Part shown: positions 1 through 64,000 of the stretch, piece after piece | Layout of the letters: every line of letters begins with the position of its first letter | Position numbering within the stretch: position 1 is the first letter of the stretch | Source of the DNA: Bilabrum cf. latius | Taxonomy: Eukaryota | Length of the DNA: 64,000 bases | Direction of reading: 5' to 3' | NCBI GenBank assembly: GCA_965178125.1 | Contig: OZ237743.1 | Location: forward strand, 496,001-560,000 | Notes under the pieces: generated by a model | Told to the model about the DNA's origin: nothing | Database searches by the model: none | What the model saw: the letters and a program-made list of their open reading frames with translations, nothing else | Position numbers and translations under genes: made by a program

Positions 1-2968
1 CCCGCCGTGCCCATTGAGGCCTCGGAGCCGACGGTGCGCACCATCTCAGAGTAGGCAGACCCGGCGCCGTGGCTCTGTGACTCGGCCGACACCGCCCCGG
101 GCTGCTTGGCCATCCGCTGCCTTGACGTCTTTGCCTGCCGTTGGCGACCTTCCTGCGCCACGGCGTCCGCACCCGGCGAGAAAATGCCAGGCTCTCGCCC
201 GTGCCCCTCGCTCTCCGAGGAGTCCCTCTCCTGCATGTGCAGCTCCACGCCCACGCCAGACGCCAAGGCCTGGGTGCCCTCGGCAGATGTGAGCATGGCG
301 GCAGTGCCGTCACCGCCACCATAACCCAGGCCACCGCTCTGGTCTGCGACCTGGCTGCGGTTCCCATCGAACGAAGCCGACCTGCGGGCGGAGTTGTTGG
401 AGCCCCTGGCGCTGTCGGGCGCGCGGCCACCCGCCTGAAGGGAGGCCGCGCTCGAGGCTCGTCTGGGCGAACGCCGCGCGTTGATGCCGGTTGGAAGCCC
501 AGAGAGGGGCGGGATGCCAGTCTTGTGCGACACGAACGGCGGCACGCGCTGCAGCCCCGCGGCACCGGCAGTCCTCCCAGCACCCAGCATTTCCCCCGCT
601 GACTTGCTCTGCAGCATCCTTCGCCCGGCAGAGGCGCCCTTTTCCCTGGAACCAGGCACACTCGTCACGCCCTTGTCCCGTTCAGTGTGCTGTGGATCCA
701 GGGCCCCGCCCCTGTCCACCATCACTTCGTCTCGCAGGAACGAAGGGCCTCTCCCTGCCAGTCTGGGCATGTAGAAGCTGACACCCTGCGTGGGCAGCCC
801 GTCCTCGTCCAGCCCAAGGTCACCGTCACCACCAACCTGCAGTCTCCTCTCGCCTACACCACTCCCATCTTCATCATCTTCCCGATCCTCCTCATCGTCG
901 TAGTCCACTCGAAGCCGCCCCGCCTCCATGGCTCCATCCTCGACACCCTCCGCAGACCGATTCTCGAGGATCCTCGGCACCGCCGGGTCTACGTCCTAGA
1001 GGGCTCGGTCTACCCTGTCTCGGTCCACGTCCCCGTGCAAGGACACGGTCATACCTCGAGAGCCGGAGCTCTGGTACGGCCGGGCCTCGACACCGCGCAT
1101 GCCTGTCGGGCTCGCCGCAGACAGCGGGTTGACGGGCGGCTTCCCCAAGCGTCCAGCCCCCCCGCTCTGATTGCCCGAGGTGCTCCCGCTTCCAACCCTC
1201 TTGGGACCCGCCTTGCTGGTGTCGTCACTGGACCGGTTGGTGGCGGACTGAGACTCGCTCGATGTTCCCACGCCGACTGAGCGAGCCGGTGCCGTGCCGG
1301 TGCCAGCCCCGCCTGACCGTGAGGACGAACCAGACACCATGCCAGGCCGTCCAGGACGCATCGAGGCGCGCAAACCAGGTGAACGGGCCTGGTGCTCAAT
1401 ATCCAGGGAGATCTGAGCCACCGGCATCTCTGTCGTTGGGTCCCGGCCCACGCTGGCCAGCGGTTCGCCTGCTGCCTGCACCGTCTCGCCCTCTGGCCCG
1501 AGCTGGGTCTGGTGCACGACCCCGTAGGTAAATCGATTCTTGCCAAGGCGTCCCTGCCTGCCCGCGAGTTCGCTCGATGCGTGCTTGGTTGGTGTGAGAG
1601 GGGTGCCGTCCGCGCCCTGGTATGGCGAGTGTCTCCCGCCTACTCCCGGGCTTGCCCGGCTTCGGCCCTGCCTGAGTCCTTGCCTGTCGCTCTGGTCAAG
1701 GGCTGCACTGGCCGATAACCGCTTTTCTCTGGCTGCAGGGGAGCGCTGCTTGGGATACTCGCCCGAACCTGCCCTGCCAGCCGCACCCACCCCGAAGGAG
1801 CTAGGGTCCATCGTGTTGGGTGCGCGTGCCGAGGGGCTGCCAGACACCTGTAGCGGTGGCAGGCCCGCCCTCCTTCCACCGTACGAACCGACGGAATTCG
1901 GGCCGCCCCCGCCGACCGTTGAGCCGTCAACCACGATCTCCCCCTCGCGCGCGAACACAATCCGGTTGGCCTCCTCGATCGAAACACGCCTGGAGCGTCT
2001 GGATCGCCGCCGGCCTCCCGGGCCCGCGATCGTGGAGTGCTCGGAGCCGGTTCCCGTCCGGTAGGTCAGGTGTGTGTCTGCTGTCCTGGGCCGAGAACGC
2101 ATGGAGATGCCGGCGGCAGTCACTCCCCTCTCTCCGATACCGCCGGAGGCGCCCGGCCTGCTGCTTTCCTCGTGGACGTCTATGGCCGTGCCGATTCGGG
2201 ATCCTGTCCCTACCCTGGAGCCGGTGGTGCTCCCGGCGCCCGTGTTTGCTGCCCCGCTGCGAGATGCGTGTGACAGCCGCGACAGCCGCTTCCTCGAGGC
2301 CTGTCTCTGCTGCTCCGTCAGCTTGCCCGCCTGACTCGCCGCCGTGGCCTCGGCTGCGTCCCTCGCTGCTTCCTGCATCTGCCCCCATTCGCCTCCGAAA
2401 AACGCGGCGTCTGTTCCTCGGGGGGTGATGTGGCCCAGCGCCCTGCCGACTCCCTCCGCCGCCTGTCGCACCTGGTCTCCTCTGTGCCTTCTGCTGGCGA
2501 GCGAGGACCGGCGAGGCGTCTGACGCAGGTTGGCTGACTATCGTCGGGCGCCTCGCATCGCGGCTGGTGACTTGGGCAGGCCGATGCTGCTGGCAAACGA
2601 GCGCCGGCGCGGAATGTCCTGCCCTGTAGTTGCATCCATCCCAGTGTTGGTGTGAATGCTGTCCAGAGGTTTCTATGCATTCGCGGCATGCAGCCGAGGC
2701 CCATCCGAACTGCTGCCACCGGCGGAGATCTGCCGGACTCGGGGTGGTATGCCGCCAGCCGCGCTATTGTCAGCCACCCTGCCGGTATCCCGGCTATCCT
2801 CGGAACCTGCCAGGCCAGGGAGCCTGGCAAGCCCGCCCCTCTACTGCAGCCCGGGCGCCGCTCCTCCCACGCGGTGGGCCTGCTCAGCAGTAACCTCGAC
2901 AATCCCGCTCACATAACCACTAGCAGTTGCGTCAGCACCAGGCGTGGCCTATTGCGCCTGTGCCTCCA

Positions 2969-3031
<63 letters not shown>

Positions 3032-6000
3032 AGTAGTGGTTTTGCTACCGCCTGGTACCAGCCGCGCCCTCGTTTATCGTGTGAGAGGGAAAGTTCAGTC
3101 GCATGCCACCAGCAGGATCGTCCACCGCCTGGTACCTGTGGTCCTGGTCCGGCAGCCAGTCCGGGTGAGTGGACCGGAACTGGTATCTCTTCTGCTAGTC
3201 GCTGAGGTGCCTCTGCTGCTGCTCGAAGCGCTTCTGTTCCTCCTGCGCCGCGAAGTAGTCCTCCCGCAGCTTTGGCGCTGCGCTCGACTTGGCCGTGTCT
3301 TCGTGCACCGCCCCGATGATCTCGAATTGGTTCTTGTACTTGCGCGAGTCCAGGTCAACGACTCGGAGCACCCACACCTCCTCTTCCTCCACGCCGCAAT
3401 CGCAGCACGCCCCGCCCCTGGCCGGGAAGCAGCACGGGATGCACTGCCGGCAGCACAGCGGCAGGCGCACCCGTCCGCAGCAGCAGGTATCGGCATCTTC
3501 CAGCCCCAAGTCACCCGAGCTCAGGTCCCTGCTGTCCCCCGCGCTAGACGACGACCGCCGGCCTTCTCTGTCGGCAGCGCAGCAACCGCCCGCCCTGCAC
3601 CCGCACCAGTCGGGCAGGCACACCACGGTATCCGCCCATACGTCCCGCAATCGCATCGCAGACGCGAGCGCCAGCAGAGGCACCAGCGCGAAGGCGAGCG
3701 CGTCAAGGATCGTGGAGAAGGCAGGCAGCCACGGGTAAGGCCAAGCACCGCCGCGAGCAAAGCCCTGGCCCGCGCCCACCACGGGCTGCGACCCGAGGTA
3801 GCCCGCCCTCCCTCGACTGCCCACCTGCCAGTCCCATCGCCCCGTGGATGCAACGGCCCACCGCCAGGCCTGTGCCCTGGTCACTGCAGCCGCTTTCGAG
3901 AGGCTCGCAAACGGGCTGTACCTGGAGGAAGGCCCCTCGATCCCTGCCGGTGGTGTGGCCTCCAGCATCAGCAGCCAGTGGATGGACCGCGGCACCGACA
4001 CTGGGGAGGAGATGGGCGGTGACACCGTGCCACCCGTGGAGGTGCCTGTCACGGCGGGAGGGACCTCTGCCACGACCACTGGTAGCAGGGCTGCCGCAGG
4101 CTACCCGTGGAAGTGAGAGAGGGGGGAATACCCGTGGCTTGCGAGGCTCCACTCGTCCTGTGCTGTTGCTCTGGAGAGCAGCTAGTCCAGCCCAGAAGAA
4201 CTGGCCAAATCCGCACCGGTCCACATGTCGTGGGTACTGCTGTTGAATGCAACCCCAGCGAGATCCACAGCCACGTCACCGGAGGAGGCACTGCCGCCAG
4301 GCCCGGACAGCCTGGCCAACCGGGCCAGCACCTCTTCCTGGCGGCCCTCCACGCTCCCAAAGAAATTAGTCACAGTGCCACGACCCCCGAACGAGTTGCA
4401 AGTGTTACCATCCACAGGCACACCGATTCCGCCCCACCGCAGCGCTGGGTGGCCGCAGTTGCCAGCGTACCGTCCGAATGCGGCGTCGGCTCCTGAGTCC
4501 TTCGCGCCCTCGCTAGCCTGACCCGCGTGCCATCGAGCGCCTGCCGATGCCCGCGCCGCCAGGAAGTGTGCGGCCTTTGAAGACGCCGCGCCATTGGTAC
4601 CCACGGCTGTCCGCGCCACGAGCGCAGGCGGCACGTCGCTGAAGCCTCTAGCGAGAGAGTCCGACATGCGGGGCAGTGCAAGAGCGGCAGTGAGGCCGTG
4701 CTCGGGGCTGGCTAATTGACCGACGCTTCGATTCCTCCAGTGGGCGACCCACGCCTCGGCGTCGGTGCCGACGGTGGCAGCGGGCACCAGCACCGCGGGA
4801 TTCCCGCTCGCGCCGATCCCAGCCGCCATGGCTGCAATGTGAGCGGCCGTGAGGTCACCCGCAGCCCCGCTGCCGTAGGAGCCATCCGTGTCACCAAGCA
4901 CCTGACTCAAACCCCCCACATCCAACCCCTCCCCTGCCGAGCCAGAGGCAAACCAGCGAAGCCCTCGAGCAACCGCGTTCGAGGCAGACCCGCCTTGCAG
5001 GGTCACGGCCACGGCCATCCACACCTCACCAGCCAGAACGACCGCAGACAGCAAGCAAGCGGCAAACAGCACCGTGCTTGCAATCGATACTACTCCGAGC
5101 TGTTCGCGCACGCGTTTCCTCGCGTCAGGCCATGCAGGATGCACCAGCATCGCACCCGGATACATGCGCGACCACACGCTGCCCAAAGGATCTCCGCGGC
5201 TGTCTCGACCGGCAGGCTCCCCCGCCGCCCCATCGGGCCCCTATTCGCCCGATGCACCAGCCCCGCCGCCCATCCGAAAGTGCAGGTGCCTCTGGGTCGC
5301 GAGATAGACGCCCCCGTCCGGCTGTCGGATGGTCAGGTCCGGCGCAGCCCCCCTTTCTCTCCTTACGCCCTGCTCGGGTGCCACAGAAGTGTTGGTTGTG
5401 TCGCCCTCGTCCACGTATGCACCTGCATTTCTCATTTGCTCCCTGTCTTTCCTCTTCCTCTTCCTTGCCTCTTTTTCGAACTGCTGCAGCGCGATGCGAG
5501 CCTTCTGCGTGGCTCTCGAGGCGACGTGATGCGGCTGGGCCCCGAAGGCTTCCTCCTTCTGCTGATCGGCCATGGCCTAGCCGCGCTGCTGAGGGTAGCC
5601 CGCGGGCTAGTGCTGCTGTGAGGCGGCGTCGGCCGCACCAACTGCTACCGTGCTCGGGCCAGCAGCAGTGCGATGCACCACGTCCTGCGTGCCCGCCGGT
5701 TGCGGCGAGATGGGAGGCAGCTGCCTGCGCCCGTAGCTGCTCCTGGGCCCCGGCCCCGCCAGGGCGGCGGCTACTCGATCTGCCTGCCTTGCTTGCGGCT
5801 ACTATGGGCGGGCAGCCGCATCACCGTGCTGAGCGCGGTGCTTATGGATCATGGTGACCTGTGGCGCGGCTCCCAGCGCGGCCCGGCCGAGCAGGAGCTG
5901 CCTTCTGCTGTCGTCCTTCAATGGGAGCTGCCTTTGGTCGCTTCCACCGAGGGCCTGTCTTTGGCCAGCACCAGCAGCATCCATAGAGCCAGGCCGGCCC

Positions 6001-8108
6001 TAGTAGCCATGCTGCTGCTGCTGCTGCTGCTGCTGCATAGGCTAGCTCGGCGCGTTTCGGGAAAGAGGAGACTGCATCCTCGTGCCAGTGCCAGTGCCAG
6101 TCCCGGCGTTAGCCACGCCCGACCCCGTGGGTGACGAGGCCCAGCCAATAGCACCAAGCGGGGCACCCCCTTCATCGTACTCTGAACCCCTATCGAACTC
6201 CGTCGGAATTCCCTCCAGAGTCAGGTTTCTCTCCTGCCCCCCATCTATCCGTCGCAACTGCGGGTTCCCGATCGAGTCCCAGTCGATGGCGGGAAGCTCC
6301 GCCTCCTCTCTCTCCGCCTCCTCCTCCTCGCGCAACCGCCTGCTGCGAGCCTCCGCGTCGGCCACCCCCTGCAGGTAGCCGTTGGCCTCGGACATCACCC
6401 GCCAACCGAACCACGTGCCCGCGAGTGCCGCGACCAGCTGCGGCAACACGAACAGGACCTTCACGATCCCGGGCCCCTCAAGCACACAGCCCTCCACGCC
6501 GGGCCGCCACACGCCCGTCGCCCCGGCAAAGATCCCAAATACGATGGTGGACAGCACCCACAGCAGCAAAAAGAACCTGGCGCGAGCGGCAGCGTAGGGC
6601 GCCAGCTTATCCCCCTTTAGCTCAGTGTTGCTCATGGCCTCTTTAAGCATGTCCAGCAGCCAGATCATGACGAGCCTGGCCCCTAGGGCACAGGTCCAGG
6701 CCAGTACGCCCTGGGTGGCGCATCCCCCGCCCACCGTAACCCTGACAGTCACTGCCTTGGCCACGGCCTGAAGCGAAGACGCCACAGCCACCCGTTCGGG
6801 GTCCAGGGCAGTCGCCGAGTCCGCAGTCCACAGAGCATCAGGGGCTACCCCGGCCTGCGATCCGATGCCCGCTTCGATCGTGCAAGCGGGAAGCGGACCC
6901 GGAATCGGAATTCGCCGCGCCGCCTCGCCCTCGGCGGCCGGCAGCCCCGCCTGCATCTCTGCGGCCCAACCTACCCCGGCCGTGTCCCCGAGGGAGTAGT
7001 GGTTCACGCCGCAGCCCGCCGCCCGCAATCCGGATACACCGGGCTGTCCAGTAGCAAACCGGAACACTTCCTCCCGCAGGGCATCGGCGGCTGCGGCGTC
7101 CAGTCCAGAGGAGCCGGGGCGGCCAGCGGATGCGATCCAGCCCACGGCAGCCACCTGTAGCACGCCCCCGACCACTGACGCCACCGGAAACACGATGGAG
7201 GGCCATTTTTTGAACCGATCGTCGGCTGCCATGAGCCGAGCGCCGGCGCAGATGGACGCGATGGCGGCAAGCAGCACGGCGATTGGGACCACCACCATCC
7301 AGGCGTTGATCCACGACGCAAGGGGACCGTCGGTACCATCGGGTCCCGCCCACGCCCAGACACCGTTTTCTAACATGACTTCCTGCCCAGTTTCACCAGA
7401 TCCCGCAAGAACGGCGCCGCTCGGACCGAGCAGGCCGTCCATGTCCTCGGTGCGAGCATTGCTTGGCCGAGAACTGTTTTGCGGCGCCACGCTCCCCTTG
7501 CATCCCTCCAAGACTGCCCGCAAGGCACTCCCATCTCTTCCATCCCAGTGCAAATACTATTTGGTTATTTCTGAAACTGTCCTTCTCGCGTCTGCGAGAG
7601 CTGTGGACCTCGTTGTCGCGGTCTCAGCAGCTGCCACAGCGAGCTCGTTCGGGTCAGGCGACAGCAGCAGCGCGCTGGCACTCCCACCTCCACCCAGCTT
7701 CCATGAAATACAAGACAGATCATGTCTAGCATCGACTTCCACCGTACTTGCCCCGCTGGTCGCCAGCACTATTTGACTGCGAGTTGTGGAGCTACCGAGC
7801 AACTAGGGCTCGCCCCATTCCAACGGACTTGTCGCCGTCTGCAGCTCTGAATGCCTGTCCAGAGCAGCTTGGGAAAGCATAGAGGCATCCAAGCCGAGTG
7901 CACTGATTAGTCCAGGCACCAGGACTACAGATTGCTGTCCAGATGTACCTTGCATCTTCCGTTCAGCCGGGCCACGAACGGCCATTTCGAAGCCCTCTTT
8001 TGCCTTTCTCGGTTCGTTTGCTGTAACGGTCACTACAACAAAAAGTAGCGACAGAATTCCAGCCTTCGGCGAAGCTGCATTAAGCCTAGCCTCCGCACCC
8101 ATCGCCAT
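1..8108 (-). CDS. Very large (>2700 aa, runs off window start) 7TM GPCR-like membrane protein with signal peptide, huge low-complexity loops and polyQ C-terminal tail
   Basis: ORF fragments 7803-8132, 7557-7802, 6042-7553, 5802-5984, 5241-5573, 4182-5186, 3195-4079 and 996-2471 share one frame and each ends in TAG (18 in-frame TAG counted). N-terminus MAMGAE..GILSLLFVVVTVTA is signal-like. Seven hydrophobic segments, a TM3-start motif CATQGVL, a Cys in the loop before TM5, and a Cys cluster after the last helix. Confidence 0.65.
2970..3032 (-). repeat. (CAG)20 polyglutamine tract directly preceded by an in-frame TAG
   Basis: Plus strand (CTG)20 at 2970-3029 followed by CTA at 3030-3032; the minus strand reads TAC TAG CAG CAG... 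Confidence 0.95.
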
Positions 8109-8420
8109 TTGCGAGGTTGTTACTGATTCCACGGCGTTTGCACGGATTCAGGGCCCAAAGGCTCCCCTTGATCCAAACCGCAGGACAGATTGCCTGTAAT
8201 AGCTTCAGCAGTACGTCAACGTATGGCAAAGTATTGCTTGAAATGCCGACCAGCTCATCTCCACCGTCGCCCAGGCCCATTTGTAAAAGTTGGTCGCACG
8301 TCGTCCGGAGCTAGAATCAAAAGCAGTGAGAATTTGCTGGTCAAGTTACTCATAAGAAGGGATATAATTTGTGTTAAGCACTCTGCGAACTTGTGAAAGT
8401 GTATCATTTGTATCGGATTC

Positions 8421-9449
8421 ATGCGAAGAATCGGTTCAATATGCGGGCGTTGGGGGGGCACGTCAGCGGTGCTACGAGCCGGGGCGGGCTCTTTTCGATC
8501 CTTGAGCGACATTTCTTCCTCGATAGGAAAGAGAATACCATCATTGATAGGACCAAATGCGTATCTTACGGTAGCCAAGGTCTGGGATACATTTGTTGGG
8601 AAGACTAGGCGCCTGCCAACGGCTGGCGAGTGTTTACGATTAAGAAGGCCAGAACGACAGGTTATTTTCCATTGCTAGCCGAACGACTCGGCGCATGATG
8701 CCCTTAAAATAATGCTGGAGAACGAAATACATTGCTTGATCGTTGCAGTCGCCGCAGAGGAGGAGGTTGAAGCGTAGCCCGAGGGTTCCCACGGTGCTAG
8801 CGATGCTCTCGAGCAGCAACAACCGGAATCGTCCCGGCTGCAGCACAGACTAGAGCCGCCAATACCCCCAGATGCTTCCCTGGACGTAAGAGGCATATTC
8901 ACAGAGACAGATTTTTTGCGGCAGGTTGCACTGCCATCTCTGGATGCCCGCGAAACTCTCGTGGAGAGCGTGATGACGCCTGTGCAGCACCTCGCGTATG
9001 CCACGGAAGACAACGATGTTTCGTCGTGCTTGCAAGCCATGGCTGCACTAGGCTGCCACCACCTTCCGGTTCTTTCCCGCGAGGGTGACGACCTGCTCGG
9101 CGTCCTTTACATTGGCGAGCTGGTCGGCCTGACGAGGAAGCACCTGGAGGAGGCTGTGTCTGCGTGGGAGCTGGGGCAGGGGGTCGGGCGGGCCATCGGA
9201 GAGGCTGTGGAGCGGCTCCGAGCACCCAGCCGAGCAAACGCCGCCGGTGACTCTGCTCCCGGATCTGCTAGGGACGCAGCAGATGCTGCAGATGCCCCGA
9301 GCGCCACCATGCAAGCCGACCCGAAGCAGCAGATCAATGAACAGACGGATGGAGCCCGAAACCATGCGGCAGACACGCTGCGACACGCAGCGGGCGTTAG
9401 GTAGCGCCAAGAAGAGCGATAGCACGCCGATAGTAGCAGGAGCAGGTAA
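8421..9449 (+). CDS. Tandem CBS-domain protein, probable mitochondrial targeting peptide (CBSX3-like)
   Basis: Reading through 4 TAG gives VIFHC*PNDSAHDALKIMLENEIHCLIV (CBS1), GIFTETDFLRQV..VESVMTP and MAALGCHHLPVL..LLGVLYIGELV (CBS2). Arg/Ser-rich N-terminus. Ends TAA. Confidence 0.8.
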
Positions 9450-9610
9450 CGAAATGGCTGTCATAGTGGTCGAGGTGGTAGCAGCATGTGTTGAATGTAG
9501 GTTGCTGGCTTCTGCTGATGTATGCACGTGGGGTTGAAAACATCGTTTGCTTGTATGTCCTACATCATCATCGAAGCTCGCGCTTGCACGTAGATCTTAC
9601 GAAGCGTATA

Positions 9611-10726
9611 TCACGAGGTGGTGCCACCAGCACCAGCCCCTCCCATGGCAGCTGTAACGGCCTCCCCCCCACCGCCCCGCTCAGATATCACACCCTCCGC
9701 CCCTTCGCCTAGGTTGGCCGCCCGCACCTCGCGCGCCCAAGCAATGTACCTAGCCCTCTCTTCCTTGGCACCGGCCTGCGACACGGCGCCGCGCAGTTCC
9801 GCAGCCGAGGCCATCCTGCCCTCGTTGGCCATAGTCGAGGCGAGGACACGCATGGACCAGCAGGCGAACACGCCGCAGTCCACCGAGTTGTCCTGCTGGG
9901 GATATCCGGCTGCTTCCAGCACTGATGGGCAGGGGCGGCGCGTTGGGGCAGAGGCGGGGGCAGGGGCAGGGGCAGGGCCAGGAGCAGGGGCAGGGGCAGG
10001 GGCAGGGGCTGCTGGACCGCCTGCCCCTGCCCCCGCCGCTGCACCTGTCTTTACACTGAGAAACTCTAGGTGTGCTAGCACGGGCCACACAGCACTGGCT
10101 GCAGCCTCCGCAGCTGATCGATTCCCCGGCAAATGCGAGTCAAAGTGTATCAGCACCCACCCGTCGCCGTCCACGGCAGCGGCGTCCCTCGTGGGCAGTG
10201 CGCCCTTGCGAGATGATGCGGGCGCCTTTTCTGCGGATGGAGCAAGTGAGGAATAAGTACCGGATCCTGTACCTGCGGCAATCGCCATCTCATGCCTGTG
10301 CGGCGTCTCAGCGGCTTCGGGCACCGCCGCACGAACCGCAACAAGAAGGCTCCAATGCGTGCCTCCAACAGAGGTAAAGTCCCTTTTATTATTGACTGGA
10401 AATAAAATCATCTTTACGGGCGTTGGATCTACCTTTTCGCCGCTGCTTGACTTGGAGCAGGTGGATAGCAGCTCATCGAAAGCATCTTTCAAATCCTCTT
10501 CGTCTCCGTCGGCCATCTGAGCGCATACCATTGCAGCAGGGTCTACCATATATACATGGTCTCTGTGTTTGGCTACAGCCATATCCTTTTTGCACCATTC
10601 TTGCACGAAAGTAACGTTCTCATCAGTCAACCAGCTATTTGGGCGTAGTGCGTCTATATCCTCTTTGCTTAGCTATGCAGACCCCAGCTTACAATACTAA
10701 TCACCACGTAGCTCCATTCTGATCAT
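9611..10726 (-). CDS. SENP8: NEDD8-specific/Ulp1-family cysteine protease (SENP8/DEN1-like)
   Basis: LSKEDIDALRPNSWLTDENV, ILFPVNN..GGTHWSLLV, HFDS, PQQDNSVDCGVF (His-Asp-Cys triad motifs). The ATG (10726 or 10717) is reachable only through 2 TAG. Ends TGA. Confidence 0.85.
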
Positions 10727-10837
10727 GATTGAACGCTTGTTTATGCCCAGTCAACTGCAATATGCGAAATACCAAAGTGGCAATTCGGAGCCTTTCGCAT
10801 CAGCACCGGAACCCGTTCCCTGCCGTCATAAGTGCAC

Positions 10838-13063
10838 ATGGATCTTCGTAGAGTACGGCACGTGTCTCCAGGAAAGGGTTCCTGCTACCAGGATCTCGCT
10901 GTTAGGTTCGATGACGGGGAGTTATCTCCTTCTAGGCTCTTACAGTCCGGGATCGTCTTGCACCGCCGTGAGAACTAGTGATTGCTCTGCTCCTGTGCAC
11001 TTTAAACTCCTCACCAGTTGTAGAGTAGTTTAATTACACGATGTGACATAAGTCTCGCAGACGGCTTCCGGGTGATTGCCTTGGAGACAATTTGCCAGGC
11101 CGTGTCGGTCCCCAGCCACGAGTGCTCTATTAGAGCTCCACAAGTGGTTGCTTTGCCGTAGCTTCCGCCTTTATCAACACCGGGTGGATCGAATAGTTCT
11201 GCATCTGCTCAGTCTGTGAGGCCGCAGCCGTTGCTGGCCCCTCTGTCCGGCCGACGATTGCCAGAGGCAACTGCTGCGCGGCCTGGAGAGGAGTCGTCGC
11301 AGGACTCGAGCATGCCGGCTGGGAAAGACCCGGCCACCGCAAAACCGAGCCTCATCGCCTTGCGACGCATCACAATTGTAGAATCAGGCGAGGGTCAAGC
11401 AGATATGCTAGCCGCAGAGGGACACTTTGCCCGGCTGCGTGCCAGTGGGTACGACCTCGTCGCGCTACAGCCCGCCAGCGAAGCGTCAGCTGTCAAAGCC
11501 GCGCAAGAGGGGTGGGTGGATATCGTAGTCGCATCTACGACCGAGTCTGACGCACCGACTCTCGCCACCTGCCGAGAGAGTGCCAGTGCCAGTGGTACTG
11601 GATCGCGCGGCAGTAGCAGGGGCAGCAAGGCCCATGCAGCCAGCCGCGGGTCCGTGTCTATACGGTGGCACAAGCCATAGCTAGAAGCGATCCTTTAGGC
11701 CGGTGTACCGCTGGAGGCGCGGTATGCACGAGCAATAGCATGCAACGCAGCCCGCGCCGAGCTTCTTTAGCTGCTCGCAAGCTTGCGTCCTCTTGTGCGA
11801 GGCAGGGGTGCGTGCCTCCTTCTCTCCTCTGGGTGCTCCGACGACAGGCTTCTACGGGGTCCTCATGACATCGCTGCGGTGCTGTCTGCGGTCCCTGGGA
11901 CCGGCTTCGGATCTGTGGAGGAATGCCTCAAGGCGCAGTGGCTAGCTCCCGCAGCGCTTCTGCAGGCGGCCGAGCACCGCCGATTCCGGGCGGGGAGGGG
12001 GATCATGGACGTGACTATGCGAAAGCAGGCGGCGGCAAGCCTCAAGCCGGGTCGCAGTCAGTCGGCAGCCATCGGCGGTGCAGCGCTGCCGGGCACAGCT
12101 AAAGCTCGCGTGGTGGAGCGGGGTCAGGCCACCATGGCCGAGCTGGCATCTAGGGAACAAGGCAGCCACTTTGACCAGCTTGCCGCAGAGGCGGCAGAGG
12201 CGTCGTTGTCTGGACCTGCCAGTGGGGCGGGCGCGAGTGCTGCTGCGGGGCCGAGCGGAGGTGACTTACGCAAGGACAGCGGCACATATGGATCGGGCCG
12301 CGGCCGGTCCAAGCTGCAGGGCACGAGCACCGCTCCATGCCCGCATGCTCTGAGTCCGCTGGGCGCTGCTGTGGCAGCAGGGATCATTCAGGGGCGTGTT
12401 TCGCCGTCGACCGCTGCAAGGGGTGCGGTGTCCGTGACTGCGCTCCGTAGGGCCATCGCAGTAGTGGGGCTTGGCGAACCATGGCGGGGTGACGGTGGCA
12501 TGCCCATGTGTGCCAAAGGTGGGGAGAAATTGAGCGTGGGGGATGACAAGGAATAGGTGGCCATGCAATTATCTGATGGACCTATTAGTCGAATCGGGCG
12601 GCCCGCGGACAACCCAGCGAGTGCCGGACAGCAGCTGTCTCGTTCGCAGCGCAGGCGATTAAGGCGCAAGAGGCAACGCCAGGCAGTCCAAGCGGCTGGA
12701 TAGCAACAATCAGGCCGGGAAAAATTGGATTCTAGGGGAGCTGCTGTCCCAACCAAGGACACAGGGGCTGCAAGTGGCTCGGCGGCCATGCAGGATGGTG
12801 ACCCGGATGAGGATGGTGACGACAGCGACGAGAAGGATGCGGGCATGGGAGGGTCTGGCCTTGGCGGCTCGGCTGGAGATGCGGCGCCTGATAGTGGGGG
12901 CCTGGGCAGTCGGCTCAGGGCCATGATCGAGCAGGGCAAGAAGGACGGTACCGTGCGGGGAAGGTCGGGTGCAGTGGAGCGCACTGCCGAAGCTGCGGCG
13001 AAGGGAGACAGCGCCGCGGCGGCGATGCAAGAGGAAACGGGCTTGAAATTCGTAGATTTCTGA
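10838..13063 (+). CDS. RPP30: RNase P/MRP subunit p30 with long C-terminal extension; exons 10838-10967 and 11061-13063
   Basis: YQDLAV..HGFRVIAL, LRRITI, YDLVALQP, VDIV, AGVPLEARYARAI, LLLSSG..LRGPHDI motifs. GT-AG intron 10968-11060 with consistent phase. 6 in-frame TAG, three inside the conserved fold. Ends TGA. Confidence 0.85.
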
Positions 13064-13194
13064 GGCCGAAATGCAACAAAATGGGAAATTCCAAGCGCAC
13101 AAGCCCGGTGCACACGCATCACCACCTAATCCAATTCACGACCCAACGGGTCATCCTCCCTGCCATTGCCCCACAACCCACGACAAACTAATCG

Positions 13195-16100
13195 TCACGC
13201 CGAGTATTCATTGATGTACTCCCGGTGCATGTCAAAGGCAGCCGGCCAATCGATGCCATCGCTGAATCCAGCCCGGCGCGACCTGCCCCTGCGCCTGCGG
13301 GTCGCCTCTTGTTCCCGTTCCCACAGATCCCGCGCCACGGTCTTGTGCAGGAATAGGTCGTCGTGTGCCCAGGCCAGCTCGCGCACGTATCCTTTCTGCA
13401 GCAGCAGCCTGGTCACGCGCGCTCTCTGCTCCATTTCAAAGTTGTGCTCGATGGCGAGGGCACCGAACTGGAACGAGTCGAAGTCGAACTCGCGCAGAAC
13501 CTCCCACTCGAGCCCTTCAATGTCCAGGGACAGAAAGTGGATGAACGGTGGCGCGTTTGCCTCCCGCAGCACGGATTGCAGAGATTTGGCCCTGATCGTC
13601 CCCGCAGAGAAATCCCTAGTCCACTCCACCGGCGTGCCATCCTCGACCATCTTGCCGATCCCTTCCAGCAGCGACGCGTCCATGTACCGAGCCGTCGCAT
13701 TGATCTGATCTCGCATCGCGCCGGAAGGATAGAACATCGCATACTCTTTGTGCTGCTCGCACGAGGTCATGCCAGCCGCCTTCTGCTCTGCAGTGCACTC
13801 AGTGACATCGGGCGGGCCAAGCAGGGCTCGCACGGCATGGCTGCGGGGACGGAAGTGCTAGATGGACTCGATGCACTCTCGGCGAGCCTCCACCAGGACA
13901 CCGCTCCAGTTGTAGTATCGTTCCATCGCAAGCGTGTTGCTGTAGGCAAGTCCGTCAACCGCCCCCGCTTCCACAAAGAAGCCCCCCCGTAGCCCAGGGT
14001 ACACATGTTCCATCACCCAGCGGTCCTGCCAAATCTGTCCTTTCCATGCCGCAGGCGTGACCGCGCTCTTCCAGATGTGCGGGCTGCCGATCGCCCACGG
14101 AGGCACAGACAGGGGGTCGCGCGGGTCGGTCACCTGGCGGCCGGAAGCTGCAGCGGCCCTGAGCCCTTTCGCCTATGATGCCACGGTCAAGGGGTGCACC
14201 TAGCCCGGGACAAGGAAGACACCGTCCTTGGTTGGCCAGCGAGCCTGCAACGGAACCAGCGGGGGTGCCTGAGTCGCCGATGCCTTCCCGTGCTTGCATG
14301 CGTCAAAGCATCGCTACTATGACATCATGCAGCTGAGGTACTCCCCCAGCCTCGTTGCATCTACCGCCGTGCTGATGTCTTCGACACTCGGGACTCTGAG
14401 ATGCTTTGGCACGGGCTCGCCATTCAGCTGAGGTCCATCGGTGGTGGTCAGTAGCGCGTGGCACCGCTCGCTCCTCTTCCGGATAGAGATGTCTTGCATG
14501 GCGGCGTTTAGCTGCTTTGTCTTGGCCTGGTCTCCGTCAGCCTCAAGGGCTCTAGTGATGACTTGGATGGCATCAGACACGATCGAATCCCACAGCGACG
14601 GGTGCGCTAGTCCCGAGGGCTGGTGGGCAGTGAGAAGTGCGTCTGGCTGGGCAGCCTTCCTCGCGATTGAGGTCCCGAAGATCGCCAGCTCATTCGCAGC
14701 TGCCACTCTTCTTGCGGCGAGCGAGCCTGCTGGTTTCAAATCACCGCGACTGGCCTTGCTCTCCGCCTCTTCAGCATCCGTGCTGTCCTTCAGCATCCGC
14801 GGGACCAGGGCCTCGTTGTCCTCCGGGGTACCGGTCCAGGCGGCCGTCGCAACGAGCGCCGCCAGTGCCCTCTCTACCCCGCTGGTGTCATCAGGGGCAA
14901 CCACGTGCTGGTGTTCACGCAAGGGATAGGATGAATACGTCTCGTAGCGTTCCATTGCGATCGTCCTGAAAAGAAGCGCGGCCGCTCCTGGGGCAGCCGT
15001 CACCCTGCTGAGGAGTCGGGCGGCAGGGTCGATTGGCCCCTGATACCGGCTGCTGGGGCTGTCCACGCCCTGCTGGATGTACTCAAAATACGACTCAATG
15101 ACGCGATCGTCCCCCACCACTCTAGTCGGGTCATTGGTCTTGCCCCCCGGCCTGGGCACGACCAGGTTGTGCTCTCCCTTGCCCTGAGATGCCCTCCTCC
15201 TCTCTAGCAGTCTGCTCTGCCTCGCGCCCCTCAGCTTGTCCCACCGCTGAGACACGATTTCACGGATGCGAGACCCAGACAGCTGCCCGTTTGCCTCCTA
15301 TGCCTCGCGCAGGGTCATCGCAAGGTCTCTGAGAGAGTCGCTGTCGCTGCGTGTCGTGCGCGTGACAGGCACAGCCGAGTCCACTAGATCAAGGAAGGCG
15401 TCAAGCGGGTTGTAAGCACCCTTGACGATTCCGATGCGGGCTGCAGATGCAAGGGCTGCAGCGAGAGGGGATGATACATTAAACACTCGGGGTCTCGAGT
15501 TGAGCACGCTCTGCATTGCGACGAGGGCGGGCCGGCGCGCGGGCCGAGAGCCTCCTTGCTGCTGTGCCTCCATGAACTGGGCGCTGAGACTGGACTGCGG
15601 GCGGTCCAGCGCCCGTCTGTACTCCGGAGACACAAGGGTTTTAGAGAATCCTGATGGATCCGCGTACTCAGGATTCGCCACATGAGACCCGTCGATGGCC
15701 TGGCCGGATTCGCTCAGCGAAGGGCCCTCCAGCTCCGGCGGAAAAACCAATGCAGGTTCCATTTCGATCATGCACGGAGTACACGAGCCATAGTGTGTGG
15801 CATGTCCAACATATGCCGAGATAGCCCACACCGGTGCAATCGGCAAGCAGCTCGCAAGCAGATTAGTCTTCGACGCTGCGCTGCACACATTCTCGTAGTC
15901 TTCGACGACCGCGTCCTTGGCTGCACGTGCAGCGCTTTCCGACAAGTCCAACGAATATCGAAATGCAGGCTGAACCGACCCGGAGAGCACGTTTCGAATT
16001 CCAACAAGCCCTGCTGCCGACTGCGATCCATGGTTCTGGGTGACCCCAGCCAGCTACTGGATCGCAGCTTGCTGTGCTAAAAACCTTCCATCCGACTGGT

Positions 16101-16284
16101 AGGTACTGTGCTATACTGCACCTGTAGCCTGGGTGGCATCATACTGATGCCAGTAGATCTCGGTATCAAAATCGTTGCTCGCAGAAGCGTGATCATTCGC
16201 ACCGGAGGCAATGATCAACTTAGCATGCGTAATTTCCTACAACAGACAAGCTGCAACAGCAACATATGATAGAATAGTACGCAT
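13195..16284 (-). CDS. Secreted/luminal FkbM-like (Methyltransf_21) SAM methyltransferase with long N-terminal region, copy 1
   Basis: Signal peptide MRTILSYVAVAACLL; GQIWQDRWV, GGFFVEAGAVDGLAYSNT, WSGVLVEA, IHFLSLDIEGLEWEVL, AIEHN. One frame with 9 TAG. Ends TGA. Confidence 0.8.
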
Positions 16285-16341
16285 GACCAGAAAATTTGTG
16301 GAATGACAGGGGTTTGTACAGGACAACACGCGCTCAATCCA

Positions 16342-16836
16342 GTTAACAGAGAGAGACGATATTGATATGAGAGTGAGAGACAATGGAGGTGTTGCACGAC
16401 GCCCGCGGCGTGAGGTGCTTGCACCTTTTAGGCTGAGGTCGCGCGCTGGGCACAGCGCTCGGGCGAGTAGACACGTCGTGGGGCGTGATTCAGGTGAGGG
16501 AAAAGGGGGGTGGGTGGAATGGAGGAAAGGTGGACCAGGTGGACAAGGTGGACGGGGTGCATGAAGCGGGAGGCACAGACAGGGCAGGAATGTGGGAAGG
16601 GGGTGGTGAGGACCGGAGGGGTTCCGGATTAGAATGGGGGTTAGGAGAGGATACAATCTCCCAATCCAGATGCCGTCATCGGAAGCATCGGCAGTCACAA
16701 ATAAGTCGGACGAGGCGCTGCAGCCGTAGGCGACAAGAGAGCGAGTTGGAGCACTCTGAATTGTGACCAAGTGTGACTGATAGCGAGACAAGAAGTGCTG
16801 TGTACAGTGTGTGATCTCAGCAATTCAATACCAGAA
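16342..16836 (-). mobile_element. 495-bp insertion with 6-bp target-site duplication AATCCA (putative non-autonomous or 5'-truncated retroelement)
   Basis: AATCCA at 16336-16341 and 16837-16842. The paralogous copy has the empty site (TTCAATCCACTGGTGCC, ~20342). Strongly pyrimidine-rich on the minus strand. Confidence 0.75.
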
Positions 16837-16897
16837 AATCCACTGGTGCCTCGGCCGCGCGTTGAATGCAATAACCGGAACTTCGTTGAAACGCCAC

Positions 16898-17139
16898 TGG
16901 CACTGGTTGGGTGATCCGATCCCCCTGATCCAAGTCACTCGTCACACAAATGCCCAAACCCCCGCCAGCCGGCCTGTGCCTCCCCCTTCTAATCCGCCGT
17001 ATCAGCCCTTTGACCCCACCACTCATCTTCTCCTCCACAACTTCCTCCCCACTTGGTGAACCGCCGCCCCCTCCTCTCTGCTTTGGCCCCCCGCCCATCC
17101 CTTGCCCTCTCTCTCTGCTCCGCAACCCCCCCGAATCCT
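16898..17139 (+). mobile_element. 242-bp C-rich filler at the duplication junction, possibly related to the 495-bp insertion
   Basis: Absent from both duplicated units. Shares short motifs with the reverse complement of 16342-16836 (CTGG(A)TTGGG.GAT, CCCC.TTCTAATCCG, CTGTGCCTCCC). Confidence 0.45.
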
Positions 17140-17200
17140 ATTCACGACCCAACGGGTCATCCTCCCTGCCATTGCCCCACAACCCACGACAAACTAATCG

Positions 17201-20200
17201 TCACGCCGAGTATTCATTGATGTACTCCCGGTGCATGTCAAAGGCAGCCGGCCAATCGATGCCATCGCTGAATCCAGCCCGGCGCGACCTGCCCCTGCGC
17301 CTGCGGGTCGCCTCTTGTTCCCGTTCCCACAGATCCCGCGCCACGGTCTTGTGCAGGAATAGGTCGTCGTGTGCCCAGGCCAGCTCGCGCACGTATCCTT
17401 TCTGCAGCAGCAGCCTGGTCACGCGCGCTCTCTGCTCCATTTCAAAGTTGTGCTCGATGGCGAGGGCACCGAACTGGAACGAGTCGAAGTCGAACTCGCG
17501 CAGAACCTCCCACTCGAGCCCTTCAATGTCCAGGGACAGAAAGTGGATGAACGGTGGCGCGTTTGCCTCCCGCAGCACGGATTGCAGAGATTTGGCCCTG
17601 ATCGTCCCCGCAGAGAAATCCCTAGTCCACTCCACCGGCGTGCCATCCTCGACCATCTTGCCGATCCCTTCCAGCAGCGACGCGTCCATGTACCGAGCCG
17701 TCGCATTGATCTGATCTCGCATCGCGCCGGAAGGATAGAACATCGCATACTCTTTGTGCTGCTCGCACGAGGTCATGCCAGCCGCCTTCTGCTCTGCAGT
17801 GCACTCAGTGACATCGGGCGGGCCAAGCAGGGCTCGCACGGCATGGCTGCGGGGACGGAAGTGCTAGATGGACTCGATGCACTCTCGGCGAGCCTCCACC
17901 AGGACACCGCTCCAGTTGTAGTATCGTTCCATCGCAAGCGTGTTGCTGTAGGCAAGGCCGTCAACCGCCCCCGCTTCCACAAAGAAGCCCCCCCGTAGCC
18001 CAGGGTACACATGTTCCATCACCCAGCGGTCCTGCCAAATCTGTCCTTTCCATGCCGCAGGCGTGACCGCGCTCTTCCAGATGTGCGGGCTGCCGATCGC
18101 CCACGGAGGCACAGACAGGGGGTCGCGCGGGTCGGTCACCTGGCGGCCGGAAGCTGCAGCGGCCCTGAGCCCTTTCGCCTATGATGCCACGGTCAAGGGG
18201 TGCACCTAGCCCGGGACAAGGAAGACACCGTCCTTGGTTGGCCAGCGAGCCTGCAACGGAACCAGCGGGGGTGCCTGAGTCGCCGATGCCTTCCCGTGCT
18301 TGCATGCGTCAAAGCATCGCTGCTATGACATCATGCAGCTGAGGTACTCCCCCAGCCTCGTTGCATCTACCGCCGTGCTGATGTTTTCGACACTCGGGAC
18401 TCTGAGATGCTTTGGCACGGGCTCGCCATTCAGCTGAGGTCCATCGGTGGTGGTCAGTAGCGCGTGGCACCGCTCGCTCCTCTTCCGGATAGAGATGTCT
18501 TGCATGGCGGCGTTTAGCTGCTTTGTCTTGGCCTGGTCTCCGTCAGCCTCAAGGGCTCTAGTGATGACTTGGATGGCATCAGACACGATCGAATCCCACA
18601 GCGACGGGTGCGCTAGTCCCGAGGGCTGGTAGGCAGTGAGAAGTGCGTCTGGCTGGGCAGCCTTCCTCGCGATTGAGGTCCCGAAGATCGCCAGCTCATT
18701 CGCAGCTGCCACTCTTCTTGCGGCGAGCGAGCCTGCTGGTTTCAAATCACCGCGGCTGGCCTTGCTCTCCGCCTCTTCAGCATCCGTGCTGTCCTTCAGC
18801 ATCCGCGGGACCAGGGCCTCGTTGTCCTCCGGGGTACCGGTCCAGGCGGCCGTCGCAACGAGCGCCGCCAGTGCCCTCTCTACCCCGCTGGTGTCATCAG
18901 GGGCAACCACGTGCTGGTGTTCACGCAAGGGATAGGATGAATACGTCTCGTAGCGTTCCATTGCGATCGTCCTGAAAAGAAGCGCGGCCGCTCCTGGGGC
19001 AGCCGTCACCCTGCTGAGGAGTCGGGCGGCAGGGTCGATTGGCCCCTGATACCGGCTGCTGGGGCTGTCCACGCCCTGCTGGATGTACTCAAAATACGAC
19101 TCAATGACGCGATCGTCCCCCACCACTCTAGTCGGGTCATTGGTCTTGCCCCCCGGCCTGGGCACGACCAGGTTGTGCTCTCCCTTGCCCTGTGATGCCC
19201 TCCTCCTCTCTAGCAGTCTGCTCTGCCTCGCGCCCCTCAGCTTGTCCCACCGCTGAGACACGATTTCACGGATGCGAGACCCAGACAACTGCCCGTTTGC
19301 CTCCTATGCCTCGCGCAGGGTCATCGCAAGGTCTCTGAGTGAGTCGCTGTCGCTGCGTGTCGTGCGCGTGACAGGCACAGCCGAGTCCACTAGATCAAGG
19401 AAGGCGTCAAGCGGGTTGTAAGCACCCTTGACGATTCCGATGCGGGCTGCAGATGCAAGGGCTGCAGCGAGAGGGGATGATACATTAAACACTCGGGGTC
19501 TCGAGTTGAGCACGCTCTGCATTGCGACGAGGGCGGGCCGGCGCGCGGGCCGAGAGCCTCCTTGCTGCTGTGCCTCCATGAACTGGGCGCTGAGACTGGA
19601 CTGCGGGCGGTCCAGCGCCCGTCTGTACTCCGGAGACACAAGGGTTTTAGAGAATCCTGATGGATCCGCGTACTCAGGATTCGCCACATGAGACCCGTCG
19701 ATGGCCTGACCGGATTCGCTCAGCGAAGGGCCCTCCAGCTCCGGCGGAAAAACCAATGCAGGTTCCATTTCGTTCATGCACGGAGTACACGAGCCATAGT
19801 GTGTGGCATGTCCAACATATGCCGAGATAGCCCACACCGGTGCAATCGGCAAGCAGCTCGCAAGCAGATTAGTCTTCGACGCTGCGCTGCACACATTCTC
19901 GTAGTCTTCGACGACCGCGTCCTTGGCTGCACGTGCAGCGCTTTCCGACAAGTCCAACGAATATCGAAATGCAGGCTGAACCGACCCGGAGAGCACGTTT
20001 CGAATTCCAACAAGCCCTGCTGCCGACTGCGATCCATGGTTCTGAGTGACCCCAGCCAGCTACTGGATCGCAGCTTGCTGTGCTAAAAACCTTCCATCCG
20101 ACTGATAGGTACTGTGCTATACTGCACCTGTAGCCTGGGTGGCATCATACTGATGCCAGTATGCGATCTCGGTATCAAAATCGCTGCTCGCAGAAGCGTG

Positions 20201-20293
20201 ATCATTCGCACCGGAGGCAATGATCAACTTAGCATGCGTAATTTCCTACAACAGACAAGCTGCAACAGCAACATATGATAGAATAGTACGCAT
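17201..20293 (-). CDS. Secreted/luminal FkbM-like methyltransferase, copy 2
   Basis: Near-identical to copy 1 at offset 4006 (4009 after a 3-nt in-frame indel near 20161). 8 in-frame TAG. Ends TGA. Confidence 0.8.
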
Positions 20294-20457
20294 GACCAGA
20301 AAATTTGTGGAATGACAGGGGTTTGTACAGGACAACACGCGTTCAATCCACTGGTGCCTCGGCCGCGCGTTGAAAGCAATAACCGGAACTTCTTTGAAAC
20401 GCCACCACGAGTCCGTTCTTGCTCTCTCCCGTGTCGCTATGCAGCATATAACGAGCT

Positions 20458-23400
20458 TCAGCTGAAGTCGCAGGAATACTTGACCGATGTTTTCCCCTTC
20501 TTTACCTTGAGCTTCTGTACAGTGATCCTGCACGCCAGTGCGCCAGATGGTTCCGACTCACCGGGTCCGGTCAAGGCACGAAAGGCCGCCGCAGTAGGCA
20601 CGTGCGTCCCGCCGCATGGACACCCGTTCGAGCTGCTTCCAATGCATACCACCCTGCACGGCCTGTCCTGCGGCAAGTGAGCGCAATCGTCGGCCCCGAG
20701 GCCCACCGCAGCCAGCGCGGCACCGTCCCTTGGATCTACGAGAAGGTCTCGAGTGAGCGCTCCTGCCTCTGCCGCGAAACTCAGCTCGCGGTTCAGCGCA
20801 TCAATGAGCGGTTTCCGCATGGGTGCGGGCACCGCCCCCTGGTACTCAACGAAAGGACCGTCTTCGAAATGATACCCCTTGCCGGGCCGGAGCCCCATGC
20901 CCCTATCAGCGGGCGCCCCCTCGATCGCCTTGCCGTCCACCGGTGGAGCCTGCAGCATGCCCAGCACGCCCATGCAATGGTCTAGCAAGTGACCCCCACT
21001 GTGCAGCAGCATGGCAGACCGCCGACGCCGCACTCCCACGCTCTGCCACACCCCGAGGTTGTCCACCAGGAGAAGTGGGAGGCAGCTGTCGATGGGGTCG
21101 CACGGTGTGGCGCTTTCGGAGCCTGGGCCTTCCAACACCCCAGCGGAAAGTAGGTCACCGCCCGCCTTGTCGCCTGTTCCGTCCATCGCCTCACTAACGC
21201 GCAGTGCCGCTTTGGCTGGCTCCATTTCCCGCACGATGGTAGGTGACTGGCACCACAGCAAGATGCAGCCAGTCAGAGCGTCATCAGCTCCTGCCCCGGG
21301 CTTGCGGGACGCCAACACCGGTAGCACCAAAGTTGTCCTGGGATCCGCACCCCCTTCAAGAGGCATGGCCACTGCAATCGCACCGACGTCAGAAGGCTGG
21401 CCCCCACCCTGTGGGTGGAAGACCGTGGCACTCAGCACCACGCAGAGCTCCGCACCATCGATTGGGCATGCGCCTGCATCCAGCAGCTTTTCGCCCTTTC
21501 CTTTAGCCAAGGAGAGCACTGTACGCGAATCCCCGCTCCCTTCTTTGACTGGTTCCGCGCGCTTGACGAGGCCGGCAGCCAGCACGCATGGAATGGCTCC
21601 CAGGCGATCATCGCCCTCGTCCTGTACAACCTCCGTGCCCTCGCTCACCCCGCTTGTGTCGTGCAAGCTTGGCACGAGGGCCAGCAGCCGCTCGCTGCTG
21701 AGACTGCCATCCGAACCAAGATCAACGCTGCAGTTGCGACCCGCCTCCATGTACACTGGCCGGGTCGACGGCAACTCCGGTGCTGCCGGACCTGCCTCGG
21801 CATCGGACGGCTCGTCTTGTGAACGGCTCGGGTCTGCTGCACCGGTGCCACTGGCAGCTGCCGTGCTACTTGCACTTGGGCTGCTTTCCGTGCTATCCAC
21901 ACGCGGGGCAGCGAGCGATGCCCCGCGGACGGCAATGCCTTTAAGGTCGTCCAGCTCTGCACGCGATAGAGCCCTCGGTACAGCATCACCTCGTATCGCC
22001 CCGGGGTACTCCGTGAGCTCCCTGCCGCGGGCCACCGCTGCCACCAACGATGCAACCGCCGTGAGGATGTCAGAATCCGTTGTAAATCGGCCGCAAGACA
22101 GCCGGATGGTGCTTGCAGCCGCGCCGTCTGGGATCTGCATGGCCTCGAGAACGTGGCTCTTCTTGACTTCAGTCGATGGGCCCGCCGCTTCCGTGGACCC
22201 CGCGGCTGCTTCAGCCTCACTGCCACGGGAAGATTCAGGTTCAGAGCTGTGGCAGGCCGCCCCTGCGCTGGCCGCGACGATATCGTGCACCGCGTGAAGC
22301 AGGCAGGAAGAACGCAGGCCAAGCAGAGCTACGCTGAGGGTGTTTGGCAGGATCTGCCCCGGTGATTTCGGGCCGTGCACCATTACGCCGGCGGCCTTCA
22401 GCTGATCCTGCGAGGGGTTTCCCAGCAGCGCTGCCATGGCTGCTTCTCCTTCGGCGGGAAATGCCGCGGGGTCCATCGAGGTGTAGTAGCTGGAGCTGGA
22501 GCTGGCCGGTCCACCCTATGAGGATGCTGCGACTGCGGCCGCAGCGGCGCGGCGGAGGGACCCGGGGGGAGGGCTGGCCTCGCGGTGGTCCTACGGGAGT
22601 ACCTTGAGCCATTCCCGGCAGCAATTGATGGCAACCTGCGCGGCGATTCGCCAAGCAGGCATTCCATCCACCTCTTGCCCCTCGCGCACTGAGCCCGAGG
22701 CGGCAGGCTGCTCCCCAAGCCCCGCCACCAGCCCACGCATCAGTGCCCAGCGAAGCCGCCTGCAGTGCCACACGTCCTTGGCGAGCTCGTCGCTCGCAAT
22801 CGCGGCGGCTTCTCCAAGGCCCGCGATGAGTGCCACGTTTTCCGTCCCCGCTCTCCGACCGTCTTCCTGCCCACCACCGAAGAAGAGCGGCCGCAGGGGC
22901 GGCTGCGGTTCGGACCCTCGCGATGGTTCGCTTCCAGCTTGCACGCCCCACTTGTGGTACAGTGCGCCAACTCCCTTGGTGCTATAGCACTTGTGACCCG
23001 CCAATGTCAGGTAGTCACAGCCAAGGGCCGCCACGTCAATCGGAGCTTTACCGAAGGCTTGGGATGCGTCGACGTGCACGGAAACTGCATGACCGGCCTC
23101 TTTCGAGCGGAGTTCTCGAACTATCTCAGATATAGGCTGCAAGGCTCCCGACTCGTTGTTTGCCAGCATGATGAAGATGCCTACTGTTTCGGGCCGCACT
23201 GCAGCCATGACCGCGTCGACTTTGACTTGCCCAGACTCGTCGCACGGGACGACAGTTACGGAATGTGCACCCTTGCTCGAGTTAACTATGTGCTCTATCG
23301 TCCTGTGAACCGCTACATGCTCTATAGAGGTCATGATGAAGTGTGAGCTGGACCGCCTCTCAGACACAACCTATGCCACCCAGGCGATCGATTCTGTGCC

Positions 23401-23631
23401 GCCAGATGTGAAAGTCAACGTTTCGCACGGACCGGTCGCTGCGTCACGAAGCAAATTTTTCACAGAGAGGCGAGCTTTGCGAATGGAGTCCTTCGGGGAT
23501 CTACCAAACGCGTGACTAGAGCTTGGATTCCCAAAGTCGCTCTGGTGATCCAGATGTGCCACAATTGCAGAGCGAACTCGAGGATCCACCGGCGTAGTGC
23601 CATTGACATCCAGATAGACTACCCCTGGCAT
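20458..23631 (-). CDS. Fusion: selenocysteine lyase/NifS-type PLP enzyme + AlaX-type aminoacyl-tRNA editing domain (~1057 aa)
   Basis: VYLDVNGTTP, FGNPSSSH, TFTSGGTES, SIEH, MLANNESG, HVDASQ, AGHK (PLP Lys), GGGQEDGRRAGTEN, ASAGAACHS (catalytic Cys), IRLSCGRFTT; then TVFHPQGGGQPSDVG, HSGGH and CPCGGTHV (AlaX Zn motifs). 3 in-frame TAG (23371, 22591, 22516). Ends TGA. Confidence 0.85.
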
Positions 23632-23770
23632 GGCTTCTGCAGTGTTTCTGTGAGGCGTCACCCGGCTGCGGCGTCCAAATCTAGATCGTGTGACGAGCGA
23701 TTGTGAACCAAGAGAGGGATGGATCAGGACAACGCAACACGCTATACGAAAACTAGACCCCATCATGAAT

Positions 23771-26700
23771 TCAATCAGAGCCTCGTGCAGACGCAGCCCC
23801 GGGGCCTGCATCTCGCTGCTGCTGCCGGATCAGCTGCAGCAGGCTGGCCAAGCCCTCGAACACTCCCACCCAGTCCCGGAAGGAGAGCGGCACGCCCTCC
23901 GACCCCTCCTCTCCGTCACCAGAGAAATTAAACAGGATCCCCGCGCATGGTTGCCCATCGATCTGCCCGGGACCGTCGTTCATGCCGGCGTCGGGTGGTC
24001 TCAAGTAGAACTGCCTGCCACGAACCGGCAGCTCGGCCGCAGCCCCAGCACCGGATGACGATGATCCACCCCTCCCAAACACAGAGGAAAAGAATCCTCC
24101 GGCCTTCACAATGGGAAGCTTGTTCTCTGCCACGTCCTTTTCCTCTGATGGAAGCAGGCTCACCTCCAGGGCGCCCTCAAAGCCGCAGCGGTCCTTAGCC
24201 ACCAGCGCGGCGCCAGCTATGAACCGCATCAGGAAGCCCCCCTTGGGGCGAGCGTCGTACTCGTCCGCTTGGTACTTAAGGCTACCTCGCCCCAGCTTTA
24301 TCCACCTCTGTTTCCAGCCAGTCACGGAGGGCTCCCCCTCCCTGTTGATGCCCAGCGTATCCACCTTGTTGCTGCGCCATCGCGATCTAGTGCACTTGTA
24401 GAGGTACCCCTCCAGCCGCGTGGCCCGCTCGACGGAAGCGCCGGAGGAGGAGGCCTGTCGAATGAGCTCTTTGGCAATCTGAACGTGTCTAGACGTCGCT
24501 ACCGCGCACCCAGTGGCTGAGACAGGCGCGGCCGGTGCTGCCTCCTCCCTCGGTACATAGGCAGGAGTGTCGCCACCCTTGGAGCTCACCGAGTCGTCGG
24601 CTGCTGCGGACGATGAAGATGCAGTTCCACCGGTGCTAGCATTGCCGTGGCTTTGAACCGCCGCATCTCCCGCTGCATCGTCCCCTGAATCTGGTGGGAC
24701 TGCCCCTGCAGACGACGGCTGGCCCAGACTTGCCTATATCTTGGCCGAAGCAAATGCGCCTTCCTAGCCGGAGGCTGTCGCAGCGGCAGCAGTAGACGGA
24801 GACGGCTGGCTGAAGGGTGCTGACAGCCCGTTGGTGGAGGCATCAATGCTGCCACCCGCCTCACTCTCTGCGCCTCGCCGCTGCTCACCAGCAGCTGCCG
24901 GCGCAGGTGCCCTGCCCATGAGGATGGCGTCTAGTGCAGCCACAGGCCCCATTGCGCTCTCAATCCGAGAGAGCCTAGCTAGGAACGACTCCATTTCTTT
25001 CACTGCCGCATTTGCCTCAGACGGGCCCACAGCCCCCTCCAGTGCTGGGTTCAGGCCTCCAGTACCCTTGCGAAGCGCAGACAGGAGCACTTGGTACTCG
25101 CGGTCGCGGCGCAGTAGCTGCCTAGCGAGTCGAATGGCACTGGACTCGATGGCTTGGCACTTTTCTCTTAGTCTCCTTATCCTGTGCACTGCCTTGTTGG
25201 CGTAGAGCAGGTGGGTGTTGGCTCGTTCAGTGGTCTTCTCCAGCGAGCCTCTCGCCTCATCGTACCGGTTCCAGAGCTCCAAGACCCCGCTGACCTCCAT
25301 GCCGGATTGGAACAGCTGCTACCACTGCTTGCGGTGCCGCGGCGTATCATCACCTGGTACTGGTGACTGCCCGCCAGCAATGGACTCCGCAGCTCCACCA
25401 CCCGCGGACCCCAGTGCACCAGCTGCCACATGCGGGGACGAAGCAGCATTGTCCCTACCCTGCCCCAAGCCATGCGCCGTGTCTCGGTCAGGCAGCGCCT
25501 CAAATGCCACAGAAAAAGGGTCTGGATCGTCCTGCTGCCCTCGGAGGGAATCATCAAACGCGGCCACCCGCGGATGCTCCGACTCGGACGGAAGAGGCGC
25601 CGTGCCTGCTGCTGACGTGCTCGTGCCTCCGCCGCCCTCGATCTCCTCGGATACCCGCAGTGCCCTGCCACCCCCCACGTCCGATACCTTAGGAAACCGC
25701 ACCTCCTCCAGGGCGCGGGACCATCGGTACCTCGCCAGCGTGTTGTGCACCTGCCGCTGTACCCCGAGCTGCTGCATCTAAGGCGCCTCTCGAACGGCAC
25801 GCGTGCTCAGGACCAGCTGCAGCACGAGCGCCCTCTGCTCCGCCGCCATCCGCATCCTGGCATGGTGCGCCGTCTCCCTCCACGCTACCGCGAGGTCCTT
25901 GGAGCAGCGGCTGGCCTCCGTGCTGGCTGCCTTGGCGGCTCGGCGGGCCCCTTGCAAGGTGGCCACGGCTCGCCTCACCGCATTGGCCACCTCGGCACAG
26001 CACCGCCCCGCGAGGCCCACGTCTCCCGTGCTCACCGCCGTGAATAGCCGCCCCAGCGCAAGGTCCGCCTCCTCCACAGGGTCCTGCCCCCGGATCCCGA
26101 ACACTGACCCTGCCCTGGCGCCGTCTGTCGCCTCTGGCACCTCAGCTGGGGGCTGCTCCGGGTTGCGCGGATGCCTGGCCTCTGGATCCTGCCCTACTGT
26201 GACCGTGTCCCTCCCAGTGGCCAAACTGGCGGCTTGGATGGCAGCGCCTCGGGACACACCGCTATCGAACGCCTGGGCAACGATGTCCCACACTGCGCGA
26301 GATGCCTCCTCGCCCGCCTGTCGGTACTTTCCCACCAAGCCCAGGTCGGAGCTGAGCAGCTGGCGGAAGACGCTCTAGGGCAGCACACCCTTTGTCGGCA
26401 CGTCCACTGGCAGGCCCACGGCCGGTATCGGGCTGTCTGACCCTGCCACCCCAGGGATTGGGATCATCTCGTCCCTGTCCCCGGCCGGGCTCGGACCTTC
26501 GCCGCGGTGTGCACCGGCAATCCGACTGGCAACAGCGAGAGCAGATGTGCGCCTCTCAGCGAGCTGGGCAGGCGAGTCTCCGGGCTGGGCGGCCCCGTCG
26601 GGGACAGGCGCAGGGCTGTTCGTGGCTCCATTCCCGTCGGCTGCGCGCGCCCCAGCCCTCCGCTTGCGGGTCCTCACACCAGATGACGACTTCCAAATCT

Positions 26701-27201
26701 CGGTAGAAGCGTTGGTTGCGGCTGTAGGAGCACCGGCAGCGGTGGGTTGCCCTGTTGGGGCACCACGTCCCGCATCATCTGCAACATCAGCAGTAGCGGC
26801 AGCGGTGGCCTTTTTCAGGGCAAGGTTTCGTTTGGCGCGCGCTGCCGCCCCCGATAGCTTGGATTGAATCGCACGAGCTGCAGCATATCTGCCCAACTTG
26901 TCAGCAAGGGCGGGAACACCAGGCGGCAGGGGCGGGCTGCGGCTGTGACCGCCCGGCTCACTGTCATTCCCACTCCCTGGTTCGCTCACTTCTTGCACAC
27001 CATCCAATCCACTGATCCCCCTCAATTCCGCCTCATCCTCCTCGCCGGCAGTGTTGCGTCTGACCATGAATGACCGGCGAACACGCTTGACGACAGTGCC
27101 TCGAGTCGTCCCACTGCCTCGGGTCGATCGAGGCGGCTTGCTGCCGTCGCGCTTGCGAGCCCGGCTGCCAGACCTTTCCGCTCTGGATTGATCGCTATCA
27201 C

Positions 27202-27233
<32 letters not shown>

Positions 27234-30200
27234 CGTGTTTGGCTGCCATCCCCGGCATCGGAATCACTGCTGAAGCCAGCACTCGGGGACGCGCCCGGGG
27301 TTACCGGTCTGGAGTTGGTGTCAAAGTCCTCTGATCTGCCCGTGGATGCGGTATCAGAGCCACTCGTGTCAGATCCGGCAGAGCTTGCACCCCTGTTACG
27401 CTTCTTGTCTCGCTTGTGTGCATCCCTGCCTTGCATTCTGTGCTTGCGCCCACGGTGCCTCTTGCCAAGGTGCCCCTTCCTGTTGCTGCCAGGGGACGGA
27501 GAGGCGCGACCGCTAGACGCCACTGGTGATTGCACCCCCGCTCTGCGAACAGACTCCATGAGCGCAAATAGGTGATTCGCACCTTGTTGGTCCGTGCTGG
27601 CCTGCCGCGACAGACCAAAGGTCATCTGAGGCAGCACGGACACTCCAGCTGCTGGCGCTTGCCTGCTGGTTTGTCGTCGTTTGGACGCCTCTTTGAGCTG
27701 GGCGGCCAGTCGCATGGTATGCCTCCGGGTCTTTGCGCTCTGCTGCATGGCCTTATCAAGCTACCGCTTCATTCTTTCGATGGCAAGCTCTGACTGCTGC
27801 CTGACCGCCGCCAACGACTCGCTTGCATCCATGCGAGCCGCCTCCAGCGCCAGCCTCAGTCCCTAATTCTCGCGCTCGGCCCGGTCTGCGCGCGCCCTCA
27901 GCTCACCCTCCGTATCTAGTCGGAAGGTGAGCGTGAAAGGCCCCACAGAGGGGACGCCCTCCAGCAATGACTTGACCTGGTCAGCGGTGCGACCCATCGT
28001 GGAGCGTTCGTTGACTGCAGCGAGGCCCAAACCCGGGCGAATGCGCGCCCAGTCGGGCGTGATGTCGTGTGCGTTGTGCATTTCTGCCTGCGTGCGCTGC
28101 CTTGGGTTGAGCCTGTACAGGCTCTCTATGACCACCACACACCTGGGCTACGAGCCCGACGGACCAATCCTCTGCCGCGTCTATGTTGGGCCCTCCACGG
28201 CCACTTTAGCGCTCGCAGTTGCCGATGAGCTGTTGTCCTGTTGTTGCATCGCCATGGGTGGAGGCGCTAGCATCCTCGGGGGCTTTGATTCACTGAGGAG
28301 CTGGGCTTCAGCTGCCGCAACAGAAGCACCGAGGGTATCACTACTAGCTGCTGCTTGTGCCCCATGGTAGCCAGTGGAGCTCGCCAACCGGCTGCCACTG
28401 CCTTCCCCGTTGCTCTTGGAGGAAGAAGACGAGAAGCCTGACACATCGGTTGGCTGTAATAAACTCGCGGATGACGCGGAACGGTCCTGCACTGCCTGCT
28501 CGCGAGGAGCTGCGGTGGCCGGGGCGTCAGCTGCTTGGCTCGCCTGCCACTGTCCGCTGCCCCCTTGTTTCTTCCATGCCCGAGCCCGAGCCGCTTGCCT
28601 TCGTTTGCGCCATGCGTCGCTCTGCTGTGCCGATCCCACCGCAATGGCGACCGGTTGGCCAGCGCCAGTCGCACGCGGGGTGGGCGCAGATGGCCCCTGG
28701 CCAGTGCCATTTCCGATGACTCGCAGGCTGCTTTGAGACCTCTGTGGCGATGCCGGGGGCATTCGAGACCCGAACGTCGCATCCGACGCGAATGACGCGA
28801 ACCTGCGATCTAAGGCACCTCGCGGGGTACTCCCTGCACCGCTTGCATCGCTCGCGCCGCCGCCCAGTGCGGCAGGTCCCAAAGGTAGCGGAGCCATGCT
28901 CGCCGAAGAAACACCCCTCTGCCCCGCGGCGATGGGACTAGCAGCGGGAGAGGAGAGGTGCTTACGCGCCCCAACACCTCCCCGCCTGGCTGCTTTCTGC
29001 TGCTGGAGAGCTTGATGCGCCACGTGATCCCGGTCCGCCTCCACCTGCAGAGCCTCGGGCGAGGCATCGATGACCGATGCAACCGCCCTGTCGGCTATCA
29101 GCGGCAGCCTGCTGGCATCTGCATGCATGTCCCAGCCGTGGCCGGCCCCCGGTTCCCCAAACACGGACAGTCCGGCGGCTCCCCTCTCCATGAACTTGAT
29201 GCCGAGCGGCAGCCCCATGCTCTTGTCGAACGTCACGGTGAAGTCGGGCAGCTGGAGGGCAGAGATGGGGTACTCGTTGATGCCTTGCTCTCCCCCGGGC
29301 AGCTGATCAACAAAATCAGGGCCAGTGTGTCCTTCGGTGCTGCTGTTCCATCGCACTACGGGGCGCACGCTGGCGGTGAGGACACCGTCTGCCTGCTTGC
29401 CCCCGCTCTCATCTTTGAGCACCGACGACAGAAACGTCACGTCAGGGCGCAGCATCGGCGGATCTCGTTTCTAGAGCGGGGCAAGATCGTGCCCCTCGTG
29501 GTGGTTGCTGGCAGTGGCATCGCCCTCCCGGAGCTGGTCCAACACGCGGCTGAGCTGGCTGTGGGACAGCTCGTCGGCAAGCTTGCGATTGAGCCACCGA
29601 ACGCGTTGGCGCAGCTAGTCTCGTTCCATTGACAGTGTTGCTATCGCATTTTCTTCCTCGTGGCTCGGACGAGGTCTGTGATGCTGCCGGCCAGAGGCAC
29701 GCTTCCGGTATCTTGAACGCTTTCCACTGCGTCCAGGGCCTTTTCCGCCTCTTTTCTACCCATTCTATTTGCTTTTCTAAGTTACTGTGCTCTGCCGTTC
29801 GCCACGATCTTCCTCATCTCGATCGGCTGCACCATGAACGGCTACATCGTCTTGAAGTCCCTTGGATGATGCTTCTGAGGACCCCCCAGAAACATGCGCG
29901 GCATCCTGGCTCCCACGAGTTGAAGTGCTGCCTACCATTGCCAACTTGCCTACAATCTTTGCGGCCACACCAGCGAAGGCGGACATAGACAAGCTCTACG
30001 TAGCGGTAAGCCGCCCGGATTTGTCCGCGCCTACTTGATTGGCAGCTGGCGAGGTACTCTGCTAGCCACCTTTACCATGACTCTCGTGCACACTGGTATT
30101 CAACTATTGAGGATTCCGAGCCACCTCATGGGGCTACTTCGAGGCTAACTGGTCCAATGCAGGATCGCCTGGATTCTCGGATACGCCTGGACCTTGGACA

Positions 30201-30373
30201 GACTCATCGCTATCCACTCGGCTCTTGTCTTCTGTATCGGATGATGCATGTTTGCTCTCAAAATACCCCTCTTGAACCTAGACCGCCTTCCCTCCGGTTT
30301 CGACGCGGTGCATCGCTTCTTCCCACAGCGCCTTCTTGGCCTCCTTCTTGTCCTCAAGCCGTGACTCGCTCAT
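23771..30373 (-). CDS. ~2200 aa coiled-coil scaffold with an interrupted PDZ-like domain and C-terminal PH domain
   Basis: Eight ORF fragments in one frame, separated by TAG. Start MSESRLEDKK at 30373. PH motifs LEGYLYKC..GWKQRWIKL..LKYQ..PKGGF..DWVGVF. PDZ-like halves FTVTFDKSMGLPLGIKF and IRPGLGLAAVNERS..GPFTLTFR. Ends TGA. Confidence 0.75.
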
Positions 30374-30553
30374 CGCACCAGCAGTGCGTTCATGCCAATG
30401 GCAGCAGAACTATGATACTGGTTGCTACCGCGCTTCGTTGTACTGCCCAGGACTTGTTAATGCTTGCTGCACCCCACCGCTGCCTTTTTGCCGTCGCATC
30501 ATCACACAGTGCCCGGCCGAATATGGGAATAATTATCCATAGGTGAAGTTCGC

Positions 30554-33500
30554 TCAAACAGTACCAATGGAACAACTCAACTTCTCCAACCATACCACCG
30601 GCGGTACCCCGCTGCTCACCGTTGGGCCACTGCCCAGAGCGAGCGCCAGCCCAGCCTGCACGTCCCCCATCGGCCCCGCCTCGCTCGCAGATAGCTTGCC
30701 CGCTTCTCTCATCGCCGAAAGCTGCGCATCCTGGCCAGTACTAAATGCCGCCAGACCTCCTCCACCCCCGGCGAGCTTCCTCTGCCTCGACCCGCCAGCG
30801 GCTGCCCCCGGACCCGCACCCGCACGTCGACCGAATCGCGGCAACCCTAGCCCTGCCCCACGCCTGCCCCTGCCTTTGTCACTGCCACCTGCCGTACTTC
30901 CATCCTCCCCGCGCCCGAGCAGCGCCAGATCAGCCAGTCTGCTCTTCGCACCCTCGTCCCCAGCAGCTGCCGCTTCCTCATCCCCTCCTAACCAGCCATC
31001 AGCACCCGCGCCCGCACCCGCGCCTGCACCTTCTGCGTCCCACCCTATGCGCCTGTCACCAGCAACGTCCGCGGCGACATCCAGCCGAGGGGTGCACCGG
31101 AGAGAAAATCGCACGCTACAATGACCCAAACCTGACACGCGCGCCGAAAGCCTAGCTTCGGTTCCCCCGCCCCCCCTCCCCCCTGCGGGCTCCACCGCCA
31201 CGGCTGCAAGCCCGCTCGCGCTCCCGACCAGCTGCCCTCCATCCGCTCGCAGTGCAGCGTCGCAGGCCACGACCAGAGGCACCGTGCCGCTGACATCGGG
31301 ACTCCCCGTCATGCCAACAGTTAAGCGCCCCTTACCGCCAGTGTCTACAGCAGCCACGGCGGTGCAGGAACGCCAACGGAAGAGAGCGGGTGCACCTAGA
31401 GCCCGCGAGGGGTCGGCCGCCCCTCTATGAGCGCCCGCCATATTGGCCTCATCGGGGGCACGCAGCGCCACAGCTACCGTCGATGCTTCCTGGGCGGCTC
31501 CCTTCTCGCCAGCCATTGCGTCTGGTCGCAGCCACGATGGGGTGGGGGAGGCAAGACCCACCCCGGTGGAGCCCTTTGAGAGACCCGCGCCGCGCCGCTC
31601 GGGAGGACCGTGCACGGTTGCGGTTGCGGCCGACTCGGTGGACTCTCGCATGTAGCTGTAGCGATCATCGGCCTCCTCGTGCGATTCTTCGTCTGCATAG
31701 GTCCGAGGGTCGCGCTAGCCACTGGATGCCGCACCGCTCGACCTGTGGGTCGCATCCAGCTTAAACGTGTCGAGAAGCGCGAGCGCATTGGGAGCGCGAA
31801 TCGCAAGCGTGAGTCGACCGGACAAAGCACCTGTGGACAAGTTCTTACCTCCCGCGCTAGACTTATTGCCACTGATTTGCTGATCGGGATACAACGCCAT
31901 CACGACGGCGCGACAGCTAGTGCGCCGCAGTTCTTCTGCGTGCTTGAGGCACAGCTTCCAGAGGTCCTTGGTGGCTCGCGACAGTGGTCTAGCCAAAGCG
32001 ACACCAGGAACAGAGGCACCCGCGCCAGCACTCGATGCATCGGTGCGACCACGAGCAGAACCTGAGGCAGCACTGGCACGGTCCTGGCTCGAGGCAGGAC
32101 CTGGCCCACCAGCTGCCGCGCCTGAATGCCTCTGCCGGGCGGCACTTCGATCGGCTGGTGCTCGCTTTGATGCCACCGTGGCACGGCCCGGGATCCGAGA
32201 GTGATATTGACCGACGTAATGGCTCCTGCGCGCAGCCTGCGTGTCTCTTGTGGATGCAATGCCACCACCAGTGATCACACCCCTCTCGGTGCCTCTTCGC
32301 ATGCCCGAGTCTTGTGCGCTGCCTTTCCCCTTGGCGGTGCCGAAGCGCGCGATACGCTTACCATGAAGCTCCCTGCATTGTTCCCTCGATCCTCGGCGAG
32401 GGCGGCCCGCATCCTCAGAGCTGGCAGTCGCACCAGATCCATTACCGGCCATTCCAGCTCGCCCGGTGCCAGAGCTGCCTCGATTCGACGCTGGCTGCAC
32501 GCCACCTGCAACTGCATCTGTTGCAGGTCTTTCGGCTCTGTGGGAATGTATACTCTGTGCCTCTTGCTTGCCACCGGTAACTCGCGCGCTGAGTACCCCT
32601 GTTCGGCTCCTGCCCCTACCCCCACCCCTACCCCTGCCTCGTTCTCTCGATCCACGTGAGGGAGCACCCTGCGCAGCAGTAGTTGCCGCTGCTATGCTTG
32701 GTTGCCTGGCCGCATAGCTTCTTGTAGTGTTGGCCTGCGCTAGTCCTATATCGTCGTCCTTATGGGCACCTCCCGCACTGGCAGCAGTGGCAGAGGCAGA
32801 GGTAGTGACCGGGTGCCGTCCGTCTTGCGCCCCATCGATCGCCCTTGCCTCAGAGCCTGCTTCTGCCTCTGCACTAGCAGCAGCAGCAGCAGCAGGTCTC
32901 CTGGCCCTGCATCTGAGCACCAGTAGTCCAGCCGCAAGCTGCTTCCTGGAAGGCCTGTCCGCGTCCCGCACCCACCCCATCACGGCTCTTGTTGCCTGGA
33001 CCAGGTTGATGCTCAGCGATAGGAACGCAACTTGCCAGCCGATGAGGGTGCTGATGGCCGGGAGTGGGGCTGCTGGTGGCCACAACTTGCCTCCTCCAGC
33101 CCCACCCCTGCTTCTCCCCTTCGGTGGCACCGACAGCTGCTGGCTATGCGAGCCTCCAGGGCACCACAGGCCGACCCATGCCTCTGAGCAAGGCCCACCC
33201 TCTCCTTCAGCGCCTCTCAGTTCCAACGCCGCCAGCACCAGCCCTCCGTCCGAGCTCCAGCCCATCACTCTTACCCTATCCCATGCACTGCGGCCCCCTG
33301 GTCCCTCCCCCTGGATCCACCCGCCGGGCCTAAGCTCTCGCACCCTGTGGCTGCGGGCCATGAAACCTACGCCCCTGCGCAGCAGCTCGCCCAGAGTGAA
33401 GCCTTCGGGCAGCCGCACGGGCATGTACTGGCTGATGCCGGTGCACAGTAACGAGCTAGAGGGCAGCGGGCCCCACGCCGCGTCGTCATCGCCGCTGCTA

Positions 33501-34471
33501 GCAGATCCACTCTGCTGAACTCCCGGCACTGTCGCACCCCGACTCCGGTCCAGCCCCCCGCCAGCGGTCCTGCCAGTCCTCGCGGGTCCGATCTGCTGCC
33601 AGGCCCACGGATGGGCGGGGTTAGGGGGACCCGATGCCTTCGTTCTCGACAGCCCGTCCATGCTCGGCAGCACTGCAGTGAGCTGCAGGCAGGCGCTGGC
33701 GCTGCAGGACGCCGCCTGCACCGCGGGGTGCTGCGAGCCCAGAGCACCCGCTCGCTCTGTCAGGTGCCGGCTTAGGGCGCCAAGGCGTGCCCCACGGCGA
33801 GGCAAAGGGACAATGGAGCGCTTTAGCGGCAGCTACAACGTCCAGTGGCTTCCAGTCTCGGATGCGTCCCGGCTGCCAGCAGTGCCTGTAGAGGCTGCTG
33901 CTCGGTTCCGGTCTGGTCGGCGGCTCGGCAGAACATCTTCGAGCCGCTCGCTTCCGAACGCCGAACCGCACTTTCCAGCAGCGCTTAAAGCACCTTTGCT
34001 TGCCAGCGGTATGCGGCGGTCGTGGAGCTTTCTGCTCGCGGCGAGCTCAAGCAGCTGCGACTCGCTCAAAGCTCCCATGCAGACGCAGCATGACAGCCGC
34101 AGGCGAGCGCACATATCAGTCAATGGCTCTGCCCCTCGATTCAAACGAAATCTTGCCATCTTTTCGGCATGACTGGCGAATCGCAAACGGCGTACCCATC
34201 GAAATGCACGCACTGCCGCCTGCACTGCTGAACGCGCCGCACATGATGGCCTTGGTCCGGCAGGTGTGCCACGACTGATCAACTGTGTGAGACTGCTCAT
34301 GATAGAGTCTGGAATACTCCATCGACGAGCCAGGCCTAGCCAGACATCTTCCACACTCAACCGAGAGTAGCATTTCGTGGATGTAATTATTACATTGGTT
34401 ATTTCTGGCAGTTCCAGGAATTCTGCCACCCTATCCAGGGGAAGATGCTCAAATTTATTCGTCGCATCCAT
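30554..34471 (-). CDS. Large low-complexity protein with N-terminal F-box-like motif
   Basis: FEHLPLDRVAEFLELPEITNVIITSTKCYSRLSVEDVWLGLARRW resembles an F-box. ORFs 33833-34471, 31715-33805 and 30554-31651 are joined by 2 TAG. Ends TGA. Confidence 0.55.
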
Positions 34472-34638
34472 ATCATTACAAGCCTAGCTAAGCAGTCATT
34501 GCGGGATCAAGGTAAGAACCAAGTGCACGTACAATGCGATGCAGTCTGAAATAACACGTCACTTCGATCCGATCAAAAATCGATTTCGGTCGACCAGTGA
34601 ACCCGAATCGGGGGTATATTGAAGAATTTGTGGATAAG

Positions 34639-35473
34639 ATGGCCAAGACGGCTGCAAAGGAAGACGCAGTGAGATTTATGCACTTGTTTATAACAGAATG
34701 ACTGTAATATGTACCACGAGTATAACCTCATAAGCGAGATGGTGGTCCTTGTTACCCTCGCTTGGAACTGCAATCGGCTTGTATACAGGATTGCTTGGGT
34801 ATCAGTACCGTAGACCCGCATTCGTTCTATTCAGTATATCTGCTTGCACACGATAGGCATGATAACCTCTCGATAAGGTGCTGTAGTGCGCAATGAAGCT
34901 TCAAGATGGTCTGCAGCGATACATGCGGCAGCCTCGTTTTGCGTGTGTACTGAATAGATTGCAATACGCCCTGGCCAACTGTGTAAACCTTCTATTTCAC
35001 CAACTCGAGTGACGCAGAAGGCCGCCCCCGCCGCCGCTGCCGCCACTGAGCCCACCGGGCCCCAGCTGGGACCCGTCGTGAAGGAGGGAGAGACCGTGTT
35101 CGGTGTTGCCCACATCTTTGCTTCCATGAACGACACTTTCGTGCACGTGACTGATATCTCTGGTCGGGAGACTATCGTCCGCGTGACCGGCGGAATGAAG
35201 GTGAAGAAGGATTCCGACGAGTCGTCCCCCTACGCTGCCCAGATGGCTGCCGTGGATGTGGCTGCCCGCTGCAAGGAGGTTGGCATCACTGCCCTGCACA
35301 TCAAGGTGCGCGGATACGGTGGAAACAGGTCCCGCAGCCTCGGCCCCGGCGCCCCCTCGGCCCTCCGTGCCCTTGCCCGTTCCGGCCTGCAGATCGGCCG
35401 AGTGGAGGACGTGACCCCCATCCCCACCGATGGTACCCGCAGGCGCTCCGGCCGCCGCGGTCGCCGTCTCTGA
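34639..35473 (+). CDS. RPS14: 40S ribosomal protein uS11/S14; exons 34639-34668 and 35018-35473
   Basis: [63 protein letters not shown]. Phase-0 GT-AG intron inferred. No TAG. Ends TGA. Confidence 0.97.
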
Positions 35474-36248
35474 GCTGTTTGTCAGGGCCAAGGTAGCGCA
35501 TTGGGGTGTGTGCAACCAGCGCACGCCCCGCGGCGGCGACTGGGCGTCGTGCTCCTCCTCGCCTGTCGAGCGGGGCGCGCCTTCCCAGACGCATGGGGTT
35601 GCGGGACTGCGTGTCGGCTGCATGGCCAGCGCAGGCCCCGTCAGTGGTGGATAAATAGGATTGGGTGGATCGGGAGGGGTCAGCCGCACGTGCTGGGACG
35701 GGGCTTTGGCTGAAATGGCCAAGTCTGGTACCATCGAAAACGAGCGTGTGGTTGTCCTTGGATGGGGAGAAGTGTAGCTCGCTTGATTGAAGTTCAAACG
35801 CTGTCTCTTGTCCAAAGCCTGCTCGCTGCCCCTTTCTGCTGCAGTCCCTAGACAAGAGTGTGATGTCCTTCTGCGAACGAACCGGAACCTTCACTTCAAT
35901 CCACTTTCAGCTCAACGGCGAGAGCTGGAAGGCTTAGATAGGCCGCACAGCTGCTGGAGCAACTTACGAGCAGCATTTCAATCGGAGCTGCGATCACTGC
36001 TTGCACCGCCGCGATAAATCGGCAGCGCACACCACTGCTCGATTTGCTGCAGTCGACCGGTCGCACCTTCCGTGCAGATAGAACTCAACGTTTGTCCGTA
36101 TCCAGGGTACTCCCCAGCTGCCAATACAGTTTGGCATATTTGTCAATTCAAGTCAGCTTCGGGTCCTGCTTTCACCAGAGAACGCGCTAGGCAGATTGGC
36201 GCAGACAACTGCTAGTAGTTCGGAATACACAAGACTAGCCCACCTGCT

Positions 36249-39200
36249 ATGGAGACCACTGCGTGTAAAGGGGCGGGTCCCAATGCACAAGCACCGTTGA
36301 TGCACACGCATTCATTGGCCAGCGTAGGTCCAAAAGTCACCCAAAGTCCCGATATGGTTGGCGAGCACGCAACGGCAACTCCGGGAGCGCTGCCCAAGAG
36401 TGTCCCGACAAAGGCAAGGCTAGATGATTTCGAGCTGGAAAAGGTAGTAGGTCGCGGTGCATATGGCAAAGTACTACTTGTTCGCCTCAAGGGCACCGAG
36501 AGACGCTTCGCAATGAAGGTAATCGAGAAAGCGTTCCTTGCAAAGCCATCACTGGCAGCCTACATGAAGACAGAGCGTGACGTGATGGCAAGGCTGAATC
36601 ACCCGTTCCTCGTCCGATTGTCCATGGCTTTCCAGTCACCTCGACGCCTGTTTTTGGTCATGCCGTTCCTACGGGGAGGCGAGCTGTTTACGAGGCTGCG
36701 CCGAGCGGGACTGCTGATGGAGGACGCGGTCAGGATTTACGCAGCCGAGATGGTGCTGGCCATCCAGTACCTGCACGAACAAGGCATCATACACAGGGAC
36801 CTTAAGCCGGAGAACATTCTGCTGGACGACGAGGGCCACATTCGCATCACGGACTATGGCCTGTGCAAAGTGGTGCCGTCCAAGCGAATCGAGACGAGCA
36901 CCGACGGTGGGGCTATCAACCCCGTACCCGCATCGCCTGCCGCAGCTGCATCCAGCGGCTTGCAAGCCCCAATCATAGCACCTATGACTAGTGCTGGCCA
37001 GGGAGCCCCGAAAGGCTCCTCTTCCTCTCCTGCAGACCCCGAGGACGTCTTGGCAGGGAAGAAGGCACTGGCTGCAAGGCAGGCAGCCGCCCCTGGTGAT
37101 GGCTTGCAGTGCGGTGCACCAAGCCAGAGCGAGAGCGAGAGCATCGCGGCCCATGGTACCGATAGTCCAGTGCGCGACTCCTCCCTGTCCTCTTCCTCCC
37201 CGTCTTCCTCTGGCCACCGCGCGAGGTCGCTGGTCGGCACCGCGGAATACACCGCACCTGAGATGATCCTCACTCACAAGGGCAAGTCGGACGGGTACAG
37301 CAGGGCGGTGGACTGGTGGGCGCTCGGCTGCCTCTTGTTCGAGTTGCTCACCGGGCGGCCCCCATTCCGGGCCAAGTCCGAGAAGAGGCTCTACAGCAAG
37401 ATCCTTCACGACAAGGTGCCCCTTCCCTCGCACGTCTCCGTAGAATGCAGGTCGTTGCTGCGGGGCCTCTTAGAGAAGAGCGTGGAGAGACGGCTGGGCG
37501 GAGGAACAAGCAAGGGGTTCAAGGTCAGGGGGGTGGACGCCATCAAGCAGCACGCGTTCTTTCAGGGGATCGACTGGCTGGCAGTCGAAACGAGGCAGGT
37601 GCCTGCTCCCCTGGGACCGCAAGGAAGCCACGCCAACCCTGAAAGCCCCACCATCCTGCTTGCAGGCTCTTCCAGAGGGGCTGCAAGCAGCACGACCAAG
37701 CAAGGGCCAGGATCGACCGGAGGCCCGCGGCCTGACTCGCCGGCGGCGATGCTGCTGCATGGCTCGGGCGGCGGTGCCACGATCGATGGCGGGCTGCGGA
37801 CGCGATTAGAGGAGAGAGAGGCGGCGAAGGCGTCTCTCACGAAGCACTTCGACGAAGCGTTTGCCAGACTGCCCGTGACGGTGGATGCGGTCACTGAAGA
37901 TGAGATGAATGCTGCTTGCGACGCGCAGGACGCCGAGGAGGAAGCGGCTCGGCAGAAGGCAGCCGCTGCTTGGCACAACAGGAACGGGCGAAACGGAGGG
38001 GGAAACGGTAAGGGCAAGGGGAAGGGCAAGGGGAAGGGGAAAGGGAACAAGGGCGGGAAGAAGAAAGGAAAGGGACCGATTGGAATTGCGGATGGTGCAT
38101 CTGATGCTTCCTCCGTAGCTAGTTCCGCAGCGGGGGAGCAGCCAAACGGCAGGACATCGCCTTGTGCAGACGCGCATGATGCTTCTGGTCCAGGGGCAAT
38201 TCCTGCTCCTGGTGCTATCCCGATTGCAGGCGGTGCTCGAGGACCGGAAGCCTCGTAGCCGACGGACTAGGACGACGAGGAGCTCCCGGCTTTCGAGGGC
38301 TTCAGCTTCGTGGCTGATGACGTGGGCTCGCTCATGGCGCAGGCCAGGGTTAGGGGGATCCGAGAGCAGCGCGAGCTCGACGATGCGGCTGCCAAACTCG
38401 CGCAGGAGAAGGCAAGGCTTCGGTAGGAGGCAGCTGAGAGAGAGAGGCAGATGCAGGCGGAGCGCGAAAGGCAAGAGCAGCAGCGAGCACAGAAAGCGAT
38501 GGAAGACGCCAAGGCGAAATAGGCTGAGCTTGAGAAGCAGCAGCAGCTGCAGCTTGCTACCGAAGAGCTGGCACTTGCATAGAGGCAAGCAGAGGCAGCC
38601 CGCGCGCAAAATGATGTGCGAGCTAGTGCAGCCGCACATGCCTCTACTGGGGCCCGGGCAACACCTGCGAGCAAGGTGCAGCAAGCACGGGACCGCCAGG
38701 TGCAGCCCCAAGGCCAGCGTGGTGGTGCAATCACAGCGCCTCAATCGCGCCGCATGCCCAGCTCACCGTGGGCCCGCGCCTACGTGAAGGCACACGGGGG
38801 TTCCGCATCGCCTGCGGGCAGTGGCACAGCATCAGTTGCGTCTCGGCAGGCCGCAGGATAGACTGCTGCGCGGCCATCGAAGAGTACTGGAGGCAAGTCG
38901 TTCGTGTCTCGAATCGGCAGTGCAGGCCGAGCTGGAACCAAGAGCAGGTAGAAGCAGGCGGTCTCGAAGGGGGCACTCGCAGCGGCGAAGGCATGGTCCT
39001 CTGCGCCTGGCGCAGGCAGTAGCGCTACAGATCAACGAAACCGCGCCTTGGCTACGCGCAAAACGGCACGGGCGCCCGGGGGATCGCCCATAGGGGCATT
39101 GCCGGGGAACCCCTCCTTGACTAGAGCAGGGGCAGCTGTTTCACCGCCCTCTTTGCCTGGGCAGCAGCTGCTCAGCGATAGATCAAGCGAGGCACCCACA

Positions 39201-39899
39201 GTTGGATCGGCACTTGGCGTGCCTTTGCCCTTGCCTGTGTCGAGCACAGTGCCGGCAAGTAGCGGCACAGCTTAGGTTCACGCACCTCAATTCACACTCA
39301 AGGTAGATGCACCTCCGTTCATTCCTTCCAAGCCATAGAATGCTGGGGCAGGTGCAGGTGCAGGTGCAGGTGCAGGTGCAGGTGCAGATGCAGATGCAGG
39401 TGCAGGTGCAGGTGCAGGTGCAGGTGCAGATGCAGATGCAGGTGCAGGTGCAGGTGCAGGTGCTCGCGTGTCCGGCTGGGGCACACCCGCAGGAGTAGGC
39501 AATAGCTCTGCGGTGCTGCCTAGTGGTGTGCATCAGTAGAGCTTCGGTGGCCGAGCAGGAGCTAGCTCTGGCTCTAGTGCTGGGGCGAGTAGCCCTTGGG
39601 GCAGGGCAAGGGCAGGCGCGGGCGGCTTTGCAGCAGGGCTGTCACTAGGTGTTGGACCAAGGCAAGGCGCACTGCAAGCAACCAGGCCAGGATTCTCCCC
39701 TGGTGGTTAGCAAGGCCGATCGGGCAGTAAAGGCACGGACCTGGTTGGTACGCGGACGCCGAAGGATAGACCGGGATAGCCTCCAGGACCCGCAACAGGC
39801 GCTGCTGCCGCTGCGCCTTTCCCCGTGCTGGGCGGGAGGCCCCTTGGAGGCAAGGTCGCTGGTGCTGGAGCATGGGGAGCACGGGGCAGTTGGCGGTGA
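36249..39899 (+). CDS. AGC-family Ser/Thr kinase (S6K/RSK-like) with coiled-coil and low-complexity C-terminal extension
   Basis: GRGAYGKV, FAMK, HRDLKPEN, DYG, GTAEYTAPE, VDWWALG. The AGC hydrophobic motif FEGFSF (38292-38309) lies after two in-frame TAG. 12 TAG in total. Ends TGA. Confidence 0.9.
39347..39462 (+). repeat. (GGTGCA/GATGCA)n hexamer array encoding an (Ala-Gly/Ala-Asp) repeat in the kinase tail
   Basis: Direct reading of the sequence. Confidence 0.9.
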
Positions 39900-40064
39900 T
39901 GGTAGTTTAAGCGATCAGACGGTGCCAGCTTATTGCTCATGAAATTGGCCGTGCTGTCGTTGGAGCGGCACGGTTGGATGAATCGGAAGCGTCAATTCCA
40001 TGCAACGTTGGACCTACGGTCGGATTCGTGGTGCTGTAATTACCCCATGCCACCATTTGACAAT

Positions 40065-41171
40065 TCACTCCACATTCAGCCGATTCTCTGCATCCGCAGG
40101 CTTGCGCAGTGCCACAATCTCGCTGGCGAATGAGACTTCCTTCTTGCTGAAAATCTCCAAAAACTCGAAGTTCGCGGCCATTTGTGCCAACCGGCGCTTA
40201 CCGTACACCCTGTGCGCGTTCCAAGCCAGGTACTCGATGTCATAGGACTAGTCGTGCGTGGTGGGTACCCCAAGAAGCATGAGTCCTCCTGGCTTGAGCA
40301 TGCACCACGCTTGCGCCATGGCCTCAAGGTCGCCGAACGGGTTCAGCGAGTCCCCATACCGACCCAGCCCGCTGTGCTCCAAGGAAGAGTACGTAGCAAT
40401 GAAGTCAACCTATACGCCGCCTTGCTCCAGGTATAGCGCCGCTATTTCCTACGGCAAGGCAGTGGACAGCCGCGGGTGCTCGCTTCGGATCTTGCCGTAC
40501 TCCAGGGTGATGACATGCTTTGCACCGGTCCTGAGCAAAAATGCTTCCACCCATGGTTTCTCGGTGCCAATGACCATGCCATTCTTGCCCTTGATATCGT
40601 GGTGATACTTGCCAAGAATGTCGATCATGTACTTGCCCACCGTTTCGCCGTACCCAGAGGCGGGTGCTCCCCTTTTTATAATGTCTTCGATGTGCTCCCT
40701 CGTCCATGTCGGAATCTCAGCTTCTTTGCCAGCATATCTTTGCTTAAGGTACCACTTCTCCATGACAACCGAGTCATTGACGGTGAAGTCACGCCAAAGC
40801 TCTTGCGGTGGGAGTTCTGGAGGAGGCCAGTCCGTCGCCGGGTGCTGCGCCAGAAGGCGCATCATAACCCTGTTGCAGCTCAAGCGTTTCTTGATCTAAG
40901 TTTCACCCAGTGCAGATTTTTCGTATCTGGGCAAGGTGCACACCTCGCCGCAATCCAGGGCACTCGTTGCTGAGCGAGCAAGCTTCGACATCAATGCACT
41001 AGGCACCAATTCGCTTCTTCCGTCACCGCCGGTTTGCAGCACATCTGTAACTTTTGATATATCCGATATTTTTCTGTCCTAAATTTCTTGTTGAAGGACA
41101 ACGCGAGCGGTTGTGAACGAAACTGCAACGACAGAGCCGCACCATGCAACCCAGGCAGCATTCATGCGCAT
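40065..41171 (-). CDS. DUF268-family methyltransferase-like protein with N-terminal signal/anchor
   Basis: GMVIGTEKPWVEAFLL..VITLEY, then after TAGs VDFIATYSSLEHSGLGRYGDSLNPFGDLEAM..LKPGGLMLLGVP..WNAHRVYG. 5 in-frame TAG. Ends TGA. Confidence 0.85.
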
Positions 41172-41360
41172 TGGCCCCTCGCTACAATTCAAGCCACTTC
41201 TGCTTCTTAAACAAATATGTTTCACAAGTCGTGTAGCCGCCTGGCAATTGCAGATTCGCTGTTCAGCCAACCAATCTCGCAAAGATGAAGAAGTGAGCGC
41301 ACCGCAACTGCACACTGGCAGTGCACTGCATATCCTGGATTCGACAAAAGTTTTTTGAAA

Positions 41361-42197
41361 TTCCTTTTTTCGGACAAGACCAAGGAACACGTCCTGGAAT
41401 GCATGACGCAAGCAGAGTCCCTGCACAGCGCTTCAACAATTCCATGGCAGGCCACTGAGGCAGGCAGGAAAACGTGGATCAACAGTGTGACAAGCACGGA
41501 CCCATGGCTCGCGAATGAACCCACAATCCGGGAGAAGCTGAGTGAGGTGGATCGCCGCAGTACGTGGTCTCTGAAACGTCTCATTCGACACTTCCTCGCA
41601 AGGAATCCGGAGCTGGACACTACTTGCCCGCAGATTGCAGCTGTACAAGCCTTCCTCGAGGAGTCTCCGACTGTTCGCCGCAAGGCACTCTCCCTGGGAA
41701 TACCCTTACCGCTGGCTATCTCCTGCCAGATACCCGGGGTGGAGACAAGCATTGGATCGTGGTCCTCCGGCTCTACCTAGCGCAAGGTGCTCAGACGCCT
41801 AGAACGCCGACTCGATAAGGCATGGACAGTTCGGCTCGCCTCGGCAGCACATGCCACCTCACAACTCAGAGACGAATTCATGGCCACTCTATCACGCCGA
41901 CGTGCGTGGTGGCGGCGACCTGAAACATTGACGGTGCAGGCAGCATCAATCGCGATCTGCCCATCACCGTTCGCGTTCCCCAGATACTAAAGCAGTTTTG
42001 GGGGATACCGGTGCCACAGCGACCGCTGTGGTTGGGTGCGAGGGCTTGTCCCGCAACAACCCGCCTGTTTGGATTTCTACTTTTACTATGTTAGGTGTTC
42101 TACCGCACAGTACGAGTAGTTTTTCGGATTTTCGAGTTGTGTGTTTGTTACACTATCGTGAATTGCATCTTAAACCAGAATTTCCTTCCTTCCTTCC
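41361..42197 (+). mobile_element. Putative 5'-truncated element: headless ORF (to TAA at 41990, one internal TAG), T-rich 3' UTR and (TTCC)4 tail
   Basis: ORFs 41355-41780 and 41787-41990 are in frame across a TAG. Composition is unlike host genes. Ends in the same TTCC repeat as the adjacent retroelement. No recognisable domain. Confidence 0.4.
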
Positions 42198-44244
42198 TGG
42201 ATTTCATGGACGGGCTGAGCGCAGTGGTAGACACAGTGCCAGGACCCGTAAATGGGAGAACAGACGCGTTTGGAGTGCAGAGTGAGTCCCCGTTGGTGCT
42301 GGCTGACTGGGCGGTCCGCTGGGTAACGGACCAATTGCGGGGGTTGATCACGGCGGAGAAGGAGGATCCGCTCACGCTGGACAAGTACGTGTGCAAGCAC
42401 CAGCCTGTCCCGCACGCGAGCCTCCCGCAGTTCATGAAGAAGGTTTGGGATCCGGTACGGTTCCAGGCTATGAGGGCGATACCGAGTGTCAGAGCAGCAT
42501 TGGAGGCGAGGGTGAAGTGCAAGGATAACGAGCTTGAGACACCCAACCGCATTGAGGTGGTGAAGGTCAAGAAGGCAGAGGGAGTGTTCATCAACGTTCA
42601 ACCAATGGACCCGATGTCGGTTCGGAAGAGGTCAGCTCACAACCCCGCACCCTGGGTGCAGGAGGCGAAGGGGCTCAAGTCCTTCACGGGGATGCGAGTA
42701 CGTCAGGCAGGGGAGAAGCCCCCGAAGTTCGGCGGGAACCATCAGAGTCTGTTTGGAGCGGCAGCAGCCAGAGCGGATTCGCAGATATTCGCAGTGCACC
42801 CGTATCGGCGGATCAGTGGATTTTTGGAACGCCTCATGGGAGATGACCAAGAGTGGGCGGACAGGGCCCGGGAAGTGATGCAGGAGATAAGGACGATCAT
42901 CCACAACACCCGATCGGCAGATGCAGCCGAGATTTTACGGACGACGTACACAGCGAAATCGGCGGTGCAGGAGGGACACGTGCCCCCTAACGATGGGTTC
43001 AGGTTTGAGATGTGTAGACGCATGGGAGTCCCCAACCCATCCAGTAGGCCTACACTGGAGGTGCAGTAGCGCCTGAAAAAGGAGAACGGGACATGTGACT
43101 TTGAGGCGGAGATGGCAGAGAGGTGCCCGATGCCCGGGTGCGCCCGAGCAGAAGGCTACCTGCACCAGTGTGCTCACTTGAGCTACTGCGGAGATCGGCT
43201 GATCAGGGAGGACGACAAGAGGAGGATGACGGGGTTGCACTATCATGTGGAGCGGAGACTTCTGAAAATCGCACAGGAGGCGACCGGACGAGAGGCACTG
43301 AAGGAGATCAGGGGGGTGTACAATGAGGAAGGGAACTACTCGATGGACATCATCATCCCGAGAGAGGGTGCGAAGCCAATCTATGTTGACGTGACAACGG
43401 CGGACCCGCATGCCAAGTGCGGACTGTCTCAGATCAATAGGCGGACGGATAATGGGGACAGGCACTTTCCCAGTAAACCAGTGGGGTCGGATCATCAGGA
43501 CGAAGCAGCGGGAGCACGAGCAGCCGGGAGGAAGTGGCGAGAGATCAATGAGCCCATCCCTCCCCATCGGCTGATGGGAGGGCGAATGGCACCCGGAACG
43601 GCCACGGAGAGGGTCAAGTCCATCAAGAACAGGAACCAGGTCGTTTTCCAGGACTTTGTTGTCCTGGCGACAGGACGCTTGGGCAACGGGGCACGCGGAC
43701 TGCTACGCCTGTTAGCCCGAATCCGACGCAAGAGGCTGGGGGTGGCCCGCAGCAGGTCGGTGGAGGCCCAGGTCAGGATCTGGGCGCGAGTGATCGCCAA
43801 AGGAGTTTCCATGCTGAGCGCATGCCGCACGATTCAATTCAACCTTAAGTTGCGGAACATGTCAGGGCTACGGGAAGCGAGAGTGGTGCAGGGAGCGGGT
43901 CCAGCAGGAGCTGTGGCCCCCGAGGCGGCGCAAGCGGCAGCACAAGCGTAGGTAGTGCAGGCTGCGAACCCGGCAGGAGTGCTACCAGCTGAAGGGGTTG
44001 GAGGCGCTGGGGACGAGGTAGATGGCCTTGACCCTGACCATGCCGGTCTTATACATCCCCCAGCACTTGCGGTGGGAGCTCCAGATGTGCAGAACCTCCA
44101 CGGAGAAGCAGCACAGCTGGCAGCCCCCATGGCTTGAGCTGGTCAGTGAGATGTTTCCTCCCGGTCGAAGTAGCCTTCGGGTGACTTCTTAGCCTGGGTA
44201 GCGTGTAGTTTGAATCACATATATTTATCATTCCTTCCTTCCTT
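42198..44244 (+). mobile_element. 5'-truncated non-LTR retrotransposon of RLE type (CRE-like): CCHC zinc knuckle + PD-(D/E)xK endonuclease, no RT domain seen
   Basis: FRFEMCRRMGVP, CPMPGC..H..C knuckle, GLHYHV, SMDIII..IYVDVT, FQDFVVLATGRLG. One ORF to TGA at 44137 through TAG at 43067 and 43949. Short 3' UTR ending in (TTCC)3. Confidence 0.75.
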
Positions 44245-44282
44245 ATAGTTACGCGATTGATGCAGAACCTAGACTATTTAAA

Positions 44283-46532
44283 ATGCAACGTGGGATCGCC
44301 AATGAAAGCCTACTGCCAGTGCGACCCACTGGCACGCCTGCAAGCACCAGTGATCGGACACGGATTGTGTATCGTAGCTGGGCACGGGTGCTGTTTGCAC
44401 AAGAAGGCTTCCTCGGCTAGACTTTGAAGTGTATTTTCATGTGTTGTATCGCTGTTAACGCTATTGTGTTCGTCTTGTAGACGGATATTGGGATGGCGAG
44501 CTCAATGGCCAAGTTTACGACTGGATCCGTGCGAGTCCCGACAGTTCCCTTCCTGGTTGAAGCAGTGCTACTGTTCGTATTCTTCTTCGAGTATACCTTC
44601 AGAGTAGTTCTAGCAATCGAGTTGTCAGGCTTTCGTCAATTCGGTTTCTGTGGAGGCCGGATCCTGTGGGCTGTCGGGCGATTGGCACTTCTAGATGCTA
44701 TGTGTTTCGTTCCTCTCGCTGCGGCTGCGGTGTTCCCGTCCGCCTCATGGTCTGGTCTGTCCGCTCAGAGTCGTCCAGGCTGGGCAGTGTGGATCCAGGC
44801 CCTCAGGCTGGTGTCCGTTCTGAAGCTGGAAAGGTACGTGCACGCTGTGACGGCGCTTGCCGGAGTATGCCACAGCAAGCGGAGGGAACTTGCAGCGGCC
44901 ACTGCATTTGCCATCATCGTGCTCGTTCTCGTTGCAGTCCTCTTGTTCCTGTGCGAGCGCGGCCAGGAGGGCAGCTCCATTCGAACGATGAGAGACGCGC
45001 TTTGGTTTGCCACGGTCACAATCTCCACGATAGGATACGGGGACATGACTCCAGTGACCGTGGCGGGGAAGGCCGTCGTGTCCGTGGCGGCGTTCGCAGC
45101 AATCGCTATTTTCGGGCTGCCTGCTGCCCTCGTGGCGGCAGGGTTGATGGAGGAAGTGGGCAGGGCGCGACATGAGGCCATGCTGCTTCACGTGAGCAAC
45201 GCTGGGTCGAGCACTGGGCCGGGGCCGGTGCACCATGCGAGGGACCAAGAGGATGGACCGTTAGGAAATGCGTAGGCGCACCAAGCGGAGCTGGACGTGA
45301 CAGGACAGGCAGGGGATGGCGACGGAAGCATGGCAGGTGAAGCCGCGCGCGTGCCACAACCGCGAATCGAACGCAAGCAAGGCATGGCTGGGCATCCAGG
45401 TGCTGCTCACGGGCCTCTCGGGGCTCTTAAGAGACCTAAATCACGAGCGGTAAATGCAGCGATAGATCCAGGGCATGCCTCGCCACATACCGTGAAAGAC
45501 ATCCGGTTGCGATTGGCAGTGCAGTGCCACGGGGGCCCGGGCGCAGTCTCTCAGTCAGAGGCCAAATCGAGTCGCAAGAGCGCCAGGCTTGTAGCCGGGG
45601 GCTCGTGGCGGAAGGCAGGGTTGTTTGGCGGCGGTGTCCTCGGCGCAAAGGGGGTAGGCTTTGATTCTGATGACAGCGATAGCAGCAGCAGCGATAGTGA
45701 CGGCAGCAGCGACTCTGGTGTGCATACTGGGTTCGGTGGTGGCATCAGTGCAGGCGGGGCCACCTGCCCGCAGTACTCTGCGCCTGTGGCACCGCAGCCT
45801 ATGTCCCACCGTGGAACGTCACAGAGTGGGCAAAAGGGTGCTCGAGATCAATCAGATCCCGCGGCAGCGGCGACCACGGGGCGACGTGCAGGAGGGAGCG
45901 ACGCAGCAGCGCCAGGTGCGAACAGCGGCAGTGATGGCTCTCACCTGTGCTTCTCGGACGGACGGCACTCGAGCAAGAAAGATACCGAAGCGGCTACATG
46001 TGTTCTGTTTGCGTGGGGCTGTCTGGGAGGCTTTGCGCGGCAGTGCTGCAGAGGTTGTTTCGAGGTTCATCACGGGCACCCATCCACCGCGAGTGCGGGT
46101 GGTTGCTGCGGCAGTCTCAACGAGTGCTGTGCCTACGGCGCTGATCCTGAGGCTGAGCCGCTGGTTCTCTGCCCTTGCGGTGGCGACCCGTCAGACCGGC
46201 TTCGCAGCGGGGCTGCATTTCACCGCATCGGTGGGTACCAGTAGCCGGGCCACTCTAGCAGCACCGAGCCTGTGCCAGGTGGTCGGTTTGGCAAGGTGTG
46301 CGCCAAGCGGTGCTGCGGCGTGGGTGCCGCTGGGATTGAAAAGAGCATTGACTCGCGGCTCGATCAGGGCGAGGACTAGGGATTGGAGGATGGGCGCGAA
46401 TCTCAGGAGGGCAGCATTCAACGGGACTCTCCCGCGATGGATAGTGCCAACAGCTCTAGGGGTGCTCGCAAGGCAGCGCGACGCCGGTGGCGAAGGGCAC
46501 TGAAGAAAGCCAGTGAGTTCTCTGCCGTATGA
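44283..46532 (+). CDS. Voltage-gated-type (6TM) potassium channel with long Cys-rich C-terminus
   Basis: S4-like ALRLVSVLKLERY, pore DALWFATVTISTIGYGDMTP, S6 IFGLPAALVAAG. The S1 helix and ATG are reached only through 2 TAG. 5 TAG in total. Ends TGA. Confidence 0.9.
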
Positions 46533-46742
46533 AATAGTGGTCAGATCAGGATCATCTGATCAGGATTGAAGATATCGGCGCGGTGCGCTTGATCCAGGCC
46601 CATTGGCAAACAAGACGGCATTTCTAGGATAACTCCAACTTGATGGCAGCACCAGCTCACCATGCCGTAGAATAGAATTCCGAAGACCTAGGCTCGCCTC
46701 CTTTTCCACTCTCCCGTCCGATCTACCCCATAAGCAGCAGAT

Positions 46743-49700
46743 TCAGCTGCTGCCCTTGCCACTACTAGCCGCTGAGGTGCTTGCCCCACTGCCATCCCCG
46801 AGCACCTTGTGAAACAGGACGGGGTGCGCCGCCTGCATGCGTTTGCTCCGATTGGCGTTCTTGCTGATGTTGGTAAGTCTCTGCTGGTAAGTGGCACACC
46901 TACCCATCCTTGCCAGAGGAATGTACTAGTAGTTGCTGCTGCCGCTGAACTCGGCATCGTCGTCGACGCAGCAGCCGGCGCGAAGCTGGAGAAACAGACG
47001 CGGTTCGCGCCGCCTGGGCTTCCCGCCCTTTCCCTTTGACACTTGCACCATTGCTGCCCCGCTTGCCTCCATCCACTGCAACAAAGCATCGATTGGGGCA
47101 AGCGGAGGCACCACTGCAGGCAGTGAAGCTGCACTACCGCAGTCACCGACTGATGGCCACTCTACAGGCAGCGCTGGTGGTGCCAAAGGCAGCTCGCCAG
47201 CTGCTCCTGCTCCAGCATTGCTCATCGTATACGCCTTGCGGCGAGAGCTGTCCACTGCCAGGGCCTGTCCTTGGTCGAGTACGCGTACCACAGTGGCTAA
47301 TGTAGGATGCTTGCTAGCGTCAGTGCTGTGGGATGGCCATCCGCTTCTTTCACGGCGTCTTGCCTCTGCCTCTGGCGTGCCTCCGAGCAGCACACCGTCT
47401 TCGGGCAGGTGCCTATACTCCTCCGCCGCGTCTTGCAGACCGGGTTCCGTGCCAAATGAGCCCACCTTTCTGCCCGCTTTCACCTGCAGCTCCGCGACTT
47501 TCTCTTGGGGCATCTGCTGCGCCTCGGTGCCGAGAGTCTAGTAGATGTCCTTGCGAGATGAGGAAGAAGAAGACGAAGAAGAGGACGAGGAAAGCATGCT
47601 GCTACCGGCACCAGCTCCCGCTCCAGACGCCGGCCCCGCGCCGTCGCTGTCTTCCATGCGAGCCTGCCCGACATCTCCTCTGCCTGCTGATGCTTCGCCG
47701 TCACCTGTGCTCGACCGCTCCCACCCCGCATCCAGCAAGTGCCCCTTGGCTCCACGGGGCAGCTCTGGCGCTGCAAGAGGCTGGTCGTACACCGCGCGCA
47801 ACCCCTGGGCTGCCAGCTCGGCAGCGACTGCTCGACGCGACCAGACGCCTTCGAACACATGGGCTGCTTGCGCGAGGGATGAAGCAGGGCACCAGAATCG
47901 GAGGCCGTGGAAGTGGCAGTGGTGAAGGCAGAGAGGGGTCTCAGGGGCCAGTTGGTAGCTGGGCTTGCCTCTGCCCATCGCAAAGGGTCCTCCCTGCTCT
48001 GACCTCAGCAACGCCTTGCCTCCTCGGCTGCCAAGCAACGTAGGGGCATCGCTCACTGACCGCGTGGTGCCTGCGTCAAGCGCCGCGGTTGCCTTCGATC
48101 CAGAGTCATCGGCCTACGACTTGTGTGCCGCTGCCTGCAATAGATCGGACGGTGGCAGCAGCAGGTCCGCCATGGCCTGCGGTGCCTCTAGCCTTCGTCC
48201 GATCAGCATCATCACCGCCACCACGCATCGGATCTGGTGCCACAAAAAGGCAGAACCGACCACTTCAAGGCACACGAGAGAATGTCGTCGCGCTAGCACC
48301 TGCTGCTCCGCATTGCTTTGCGATAGGGTTCCGAGGTCAGCCACAGCTGGAGTTCTGCTGGGCAGGCTGCCGGCGCTCGACTCCAATGCTGGCCAGGACC
48401 ACCCCCACGGGCCTCGCCCGCCCTTAGTGTCTTCGTCCTCCAATGCGCCGGCCAGGGCTCGCCGGGCACCGGCACCGGGCGCCGAGACTCGCTCTGACGC
48501 GCATCCACCGGGTGCACCCCAGCTTGGAGACATCGTGGCCAGTGCAGCCGAGCTGCTGGTAAGGCCAGTGCTGCTGGTAAAGCCAGCGGAGTAGGCGCCT
48601 CCTGTTGTTGCTGGTGAGGATGAAGCTGCTGCACTGGCCTGTCTCTTGTCCGTTGCGGCAGCAGCAGCAGTCGCAGCAGGCGGAGCATCGTCTGAACCCG
48701 GACCCTGCAATACCGGTGCCTCGCCCTCGGTCCCAGTGCGCAGTATCTCGGCTGCCTGTCCTTGCATGGGCAGGATCCGAGCAGAAATGACCACCCTCGT
48801 GAAGTTGCCCACCGAGTCCACGTTAAGCTTGCACAGGTTCCGGTGATCAGCCCTGCCCTGCAAGAGCGCACACGCTGCGTGCATCGCACCCAGGTCAAGG
48901 CCCCTGGCCGGAATCAGGTATCTGTAGACCCTGTATCCGCACGAGAAGCGCGCCGAGAAGTTTTCGGGGACGTCAGCCCATCCGATGACCCTCATTTCAG
49001 GAGGCAGATGCGCGTTGATCATCTTGCAGTAGTCCAGCTCCTCGGCTGGCGAGCACAAGGGCTCCCCCGGCCTGCACTTGCTGCGGAGCAGCAGGGCAAC
49101 CACCTGGGCCAGTGAACTGACTCCCTTGTCGGTGCGCCCGCACCTGCTGTACCGAGCGTCGGATCGGCGAGGGGCGAGCCTCGTCATCCTGAGCGCGTTG
49201 AAGAGCCAGCCCTCCACCGTGCTCGGCTTGGCGAGGGGGCCCCCGTTCCGGTGCACGTGCTCCTCCAGCGGAGCATCCGACGCGTTTGATTCGTCTCCGG
49301 TCGATGCAAATCCGCCAAACTGCTCTCCAAAGTAAGCTATCTTCAGGGCGACATACCGCCACGTGAACTTGGTCGGGTCGATCGCCGCGGCAGAGCCGGC
49401 CAAGCCCCCCGAAGATTTGCGATCAGCTCGCTTAGAGCGCTTCTTGCCACGCGCAGCGGTGCTCCCCGAGCTTGATGATGGAATCGTATGGTCGGATATC
49501 GTGGGTGTGATGCTCGTTGCAGCAGCACCAGGCGTGCCTGGCAGTGCCTTCGATGAGCTTGCAGTTGCGGCTTGTCGACCTGTTTCTGGCACCGATTCTG
49601 ACGCCATCCTTGCCTGAGATTCTGTGCCACTGGTGGCAGCATCGACCCTCCTGCGTTTCGCGGCGCCTCGAGAATCTTCTTGCTCTGCTTGCGGTGGAAC

Positions 49701-49829
49701 AACCCCCTTTTCTCGGAGGAATTCAATGATCGCGGCATCGGTTTGCAAAGAGGCAGACACCTGTCTTGCAACGGCACGAATAGCATTTGATACCTAATGT
49801 GCCGACAATTTTGATACGAACGCTTCCAT
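46743..49829 (-). CDS. PUS3: tRNA pseudouridine(38/39) synthase (TruA family, Pus3/Deg1-like)
   Basis: YVALKIAYFG, YSRCGRTDKGVS, FSARFSCGYRVYRY, GSAFLWHQIRC. The conserved C-terminal KPSYQLAPETPLCLHHC and YIPLAR motifs lie beyond in-frame TAGs. 4 TAG. Ends TGA. Confidence 0.9.
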
Positions 49830-49956
49830 ACTACTTGCCTGCGTGTGTTTCTTGCGCTTTGGCAAATATTTGATCCGAGTTGCCTATTTTTCCTACATCA
49901 AACGCGCTGTGAACCACGAATAAGAAAATCGAGTTGCCAATTTGCTTAACAACAGA

Positions 49957-52692
49957 ATGAGCGATCTAGAATCTGCCGCTGGTTTGCGGAGGATTGAAGA
50001 GTTGGAGCGCAAGCTTGCAGAATCTCATCAGCGCAGCATCAAGCAAAGAGAGGCTACGCGAAAGCAGATCGCTGGGATGCACGATACCATAAAGTGGCTG
50101 GAGGATGAAAATGCTAGATTAGAGGAGCTGCTCCGCGACCATGGCATTGATCCGTCTGCCGATGATATGGTTGGTGGCGGACCGCTTTCGTCTCGAGCTG
50201 GCGGTGCAGGCAGGCGTACAACCGCGAAAAGCGGAACGGCAGCGAAACAACCCCCAGGTAGAGATACAGTCCCCGCATCCATAGATAGCTCGGCGGCAAA
50301 GAAGCTGACCCCACGCCCATCAAACGTACCGCCGGCTGCATGGAGCCCCCACGGAGCGAGCAACATCACCGCATCCGACGCCACTCTCCTCGTGCCAGCC
50401 GCTGCCAGCAGCAAAGGAGTGGCATGCTGCGCATCTGGCTTCCGAGCGTCTCCCAATCGCACCGGCCCTCTTCTCTCCGGAGGCCTGGCGAGTGCTGTGC
50501 TCCGATGGACCGCGAGGGGCGGGCTCTGCAGCAGCACAGGCGCGCTGGGATCGGGAAGGCCGGGCAGCGACGACGCGAGTGCCGGCAGTGCCAAGGCAAG
50601 TCCAGACGCTCGCACCGGGGAGACTCCGTTGGTTCAAACCCCGGGAAACGGAGGCATACCCCCTGCTGTGCACCCTTCTGTGCCCCCAGTGCCCTGCTGG
50701 GTGGCCCTCGTGCTCTCAGTGGGCACGGACAGGCACGCTGCCCTGAGCGTCGTCGCGCCACCCGAGTCACAGATTGCAGGTGCATTGCACGCAGGTACAA
50801 GTTCACAAGAGGAACAAGCGGGGATCGGGAAAGTAAACCTCAGCTTGAAGCTTCACACACTCGCGCGATGTGGCATCGCAGGGGTCCCAGTTGCGTGCGC
50901 GGGGATGCCGCTGCCGCTGGTTCCTTGTGCCGAGTTGGGTGGCGTTCCGGATGCATCGCACGGTGGCGCGGCACCCCCGACTCTAGTTGGTGCGGTTTCT
51001 TGCCTGGACGGAACCGTGCACGCGCTGCTGTCCGTGCCGGCTCGGCTGGATGCATCGCATGGTGGCGCGGCCCCCTTGCGCCTACTGTCGGCCCCCTTGC
51101 CGCAGAGGCACAGCGGGTATGCCTCGCAGCTGGCTTGGTCCTCCGATGGCCGTTGGCTGGCAAGCGGGGGACAGGACGGAGTGGTGCTGCTCTGGAGAAC
51201 AGCCAGGGGCGAGGATTCCGGTGGCGAAGGCGCCGGCGGCTCGACTTCTGGCTCCGAGTCAGGGCGAAGTAGCGCGCCGCTGCGAGCTCTGGAGTTTGTG
51301 GGCAAGATTGATGCAACGGCTGGAGAGGCTGGGGGTCTGCGACCGGTGGATGGGGCCGAGGCTGCGCTGGCGACCGCGGCAGTGGCTGCCTTAGGGGACA
51401 ACAGCGGAGGTGCGGCCGGGGGCAGTGGCGTTAAAGGGGGTGCGCCTGCGTCGCCTGCAGCCGCCTGCCTCGCGACCGCCAGAACCGCCGTGAATGCGGT
51501 GGGGGCTGTGGGTCCGCTGGACCCGTCCGTGCCTGCAGTGGACGCCATGTGCTTCGTGAAACTTCCCGAGGGAGTCATTGCGGGCCCCGGGGGGGCGGAT
51601 AGGACACCCAGTGCAAGCACTCGTGCCGGCGCAGCAGACAAGAGAAAGCAAACGGGCGAGCATGGGCAGGAGCAGGAGCAGGAGCATGAGTACCTGGTGG
51701 TGGCGGTGCGGGGGTAGCCGTGCTTGCGGTGGTACTCTACCGCCAGAGCCGCCACTGCAGCTCCATAGAAGCACGATCCTACATCCATTGAGGAGGCTCC
51801 ACTGGACCTTGTTCCGGTCTTGGTGGCGCTGTCGGAGGACGCCTCGGTGGGGGTGTCGCTGGCCGAGGGGTGCAGCCCAGTCGGGGAAGCGAGAGGCATT
51901 GGGCCAGCAGATGGCACTGCGTCGAGCCCAACTAAGGCGGAAACAGTATTGCAGTCGCCTGTTGTCGCAGATACCATGGGAAGTTTCACGGACGGCACAG
52001 CCAGCGGCGATGCCAGTGGCAGCGACAGCGGCAGCGACGGAGAAGACGCAGACATTCCGTGGCCGAAGCAATCGCCAGGATCGCATGGCAGAGACAGCGA
52101 CAGGGGTGGAGGAGCGAGAGCACAGAGAAAAGAAGCATCGCCGGCGGAGGGTAGCGAGCACCGGCGTCGAGAAGAGCCGCCCGAGAGGCTCATGGGAAGG
52201 TTCGGCTGGCAGGTGTGCTCGCTCTGCCCCGTAGCCGCGGGGGCATGCCGCGGCGGCTCCGGCGCGCCGGCCCACTCGCACCTTGCGGTGGGACTGAGGG
52301 GGCCGGTGGGATTCGTGTATCGAGCCGGCACTAATTCGATCTGTGGGCGTCTAAGCGTCGGCAGAGGGCAGCTGCCGAAGGGGTTCTCGCCACAGCTGGC
52401 CTCCTGTGCCGTCTCGAGCACTTGCTCGGTGCTCGCCGGTGCTCGCTCGGACCATGGCATCGGCGGTATGTCGCTGTAGCTGACTGCCAAAGGCACAGCA
52501 GGTACTGCGTCAGACTGCGCTGTGGACCAGTGCGATGACGATTGGTGTCCTTCGCGCCACGCGGGGCAGGTGAAGTCCGTGTCTGCGCTTGCACTTCCAA
52601 GGCAAGGCAGCAGAGGCGCTCCGACTGCCACCCTAGTCATATCATCAGGCTTTGACAAGTAGCTACGCGCATCGTGCAGCTTGTGGGCGTAA
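49957..52692 (+). CDS. WD40-repeat protein with N-terminal coiled coil and long insertions
   Basis: HSGYASQLAWSSDGRWLASGGQDGVVLLW; final repeat HAGQVKSVS..VISSGFDK*LR spans a TAG. 4 TAG. Ends TAA. Confidence 0.75.
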
Positions 52693-52836
52693 CACTGTGT
52701 CACAAGTCGATGCCTGCGTTACCGCAGACCTCGGGTACTCAAAGTGAGTGTCTGTCTGAACCAATTAATGAACACTACAAGCATACACTTAAACAAGCAC
52801 ACCAATCATCACTCGGCAAGTCGCTCGGCAAGTCGC

Positions 52837-53971
52837 TTACTTCTTCTCGGGGTAAGAGGCCGACATGAGGATGCCGCACTGCCCGTGGGGCTTGAAATCC
52901 TTGCCGCGGCCGAGCAGGATGTACCCGTGGTCACCCCAAGACGCGCCCCAAGAGTTCTTCACGTTCCAGTAGTCCTGGCCGCCCATGGTGCCGTAGCCGA
53001 CGGCAAGCACGCCGTGGTCGAGCTGAGTGCCGCATTTGCCGGTCATCACACCGCTCTGGTAGAACTGGAACGAGCTCTGGTCGGCCTCGACGGCGATCGA
53101 CACGGGCTGCTGGGCCACAGCAGACTTAAGAGCCTCCTCAGAATCCTGGGGCACATCTTTGAATCCCGTAATCTTCGCCTTGGCGGGGCACTTGTCCGCC
53201 TCGCCGAGCCCCTTCTTGCACTCGCACTTGCCGTCCTTGGCGGTGTACGGGTACTCCTTCTCTCCCGTGATGCCGTCGTTCGAGATGATGTACTTGAAGG
53301 CATCATCCATGAGGCCACCGTTGCAGCCCATGTTGCCGAAGGAGCCGGAGCAATCCACGAGCTGCTGCTCGGAGAGGCTGGGCAGGGAGCCGGTCTTGAT
53401 GAAGGAGATGCCCTCCACGGAGCCGGTGGTCGAGAACGACCAGCAAGAGCCGCACTGTCCCTGGTTCTTGATGGGGGTCACGGCACCTGCAGTCTCAAGT
53501 GTAGAACTTAAACACGGAGGCGCTTGGTGCACGCAAATGATACACAGAATCACAATAAGACTACGCAGCTAGCCTGTGTATCAGGCACCTAGCTACTGAC
53601 TCACCCTTGGCGGACCAATCCACCGAAGCGGGGGCGGCAGCCTGCACGCCCTTCTGCAGGAGATGGGTGGCCACGGGGTTCGACTGGCGTCCGGCGTACT
53701 TGAAGCCGCCGATGAAGCGGGCAGCGAACTCGTCGGCGGTCAGGTCGGCGTGCTCGTTCAGGCCCATGGTCCAGGATAGGCCCTTGGCGTTGTGCGCCTC
53801 AACCATGTCCGCGTTGGCGCGGAAGATCTCGAATCGGTGGAGAGCCTCTTCGTTCGAAGCGTATTTCTTGCCGTACTGGGCAGTCCACTGGGCTAACTGA
53901 GTCATATCAGCTTCAACGCTAGAAGCGTACACAGAAGCGGCAAGAAAAAGCACTGCAGACACAGTCTTCAT
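52837..53971 (-). CDS. Cathepsin L-like papain-family cysteine protease A; exons 53971-53605 and 53486-52837
   Basis: Signal peptide, ERFNIN-like propeptide, [25 protein letters not shown]. 118-nt GT-AG intron, phase 1. No TAG. Ends TAA. Confidence 0.95.
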
Positions 53972-54135
53972 GGCACAGACTCTTGTTTTATGCTGGATTG
54001 ACGGGATAATCAGAGTCTCAAGTAGCGTGTATTGTTATGTATTGTTGCGTTCAGTTTATTAATCTAATATAGCACACAACAAACTAATTCAGAATCTCGA
54101 GACCGTCCACTCATTCCAGACATCGAAAAGAAAAC
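53972..54135. promoter_or_regulatory. Probable AT-rich bidirectional promoter between the divergent cathepsin genes
   Basis: 164-bp AT-rich spacer between two opposing ATGs. Confidence 0.55.
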
Positions 54136-55698
54136 ATGAAGACCATCGCCGCCGTGCTTGCCATCGCCACCACCGCGTTCGCTGCCAGCGTGACTGACCG
54201 CATGACTCAGTTCGCCCAGTGGACTGCCCAGTACGGCAAGAACTACGAGCAGGATGAGGCCGTGCACCGCTTCGAGATCTTCCGCGCCAACGCGGACATG
54301 GTTGAGGCGCACAACGCCAAGGGCCTGTCCTGGACCATGGGCCTGAACGAGCACGCCGACCTGACCGCCGACGAGTTCGCTGCCCGCTTCATCGGCGGCT
54401 TCAAGTACGCCGGACGCCAGTCGAACCCCGTGGCCACCCATCTCCTGCAGAAGGGCGTGCAGGCTGCCGCCCCCGCTTCCGTGGATTGGTCCGCCAAGGG
54501 TGAGTTTCTTTTAGTATATAATTTGCTTTGCTGTGGTTTTACTGCCGGTTCGAGCGCGGGCACGGCTGAAATCGCCCGAGTCAATCCGGAAAGCGTCCTT
54601 GGCTGCGCCCACGGGACGTGTTTTCAAGGGCAACTTGCCCCGGTACTCGGCGATTCGACCGCCCATGTGGAATTTGCTTGATCATTTGTAGTGTCTATTT
54701 GATTGTTAATTGTATACCCCTCGTGGGATGCTCTGGAATGTCCTGCAATGACCGCGATCCTTGTACTTTGTGTTGTGGCGCGAGCATTTTGCGTCGATTC
54801 GCTTCACCTTCCAAGTTTTTGACTGGAAGCTCGTATGACTGCTGAAAGCAACCGCACATCAGAGTGATTAATGTATTTAACAGTATATTTGTGGAGTTGT
54901 TTGGTGTTCGAACGCTTCAGAAGTGTTCGTGTGGTCTCGGAAAGAAATGGTGCCGATTGGCCCCTCGCACTTGTTGTCGTCGGCTCTGATCGGAAGGAAC
55001 AAGTCTACTCCACACTGTTTCTCGTTTCCAATATTGTTAATTGATTTATGTTCGCAGGCGCCGTGACCCCCATCAAGAACCAGGGACAGTGCGGCTCTTG
55101 CTGGTCGTTCTCGACCACCGGCTCCGTGGAGGGCATCTCCTTCATCAAGACCGGCTCCCTGCCCAGCCTCTCCGAGCAGCAGCTCGTGGATTGCTCCGGC
55201 TCCTTCGGCAACATGGGCTGCAACGGTGGCCTCATGGATGATGCCTTCAAGTACATCATCTCGAACAACGGCATCACCGGCGAGGCCGAGTACGGCTACA
55301 CCGCCGCGGACGGCACTTGCAAGTGCACTTCCAACCCCTCGGCCTGCCCCGTGAAGGCCACTATCTCCGGCTTCCAGGATGTGCCCCAGGATTCCGAGCA
55401 GGCCCTCATGTCCGCTGTGGCCCAGCAGCCCGTGTCGATCGCCGTCGAGGCCGACCAGAGCTCGTTCCAGTTCTACCAGAGCGGTGTGATGACCGGCACT
55501 TGCGGCACTCAGCTCGACCACGGCGTGCTCGCCGTCGGCTACGGCACCATGGGCGGCCAGGACTACTGGAAGGTGAAGAACTCTTGGGGCGCGTCTTGGG
55601 GTGACCACGGGTACATCCTGCTCGGCCGCGGCTCCAACTTCGCCCCCCACGGGCAGTGCGGCATCCTCATGTCGGCCTCTTACCCCGAGAAGAACTGA
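54136..55698 (+). CDS. Cathepsin L-like papain-family cysteine protease B; exons 54136-54499 and 55058-55698
   Basis: Same motifs as copy A. 558-nt GT-AG intron at the identical position. No TAG. Ends TGA. Confidence 0.95.
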
Positions 55699-56162
55699 GC
55701 GAGTACGCTTCGGCGGACGCTCGTTTATCTTGGCTGATAACGAGAGCTGACTGAGCTCCTGTAACCCTCCCGTGACGACCGTGAGGTTGTCGGCTGGTTT
55801 GCAGGGGTGCAGGCAGGATTCCCATCTTGCATTTGTTTGCGGTCCGGGGTACTCCAAGGATCCGCGGCTGTCTATTGGACGGTGCTGGTCTTTCCTCGGT
55901 CCGCTACCCCAAGTAACTTTTGGGCGGTGGTGATGTTGTTTGGCTTGTCATATGTTGACGTACAGACCATGTTTCCCCGTTCAATGCGTATCCGTATCCG
56001 TATCACTTCACCATTGCAAATTCCATTGAAACGCGGAGGCATAACTAACCTTGTGCATCGCGTCTCCGAGGAGAGGAAAGCAAGGTGCATCTGGCAAATC
56101 CGAGCAACCGGAAGCACTGCGCAGTTCGTCCAGTTTCCGGGCCGGCGCATATCCACGGCGGA

Positions 56163-58340
56163 ATGTTGGACTACCTTTGCGTTTTTCGTAGGAACGGAGT
56201 TGTTGTTTATGACGAGTCGAACTTTAGCGAGTTTGGGGATGGTGCACAGCTGCCTGACGCCGTCACGAAGCTTGTGTCCAATGAGCTCATGCGGTCTTCC
56301 CAGCCCCCACTGACTGGAAACCGCGACATTGAGCCGGCTCAGCACGTCTGGTGGAGATTCAGCCCCCAGAACCTCGGATTGGTATTCGTGGCGGTGGCAT
56401 CCAGGCACCTGGTTGACAACTTGAGGTGGATTGATGCCATGTTGCAGCTGTTTGGGAACGAGGTTGCCAAATTGTGCAGCGGAAGCTCAGATGATATCCT
56501 CAGGTAAGAATACAGTACTAGTATACCTGAGGAATTCTTGGGGCTTGCTGTCTCGAAGGAACAGCCGTTTTCTGCTGCTTTATCGCCTGCTCACGTCTCC
56601 ACCACATACCATCAAATGCCATCGTCCCGCAGGGACAATGCAAAAATGAAGGCAGTTATGATGTCATGCTTGAGACAAGCATCATCCGCAGGGCTTCCGA
56701 ACATATCTTTGGCTGCCAAGGGACAGGGATCGAGTGCAGGGCGGTCTCAGTCGGACAAGCCACCGAAAGTGGAAGCTCCAAATGGCGGTGGTGGTAGGCC
56801 ATTGGATAGTCCCAGTCGCCCATCTGTCAGTGCATCGAGCAATGCATCAGTAGGAGGCTTTGCCAGCGATGGGCCGGATGAATTTGACCCTGGCAGCATG
56901 TCCATGGGAGGCATGGGAGACATGGGGGGTGCTCTTGGGATGGGGGGACCTTTTTCCATGGGGGGTACTCTAGCAAGGACGGCATCCGGCTCACCTCGGC
57001 GTGCTGGTGGAGGTAAAGGCAAGGGGAAGGGAAAAGGCAAAGGCAAGGGCAAGGGCAAGGGAGGTAAGGCAGCACGCACGTGGAGCGGGCAGGTAGGTGG
57101 ACCCAAGGGGGAGGTCGAGGATCTCGACATGGCCTCTAAACTGGGACCAGGTGGCGGAGGCACTGGCGGAGAAGAAGCTCTCGGCGCGGAGGAGATTGGC
57201 ACGTCCGGTGCTGCGGCCTGGGATGCTGCAGAGGAGGACGAGGGCGATGGCGAGGGAAGTGGCTCTGGGGCCTCCAGCATGCTGGGCGGGTTTTTCTCCT
57301 CCATGACGAGCGCGTTCACTGGTAGGGACCTGACCAAAGAGGACCTCAGCGGGCCCCTAAAGGCCCTGCGAGCGCACTTGATCCAGAAGAACACGGGTCC
57401 GGAGACTGCCGATTTCCTCGTGAATGCAGTGGGCGCCCAGCTGGTGGGACAGAGGCTGCCCGCGCTCGGAGACGTGCAGGCCATGGCGCACAAGGCCCTC
57501 AGGGAACAAATCAGCGGGATCCTGCACACCCGTGAGATCGACCCGCTGGCCGACGCCAAGCGCAAGAGGGACGAGACGGGGGGCAAGGAGCCTTACGTCA
57601 TCGCTTTCTGTGGGATCAACGGCGTGGGCAAGTCCACGAGCCTGGCAAAGGTGTGCTCCCACCTGAAGACCAACGGCCTCTCGCCCATCATCGCCGCCGG
57701 TGACACCTTCAGGTCGGGTGCCGTGCAGCAGCTCGAGAAGCACGCCAGGAAGCTAGGCGTCGATGTGTTCTCTCGCAAGGAAAAGACAGACCCTGCCAAG
57801 GTTGCCGAGTACGCCGTGATCGATGCAAAGGCCAAGGGCAACGACGTGGTGCTGGTGGACACCTCCGGGCGGATGCAGAACAACACGCAATTGATGAGGG
57901 AGCTGGCGCGGCTGGTGGTGCGCTGTTCCCCAGATCTGGTGCTCTTCGTGGGCGAGGCCCTCGTGGGCGGGGACGGGGTGAACCAGCTGCAAACCTTCCA
58001 CAAGGAGCTGCTGCAGCTGACAGCGGCCGAGCAGGGCTCCCGCAGGATGGAGCGTGGCGTGGACGGGATCTTCCTCACCAAGATGGACACTGTGGACGAC
58101 AAGGTCGGTGCCGCTCTATCCATGGTGCACCGGACCAGGATCCCGCTCGTGTTCGTGGGCGTCGGGCAGCGGTACCCAGATGTGAGGCGGCCGTCGCCCC
58201 CTGCACTCGTCTCGCTTCTGATGCGGCCCGTGGTGGCTCCAGCGGGGGGAGGCGCCGCCACTGGCGGCGCGGATGACGACGAGGTGGCGGAGGCGATGGC
58301 TGCCGGCGCGACGGCTGCGGCCGCCGGCGGCTCTTTCTGA
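56163..58340 (+). CDS. SRPRA: Signal recognition particle receptor alpha subunit; exons 56163-56503 and 56633-58340
   Basis: SRX start MLDYLCVFRRNGVVVY; GTPase motifs GINGVGKSTSLAK, GDTFRSGAVQQL, DTSGRMQ, FVGEALVG, TKMDTVDDKVGA, GVGQRYPD. A phase-2 GT-AG intron removes an in-frame TAA. Ends TGA. Confidence 0.93.
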
Positions 58341-58743
58341 TTTTTTGGCAGTGCGCTTCCGCGGTTGCTTGATGGCTCTGTTGGTGGGCTCGCTTTGTTG
58401 GGCTTCCGCACTCTGTTGCACCGGTCACCAACCGAGCTACGCGCCGGTCATTGGTGCCAGAACGGGGATCAACCGCAAGGAGGGACACATTTGATTTATA
58501 TTGAAGTGCTTGATTTGGCGCGTGCACCTCTTGCAACTAGAACTATCTGCGAAGCATGCCGTGCATGATCGGATCAACGCACTGTGGTGCCAGAGGCTGC
58601 CCGTGCCGACCTACGTGGGCATTCGCTCGAGTTGTCGCGCTAGGTTCTTCTCTTCAAAGCTACGATACTATAACACGCCACTTTTTTGGTCTGATTTACG
58701 GGGCTTGCTTCGTAACTAAGCCGTCTGATTGCGATTCTGCAGC

Positions 58744-61700
58744 ATGTTCACTTGGCGGAGCTGCGGAGGACCTGCACTTGGAACATCCCTCTATGTCCTT
58801 GCAGCCATAGTATGGACAGCTCAAGGGCAGGATTATTCAACTTTCATGACGATCTCTGGCATATCTCCGACGTAAGTTGGTTGCGCCTGCGTCTTTGTGA
58901 ATCTGAAGTGATGCAGGCGTTCACTCGAGCATACCGCCACCTGTTTTGAAGGGTGATCCCTAGCGCCTCACCTTACGAATCTCACCTTACGTATACAAAT
59001 GATTCATACTTGACCATAATTGTGCCGCAGGAGGGGCTCTGTTGCTGGAGGGACCAGGGTCACGATCACAGGCTCGGGCTTCAACTTGGACGGCCGGGAA
59101 GGCTCCCTAGCAGTGTACTTTGGGTCTACGGCAGCACAATGCGAAAGTTACTATCAGACGGATAGGCAGCTTGTCTGCTATTCGCCTTCCAGCCCAAGCC
59201 TACGTTCAGGATGGCAAACAATTTCGATTTCTGCCGTGGCGGTCGACCGAGGTATTCAAGCCAGGTGTGACAGCGGAAACTGCAAGTTCTATTTCGACGC
59301 GAACTACCGGCACACGCCACATGTTCGTGACATAACACTCGGGGGGAGCGCGGGGGATGTGTTCAAGTACAGTGGGAATCTGCAGACTAGAGATTTTGAG
59401 CAGCACAGCGCGAGGGTGGGCGGATTCAACTGCGACGTGACAGAAGACCTAAATGCAGACCCTGATCTGATCTTGCAGTATAATGGAGCGCTTGGGACTG
59501 TATCATGCAGAGTGTCCGACGAGATGGAACCGGGACGGCACAACGTCTCCATTGTCACGAGCGGCGAAGGAGGAGCAGCCGTGCAGTATCGCCGCACCAA
59601 GCAGGCCGACCCCCTCACGGGAGAGGTGTGGCACTTCACATCGCATCCATCGGTACATTCATTGAGCGTCTCGTCCACCGGCACGCGCGGAGGGGCTCTG
59701 ATTCGACTCGAAGGCACCAACTTTGCTCGCAAACCGATGCATAACAACGTCGAGCTCGCTGGTGTCCCCTGCGACGTGACGGCGGCAGCTCTGGACGGAA
59801 CCTGGGTCGAGTGCACCACCGGAGAGTACAACCAGTCGGCGAATGCCGCGCCCGAAACCGCGGGACGTGCCCCTGCTTCGCCCCTGCCAGCCGCGATGAC
59901 CGGCTCGGCGCCGGGGCTGGAGCTCGTGGCCGGTGGTCGGGGCTGGACTCGCAGGGCGTACAGCAGCTATTCATACCGGCCCTCCGACCTCATTGAATCC
60001 GTCCCACCCGCCCTCGAAGCCGGCCAGATGGCCCACCTCCTCTCCTCTGACGAGATGCATCGCACGGGCTTCCAGTGGGAGGGCCTGTTCGAGGCCCCTC
60101 ACAGCGGCTGGTACACCTTCAAGTTCACCAGGGTGGACGATGACGCCTGGATGTACCTCTCTGACGACGAGTCGCCCGACAACCTCCGCCAGATTGCCAC
60201 CATGCCGTGGACCTCCACAGACGAGTTCCGGTACCCGGGGCAAAGATCCGACCCCATCCGGCTGGAGCGAGGGGAGCGCCGGTTCTGCCGGGTGCAGCTG
60301 TGGGAGTACGGCGGGAAGGAGTACGTTTCCGTTGGCGCCGAGGTCGAGCTGGACGAGGACGTTCGGATCCACCCCACGGCGCTGGCGCACCGGGGCGTGT
60401 TTGAGGTGCAGGAGATCAAGCTGTCGACGGACGTGCAGAGGGAGGTGCACAGGATCGAGGTGAGGGCGCCGGAAGGCAGCAGCTGGAGGCTCAAGGTGCT
60501 GGGCAGCGACGGGAACGAGTACAGCAGTGCCGCGCTGAAGCATGACGCGAGCCATTACGACGTCCAGAACGCCTATCAGGCCACTCGTGACGGAGACAAC
60601 AACGTCGCAAGCGGCTGCTACGGCATCCTCGTGTCCCGGGACGAGCTGGTCGCTGACGACAGCAGGCAGCTACTGGCAGGGCACCGATATGACATCACCC
60701 TGCGGTGCGCAACGGCATCCAGCTGGAGACCCGTGCGGCCGGAGGCCATGCCCGGGTCACCTCCCATGCATGTGTTCCCCGAGGGCAAGGGCAGCAGGGC
60801 TGGCGTTGTGCAGGGTGCCTCGGAGCCTCTGTCCGGTTCTTTCCGCATCTCGATCGACGGCGTGCAGTCTGAGCCGCTGGGCTTCGACGCCGGGAACTAC
60901 GACGTGGAGCAGGCTCTGCTGGGCATGCCCGGAATCCACAAGGTGGTGGTGAGCAGGTATGCGGAGCCCATGGACGGCTCCTCGTGGAGAATTACTTTCT
61001 TGGGGCCCCATGCGATTGACGTGCCCGATATTCTCGTGGATGGCGCTGGGTTGCTCACAGGCACGAACCGCAGCGCAACTTGTGCCACTCTGCGCCACGG
61101 GTCCAACAGATCCATCGACTATGATCCCATTCCGGGTGATTTCATGCGGGCCTAGCTGCGGGTGCCGCTTCGATTTCGCAAGGGTGGATCGGTTGCAGTG
61201 AATGGCTCCTATGCCGCGCAGGCTGGGCAAGGGGACGCCAATCGCACGGGGGTGCACATTGGCGCCGTGGTAGTCAGGTCCAATGGGGTGCTCGCAGCGT
61301 GCGAGTCGCACAGCGCACAGGTAAACGAATCGACGGGGGCCATGCTAGGGGCCTAGGGTTGTCTGTTCTCGTACGATGCCTCGATGACCCCGAGCATTGC
61401 AAGCGTGTCACTGCTCGGGGGCGCCTCCAGCGCATCTCCCGGAAGCAAGCTCCTCATCCAAGGGACGGGGTTTGTTCCGCACGACCGAGAAAGCGGTCTA
61501 GATCCGCAAGCACGAACTATGGTCCGGTTTGGCACTGCCGAATGTACTGTGGACACATCAACGGCTACGCAGATCACGTGCACCATGCAGGGCGGCTCAG
61601 CCGGAAGCTTCCTTCCAGAGGTCACTGTTGGCATGGGTAGGGGCAGGGCTCTGGTGGAGCCAGCTGTCATTCCCGTACAGATCGAGGCATCCGTGGACTC

Positions 61701-64000
61701 TGTGTCCCCGTCTTTTGGCTCCTCCGCTGGAGGCGCCCTGCTCACCATCAAAGGCAGCGGGTTCTTGCCGCTCGAGTATGACAGCGAGCTCGTGGGGTCA
61801 TATACGCAGAGTGTCGCCGAGCAGCAGGTTGTGATTGGAGGCAAAACGTGCATTGCACTGCAAGCAAGCGCTTCGGAGATCGTCTGCGTCGCGCCTGACC
61901 TGACCCTCTCAGCCGGGGCCTCAGTGAACGTGTCGGTCGGTGCGGCCAACCTCGCCGGTGGCTACACCCCTCGGGCGGATCGGACGCCATCTGTCGATTC
62001 CATGTTGCCCACCCAGCTGCCGTCCGCCGACACAGGTGATGTCCAGCTGCAGCTGAGTGGTCTCCCGACGGGGGCTGCTGCTGCCAACTTGTCAGTCTCG
62101 TTCGGGTCCAGAGAGTGCCGCGTCCTGTCGCTGTCACCGGCAGGTCTCGTGACCTGCGAGCTGATCCGCGCACTTCCATTGCAGATGCCTCAGACCGCGG
62201 TGCTACCCTTGGTGTACGTGTCCAACTGGGGATACGCACAGGTCGATGAAACCGATGTTGGGGGAGGTCTTGACACTGGCTTCCGGATCGACGGCCTATC
62301 TGCATCCTCCGGCGGGATGGCTGGCGGCGCCACGGTGACCATCACCGGCCATGGGTTTGGGTCATCGGTGACTGCAAATGATGTGCAGTTCCGCAGCTCT
62401 GGAAACAACGAGACCGGAACTATCACGATCGGCTGCGACGTCCAGAACGTGAGCGACGCGCAAATCGTGTGTCAAACTCGGAGCGTGGCTCCAGCTCTTG
62501 CAGCCTCAGCTGGTAGAAGCACTGATGCGCAGCTTTCAGCGGACCTTTCGGGCGAATGGGTCGTGTCGAGAAACGGCATTCAAGCCCAGTCAGCATGCGG
62601 TGGTTCGGCAACGGAGGGCCCTTGCAGCTATACGTTCCGAGCCAGTGAGACGCCGCAGATCCACGGCGTTGTCTTCAACGCCACGGGCATGAAGCTGACT
62701 GTAACGGGATCAGGATTCAGTGTCTCTGCTGGTAGTATGACCGTCAGCGTTGGCGAGGAGGAGTGTGCGTTGCTCGCTTCGCCTCGTGCGTTGGGCGACT
62801 CTAGCTCGCTGGAGTGTCTGGTCCCTGCTGTTCCAGCCGGAACATACCCAGTTCGAGTGCGAGTCGAAGGCAAAGGCTTCGCAAATGCGTCCTCGACTAG
62901 TCCTCCCGAGATCATCGTGCCTCTGCTGGTGACCAGCATCCAGCCGTCAACCGGCTCTAGCCAGGGCGGGCAGCGCGTGGTTGTCCACGGCTCCGGCTTT
63001 GCCACCGGTCCTCGTGCAGGCGAGCTCAACGTCGTTCAGTTCATCGGGAGCGAGCTCGGGAGTTCCAGCACCAAGGCCGCCCGGGTGCTTGTGCAAGGGG
63101 GCGACGCGCCCACCAGCACGCGCCTAGTGATTGTGACCCCGGCATTCAACAACGCGCCGGGTCCCATGTCTGCCGACGTCCGAGTGAGGGTGCTATCCGA
63201 CTCGAGCCAAGGCTCATCAGCGGATGGGGTGCAGCAGGAGTGGCAGGAAGCCATGGTCTCACGGGCGCACACAACGGATGTGATTGACACGGCTGCAACG
63301 CCGCATCTAGAGGGCGTCACGCCTGAAAACGGGGAGGATGGTACGGCCATCACGCTCGCAGGGGCTGGGTTTGAGTCCACCATGCCTGCAGGGAGCAGCG
63401 TGTCAGTGGGCGGTGCATCTTGCAACGTGACAGCTTGGAGCGACACGAGCATTTCGTGCTCGCTGCGGCAAGTCAGAGCCGGGGTCCACCTGCCTAAGGT
63501 CACCGTGGGGGGGAAGGGCCTTGCGTTTCCACTCGATATTGTCACGTTCACCGCGTCGCATGCTGTCACTGGCATGGACGGTGCTGCGACGGGGTACGGC
63601 GGCGGCGCTACTGTCGAGCTGCGTGGCAAGGGCTTCCCCGCAGTGACACGAGCTGAAGCGAGCGCCGCCTACGCCCTGAGAGACGAGCTCATCGCCCAGG
63701 GCCGTCCTTTCGCAGCCGCCGTCGAGCCGCTTCCCAGCGTCGACGTATGCGGCCAATCGTGCGAGGTCATCGAAAGCACGTATAATGCAATTTCGTGCAA
63801 GGCACCGGCCTTGCTGAACGCGCAGGCCCTCTCGCAATTCAATGCCGAGGTGCCAAGGGTGCTGACTGTGCAGGGGGAATTCGCGGATGGCGAGCTGCTA
63901 GAGGAATCTATGAGCAGCCCAAGCAACGCGATGGACGGCGATGTCGCCACAACGGCTGCATCCAATTCTGCCGGCTGCCACATCGGGATGGACCTAGGGC
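58744..64000 (+). CDS. Fibrocystin-L (PKHD1L1)-like surface protein with multiple IPT/TIG repeats and a PA14 domain; partial, exon 1 58744-58871, exon 2 from 59031
   Basis: Signal peptide; splicing yields ISGISPTRGSVAGGTRVTITGSGF (IPT/TIG). PA14-like WEGLFEAPHSGWYTF..VDDDAWMYLS. Further SVSPSFGSSAGGALLTIKGSGF-type repeats follow TAGs at 61153 and 61354. Apparently open to the window end. Confidence 0.85.

Follow-up and report, generated by a model that had tools for sequence, protein, structure and literature searches.

Reading frames and genes of the window

The window, i.e., the whole 64,000-nt stretch of DNA analysed, has a GC content of about 61% and carries 64 kb of contiguous, intron-poor genes with GT-AG introns. 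When TAG is taken as a sense codon and frames are counted from the first ATG, 17 long frames comprising 17,741 codons contain 109 in-frame TAGs and not a single internal TAA or TGA; both FkbM paralogues and one repeated element (see below) are included in this count. At least one TAG occurs in 16 of the 17 frames; there is none in the genes for SRPRA and RPS14 or in either copy of cathepsin L. With about 0.6% of the codons, TAG is a fairly rare sense codon. The initial annotation of this DNA had estimated about 100 TAGs in 14 genes, which is close to our count.

When the same DNA is read in its two other frames, TAA and TGA turn up at some 2% of codons (per ORF and off-frame: 1–10 TAA, 1–18 TAG and 5–46 TGA). 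The longest frame under the standard code has 881 codons; it remains at 881 when TAA is freed and grows to 941 when TGA is freed, while frames exceeding 2,000 codons arise only when TAG is freed. With TAG read through, the longest stop-to-stop frames measure 2,715, 2,253, 1,660, 1,313 and 1,293 codons, and translation of the window with NCBI table 15 opens the same frames.

The first gene (3..8147, minus strand) is lineage-specific and 2,715 codons long; it runs off the window start and holds 19 TAGs, several of which adjoin poly-Gln (CAG) runs. It has a homologue on a metagenome contig, L001. Next come the genes for a CBS-domain protein (8397..9449, plus strand; four TAGs, stop TAA at 9447), an Ulp1/SENP8-like protease (9611..10750, minus strand; two TAGs upstream of the catalytic domain, stop TGA) and an RNase P p30-like protein (11006..13063, plus strand; stop TGA). 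The latter gene has five TAGs after the first ATG, two of them within the Pfam match (227–293), which scores 32.8, below the curated cut-off of 35; a PDB search gave no match for this protein. Two FkbM-methyltransferase genes on the minus strand are 99.3% identical over 3,230 nt: copy 1 (13195..16824) has nine TAGs, one within the FkbM domain, and copy 2 (17201..20557) has eight. A selenocysteine-lyase/NifS-like gene (20458..23829, minus strand) contains three TAGs, of which TAG 153 lies within the Aminotran_5 match (71–346) and is followed by the PLP lysine and the cysteine. On the same strand, a second lineage-specific long gene of 2,253 codons (23771..30532) carries 21 TAGs, and an open frame that spans 1,313 codons and lacks a Pfam match (30554..34495) carries three, two of them after the first ATG.

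The last exon of RPS14 (uS11; 34877..35473, plus strand) lacks TAG and ends in GRRGRRL followed by TGA. In the AGC kinase gene (36018..39899, plus strand), all 12 TAGs after the start lie behind the kinase core, and the FEGFSF hydrophobic motif (38292) is found behind two of them. The DUF268 gene (40065..41432, minus strand) has five TAGs, three within the Pfam domain; the C-terminus of its product coincides with the homologue's end, with TGA as the stop. A frame without Pfam match that belongs to a repeated element (41924..44137, plus strand) has two TAGs after the first ATG, and at codon 676 other copies have GAG in place of TAG; no relative of its protein was detected in a viral contig scan. 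A potassium-channel-like gene (44214..46532, plus strand; stop TGA) has five TAGs, two of which (codons 69 and 89) fall where the Ion_trans match begins. The Pus3 gene (46743..50024, minus strand) contains four TAGs after Met66, and the match with Pus3 in PDB resumes behind TAG 637. A WD40-repeat-bearing gene (49924..52692, plus strand) with four TAGs ends with TAA at 52690.

Cathepsin L is encoded twice: copy 1 consists of two exons (52837..54034, minus strand; stop TAA at 52837), and copy 2 (54088..55698, plus strand) has a GT..AG intron at 54499–55056. The gene for SRP receptor alpha (SRPRA; 56049..58340, plus strand) also has two exons and stops at TGA; the in-frame TAA directly behind exon 1 is part of the GTAAG donor, in agreement with the initial annotation, which placed it in an intron. 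A gene for a TIG/PA14 repeat protein (59020..63999, plus strand), with two TAGs upstream of the TIG domains, runs off the window end.

Same-frame homology in Pfam or PDB continues past TAGs in at least 10 genes. Elements that follow TAGs without a change of frame include KPSYQLAPETPL, SSLEHSGLGRYGD, LRGPHDI, HK at the PLP site and the cysteine of AACHS. The motifs named in the initial annotation were thus recovered past TAGs, and all the coordinates it gave, those of FEGFSF and the three TAA stops included, are right. The evidence that UAG is a sense codon rather than a stop, as was claimed there, is very strong.

Programmed readthrough of stop codons under the standard code is expected to be rare and gene-specific, to concern the natural stop and to yield a C-terminal extension. 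This does not fit the window, as up to 21 TAGs occur per gene, over the whole gene body in 16 of 17 frames and upstream of essential domains.

Sequencing runs and termination codons

We consider it extremely unlikely that the TAGs are untranslated, be they assembly errors, lesions in pseudogenes, tiny in-frame introns or sites of mRNA editing to CAG. Pseudogenes would also collect TAA, TGA and frameshifts, none of which occur in the 17,741 codons. Homologues align without gaps over TAG positions, and excision would, therefore, remove aligned residues; in the DUF268 protein, for example, the alignment with the closest homologue (P0001) is ungapped at GGV-X-VDF, where X stands for TAG. In the region 36000–55999, 29 of the 32 TAG codons are covered by a DNA run (X1), and 23 of the 32 are covered colinearly, with no other letters and no gaps, by the contig pieces listed for a run from a different study (X5). 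A search for sequencing runs that contain this DNA listed none as RNA; runs with only a small share of it, metagenomes included, were left out of the comparison. Run X5 includes spliced, polyadenylated sequence: one contig is joined across the GT..AG intron of cathepsin L copy 2, and there is one loose A22 end. Its pieces show no joints at TAGs even with a spliced intron present in the same run. The run is automatically labelled "RNA? (probably DNA)", and its contigs over TAG-bearing genes, only putatively RNA, may be library DNA; no sign that supports untranslated TAGs was found in these data. Assembly errors, tiny introns and editing were to be excluded according to the initial annotation; the TAGs recur in both runs and, in X5, show neither joints nor other letters.

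The X5 pieces break off close to the ends of genes, at points through which the X1 contig continues, an observation from one study that is at most a weak hint.

Gene ends could be examined in 18 cases in this window: 15 are TGA, three are TAA and none is TAG. UGA remains a terminator, absent in frame as against 5–46 per ORF in each off-frame. UAA likewise remains a terminator: it does not occur in frame, and it provides three of the 18 ends, one of which is paired with a TGA in a paralogue, since the two cathepsin L copies stop at the same homologous residue, one with TAA and the other with TGA. The retention of both stops had been stated in the initial annotation and is borne out here.

As described in PMC5304391 and PMC11687900, UAA and UAG are usually reassigned as a pair, which would favour a code in which both specify Gln (table 6-type) and TAA is scarce merely through GC pressure. 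The TAA counts make such a code highly improbable. CAG and CAA occur 522 and 174 times in the 17 frames, and thus some 36 in-frame TAAs would be expected if UAA were also read as Gln; none is observed, as against 1–10 per ORF in each off-frame. The three TAA ends, including that of the cathepsin gene with its TGA-ended paralogue, also speak against it, as does L001, where no TAA occurs in 1,587 codons.

UAG might also have a dual meaning, being sense within genes and a terminator in some contexts, e.g., near the mRNA 3′ end, as in Condylostoma- or Blastocrithidia-type codes. Some TAGs do lie near the end of their frame (codons 336 and 342 of 350 in the CBS-domain gene and codon 913 of 922 in the WD40 gene) and could be real ends, and the gene ends seen number only 18, so that UAG may occasionally terminate genes elsewhere. 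On the other hand, TAG is needed at none of these 18 ends, and those anchored by homology (DUF268 and RPS14, where they coincide with the homologues' ends, and the two cathepsins) are TGA or TAA. A dual meaning is, hence, unlikely here; it would be compatible with a sense UAG rather than opposed to it.

The amino acid specified by UAG

Six alignments with fragments of 82–93% identity provided 1,257 close columns. Window Gln lies opposite Gln in 58 of 64 columns, while non-Gln residues lie opposite Gln in 4 of 1,190 and Ser in none of 136. At the three sites where a TAG could be paired, it is opposite Gln twice, opposite Ser once and never opposite Leu. The two Gln sites are TAG 969 of the first long gene (3..8147), in fragment P0125 (93% identical), and TAG 924 of the second (23771..30532), in fragment P0123. 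P0125 ends exactly at TAG 1322 of the first gene, and P0122 exactly at TAG 890 of the second; the end of a further fragment, P0128, falls opposite a window Gln. The site matching Ser is FkbM site 329, situated in a patch where five neighbouring residues also differ. In the shared body of the two FkbM paralogues, 14 codons differ: nine differences are synonymous, four are non-synonymous and one is TAG in copy 1 (codon 837) against CAG in copy 2.

More distant homologues gave a different picture. In the closest DUF268 homologue, Arg occupies two of the three TAG sites, and distant DUF268 homologues are variable at TAG columns (241, mostly S/K; 254, Q/P/L/T). TAG 1349, which falls in a well-conserved block, is matched by Pro in a homologue of 49% identity. 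Log-odds summed over distant homologues, for which only four columns were usable, put Q behind P, S, H and R; they are uninformative because the TAGs occupy variable positions. L001 encodes a homologue of 38% identity that is open from end to end, with 15 TAGs and neither TAA nor TGA in 1,587 codons, and so shares the codon pattern of the window. In the alignment with it, window TAGs lie opposite E, P, Q, Q, G and G at a local identity of at least 8; at this distance TAG pairs with many residues, and the comparison does not fix the amino acid. In the TAG-column comparison called for by the initial annotation, Gln thus emerged at two of three close sites, whereas the variable distant columns do not single it out.

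Two composition-based approaches were also used. By the likelihood of neighbouring residues, H, I, E and L come out on top for TAG, with Q ninth and S near the bottom. At each of its three scales, a Poisson predictor based on local composition assigns Q to TAG; in calibration, the true residue ranked first for only 4/32 and 5/32 real codons, and Q was never called for a non-Q codon, but CAA was missed too. The predictor carries little weight.

A sense UAG that specifies another amino acid (Ser being the main candidate and Leu another) or is ambiguously decoded appears quite unlikely. It would draw on the Ser opposite one of the three TAGs in close fragments, on the distant columns that do not favour Gln, and on a feature search with Pus3 that ranks a mostly chlorophyte cluster first, a weak lead only. 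Gln stands opposite TAG at the other two sites, even though it is so rarely found opposite non-Gln residues; the paralogous TAG/CAG pair, the fragment end opposite Gln and the TAGs that flank CAG runs also argue for Gln, and Leu is found at no close site. We conclude that UAG most likely specifies glutamine, the assignment put forward initially, with good support from a small number of sites: two of three in close alignments, one TAG/CAG pair and one fragment end opposite Gln.

Taken together, the window is best explained as nuclear genes of a GC-rich, intron-poor eukaryote whose code has a sense UAG, most likely read as Gln, and retains UAA and UGA as the sole stops (the NCBI table 15 pattern), a reading to which we assign a probability of about 85%. 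UAG would be decoded by a putative tRNA-Gln(CUA), as the initial annotation predicted, whose anticodon differs by one base from that of tRNA-Gln(CUG); with C34 unable to form a pair with its A, UAA would stay free for termination. Recognition of UAG by eRF1 would be lost or weakened, with that of UAA and UGA kept, and changes would be expected in the GTS, NIKS and YxCxxxF region of its N-domain. A tRNA search and an Rfam search gave no match within the 64-kb window, and the tRNA search none on L001; the window contains no eRF1 gene either.

Known codes compared and wider significance

The proposed code is of a known kind (table 15-type) and is a rare genetic-code change. Table 15 (TAG = Gln) is used in Blepharisma nuclei and by some phages, and in the ciliates Protocruzia tuzeti and some phyllopharyngeans UAG, and no other stop codon, has become Gln (PMC11687900). 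The codon table of the window is identical, while those systems are ciliates or phages. We know of no likeness of the window to ciliate macronuclear DNA: its GC content is 61%, its genes are contiguous over 64 kb, and its introns are of the GT-AG type. The fornicate Iotanema spirale, with UAG = Gln and UAA and UGA as stops, is, in the account given in PMC5304391, likewise a non-ciliate eukaryote in which UAG alone has gone to Gln and UAA stays a terminator; it, too, is predicted to need a tRNA-Gln(CUA) together with an eRF1 whose recognition of UAG is weakened. Iotanema was known solely through its transcriptome, in which the tRNA was not detected (PMC5304391), whereas the window is intron-poor genomic DNA of about 61% GC.

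The aphelid Amoeboaphelidium protococcarum reads UAR as Gln, as reported in PMC5304391, PMC6299283, PMC11687900 and PMC6394959; it resembles the window as a non-ciliate eukaryote with a stop-to-Gln change covering UAG and differs from it in that UAA is clearly a terminator in the window. As to the affinities of the window, the aphelids are a lead only. Ulvophytes, as written in the literature, use a table 6-type code with UAA and UAG as Gln. The rhizarian exLh (UAG = Leu) and the green alga Scotinosphaera (UAG = Ser) both keep UAA as a stop, according to the descriptions in PMC5304391 and PMC11687900, and UAG is uncoupled from UAA in a non-ciliate nuclear genome there as here. Unlike these two, the window yields Gln at two of three close sites plus the two indirect indications, Ser once and Leu never. 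Across the literature covered, which takes in few subscription journals and no supplements, we found no report of a GC-rich non-ciliate eukaryote with UAG = Gln apart from the systems above.

Tentatively, and with somewhat more doubt than confidence, we suggest that this may be an unreported, independent origin, as put forward initially, of a UAG-only (Gln) code in a GC-rich non-ciliate lineage, old enough to be shared with the organism of L001 (orthologues only about 40–50% identical). If true, UAG would have been taken over in spite of GC pressure, and this would speak for a route through an ambiguous intermediate and not through codon disappearance. With genomic DNA and RNA-bearing runs at hand, the tRNA(CUA) and the changes in eRF1 that separate UAG from UAA would be directly readable. 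Reassignments of UAA and UAG nearly always go hand in hand. If an organism of high GC content, genome-sequenced and apparently cultivable, has a sense UAG and UAA as stop, it would make the decoding tRNA readable, as well as how eRF1 distinguishes G from A in the third position of the stop codon, a question that was left open for Iotanema and exLh for lack of genomes, as set out in PMC5304391.

Gene callers that use the standard code shatter such genes, as the ends of P0122 and P0125 illustrate. Because database fragments end at TAGs, any table 1 annotation or proteome, be it for this organism or for a relative, would be badly fragmented.

As to affinities, RPS14 compared with PDB ribosomes gives nearly flat scores, from 235 to 225 bits over the first 18 rows. 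The nearest protein clusters are mixed: those for SRPRA belong to Arthropoda and archaea, those for Pus3 to Chlorophyta, Oomycota and Streptophyta.

Open frames, conserved domains and gene ends

The window (61% G+C) is eukaryotic nuclear DNA: its genes include those for RPS14/uS11, SRP receptor alpha (SRPRA), Pus3 and an AGC kinase, along with a pair of cathepsin L genes that have GT-AG introns. Under the standard code, its longest stop-to-stop frame measures 881 codons. When TAG alone is freed, frames of 2,715, 2,253, 1,660, 1,313 and 1,293 codons appear; with TAA freed instead, the longest frame stays at 881 codons, and with TGA freed it reaches 941. From their first ATG on, 17 long frames (17,741 codons) contain 109 TAG (0.6% of codons) without a single internal TAA or TGA, whereas both off-frames of every such ORF hold, per frame, 1–10 TAA, 1–18 TAG and 5–46 TGA. 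Selection thus excludes TAA and TGA, not TAG, from the frames. In-frame TAG occurs at about its off-frame frequency.

TAG codons (numbered by codon in the frame of the named gene) also lie inside conserved genes. In the SCLY/NifS-like protein, TAG 153 lies within the Aminotran_5 match (residues 71–346); rat and human selenocysteine lyase align on both sides of it, and the PLP lysine and the cysteine are located downstream. The DUF268 gene has three TAGs within its Pfam domain, two of them upstream of the invariant SSLEHSGLGRYGD block, and the alignment with its closest homologue (database protein P0001, 59% identical) is ungapped across the TAGs. Both copies of an FkbM methyltransferase carry one TAG within the FkbM domain, the PDB match of Pus3 picks up again past TAG 637, and the FEGFSF motif of the kinase (38292) is downstream of two TAGs. 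RPS14, SRPRA and both cathepsins have none. The number of in-frame TAGs and the Pfam and PDB homology continuing past them uphold the proposal of the initial annotation that UAG is a sense codon, and all the coordinates it gave were borne out on checking.

The 18 gene ends in the window comprise 15 TGA, three TAA and no TAG. The cathepsin L paralogues stop at the same residue (SASYPEKK/SASYPEKN), one by TAA and the other by TGA; the C-terminus of the DUF268 protein coincides with the end of P0001; and RPS14 residue 157 stands opposite the last residue of the matched solved uS11 chains, i.e., their C-terminus. If both UAA and UAG (UAR) specified Gln, some 36 in-frame TAA would be expected from the CAG:CAA ratio in the frames (522:174). 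None is found; therefore, UAA is a stop codon here, not merely rare under GC pressure. Both UAA and UGA, absent in frame and together accounting for all 18 gene ends, are stops, as had been claimed.

The amino acid meaning of TAG

Six database fragments (P0121, P0122, P0123, P0125, P0128 and P0146) match three proteins of the window at 82–93% identity. In the 1,257 columns of these alignments, Gln in the window faces Gln in 58 of 64 cases, as against four of 1,190 for other residues. TAG is opposite Gln at two of three sites, namely 924 (2,253-codon gene; 23771–30532, minus strand) and 969 (2,715-codon gene; 3–8147, minus strand). At the third, FkbM site 329, it faces Ser, in a patch whose five neighbouring residues all differ. 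Fragment P0128 terminates opposite a window Gln, while P0122 and P0125 terminate precisely at window TAGs; such ends are what standard-code gene calling would be expected to yield in a relative sharing this code.

The FkbM genes are a tandem duplicate (13115–16341 and 17121–20350; ~1,030 codons; FkbM methyltransferase domain at the C-terminus) that nucleotide comparison shows to be 99.3% identical over 3,230 nt. The 14 codon differences in their shared body, which also holds a one-codon indel, are nine synonymous, four non-synonymous and one TAG versus CAG. TAG also borders CAG runs (e.g., TAC TAG CAG CAG CAG).

Other columns count against Gln or are neutral. In the closest homologue of DUF268, two of the three TAG sites are occupied by Arg, and TAG 1349, which lies in a conserved block, is matched by Pro in a homologue of 49% identity. 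Neither the distant-homologue columns nor two composition heuristics single out Gln for TAG; a third heuristic, of poor calibration, picks it. From these sequence comparisons, we put the probability that UAG encodes Gln, the meaning initially favoured, at roughly 0.85–0.9, mainly on the close fragments, the TAG/CAG paralogue pair and the end of P0128.

Using the alignment of the 2,715-codon gene with fragment P0126, we retrieved a metagenome contig, L001 (4,764 nt, 63% G+C), with one frame open throughout (3–4763, plus strand; without start or end) that contains 15 TAG, no TAA and no TGA in 1,587 codons. It is homologous to the gene's C-terminal two thirds (38% protein identity over 1,680 columns), and within it a 24-residue unit that itself carries a TAG is repeated exactly in tandem. 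Since L001 has the same codon pattern, the code is not the peculiarity of one strain.

TAG codons in two sequencing runs

Contig pieces of the DNA run X1, from which the assembly may derive, and of run X5, which has a different study and organism label, were aligned to positions 36000–55999. Among the pieces listed, X1 covers 29 of the 32 TAG codons there and X5 23, the latter with no other letter and no gap. One X5 contig joins 54498 to 55057, with GT..AG ends, which corresponds to the cathepsin-2 intron (54499–55056), and 22 A form a loose end past 55984; both are absent among the X1 pieces listed, so X5 holds spliced, polyadenylated sequence. The alignment tool labelled X5 “RNA? (probably DNA)”; its pieces break off close to gene ends, a weak hint of RNA origin. 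The run contigs are good evidence against assembly error of the TAGs and moderate evidence against their splicing or editing. With regard to the RNA check for editing or tiny introns suggested in the initial annotation, the X5 contigs retain the TAGs, but cannot prove RNA origin over the TAG genes. Independently, excision of the TAGs would remove residues that align ungapped to homologues.

Among 186 X1 contig pieces in this segment, 60 are only 90–95% alike and 29 under 90%; with fragments P0121–P0128 (82–93% identical), they suggest that the same material contains diverged second copies, be they haplotypes, homeologues or a sister strain. Unrelated genes share low-complexity coding repeats such as (Gly-Lys)n (38010–38047; GKGKGK of SRPRA near 57000), which in every run break contigs and create false joints over long distances, e.g., 38036 to 50949.

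Known codes, decoding and other loci

The codon table of the window is NCBI table 15, and UAG = Gln with UAA and UGA as stops is itself already known from other eukaryotes. In passages of PMC5304391 and PMC11687900, UAG is Gln with UAA kept as a stop in Iotanema spirale, Protocruzia tuzeti and some phyllopharyngean ciliates, Leu in exLh and Ser in Scotinosphaera. Amoeboaphelidium is reported as UAR = Gln in four citing papers (PMC5304391, PMC6299283, PMC11687900, PMC6394959); in the window, UAA is a stop. Our search, mostly of the main texts of non-subscription literature, found no published report fitting the window organism; an independent origin of its UAG-only code is possible.

Reassignment of UAG alone would need a tRNA with anticodon CUA, because a UUA anticodon would read UAA too; a mutated copy of tRNA-Gln(CUG) would be the simplest source. 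eRF1 would have to drop UAG recognition and retain that of UAA and UGA. The same reasoning was made for Iotanema and exLh, with eRF1 changes T32G and L69A (passages of PMC5304391). Neither the window nor L001 contains a tRNA, the window has no Rfam match, and the eRF1 gene is absent from these 64 kb.

The cathepsin L genes are arranged head to head (52837–54034, minus strand; 54088–55698, plus strand) with ~50 nt between the first exons, and are 89.8% identical over 660 nt. Their per-contig depth in X5 is in the thousands versus tens elsewhere, contig depth being no measure of expression. At 20461–22029 (minus strand), the SCLY/NifS-like protein has a C-terminal extension of ~750 residues, the last 523 of which match nothing in Pfam at E ≤ 0.01; the HPQGGGQPSD and CGGTHV strings may resemble the editing domain of alanyl/threonyl-tRNA synthetase-like proteins. 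Finally, a repeated element lies at about 41370–44240, where summed X1 contig depth is 67–320 versus about 25–35 in the flanks, and its copies among the X1 contigs show many variant letters and small indels. Its 737-codon frame (41924–44137) has no Pfam match and no relative in viral contigs; codon 676 of this frame is TAG in the window copy and GAG in most copies.

What the first reader, a model, noticed from the sequence alone, without database searches (positions are those of the whole stretch)
14314..18325. Internal control for Gln: TAG in one paralog is CAG in the other
Copy 1 reads TCA TAG TAG CGA (minus strand, second TAG at 14314-14316) and copy 2 reads TCA TAG CAG CGA (CAG at 18320-18322). 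Most other substitutions I found between the copies are synonymous (GGA/GGC, AGT/AGC, TCT/TCA, CTG/TTG, ACC/ACT, TAC/TAT), and the single indel is 3 nt. Both TAG-laden frames therefore look conserved, and TAG behaves like a synonym of CAG.
Basis: seen in the sequence. Interest (0 to 1): 0.8.

Follow-up and report, generated by a model that had tools for sequence, protein, structure and literature searches.

The report
TAG codes glutamine in duplicated gene
Two nearly identical neighbouring gene copies differ by TAG versus CAG at one codon, and wider evidence shows that this GC-rich microbial eukaryote reads the stop codon TAG as glutamine, a rare but already known kind of genetic-code change.

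Summary
On the minus strand copy 1 reads TCA TAG TAG CGA and copy 2 reads TCA TAG CAG CGA. They lie in a tandem duplication (13115-16341 and 17121-20350; 19 mismatches and one 3-nt indel in 3230 columns).

Each copy is a 1029/1030-codon gene for a membrane-anchored protein with a C-terminal FkbM methyltransferase domain, carrying 9 and 8 in-frame TAGs. Apart from TAG/CAG, 8 of 12 coding substitutions are synonymous (dN/dS 0.17, p=0.003).

On its own the TAG/CAG difference is weak evidence.
- All long genes of the window stay open only if TAG is sense: 99 TAG, 0 TAA and 0 TGA in 16,325 codons.
- In a close relative (91% identical), 2 of 3 of our TAGs face Gln.
- 5 of 6 fragment ends in that relative fall on our CAG or TAG.
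- An environmental ortholog (L001) also has in-frame TAGs. They exchange with Gln as often as CAG/CAA do (25%).
- A likelihood over 18 exchanges gives Gln a posterior of 0.998.

TAA and TGA remain stops, so this is a UAG-only-to-Gln code, a known type. The organism is unidentified. No tRNA, eRF1 or peptide evidence was obtainable.

The parts
14314..14316 (-). TAG codon 657 of copy 1, the site of the finding
18320..18322 (-). CAG codon 658 of copy 2, the paralogous site
14317..14319 (-). TAG codon 656 of copy 1, shared with copy 2 (18323-18325)
13195..16284 (-). Copy 1 coding sequence: 1029 codons plus TGA stop, 9 in-frame TAG. Starts MRTILSYVAVAACLL. FkbM Methyltransf_21 domain at the C-terminus.
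17201..20293 (-). Copy 2 coding sequence: 1030 codons plus TGA stop, 8 in-frame TAG, one extra GCA codon
13115..16341 (.). Duplicated segment, copy 1 (99.3% identical to 17121-20350)
17121..20350 (.). Duplicated segment, copy 2
16342..17120 (.). Spacer between the copies. It holds G-rich and C-rich low-complexity stretches that are high-copy in the read sets (summed contig depth 400-2000 in X2). It also holds a 61-nt piece (16837-16897) repeated just upstream of copy 2 (20345-20405).
3..8147 (-). 2715-codon open frame (runs off the window) with 19 in-frame TAG. TAG 969 (5241-5243) and TAG 2384 (996-998) face Gln in the close relative. CAG 692 and CAG 2245 face the relative's fragment ends.
11006..13060 (+). 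RNase P p30-like gene with 7 in-frame TAG. The relative's fragment P0121 begins just after TAG 255 and ends at TAG 517.

Best explanation
The window is nuclear DNA of a GC-rich (about 61%), gene-dense, intron-poor eukaryote. In it UAG is an ordinary sense codon for glutamine, while UGA (mostly) and UAA end genes.

The finding lies in a recent tandem duplication, with a period of about 4.0 kb. The duplicated gene encodes a protein with an N-terminal hydrophobic anchor and a C-terminal FkbM-family methyltransferase domain.

The TAG/CAG difference between the copies is a synonymous C<->T transition, one of 9 silent changes against 4 amino-acid changes.

Shown here:
- the duplication;
- the open, selectively constrained frames;
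- TAG as a sense codon across the window and in two other related sequences;
- Gln as by far the best-fitting meaning;
- TAA and TGA as terminators.

Inferred from what is established for other UAG-to-Gln lineages, and not tested here: decoding by a tRNA-Gln with anticodon CUA, and a release factor eRF1 that no longer recognises UAG efficiently.
For: 1. Sense codon.
- With TAG read through, the window gives frames of 2715, 2253, 1660, 1313, 1293, 1209, 1123, 1118 and 1093 codons. Open frames of 300 aa or more rise from 14,168 to 30,324 residues.
- The chance of no TGA/TAA in an arbitrary frame is 2.7e-7 for 1029 codons and 4.6e-18 for 2715.
- 15 of the 16 long frames hold 2-21 TAG each.
- The frames carry eukaryotic domains: protein kinase, SRP54-type GTPase, RNase P p30, pseudouridine synthase, TIG/PA14, ion channel, DUF268, class-V aminotransferase and FkbM.

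2. Constraint on the two copies. There are 8 synonymous and 4 non-synonymous changes, dN/dS 0.165, p=0.0027. The coding GC signature runs through the TAGs.

3. Gln, from a close relative (2209 aligned codons, 91.4% identical).
- Q faces TAG 969 and TAG 2384 in fully conserved contexts.
- Overall our TAG faces Q, Q and S. Our CAG faces Q in 69 of 74 cases and our CAA in 7 of 7. Q faces non-Gln codons in 10 of 2125 cases.
- P(at least 2 of 3 Q if TAG is not Gln) = 6.6e-5.

4. The relative's standard-code fragments end opposite our CAG 692, TAG 1322 and CAG 2245 (long frame), TAG 517 (p30 gene), and CAG 404 and ATG 238 (FkbM gene). That is 5 of 6 on Gln-type codons, which make up 4.6% of codons; p=1.1e-6.

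5. Environmental ortholog L001 (3210 bp, GC 62.4%). One frame, 8 in-frame TAG, ends in TGA, 883 aligned codons at 45.6% identity. Of 12 TAG exchanges, 3 are with CAG. Ordinary Gln pairs with Gln at 16 of 65 (25%) in the same alignment, whereas R-R is 58% and E-E is 48%.

6. P0001 (DUF268, 59% identical) has Q at one of our TAGs in a conserved context and R at another.

7. The likelihood over 18 exchanges gives Gln a posterior of 0.998.

8. TAG only.
- There are 0 TAA and 0 TGA against 99 TAG in 16,325 codons. About 34.5 TAA would be expected if TAA followed the CAA:CAG ratio.
- Of 16 gene ends, 13 are TGA and 3 are TAA. Among them are the two cathepsin genes, one ending in TGA and one in TAA, both directly after ...SASYPEK(N/K).
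Against: - The single TAG/CAG site is weak alone: a 0.108 chance that some substitution hits a TAG codon, and transitions dominate, 9 of 13.
- The close relative has S, not Q, at TAG 329 of the FkbM gene, in a stretch where 5 of 6 neighbouring residues also differ.
- L001 has CGG (Arg) opposite TAG 809 in a perfectly conserved context, and 9 of the 12 exchanges with L001 are not Gln.
- L001 has V and R opposite the very pair of the finding, codons 656 and 657.
- In distant FkbM homologs the column of TAG 809 reads R 23, K 18, Q 16, V 13 of 118 non-gap residues.
- The three alignable DUF268 columns are variable, with Q only second or third most common.
- One of the relative's fragments ends opposite ATG, not a Gln codon.
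- Adjacency of TAG to CAG/CAA codons (15 of 99) is high but not distinctive: TTA is at 4 of 26 and CAA only at 16 of 167.
- No tRNA gene lies in the window and no genome is held. No eRF1, RNA or peptide data are available.
- Whether TAG also terminates some genes cannot be excluded from 16 gene ends.
Confidence: 0.92

Rival explanations
1. TAG is a sense codon but stands for another amino acid, with Arg, Glu, Lys or Ser the least unlikely. The TAG/CAG difference would then be an amino-acid replacement.
For: - CGG (Arg) faces TAG 809 in a perfectly conserved context in L001, and CGT faces TAG 657.
- R is the commonest residue in the distant-homolog column of TAG 809: 23 of 118.
- P0001 has R at one TAG.
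- S faces TAG 329 in the close relative.
- UAG = Ser is reported for the green alga Scotinosphaera and UAG = Leu for a rhizarian (passages of PMC11687900; PMC5304391).
Against: - The likelihood over 18 exchanges puts Arg at -6.9, Glu at -7.1, Lys at -10.0 and Ser at -12.1 lnL below Gln.
- In L001, R pairs with R at 58% and E with E at 48%, but TAG pairs with R in 2 of 12 and with E in 1 of 12. The 25% rate for Gln matches.
- At 91% identity the relative shows Q at 2 of 3 TAGs. Q faces non-Gln codons in only 10 of 2125 cases.
- The relative's in-frame stops sit on our CAG three times.
Confidence: 0.03
2. [quoted passage not shown] The code would then not be a clean reassignment.
For: Nothing positive here. 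Only 16 gene ends could be read. A gene that truly ended in TAG would simply appear extended to the next TGA/TAA in my frames. Dual-meaning codes are on record (abstracts listed).
Against: - All 16 gene ends are explained by TGA (13) or TAA (3).
- The FkbM gene and its L001 ortholog both end in TGA at nearly the same place.
- The two cathepsin genes end in TGA and in TAA directly after ...SASYPEK(N/K).
Confidence: 0.08
3. The TAG-laden frames are not translated (pseudogenes or non-coding DNA), or the TAGs are removed from the mRNA by splicing or editing. The TAG/CAG difference would then be meaningless drift or an assembly error.
For: No run on record as RNA could be laid, so retention of TAG in mRNA is not shown. 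The organism does splice: each cathepsin gene has one GT-AG intron.
Against: - Frames of 1000-2700 codons with no TGA, TAA or frameshift cannot arise by chance.
- The copies show purifying selection.
- Two other sources keep the same frames open with TAGs at partly the same sites: TAG 1322 and TAG 517 in the close relative, and 8 TAGs in L001.
- Introns would not keep frame nine times in one gene. The residues flanking the TAGs align without gaps to homologs.
Confidence: 0.01

Closest known systems
UAG-only-to-glutamine nuclear codes (the pattern of NCBI table 15): the fornicate Iotanema spirale, the ciliates Protocruzia tuzeti, Hartmannula sinica and Trochilia petrani
   Same: UAG is read as Gln while UAA and UGA stay terminators. 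This is stated in passages of PMC5304391 and PMC11687900. TAG is a minority Gln codon both here (13% of Gln codons) and in I. spirale (about 8%, passage).
   Different: This genome is about 61% GC, gene-dense with 130-250 nt between genes, and uses TGA for 13 of 16 gene ends. I could not place the organism, so I cannot say whether it belongs to any of these lineages. The assignment to table 15 is recalled and comes from no call.
UAR-to-glutamine codes (NCBI table 6 type): many ciliates, hexamitin diplomonads, some oxymonads, several ulvophycean green algae, the aphelid Amoeboaphelidium protococcarum
   Same: A stop codon is captured for Gln, presumably through a tRNA-Gln with a mutated anticodon (passages).
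   Different: TAA is not a sense codon here: 0 in-frame TAA against 99 TAG, with 34.5 expected, and TAA ends 3 genes. Amoeboaphelidium genomes are about 40% GC (Table 1 of PMC10608142), unlike this window.
TAG-to-Gln recoding in crAss-like and other gut phages (genetic code 15)
   Same: The same codon takes the same new meaning (abstract of PMC9523058 in the listing).
   Different: Those are AT-rich phage genomes. This is a eukaryotic nuclear locus with spliceosomal introns and eukaryotic gene families.
FkbM-family methyltransferases (Pfam PF05050, Methyltransf_21)
   Same: The C-terminal 200 residues of both copies match the domain: E=1.1e-10, 42.3 bits against a cut-off of 22.7. 7462 library proteins match at E<=0.001, most through this domain.
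   Different: The protein is about 1030 residues. Its roughly 720-residue N-terminal part has relatives only in the close relative and in L001/L002-type environmental sequences. The substrate is unknown.

Membership tests
UAG-only-to-Gln nuclear genetic code | In-frame TAG codons inside conserved, constrained coding frames | tested here: met
   There are 99 TAG in 16,325 codons of 15 frames. Frames of up to 2715 codons stay open. dN/dS of the duplicated gene is 0.165. The same holds in the close relative and in L001.
UAG-only-to-Gln nuclear genetic code | TAG positions correspond to glutamine in homologs | tested here: met
   Q faces 2 of 3 TAGs in the 91%-identical relative. 3 of 12 exchanges with L001 are with CAG, equal to the Gln-Gln rate. 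The likelihood posterior for Gln is 0.998 over 18 exchanges. The sample is small and comes from one window.
UAG-only-to-Gln nuclear genetic code | UAA and UGA are not sense codons and end genes | tested here: met
   No TAA or TGA lies in frame in 16,325 codons. Of 16 gene ends, 13 are TGA and 3 are TAA.
UAG-only-to-Gln nuclear genetic code | UAG is no longer used as a terminator | tested here: inconclusive
   None of the 16 gene ends needs TAG. A TAG terminator would be read through in my frames, and 16 ends are few.
UAG-only-to-Gln nuclear genetic code | A tRNA-Gln gene with anticodon CUA | not testable with these tools
   The window holds 0 tRNA genes and no whole genome is held.
UAG-only-to-Gln nuclear genetic code | eRF1 altered in its stop-codon recognition domain | not testable with these tools
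   eRF1 is not in the window and no genome is held.
UAR-to-Gln code (table 6 type) | TAA also read as Gln | tested here: not met
   There are 0 in-frame TAA against 34.5 expected. TAA is seen only at the edges of frames and as the terminator of 3 genes.
FkbM methyltransferase family (PF05050) | Significant match to the Methyltransf_21 profile above the curated cut-off | tested here: met
   E=1.1e-10, 42.3 bits against a cut-off of 22.7, residues 953-1146 of the 1209-residue frame, profile positions 2-171 of 173.
FkbM methyltransferase family (PF05050) | SAM-dependent methyl transfer | not tested
   No structure prediction or assay was run. The function is inferred from the domain match only.

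The most novel reading that the evidence does not exclude
This may be an undescribed, independent origin of the UAG-only-to-glutamine code. It would lie in a GC-rich, compact, non-ciliate eukaryotic lineage and be shared by a clade that includes a 91%-identical relative and uncultured environmental relatives (L001/L002). It would have arisen in a genome where GC pressure and TGA-dominated termination differ from the AT-rich settings of most stop-codon captures.
Probability: 0.35. Interest if true: 0.75.

Novelty: new member of a known kind. Interest (0 to 1): 0.55.

Why it matters
Nuclear codes in which UAG and UAA have different meanings are few: by the passages read, one fornicate, one rhizarian, one green alga and a handful of ciliates. 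Each new, independent case bears on how a stop codon is captured.

A GC-rich genome that ends 13 of 16 genes with TGA and uses TAG for 13% of its glutamine codons is a useful contrast to the AT-rich ciliate cases.

There is also a practical point. Every standard-code gene call on this organism and its relatives is fragmented. The database proteins I recovered from the relative are pieces cut at TAG. Annotation, orthology and metagenome binning for this clade therefore need the alternative table.

The paralog site itself is a small internal control that agrees with the larger evidence.

Tried and rejected
- Whole genome: none is held. So there was no genome-wide codon-exchange table, no tRNA(CUA) search and no eRF1.
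- tRNA scan of the window: 0 genes.
- Rfam at gathering thresholds: 0 matches.
- Earlier findings of the scan: nothing by place, relatives or words.
- Distant-homolog columns alone did not settle the amino acid. The DUF268 columns gave S21/K20/Q13, L27/Q26/P25 and H14/Q12. The FkbM column for TAG 809 gave R23/K18/Q16. TAG 153 of the selenocysteine-lyase-like gene faces K or H in solved structures, at a variable site.
- Adjacency to Gln codons: TAG 15 of 99, CAG 97 of 479, CAA 16 of 167. This is suggestive only.
- The inverted cathepsin pair (52833-55702) was examined for more TAG exchanges. It has no in-frame TAG in its exons.
- The RNase P p30 search returned 1 protein, the relative's fragment.
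- First metagenome scan, with part of the long frame: 84 pattern matches, none a relative.
- Sequencing runs: no RNA holder is listed. All four runs laid were contigs, so neither expression, nor retention of TAG in mRNA, nor both alleles within one data set could be shown.
- Placing the organism failed:
  - The atlas look-up of the cathepsin domain gave only 'Eukaryota, commonest Streptophyta'.
  - The cluster look-up of 10 distant homologs gave no names.
  - The poly(A) motifs TGTAA and AATAAA are not enriched after stops.
- An aphelid origin was considered and rejected on GC content: about 40% against about 61% (Table 1 of PMC10608142).
- Literature: seven full-text searches found no report of a UAG-to-Gln nuclear code in a GC-rich non-ciliate lineage. 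Only listings, abstracts and passages were read. Supplementary tables of PMC5304391 and PMC11687900 were not opened and may list further lineages. Subscription-journal papers are not in the library.

Full report
**The observation.** On the minus strand the window reads ATG TCA TAG TAG CGA at 14325-14311 and ATG TCA TAG CAG CGA at 18331-18317. The only difference there is A at 14316 against G at 18322 on the + strand.

The two sites lie in a direct tandem duplication, 13115-16341 and 17121-20350: 99.3% identical over 3230 columns, with 19 mismatches and one 3-nt gap.

**The duplicated gene.** With TAG read through, each copy holds one long minus-strand frame. From the shared first ATG the coding sequences are 13195-16284 (1029 codons, 9 TAG) and 17201-20293 (1030 codons, 8 TAG). 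Both end in TGA.

The protein starts with a hydrophobic stretch, MRTILSYVAVAACLL. I read this as a signal anchor, which is an inference. It ends in an FkbM-type methyltransferase domain (PF05050, E=1.1e-10, 42.3 bits against a cut-off of 22.7).

**Differences between the copies.** Of the 19 mismatches:
- 5 sit at the edge of the repeat downstream of the stop;
- 1 sits upstream of the ATG;
- 13 are coding: 8 synonymous, 4 non-synonymous and the TAG/CAG site.

The indel is one whole GCA codon. With 768 synonymous and 2319 non-synonymous sites, dN/dS is 0.165. The excess of silent changes has p=0.0027. Silent changes lie between and after the TAGs. The GC3>GC1>GC2 signature holds in every segment of 100 or more codons between TAGs, while the other two frames hold 17 and 30 TGA/TAA. 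So the frames are constrained across their TAGs.

**How much the single site says.** Little on its own. With 27 TAG nucleotides among 3087, the chance that at least one of 13 substitutions hits a TAG codon is 0.108. Nine of the 13 coding substitutions are transitions, so TAG<->CAG is the likeliest change a priori. The site agrees with TAG = Gln but does not establish it.

**Is the duplication real?** I laid the contigs of four public runs on 11000-21000.
- In X2 the repeat unit is one collapsed contig (13134-16332) at depth 74.8, against 33 and 44 in the flanks. It is a mosaic, with copy-2 letters at 13951, 14625 and 15187 and the copy-1 letter at 14316.
- In X5 and X6 a contig identical to copy 2 covers 17136-20214 and 17111-20343. 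Its depth is 156 and 18, against 10-14 and 2-9 in the flanks.

Both letters therefore occur in assemblies made apart from the window, and the depth in X2 fits two copies. X2 may be the window's own source. Contigs drop minor variants, and none of the runs is on record as RNA. The much higher relative depth in X5 and X6 is unexplained; more copies or RNA would both fit.

**The window as a whole.** GC is 54-68% in 2-kb steps. Reading TAG as sense raises open frames of 300 or more residues from 14,168 to 30,324 residues. It gives frames of 2715, 2253, 1660, 1313, 1293, 1209, 1123, 1118 and 1093 codons. For an arbitrary frame the chance of no TGA/TAA is 2.7e-7 over 1029 codons and 4.6e-18 over 2715.

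The frames carry eukaryotic families:
- an AGC-type protein kinase;
- an SRP-receptor-like GTPase;
- RNase P p30;
- a pseudouridine synthase;
- a TIG/PA14 giant protein;
- a potassium-channel-like protein;
- DUF268;
- a selenocysteine-lyase-like enzyme (best solved match 3a9x, E=3.4e-52);
- CBS and WD40 proteins.

Fifteen of the 16 long frames hold 2-21 TAG each. In 15 frames trimmed to their first ATG there are 99 TAG, 479 CAG, 167 CAA, 0 TAA and 0 TGA among 16,325 codons.

Genes are packed, with 130-250 nt between them, and convergent stops lie 134-170 nt apart. Introns exist: each of two head-to-head cathepsin L-like genes has one GT-AG intron.

**Which amino acid: a close relative.** Database searches returned short proteins 84-94% identical to parts of three genes of the window. 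These are pieces of orthologs called under the standard code. Two of them share a 6654-base contig in the same order as the window, so synteny is kept.

Over 2209 aligned codons identity is 91.4%. Three of our TAGs are spanned:
- TAG 969 of the long frame (…GASGE-X-GPDGAAGEP…) faces Q in a fully conserved context.
- TAG 2384 of the long frame (…DRVDRAL-X-DVDPAV…) faces Q in a fully conserved context.
- TAG 329 of the FkbM gene faces S, in a stretch where 5 of 6 neighbouring residues also differ.

In the same alignments our CAG faces Q in 69 of 74 cases and our CAA in 7 of 7. Q faces non-Gln codons in only 10 of 2125 cases. The probability of at least 2 of 3 Q if TAG were not Gln is 6.6e-5.

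The ends of the relative's fragments mark its in-frame stops. They fall opposite our CAG 692, TAG 1322 and CAG 2245 (long frame), TAG 517 (p30 gene), CAG 404 and ATG 238 (FkbM gene). That is 5 of 6 on Gln-type codons, which are 4.6% of all codons; p=1.1e-6.

One of these proteins (P0274) is listed with '-' for sources, the mark the tool uses for the window's own proteins, although it is only 91% identical. The 'relative' may therefore be a divergent second copy in the same assembly or a sister strain. I cannot tell which. Either way it is a different sequence.

**Which amino acid: an environmental ortholog.** The fragment P0128 led to a metagenome contig, L001 (3210 bases, GC 62.4%). L001 encodes an ortholog of the FkbM gene in one frame, with 8 in-frame TAG and a TGA stop. 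L002 is the same organism (99.4% identical in the overlap) and adds one more in-frame TAG.

Over 883 aligned codons (45.6% identical) there are 12 aligned TAG exchanges, counted in both directions: CAG three times, then CGG, CGT, GAC, GAT, GAG, GTG, GCC, GCT and GGA once each. Two of the CAG cases sit in strongly conserved contexts (…RLLL-q-HGYVRE… and …WGG-q-ILQDRW…).

One counter-example is equally well embedded: CGG opposite our TAG 809 (…ECIESI-X-HFRPRS…). The pair of the finding itself (656, 657) faces V and R.

The control matters here. In the same alignment ordinary Gln pairs with Gln at 16 of 65 (25%, symmetrised count). TAG pairs with Gln at 3 of 12 (25%). By contrast R-R is 58%, E-E 48%, D-D 54% and A-A 52%. 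TAG behaves like a Gln codon and unlike an Arg, Glu, Asp or Ala codon.

P0001, a DUF268 homolog 59% identical, adds one Q in a conserved context and one R.

**Likelihood.** A BLOSUM62-based likelihood over all 18 exchanges (Q 7, R 3, A 2, D 2, and S, V, G, E 1 each) puts Gln first. Arg is 6.9, Glu 7.1, Lys 10.0 and Ser 12.1 lnL units behind. The posterior for Gln under a flat prior is 0.998.

**TAA and TGA.** TAA occurs only at the edges of the real frames. With 99 TAG and a CAA:CAG ratio of 0.35, about 34.5 in-frame TAA would be expected if TAA were also Gln. None is seen.

Of 16 gene ends read, 13 are TGA and 3 are TAA. The two cathepsin genes end in TGA and TAA directly after …SASYPEK(N/K). 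So this is a UAG-only change. Whether UAG also terminates some genes cannot be excluded from 16 ends.

**Mechanism.** Shown: UAG is decoded as an amino acid in many genes, and that amino acid is almost certainly Gln.

Inferred from established knowledge of other lineages: a tRNA-Gln with anticodon CUA reads UAG but not UAA, as shown experimentally in Tetrahymena according to the passage of PMC5304391 seen. The release factor would be expected to have lost efficient UAG recognition.

Neither inference could be tested. There is no tRNA in the window and no genome is held.

**Comparison with what is known.** UAG-only-to-Gln nuclear codes are reported for Iotanema spirale, Protocruzia tuzeti, Hartmannula sinica and Trochilia petrani. 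UAG = Leu is reported for a rhizarian and some ciliates, and UAG = Ser for Scotinosphaera. UAR = Gln is reported for many ciliates, hexamitins, an oxymonad, ulvophytes and Amoeboaphelidium. I read passages only, in PMC5304391 and PMC11687900.

The present case is the same kind of code. Amoeboaphelidium is excluded by its GC of about 40% (Table 1 of PMC10608142) and by TAA being a stop here.

I could not place the organism. Seven full-text searches found no report of this code in a GC-rich non-ciliate lineage. The library lacks most subscription journals, and I did not open supplementary tables.

**Verdict.** The phenomenon is a new member of a known kind unless the organism turns out to be one already described. 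Interest is moderate, and higher if this proves to be an independent origin in a GC-rich lineage.

Noticed in passing
window 52833-55702: Two cathepsin L-like (papain family) genes lie head to head as an inverted repeat, with arms 90-97% alike. Each has a signal peptide, a propeptide and one canonical GT-AG intron (about 54503-55050 in the + copy). Neither has an in-frame TAG in its exons. One ends in TGA and the other in TAA.
   Followed up: partly
window 16342-17120: The spacer between the two gene copies consists of G-rich and C-rich low-complexity stretches that are high-copy in the read sets (summed contig depth 400-2000 in X2, against 33-44 for flanking genes). A 61-nt piece (16837-16897) recurs just upstream of copy 2 (20345-20405). 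Copy 1 therefore seems to carry an insertion of about 495 bp in its upstream region.
   Followed up: partly
window 17111-20343 in runs X5 and X6: Only the copy-2 form of the repeat appears as a contig. Its depth is 156 and 18, against 10-14 and 2-9 for the flanks. The cause could be more copies in those strains, RNA in the libraries or assembler behaviour. It was not resolved.
   Followed up: no
window 2959-3039 (minus strand, frame 3-8147): A (CAG)n tract encoding about 22 glutamines begins with a TAG codon (…AAC CAC TAC TAG CAG CAG…). A second poly-Q run in the same frame holds two adjacent TAGs (codons 782-783). This is consistent with C-to-T changes inside Gln tracts.
   Followed up: partly
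window 20461-23829 (minus strand): A selenocysteine-lyase/NifS-like class-V aminotransferase domain (3a9x, E=3.4e-52) is followed in the same open frame by about 700 further residues. These end in motifs (…HSGGHLLDH…, …CPCGGTHV…) that I recall from alanyl-tRNA editing (AlaX-type) domains. That recollection was not tested, and Pfam reported no second domain.
   Followed up: no
window 11006-16284 and 36018-41432: Convergent gene pairs have only 134 and 171 nt between their stop codons, and same-strand neighbours lie 130-250 nt apart. The genome is unusually compact for a eukaryote with proteins of 1000-2700 residues.
   Followed up: partly
L001 1-3210 and L002 1-1664: Environmental contigs of about 60-62% GC carry an ortholog of the duplicated gene with its own in-frame TAGs. 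The recoded lineage therefore has uncultured relatives in metagenomes whose genes are fragmented by standard-code gene calling.
   Followed up: yes

What the first reader, a model, noticed from the sequence alone, without database searches (positions are those of the whole stretch)
20458..23631. Selenocysteine-lyase/NifS-type enzyme fused to an AlaX tRNA-editing domain
Seen: the catalytic loop ASAGAACHS and the AlaX motifs (FHPQGGGQPSD, HSGGH, CPCGGTH) lie in one uninterrupted ORF (20458-22476), so the fusion does not depend on the TAG argument. Known: GAACHS is typical of SCLY-like group I enzymes that convert Sec/Cys to Ala plus Se/S; AlaX hydrolyses Ser- or Gly-tRNA(Ala). The Sec-specifying Asp of human SCLY (EHDS) is here EHVA, so the substrate is open. 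Inference: the fusion may couple deacylation of a mischarged tRNA (e.g. Sec- or Cys-charged) to breakdown of the released amino acid. I do not know of a described fusion of this kind.
Basis: partly seen in the sequence, partly recalled or inferred. Interest (0 to 1): 0.75.

Follow-up and report, generated by a model that had tools for sequence, protein, structure and literature searches.

The report
NifS-type lyase fused to AlaX editor
One gene of an unidentified GC-rich protist joins a sulfur/selenium-releasing cysteine-desulfurase-type enzyme to a tRNA-proofreading (AlaX) enzyme; the same fusion recurs in other protists and its purpose has not been studied.

Summary
On the minus strand, 20458-23631 is one reading frame of 1057 codons. 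It encodes a complete group-I NifS/IscS/SCLY-type PLP enzyme, a low-complexity linker and an AlaX-M-type editing domain. The NifS C-terminus (GAACHS loop) and all AlaX motifs lie in one standard-code ORF (20458-22476). Three in-frame TAGs lie upstream. TAG is almost certainly a sense codon here, probably Gln. There are 100 in-frame TAGs in 15 tiling ORFs. TAG/CAG alternate between tandem paralogs. A 94%-identical orthologue has Gln at TAG no. 1.

The fusion is not unique: 30 of the 150 best AlaX-profile hits among 1.84 billion representatives also carry the NifS domain. Two of the fusion proteins come from complete transcript ORFs in EukProt. All 20 full-length fusions keep the PLP lysine, the catalytic Cys and the Zn motifs, so both halves look active.

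The NifS half scores best against mammalian selenocysteine lyase, but it lacks the Sec-specifying Asp. Its 'ACH' loop is shared with bacterial NifS-like proteins and with NifS-SelD fusions.

I found no paper describing the fusion. Coupled Sec/Cys-tRNA proofreading remains untested speculation. Verdict: a real fusion, an undescribed variant of known enzymes, moderately interesting.

The parts
20458..23631 (-). Whole coding sequence, 1057 codons plus TGA stop (20458-20460). The start is taken at M of MPGVVYLDVNGTTP. An in-frame upstream ATG pair near 23766 cannot be excluded.
   Evidence: Single frame. Homologues start at the same motif within 12 residues or fewer of their Met in 13 of 20 fusions.
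22012..23631 (-). Group-I NifS/IscS/SCLY-type PLP domain (aa 1-540). It holds His105 (EHVA), Asp188/Gln191 (VHVDASQ), PLP Lys214 (AGHK), GGGQE..RAGTEN, and catalytic Cys460-His461 (GAACHS).
   Evidence: Pfam Aminotran_5. PDB: rat and human SCLY E 9e-54 and 4.1e-51; IscS/NFS1 about 1e-45. Motif places.
23371..23373 (-). In-frame TAG no. 1 (codon 87), inside the NifS domain.
   Evidence: Aminotran_5 profile positions 1-78 lie before it and 89-270 after it, in the same frame. The 94%-identical orthologue fragment P0160 reads Gln at this place (AWVAQVLSERR).
22408..22707 (-). About 100-codon insertion (aa ~309-408) relative to other fusions. It holds TAG no. 2 (22593-22591) and TAG no. 3 (22518-22516). 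It is either a translated low-complexity insert or, less likely, an in-phase intron (for example GT at 22602 ... AG at 22408, 195 nt).
   Evidence: Alignment A1. GC by codon position resembles coding sequence. No joints in the contigs of 4 runs, which are probably DNA. It cannot be settled without RNA.
21766..22011 (-). Ser/Ala/Pro/Glu-rich interdomain linker (aa 541-622).
   Evidence: No family match. Variable in length and sequence among homologues.
20461..21765 (-). AlaX-M-type editing module (aa 623-1057). The N-terminal barrel carries FHPQGGGQPSD. The Zn motifs are H877-x3-H881 (HSGGH) and C1006-x3-H1010 (CPCGGTH). PGKGYHF..VEY is also present. There are long disordered inserts and no C-terminal dimerisation domain.
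   Evidence: Profile against PDB AlaX-M 2e1b, E 1.7e-09. NCBIfam AlaXM E 3.3e-07, below cut-off. AF2 model pLDDT 72.6, pTM 0.73. Foldseek: AlaRS editing domain E 1.2e-10; AlaX-M 2e1b TMt 0.66, 9iuw 0.69, 3kew 0.71.

Best explanation
This is one real gene for a bifunctional, probably cytosolic protein.

Shown: the N-terminal half has every catalytic element of a group-I NifS/IscS/SCLY-type PLP enzyme. Inferred from family chemistry: Cys or Sec forms an aldimine with PLP on Lys214. Cys460 of the GAACHS loop takes the S or Se as a persulfide or selenosulfide, and L-alanine is released.

Shown: the C-terminal half is an AlaX-M-type Zn hydrolase with an intact GGGQP barrel and intact HxxxH and CxxxH motifs. 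Inferred: it deacylates mis-acylated tRNA. By homology the targets are Ser- or Gly-tRNA(Ala), because its catalytic motifs do not differ from those of the widespread standalone ~245-aa subfamily.

The three in-frame TAGs are read as sense codons, most likely Gln, as everywhere in this window.

Inferred, weakest step: the two activities are not chemically coupled. The obligate NifS dimer gives the otherwise monomeric AlaX-M a dimeric, co-expressed scaffold in the cytosol, beside a Sec/Cys-degrading enzyme.
For: One frame, and one standard-code ORF across the junction.

TAG as a sense codon:
- Dropping TAG as a stop gives ORFs of 2715, 2253, 1660 aa and so on, which tile the window.
- There are 100 in-frame TAGs in 16954 codons. 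Of the 13 complete ORFs, 12 end in TGA and 1 in TAA.
- TAG and CAG alternate between the tandem paralogues.
- Orthologue P0160 has Gln at TAG no. 1.
- TAG has a Gln neighbour in 15 of 92 cases (16.3%). Gln itself does in 17.3% of cases, and every other residue in 10.8% or fewer.
- Identical DNA, TAGs included, is present in contigs of three studies.

Both halves:
- All 20 full-length fusions keep GHK, the loop Cys, GGGQP, HxxxH and CGGTH.
- Recurrence: 30 of the 150 best hits are fusions.
- P0066 and P0069 are 'ORF type: complete' transcript ORFs in EukProt.
- A core group of fusions is recovered in both the NifS and the AlaX trees.
- 13 of 20 fusions start 12 residues or fewer before the NifS domain, so they carry no presequence.
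- The standalone AlaX-M subfamily shows the same motifs.
Against: - There is no RNA or protein evidence from this organism; no RNA run was listed.
- The start codon and the status of the ~100-codon insert (22408-22707) are uncertain.
- The window's AlaX half is highly diverged. It is below Pfam and NCBIfam cut-offs, has about 110 residues with pLDDT under 50, and sits on a long branch of 1.9.
- No activity has been measured for any member of the family.
- A purely structural reason for the fusion does not explain why NifS in particular is the recurrent partner, nor why both active sites stay conserved together. That leaves room for a chemical link.
- The nearest NifS relatives include 19 NifS-SelD fusions among 120 listed, which hints at selenium rather than general sulfur metabolism.
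Confidence: 0.5

Rival explanations
1. Coupled proofreading and recycling. The AlaX half hydrolyses tRNA mischarged with Sec or Cys (for example Sec on tRNA-Cys). The fused lyase at once degrades the released amino acid to alanine plus Se/S, which detoxifies free Sec and recovers selenium.
For: - The NifS half scores best against mammalian SCLY.
- It keeps the His after the catalytic Cys in 17 of 20 fusions.
- It belongs to the 'ACH' subfamily, which also supplies the NifS domain of NifS-SelD fusions (PMC4561486, passages read).
- Most fusions lack a targeting presequence. As I recall it, that fits cytosolic SCLY rather than mitochondrial NFS1.
- Both active sites are conserved together in all 20 full-length fusions.
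Against: - The Sec-specifying Asp of SCLY is never present. The position is V, I, P or A in 20 of 20 fusions.
- The AlaX catalytic motifs are the same as in standalone bacterial proteins, so there is no sign of a changed pocket.
- Prokaryotes show no conserved NifS-AlaX neighbourhood: 1 of 80 loci.
- Grouping with SCLY in the tree is weak, with support 76 on long branches.
- Whether the host organisms use selenium could not be tested, because no genome is held.
Confidence: 0.2
2. The AlaX half is mainly a tRNA-docking module. It brings the S/Se-mobilising enzyme to a tRNA for thiolation or selenation of a nucleoside, or to the tRNA(Sec) synthesis complex. In the boldest form, it lets the PLP enzyme act on a tRNA-bound aminoacyl group.
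For: As I recall, IscS-type enzymes feed tRNA thiolation, and SCLY associates with selenophosphate synthetase in mammals. NifS-SPS fusions exist. The AlaX fold is a tRNA acceptor-end binder, and it matches AlaRS-tRNA complex entries.
Against: The Zn ligands and the GGGQP motif are invariant in 20 of 20 fusions, which argues for retained hydrolase chemistry rather than binding alone. No thiolation or selenation enzyme domain is present in the protein.
Confidence: 0.1
3. Not a functional fusion: a pseudogene interrupted by stop codons, two or three separate genes, or an assembly artefact.
For: Under the standard code the NifS domain is cut into three ORFs. There is no RNA evidence.
Against: - The junction lies inside one standard ORF.
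- All pieces share one frame.
- TAG behaves as a sense codon across the window.
- Identical sequence is present in contigs of three studies.
- Orthologues at 83-94% identity (P0001, P0160) and at least 30 fused relatives exist.
Confidence: 0.03

Closest known systems
AlaX-M trans-editing protein (Pyrococcus horikoshii PH0108, PDB 2E1B; P. furiosus 9IUW)
   Same: Same two-part fold: an N-terminal barrel with the GGGQP motif plus an editing core with HxxxH and CxxxH Zn ligands, and no C-terminal dimerisation domain. Profile E 1.7e-09 with three collinear motif blocks. Foldseek TMt 0.66-0.69.
   Different: About 14-15% identity. The window's copy has roughly 170 extra residues in disordered inserts. 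It belongs to a distinct 'RLHSAGHLLD / PGKGYHF' subfamily that is common in bacteria and protists. It is covalently joined to a PLP enzyme. Its scores are far below the NCBIfam equivalog cut-off (30 against 300 bits).
Mammalian selenocysteine lyase SCLY (PDB 3A9X rat, 3GZC human)
   Same: These are the best-scoring solved structures for the NifS half (E 9e-54 and 4.1e-51; profile 5.5e-93). Shared motifs are IMLANNE(S/T)G, GGGQE..GTEN, LPNT and GAACHS, including the His after the catalytic Cys.
   Different: The Asp after EH (EHDS), which I recall as the Sec-specificity determinant of human SCLY, is Val here and V/I/P/A in all 20 fusions. Tree support for grouping with SCLY is weak. SCLY has no tRNA-editing domain.
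NifS-SPS (NifS-SelD) fusion proteins of bacteria and some protists (Mariotti et al. 2015, PMC4561486)
   Same: A NifS-like domain of the same 'SAGAACH' subfamily is fused N-terminally to a second enzyme. 19 such proteins rank among the 120 best relatives of the fusion profile. It is a precedent for fusing this NifS type to a partner in selenium metabolism (passages read).
   Different: The partner there is selenophosphate synthetase, and here it is an AlaX-M deacylase. Those have EHPAV, the fusions mostly EHVAV. No SelD domain is present here.
Standalone ~400-aa 'cysteine desulfurase' of oomycetes and a dinoflagellate (Pythium, Aphanomyces, Peronospora, Durusdinium records)
   Same: Same EH(V/I)AV and SAG(A/S)ACHS signatures. 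About 44-45% identity to the window's central NifS piece.
   Different: No AlaX domain. In the NifS tree they sit with bacterial NifS-like proteins and not inside the fusion group.

Membership tests
Class-V aminotransferase fold, group-I cysteine desulfurase (NifS/IscS/SCLY) | Pfam PF00266 match above the gathering score | tested here: met
   108 bits and 29.5 bits on the two upstream pieces against a cut-off of 21.5. The pieces are collinear with profile positions 89-270 and 1-78.
Class-V aminotransferase fold, group-I cysteine desulfurase (NifS/IscS/SCLY) | PLP-binding Lys in (S/A)GHK, plus the His, Asp and Gln that hold PLP | tested here: met
   AGHK (Lys214), EH (His105) and HVDASQ are aligned with SCLY and IscS. 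GHK is present in 20 of 20 fusions.
Class-V aminotransferase fold, group-I cysteine desulfurase (NifS/IscS/SCLY) | Catalytic Cys on the long flexible group-I loop (S-x-G-x-A-C-x-S type) | tested here: met
   ASAGAACHS at 22246-22272. The Cys is present in 20 of 20 fusions. Here the loop is followed by an extra insert of about 25 residues.
Animal-type selenocysteine lyase (SCLY) | Asp after the EH motif (human D146, recalled) that gives Sec specificity | tested here: not met
   Val106 here. The position is V, I, P or A, and never D, in 20 fusions.
Animal-type selenocysteine lyase (SCLY) | Clade membership in a tree | tested here: inconclusive
   The window plus P0161 group with one bird SCLY at SH-aLRT 76, on long branches, and only one SCLY was sampled.
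Animal-type selenocysteine lyase (SCLY) | Sec over Cys substrate preference | not testable with these tools
   Needs enzyme assays.
AlaX-M trans-editing proteins (AlaRS editing-domain superfamily) | HxxxH and CxxxH zinc-binding motifs in order | tested here: met
   HSGGH at 20989-21003 and C-GGTH at 20602-20622. They align with the 2e1b motifs and are invariant in 20 of 20 fusions.
AlaX-M trans-editing proteins (AlaRS editing-domain superfamily) | N-terminal barrel domain with the Gly-rich GGGQP motif (which separates AlaX-M/L from AlaX-S) | tested here: met
   FHPQGGGQPSD aligns with 2e1b residues 28-52. In a compact homologue, P0066, the match covers AlaXM profile positions 1-225 of 234.
AlaX-M trans-editing proteins (AlaRS editing-domain superfamily) | Fold | tested here: met
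   Foldseek prob 1.00. AlaRS editing domains E 1.2e-10. AlaX-M TMt 0.66-0.69; 3kew 0.71; AlaX-S 0.72-0.78. The model core has pLDDT above 90.
AlaX-M trans-editing proteins (AlaRS editing-domain superfamily) | Curated family score (NCBIfam NF040865 equivalog; Pfam tRNA_SAD) | tested here: not met
   30.3 bits against a cut-off of 300. tRNA_SAD gives 12-13 bits against 24. All 6 family members reach tRNA_SAD at E of 0.1 or less, best 3.9e-06.
AlaX-M trans-editing proteins (AlaRS editing-domain superfamily) | Ser/Gly-tRNA(Ala) deacylase activity | not testable with these tools
   Needs biochemical assay.
NifS-SPS (SelD) fusions | C-terminal selenophosphate synthetase domains (PF00586, PF02769) | tested here: not met
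   No such Pfam hit on the window's protein.

The most novel reading that the evidence does not exclude
The fusion is a dedicated selenium (or sulfur) safety-and-salvage enzyme of protists. Its AlaX-type domain strips selenocysteine or cysteine from wrongly charged tRNAs. The attached lyase immediately converts the freed amino acid to alanine and recovers the Se/S. This would be a proofreading step wired directly to catabolism of the rejected amino acid, a kind of coupling not described for any editing factor.
Probability: 0.15. Interest if true: 0.85.

Novelty: new variant of a known kind. Interest (0 to 1): 0.58.

Why it matters
Free-standing tRNA-editing domains are normally small, single-function proteins. 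Cysteine desulfurase and selenocysteine lyase enzymes are not known to touch aminoacyl-tRNA. Here the two are joined stably, both active sites are conserved in every full-length member, and the fusion has been kept across many protist lineages. By Rosetta-stone logic this points to a functional link between translation quality control and sulfur/selenium amino-acid metabolism.

The link is directly testable with recombinant protein: lyase assays on Cys and Sec, and deacylation of Ser-, Gly-, Cys- and Sec-charged tRNAs.

The family is almost invisible in reference databases. The fusion members whose sources I saw come from Logan, ENA, JGI or EukProt, and none from NCBI or UniRef. That may be why it has not been described.

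The gene also supplies clean comparative evidence that this organism reads TAG as glutamine.

Tried and rejected
- The genome search 'own': no genome is held for this window. Selenium machinery (SPS2, SepSecS, EFsec, tRNA-Sec) could therefore not be looked for in the host.
- tRNA and Rfam scans of the window found nothing.
- Sequencing runs: no RNA holder was listed. The four runs laid are contigs, probably DNA, and show no joints. Expression and splicing stay open.
A homologue, P0066, returned only generic cysteine-desulfurase clusters at 0.82, with no fused cluster.
- Complex prediction on the two halves of P0066: no answer, score 0.00. This is not evidence either way.
- Prokaryotic gene neighbourhood of the AlaX-M subfamily: 1 of 80 loci has a NifS-like ORF within the fetched flanks. 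Context gives no lead.
- Literature: 'AlaX' + 'cysteine desulfurase' found 1 paper, unrelated by its listing. 'selenocysteine lyase' + 'AlaX' found 0. 'selenocysteine lyase' + 'fused' + 'editing domain' found 0. 'selenocysteine lyase' + protists/algae found 4 papers, none on a fusion by title and abstract. A TSA prefix search found 0. A search on UAG=Gln codes did not identify the organism (listing only).
- The supplements of PMC4561486 (fusion lists) are closed. They might mention other NifS fusions.
- Intron model for the 22408-22707 insert: in-phase GT...AG pairs exist (for example 22602..22408, 195 nt). The window is otherwise tiled by intron-free ORFs and TAG is a sense codon, so I regard the insert as translated. 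I could not prove this.
- Trees of both halves are too weakly resolved to say whether the fusion arose once. The label needs 3 and 5 changes respectively. Rows P0015 and P0076 were dropped from the AlaX tree because my cut left too few columns.
- Organism identity: not determined. The best named hit, Durusdinium at 44%, is only a weak hint.
Full report
**1. What is in the sequence**

Under the standard code, the minus strand between 20458 and 23811 holds three ORFs:
- 23371-23811
- 22591-23367
- 20458-22476 (672 aa)

Translating 20458-23811 in one frame shows that all three lie in the same frame and are separated only by stop codons. The DNA shows that each of these stops is TAG, at 23373-23371, 22593-22591 and 22518-22516.

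The two upstream pieces match Pfam Aminotran_5 collinearly: profile positions 1-78 (E 4.9e-07) and 89-270 (E 7e-31).

The 672-aa ORF begins with the C-terminal part of the same enzyme family. PDB cysteine desulfurases match it at E 5e-05 to 0.04. It then carries the AlaX motifs.

Motif places:

| Motif | Window coordinates |
|---|---|
| EHVA | 23311-23322 |
| AGHKCY | 22984-23001 |
| ASAGAACHS | 22246-22272 |
| FHPQGGGQPSD | 21388-21420 |
| HSGGH | 20989-21003 |
| CPCGGTH | 20602-20622 |

**2. The TAG question**

TAG behaves as a sense codon throughout the window.
- If only TAG is dropped as a stop, the longest ORFs become 2715, 2253, 1660, 1313 aa and so on, and they tile the window without overlap. 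Dropping TAA changes little. Dropping TGA only gives many mid-sized ORFs, the longest 941 aa.
- The 15 tiling ORFs hold 100 in-frame TAGs in 16954 codons. Of the 13 complete ones, 12 end in TGA and 1 in TAA.
- Pfam domains run across TAGs in this gene and, by the TAG positions, also in the FkbM methyltransferase pair, the ion channel and RNase P p30.

The amino acid is probably Gln.
- The two tandem paralogues (13195-16284 and 17201-20293) differ by 13 substitutions, one of them TAG against CAG.
- The 94%-identical orthologue fragment P0160 reads ...ESIAWVAQVLSERR... exactly where the window has TAG no. 1.
- TAG codons have a Gln neighbour as often as Gln itself does: 15 of 92 (16.3%) against 108 of 626 (17.3%). 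Every other residue is at 10.8% or below.

Contigs of three separate studies carry identical DNA over the gene, TAGs included. They show no joints, but they are probably DNA.

I therefore read the gene as 20458-23631, 1057 codons.

Two model uncertainties remain.
- The start could lie at an upstream in-frame ATG pair near 23766. That would add a basic extension of about 45 residues.
- About 100 codons (22408-22707, holding TAG no. 2 and no. 3) are absent from the other fusions. They could be an in-phase intron, for example GT at 22602 to AG at 22408. I think this less likely than a translated insert, because the whole window looks free of introns and GC by codon position there resembles coding sequence.

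**3. The NifS half**

Read with TAG=Gln, residues 1-545 match rat and human selenocysteine lyase best (E 9e-54 and 4.1e-51). IscS, NFS1 and NifS structures follow at about 1e-45. A profile of six family members gives the same order with a small margin: SCLY 5.5e-93, IscS 1e-88.

The catalytic inventory is complete: the His of EH, Asp/Gln of HVDASQ, Lys214 of GHK, and Cys460-His461 of the loop.

The residue after EH is Asp in both SCLY structures (EHDS in the alignments). Here it is Val.

- Among the 232 nearest relatives collected, 227 had a recognisable loop. Of those, 219 read 'ACH' and 207 have Pro after EH.
- These include bacterial standalone enzymes and 19 NifS-SelD fusions.
- Standalone oomycete and dinoflagellate proteins share the fusions' EH(V/I)AV signature.

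A quick ML tree places the window plus P0161 beside one bird SCLY, but only at SH-aLRT 76 and on long branches. The fusions are clustered (3 label changes against 17.2 in shuffles) but are not resolved as one clade.

**4. The AlaX half**

On its own, the window's C-terminal half is below Pfam thresholds.

Other evidence for the assignment is strong.
- A profile of six family members hits Pyrococcus AlaX-M (2e1b) at E 1.7e-09. The three matched blocks are collinear: GGGQP, HxxxH and CxxxH. It also hits AlaRS editing domains.
- NCBIfam's AlaXM model is the best match (E 3.3e-07). In a compact relative, P0066, the match covers profile positions 1-225 of 234 (E 1.4e-26), although always below the equivalog cut-off.
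- An AlphaFold2 model built on a 60-row alignment has mean pLDDT 72.6 and pTM 0.73, with the core above 90 and the inserts disordered.
- Foldseek places the model with AlaRS editing domains (E 1.2e-10), a Clostridium AlaX-like protein (TMt 0.71), AlaX-M (0.66-0.69) and AlaX-S (0.72-0.78).

The protein ends 47 residues after CxxxH, so it has no C-terminal dimerisation domain, like AlaX-M.

**5. How common is the fusion**

A profile of the AlaX half was scored against 1.84 billion representative proteins. It found 3564 hits at E of 0.001 or less.

Of the 150 best listed, 30 also match an HMM that I built from the NifS halves of three family members. Most of these are 650-930 aa, with NifS at the N-terminus and AlaX at the C-terminus.

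Ten fusion representatives were looked up. All come from Logan, ENA or JGI assemblies and carry no NCBI or UniRef record.

In a profile search of the 5.8-billion set, the five top hits are fusions. Two of them, P0066 and P0069, are EukProt entries marked 'ORF type: complete', that is, single transcript ORFs.

All 20 full-length fusions keep GHK, the loop Cys, GGGQP, HxxxH and CGGTH. His follows the Cys in 17 of 20. The SCLY-Asp position is V (9), P (6), I (3) or A (2). Thirteen of the 20 start 12 residues or fewer before the NifS domain, so they carry no targeting presequence.

The AlaX module belongs to a distinct subfamily (RLHSAGHLLD, PGKGYHF..VEY). Its standalone members of about 245 aa are common in bacteria, including Patescibacteria, Nostoc, Actinomadura and Holosporales. 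Only 1 of the 80 fetched loci has a NifS-like ORF in its flanks.

In the AlaX tree, 13 fusions including the window form one side of a branch (SH-aLRT 90). They largely overlap the starred 11-member group of the NifS tree, which suggests that the two halves were inherited together in that core group. The rest of the tree is unresolved.

**6. Interpretation**

Shown:
- One gene, two complete catalytic modules.
- Conservation of both modules across a family.
- Fused transcripts in relatives.

Inferred from family chemistry:
- The N-terminal half removes S or Se from Cys or Sec through a PLP aldimine, with a persulfide or selenosulfide formed on Cys460, giving alanine.
- The C-terminal half hydrolyses mis-acylated tRNA at a Zn site.

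The AlaX motifs of the fusions are the same as those of the standalone subfamily. The most economical reading is therefore that it keeps the canonical Ser/Gly-tRNA(Ala) specificity. On that reading the fusion gives co-expression and a dimeric scaffold; NifS enzymes are obligate dimers and AlaX-M lacks a dimerisation domain (both recalled). I put this at about 0.5.

- For it: the best PDB hits are SCLY; the 'ACH' NifS subfamily also supplies NifS-SelD fusions (PMC4561486, passages read); the protein appears cytosolic; the same partner recurs with both sites conserved.
- Against it: the Sec-specifying Asp is absent; there is no change in the AlaX pocket motifs; prokaryotic gene context gives no support.

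A tRNA-docking role for S/Se delivery is a third option (0.1). An artefact or pseudogene is unlikely (0.03).

**7. Novelty**

Both domain families are textbook. The fusion architecture is what is new.

Three full-text searches found no paper describing it. The library lacks most subscription journals, and the supplements of the SPS-fusion survey were closed, so this is not proof of absence.

The architecture is recurrent in protist data, so the window is one member of an undescribed family and not a singleton. I rate it a new variant of a known kind, with moderate interest.

Noticed in passing
whole window, e.g. 3-8108(-), 23771-30502(-), 36249-39899(+): TAG acts as a sense codon, probably Gln, across the window. 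There are 100 in-frame TAGs in 15 ORFs that tile the window, and 12 of the 13 complete ORFs end in TGA and 1 in TAA. The genome is GC-rich (about 62%), gene-dense and apparently free of introns, with very long low-complexity and poly-Q proteins. The organism was not identified.
   Followed up: partly
13195-16284(-) and 17201-20293(-): Tandem, nearly identical paralogues (13 substitutions and one 3-nt indel over about 3.09 kb). Each encodes a protein of about 1030 aa with a C-terminal FkbM-type methyltransferase domain. One of the differences is TAG against CAG.
   Followed up: partly
20345-20405 and 16837-16897: An element of about 60 nt just downstream of the fusion gene. Its first 25 nt recur at 16837, so the second range is extrapolated. 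It is the point where contigs of three runs break into alternative continuations and depth rises. It is probably a dispersed intergenic repeat.
   Followed up: no
protein P0116 (677 aa) and P0118 (1082 aa): The same AlaX-M subfamily also occurs fused to an IF-2B/MtnA-like domain (PF01008) and behind TRAPPC13 domains. There is one representative of each. They could be real fusions or merged gene models.
   Followed up: partly
23632-23766(-): An in-frame upstream extension (MMGSSFRIACC...SRFGRRSRVTPHRNTAEA) is basic and Ser/Arg-rich, like a targeting peptide. The close orthologue P0160 conserves ...HRNT..AM.GVVYLD. The true start codon is unknown.
   Followed up: no
22488-22546: A short simple-sequence stretch (CCAGCT repeats) inside the insert matches unrelated high-depth contigs in two runs. 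It is low-complexity DNA, not evidence of rearrangement.
   Followed up: no
59524-63999(+), 56616-58340(+), 46743-49898(-): Neighbouring genes include a large TIG/PA14-repeat protein (fibrocystin-like), an SRP-receptor-alpha-type GTPase and a pseudouridine synthase with long inserts. None is functionally linked to the fusion.
   Followed up: no
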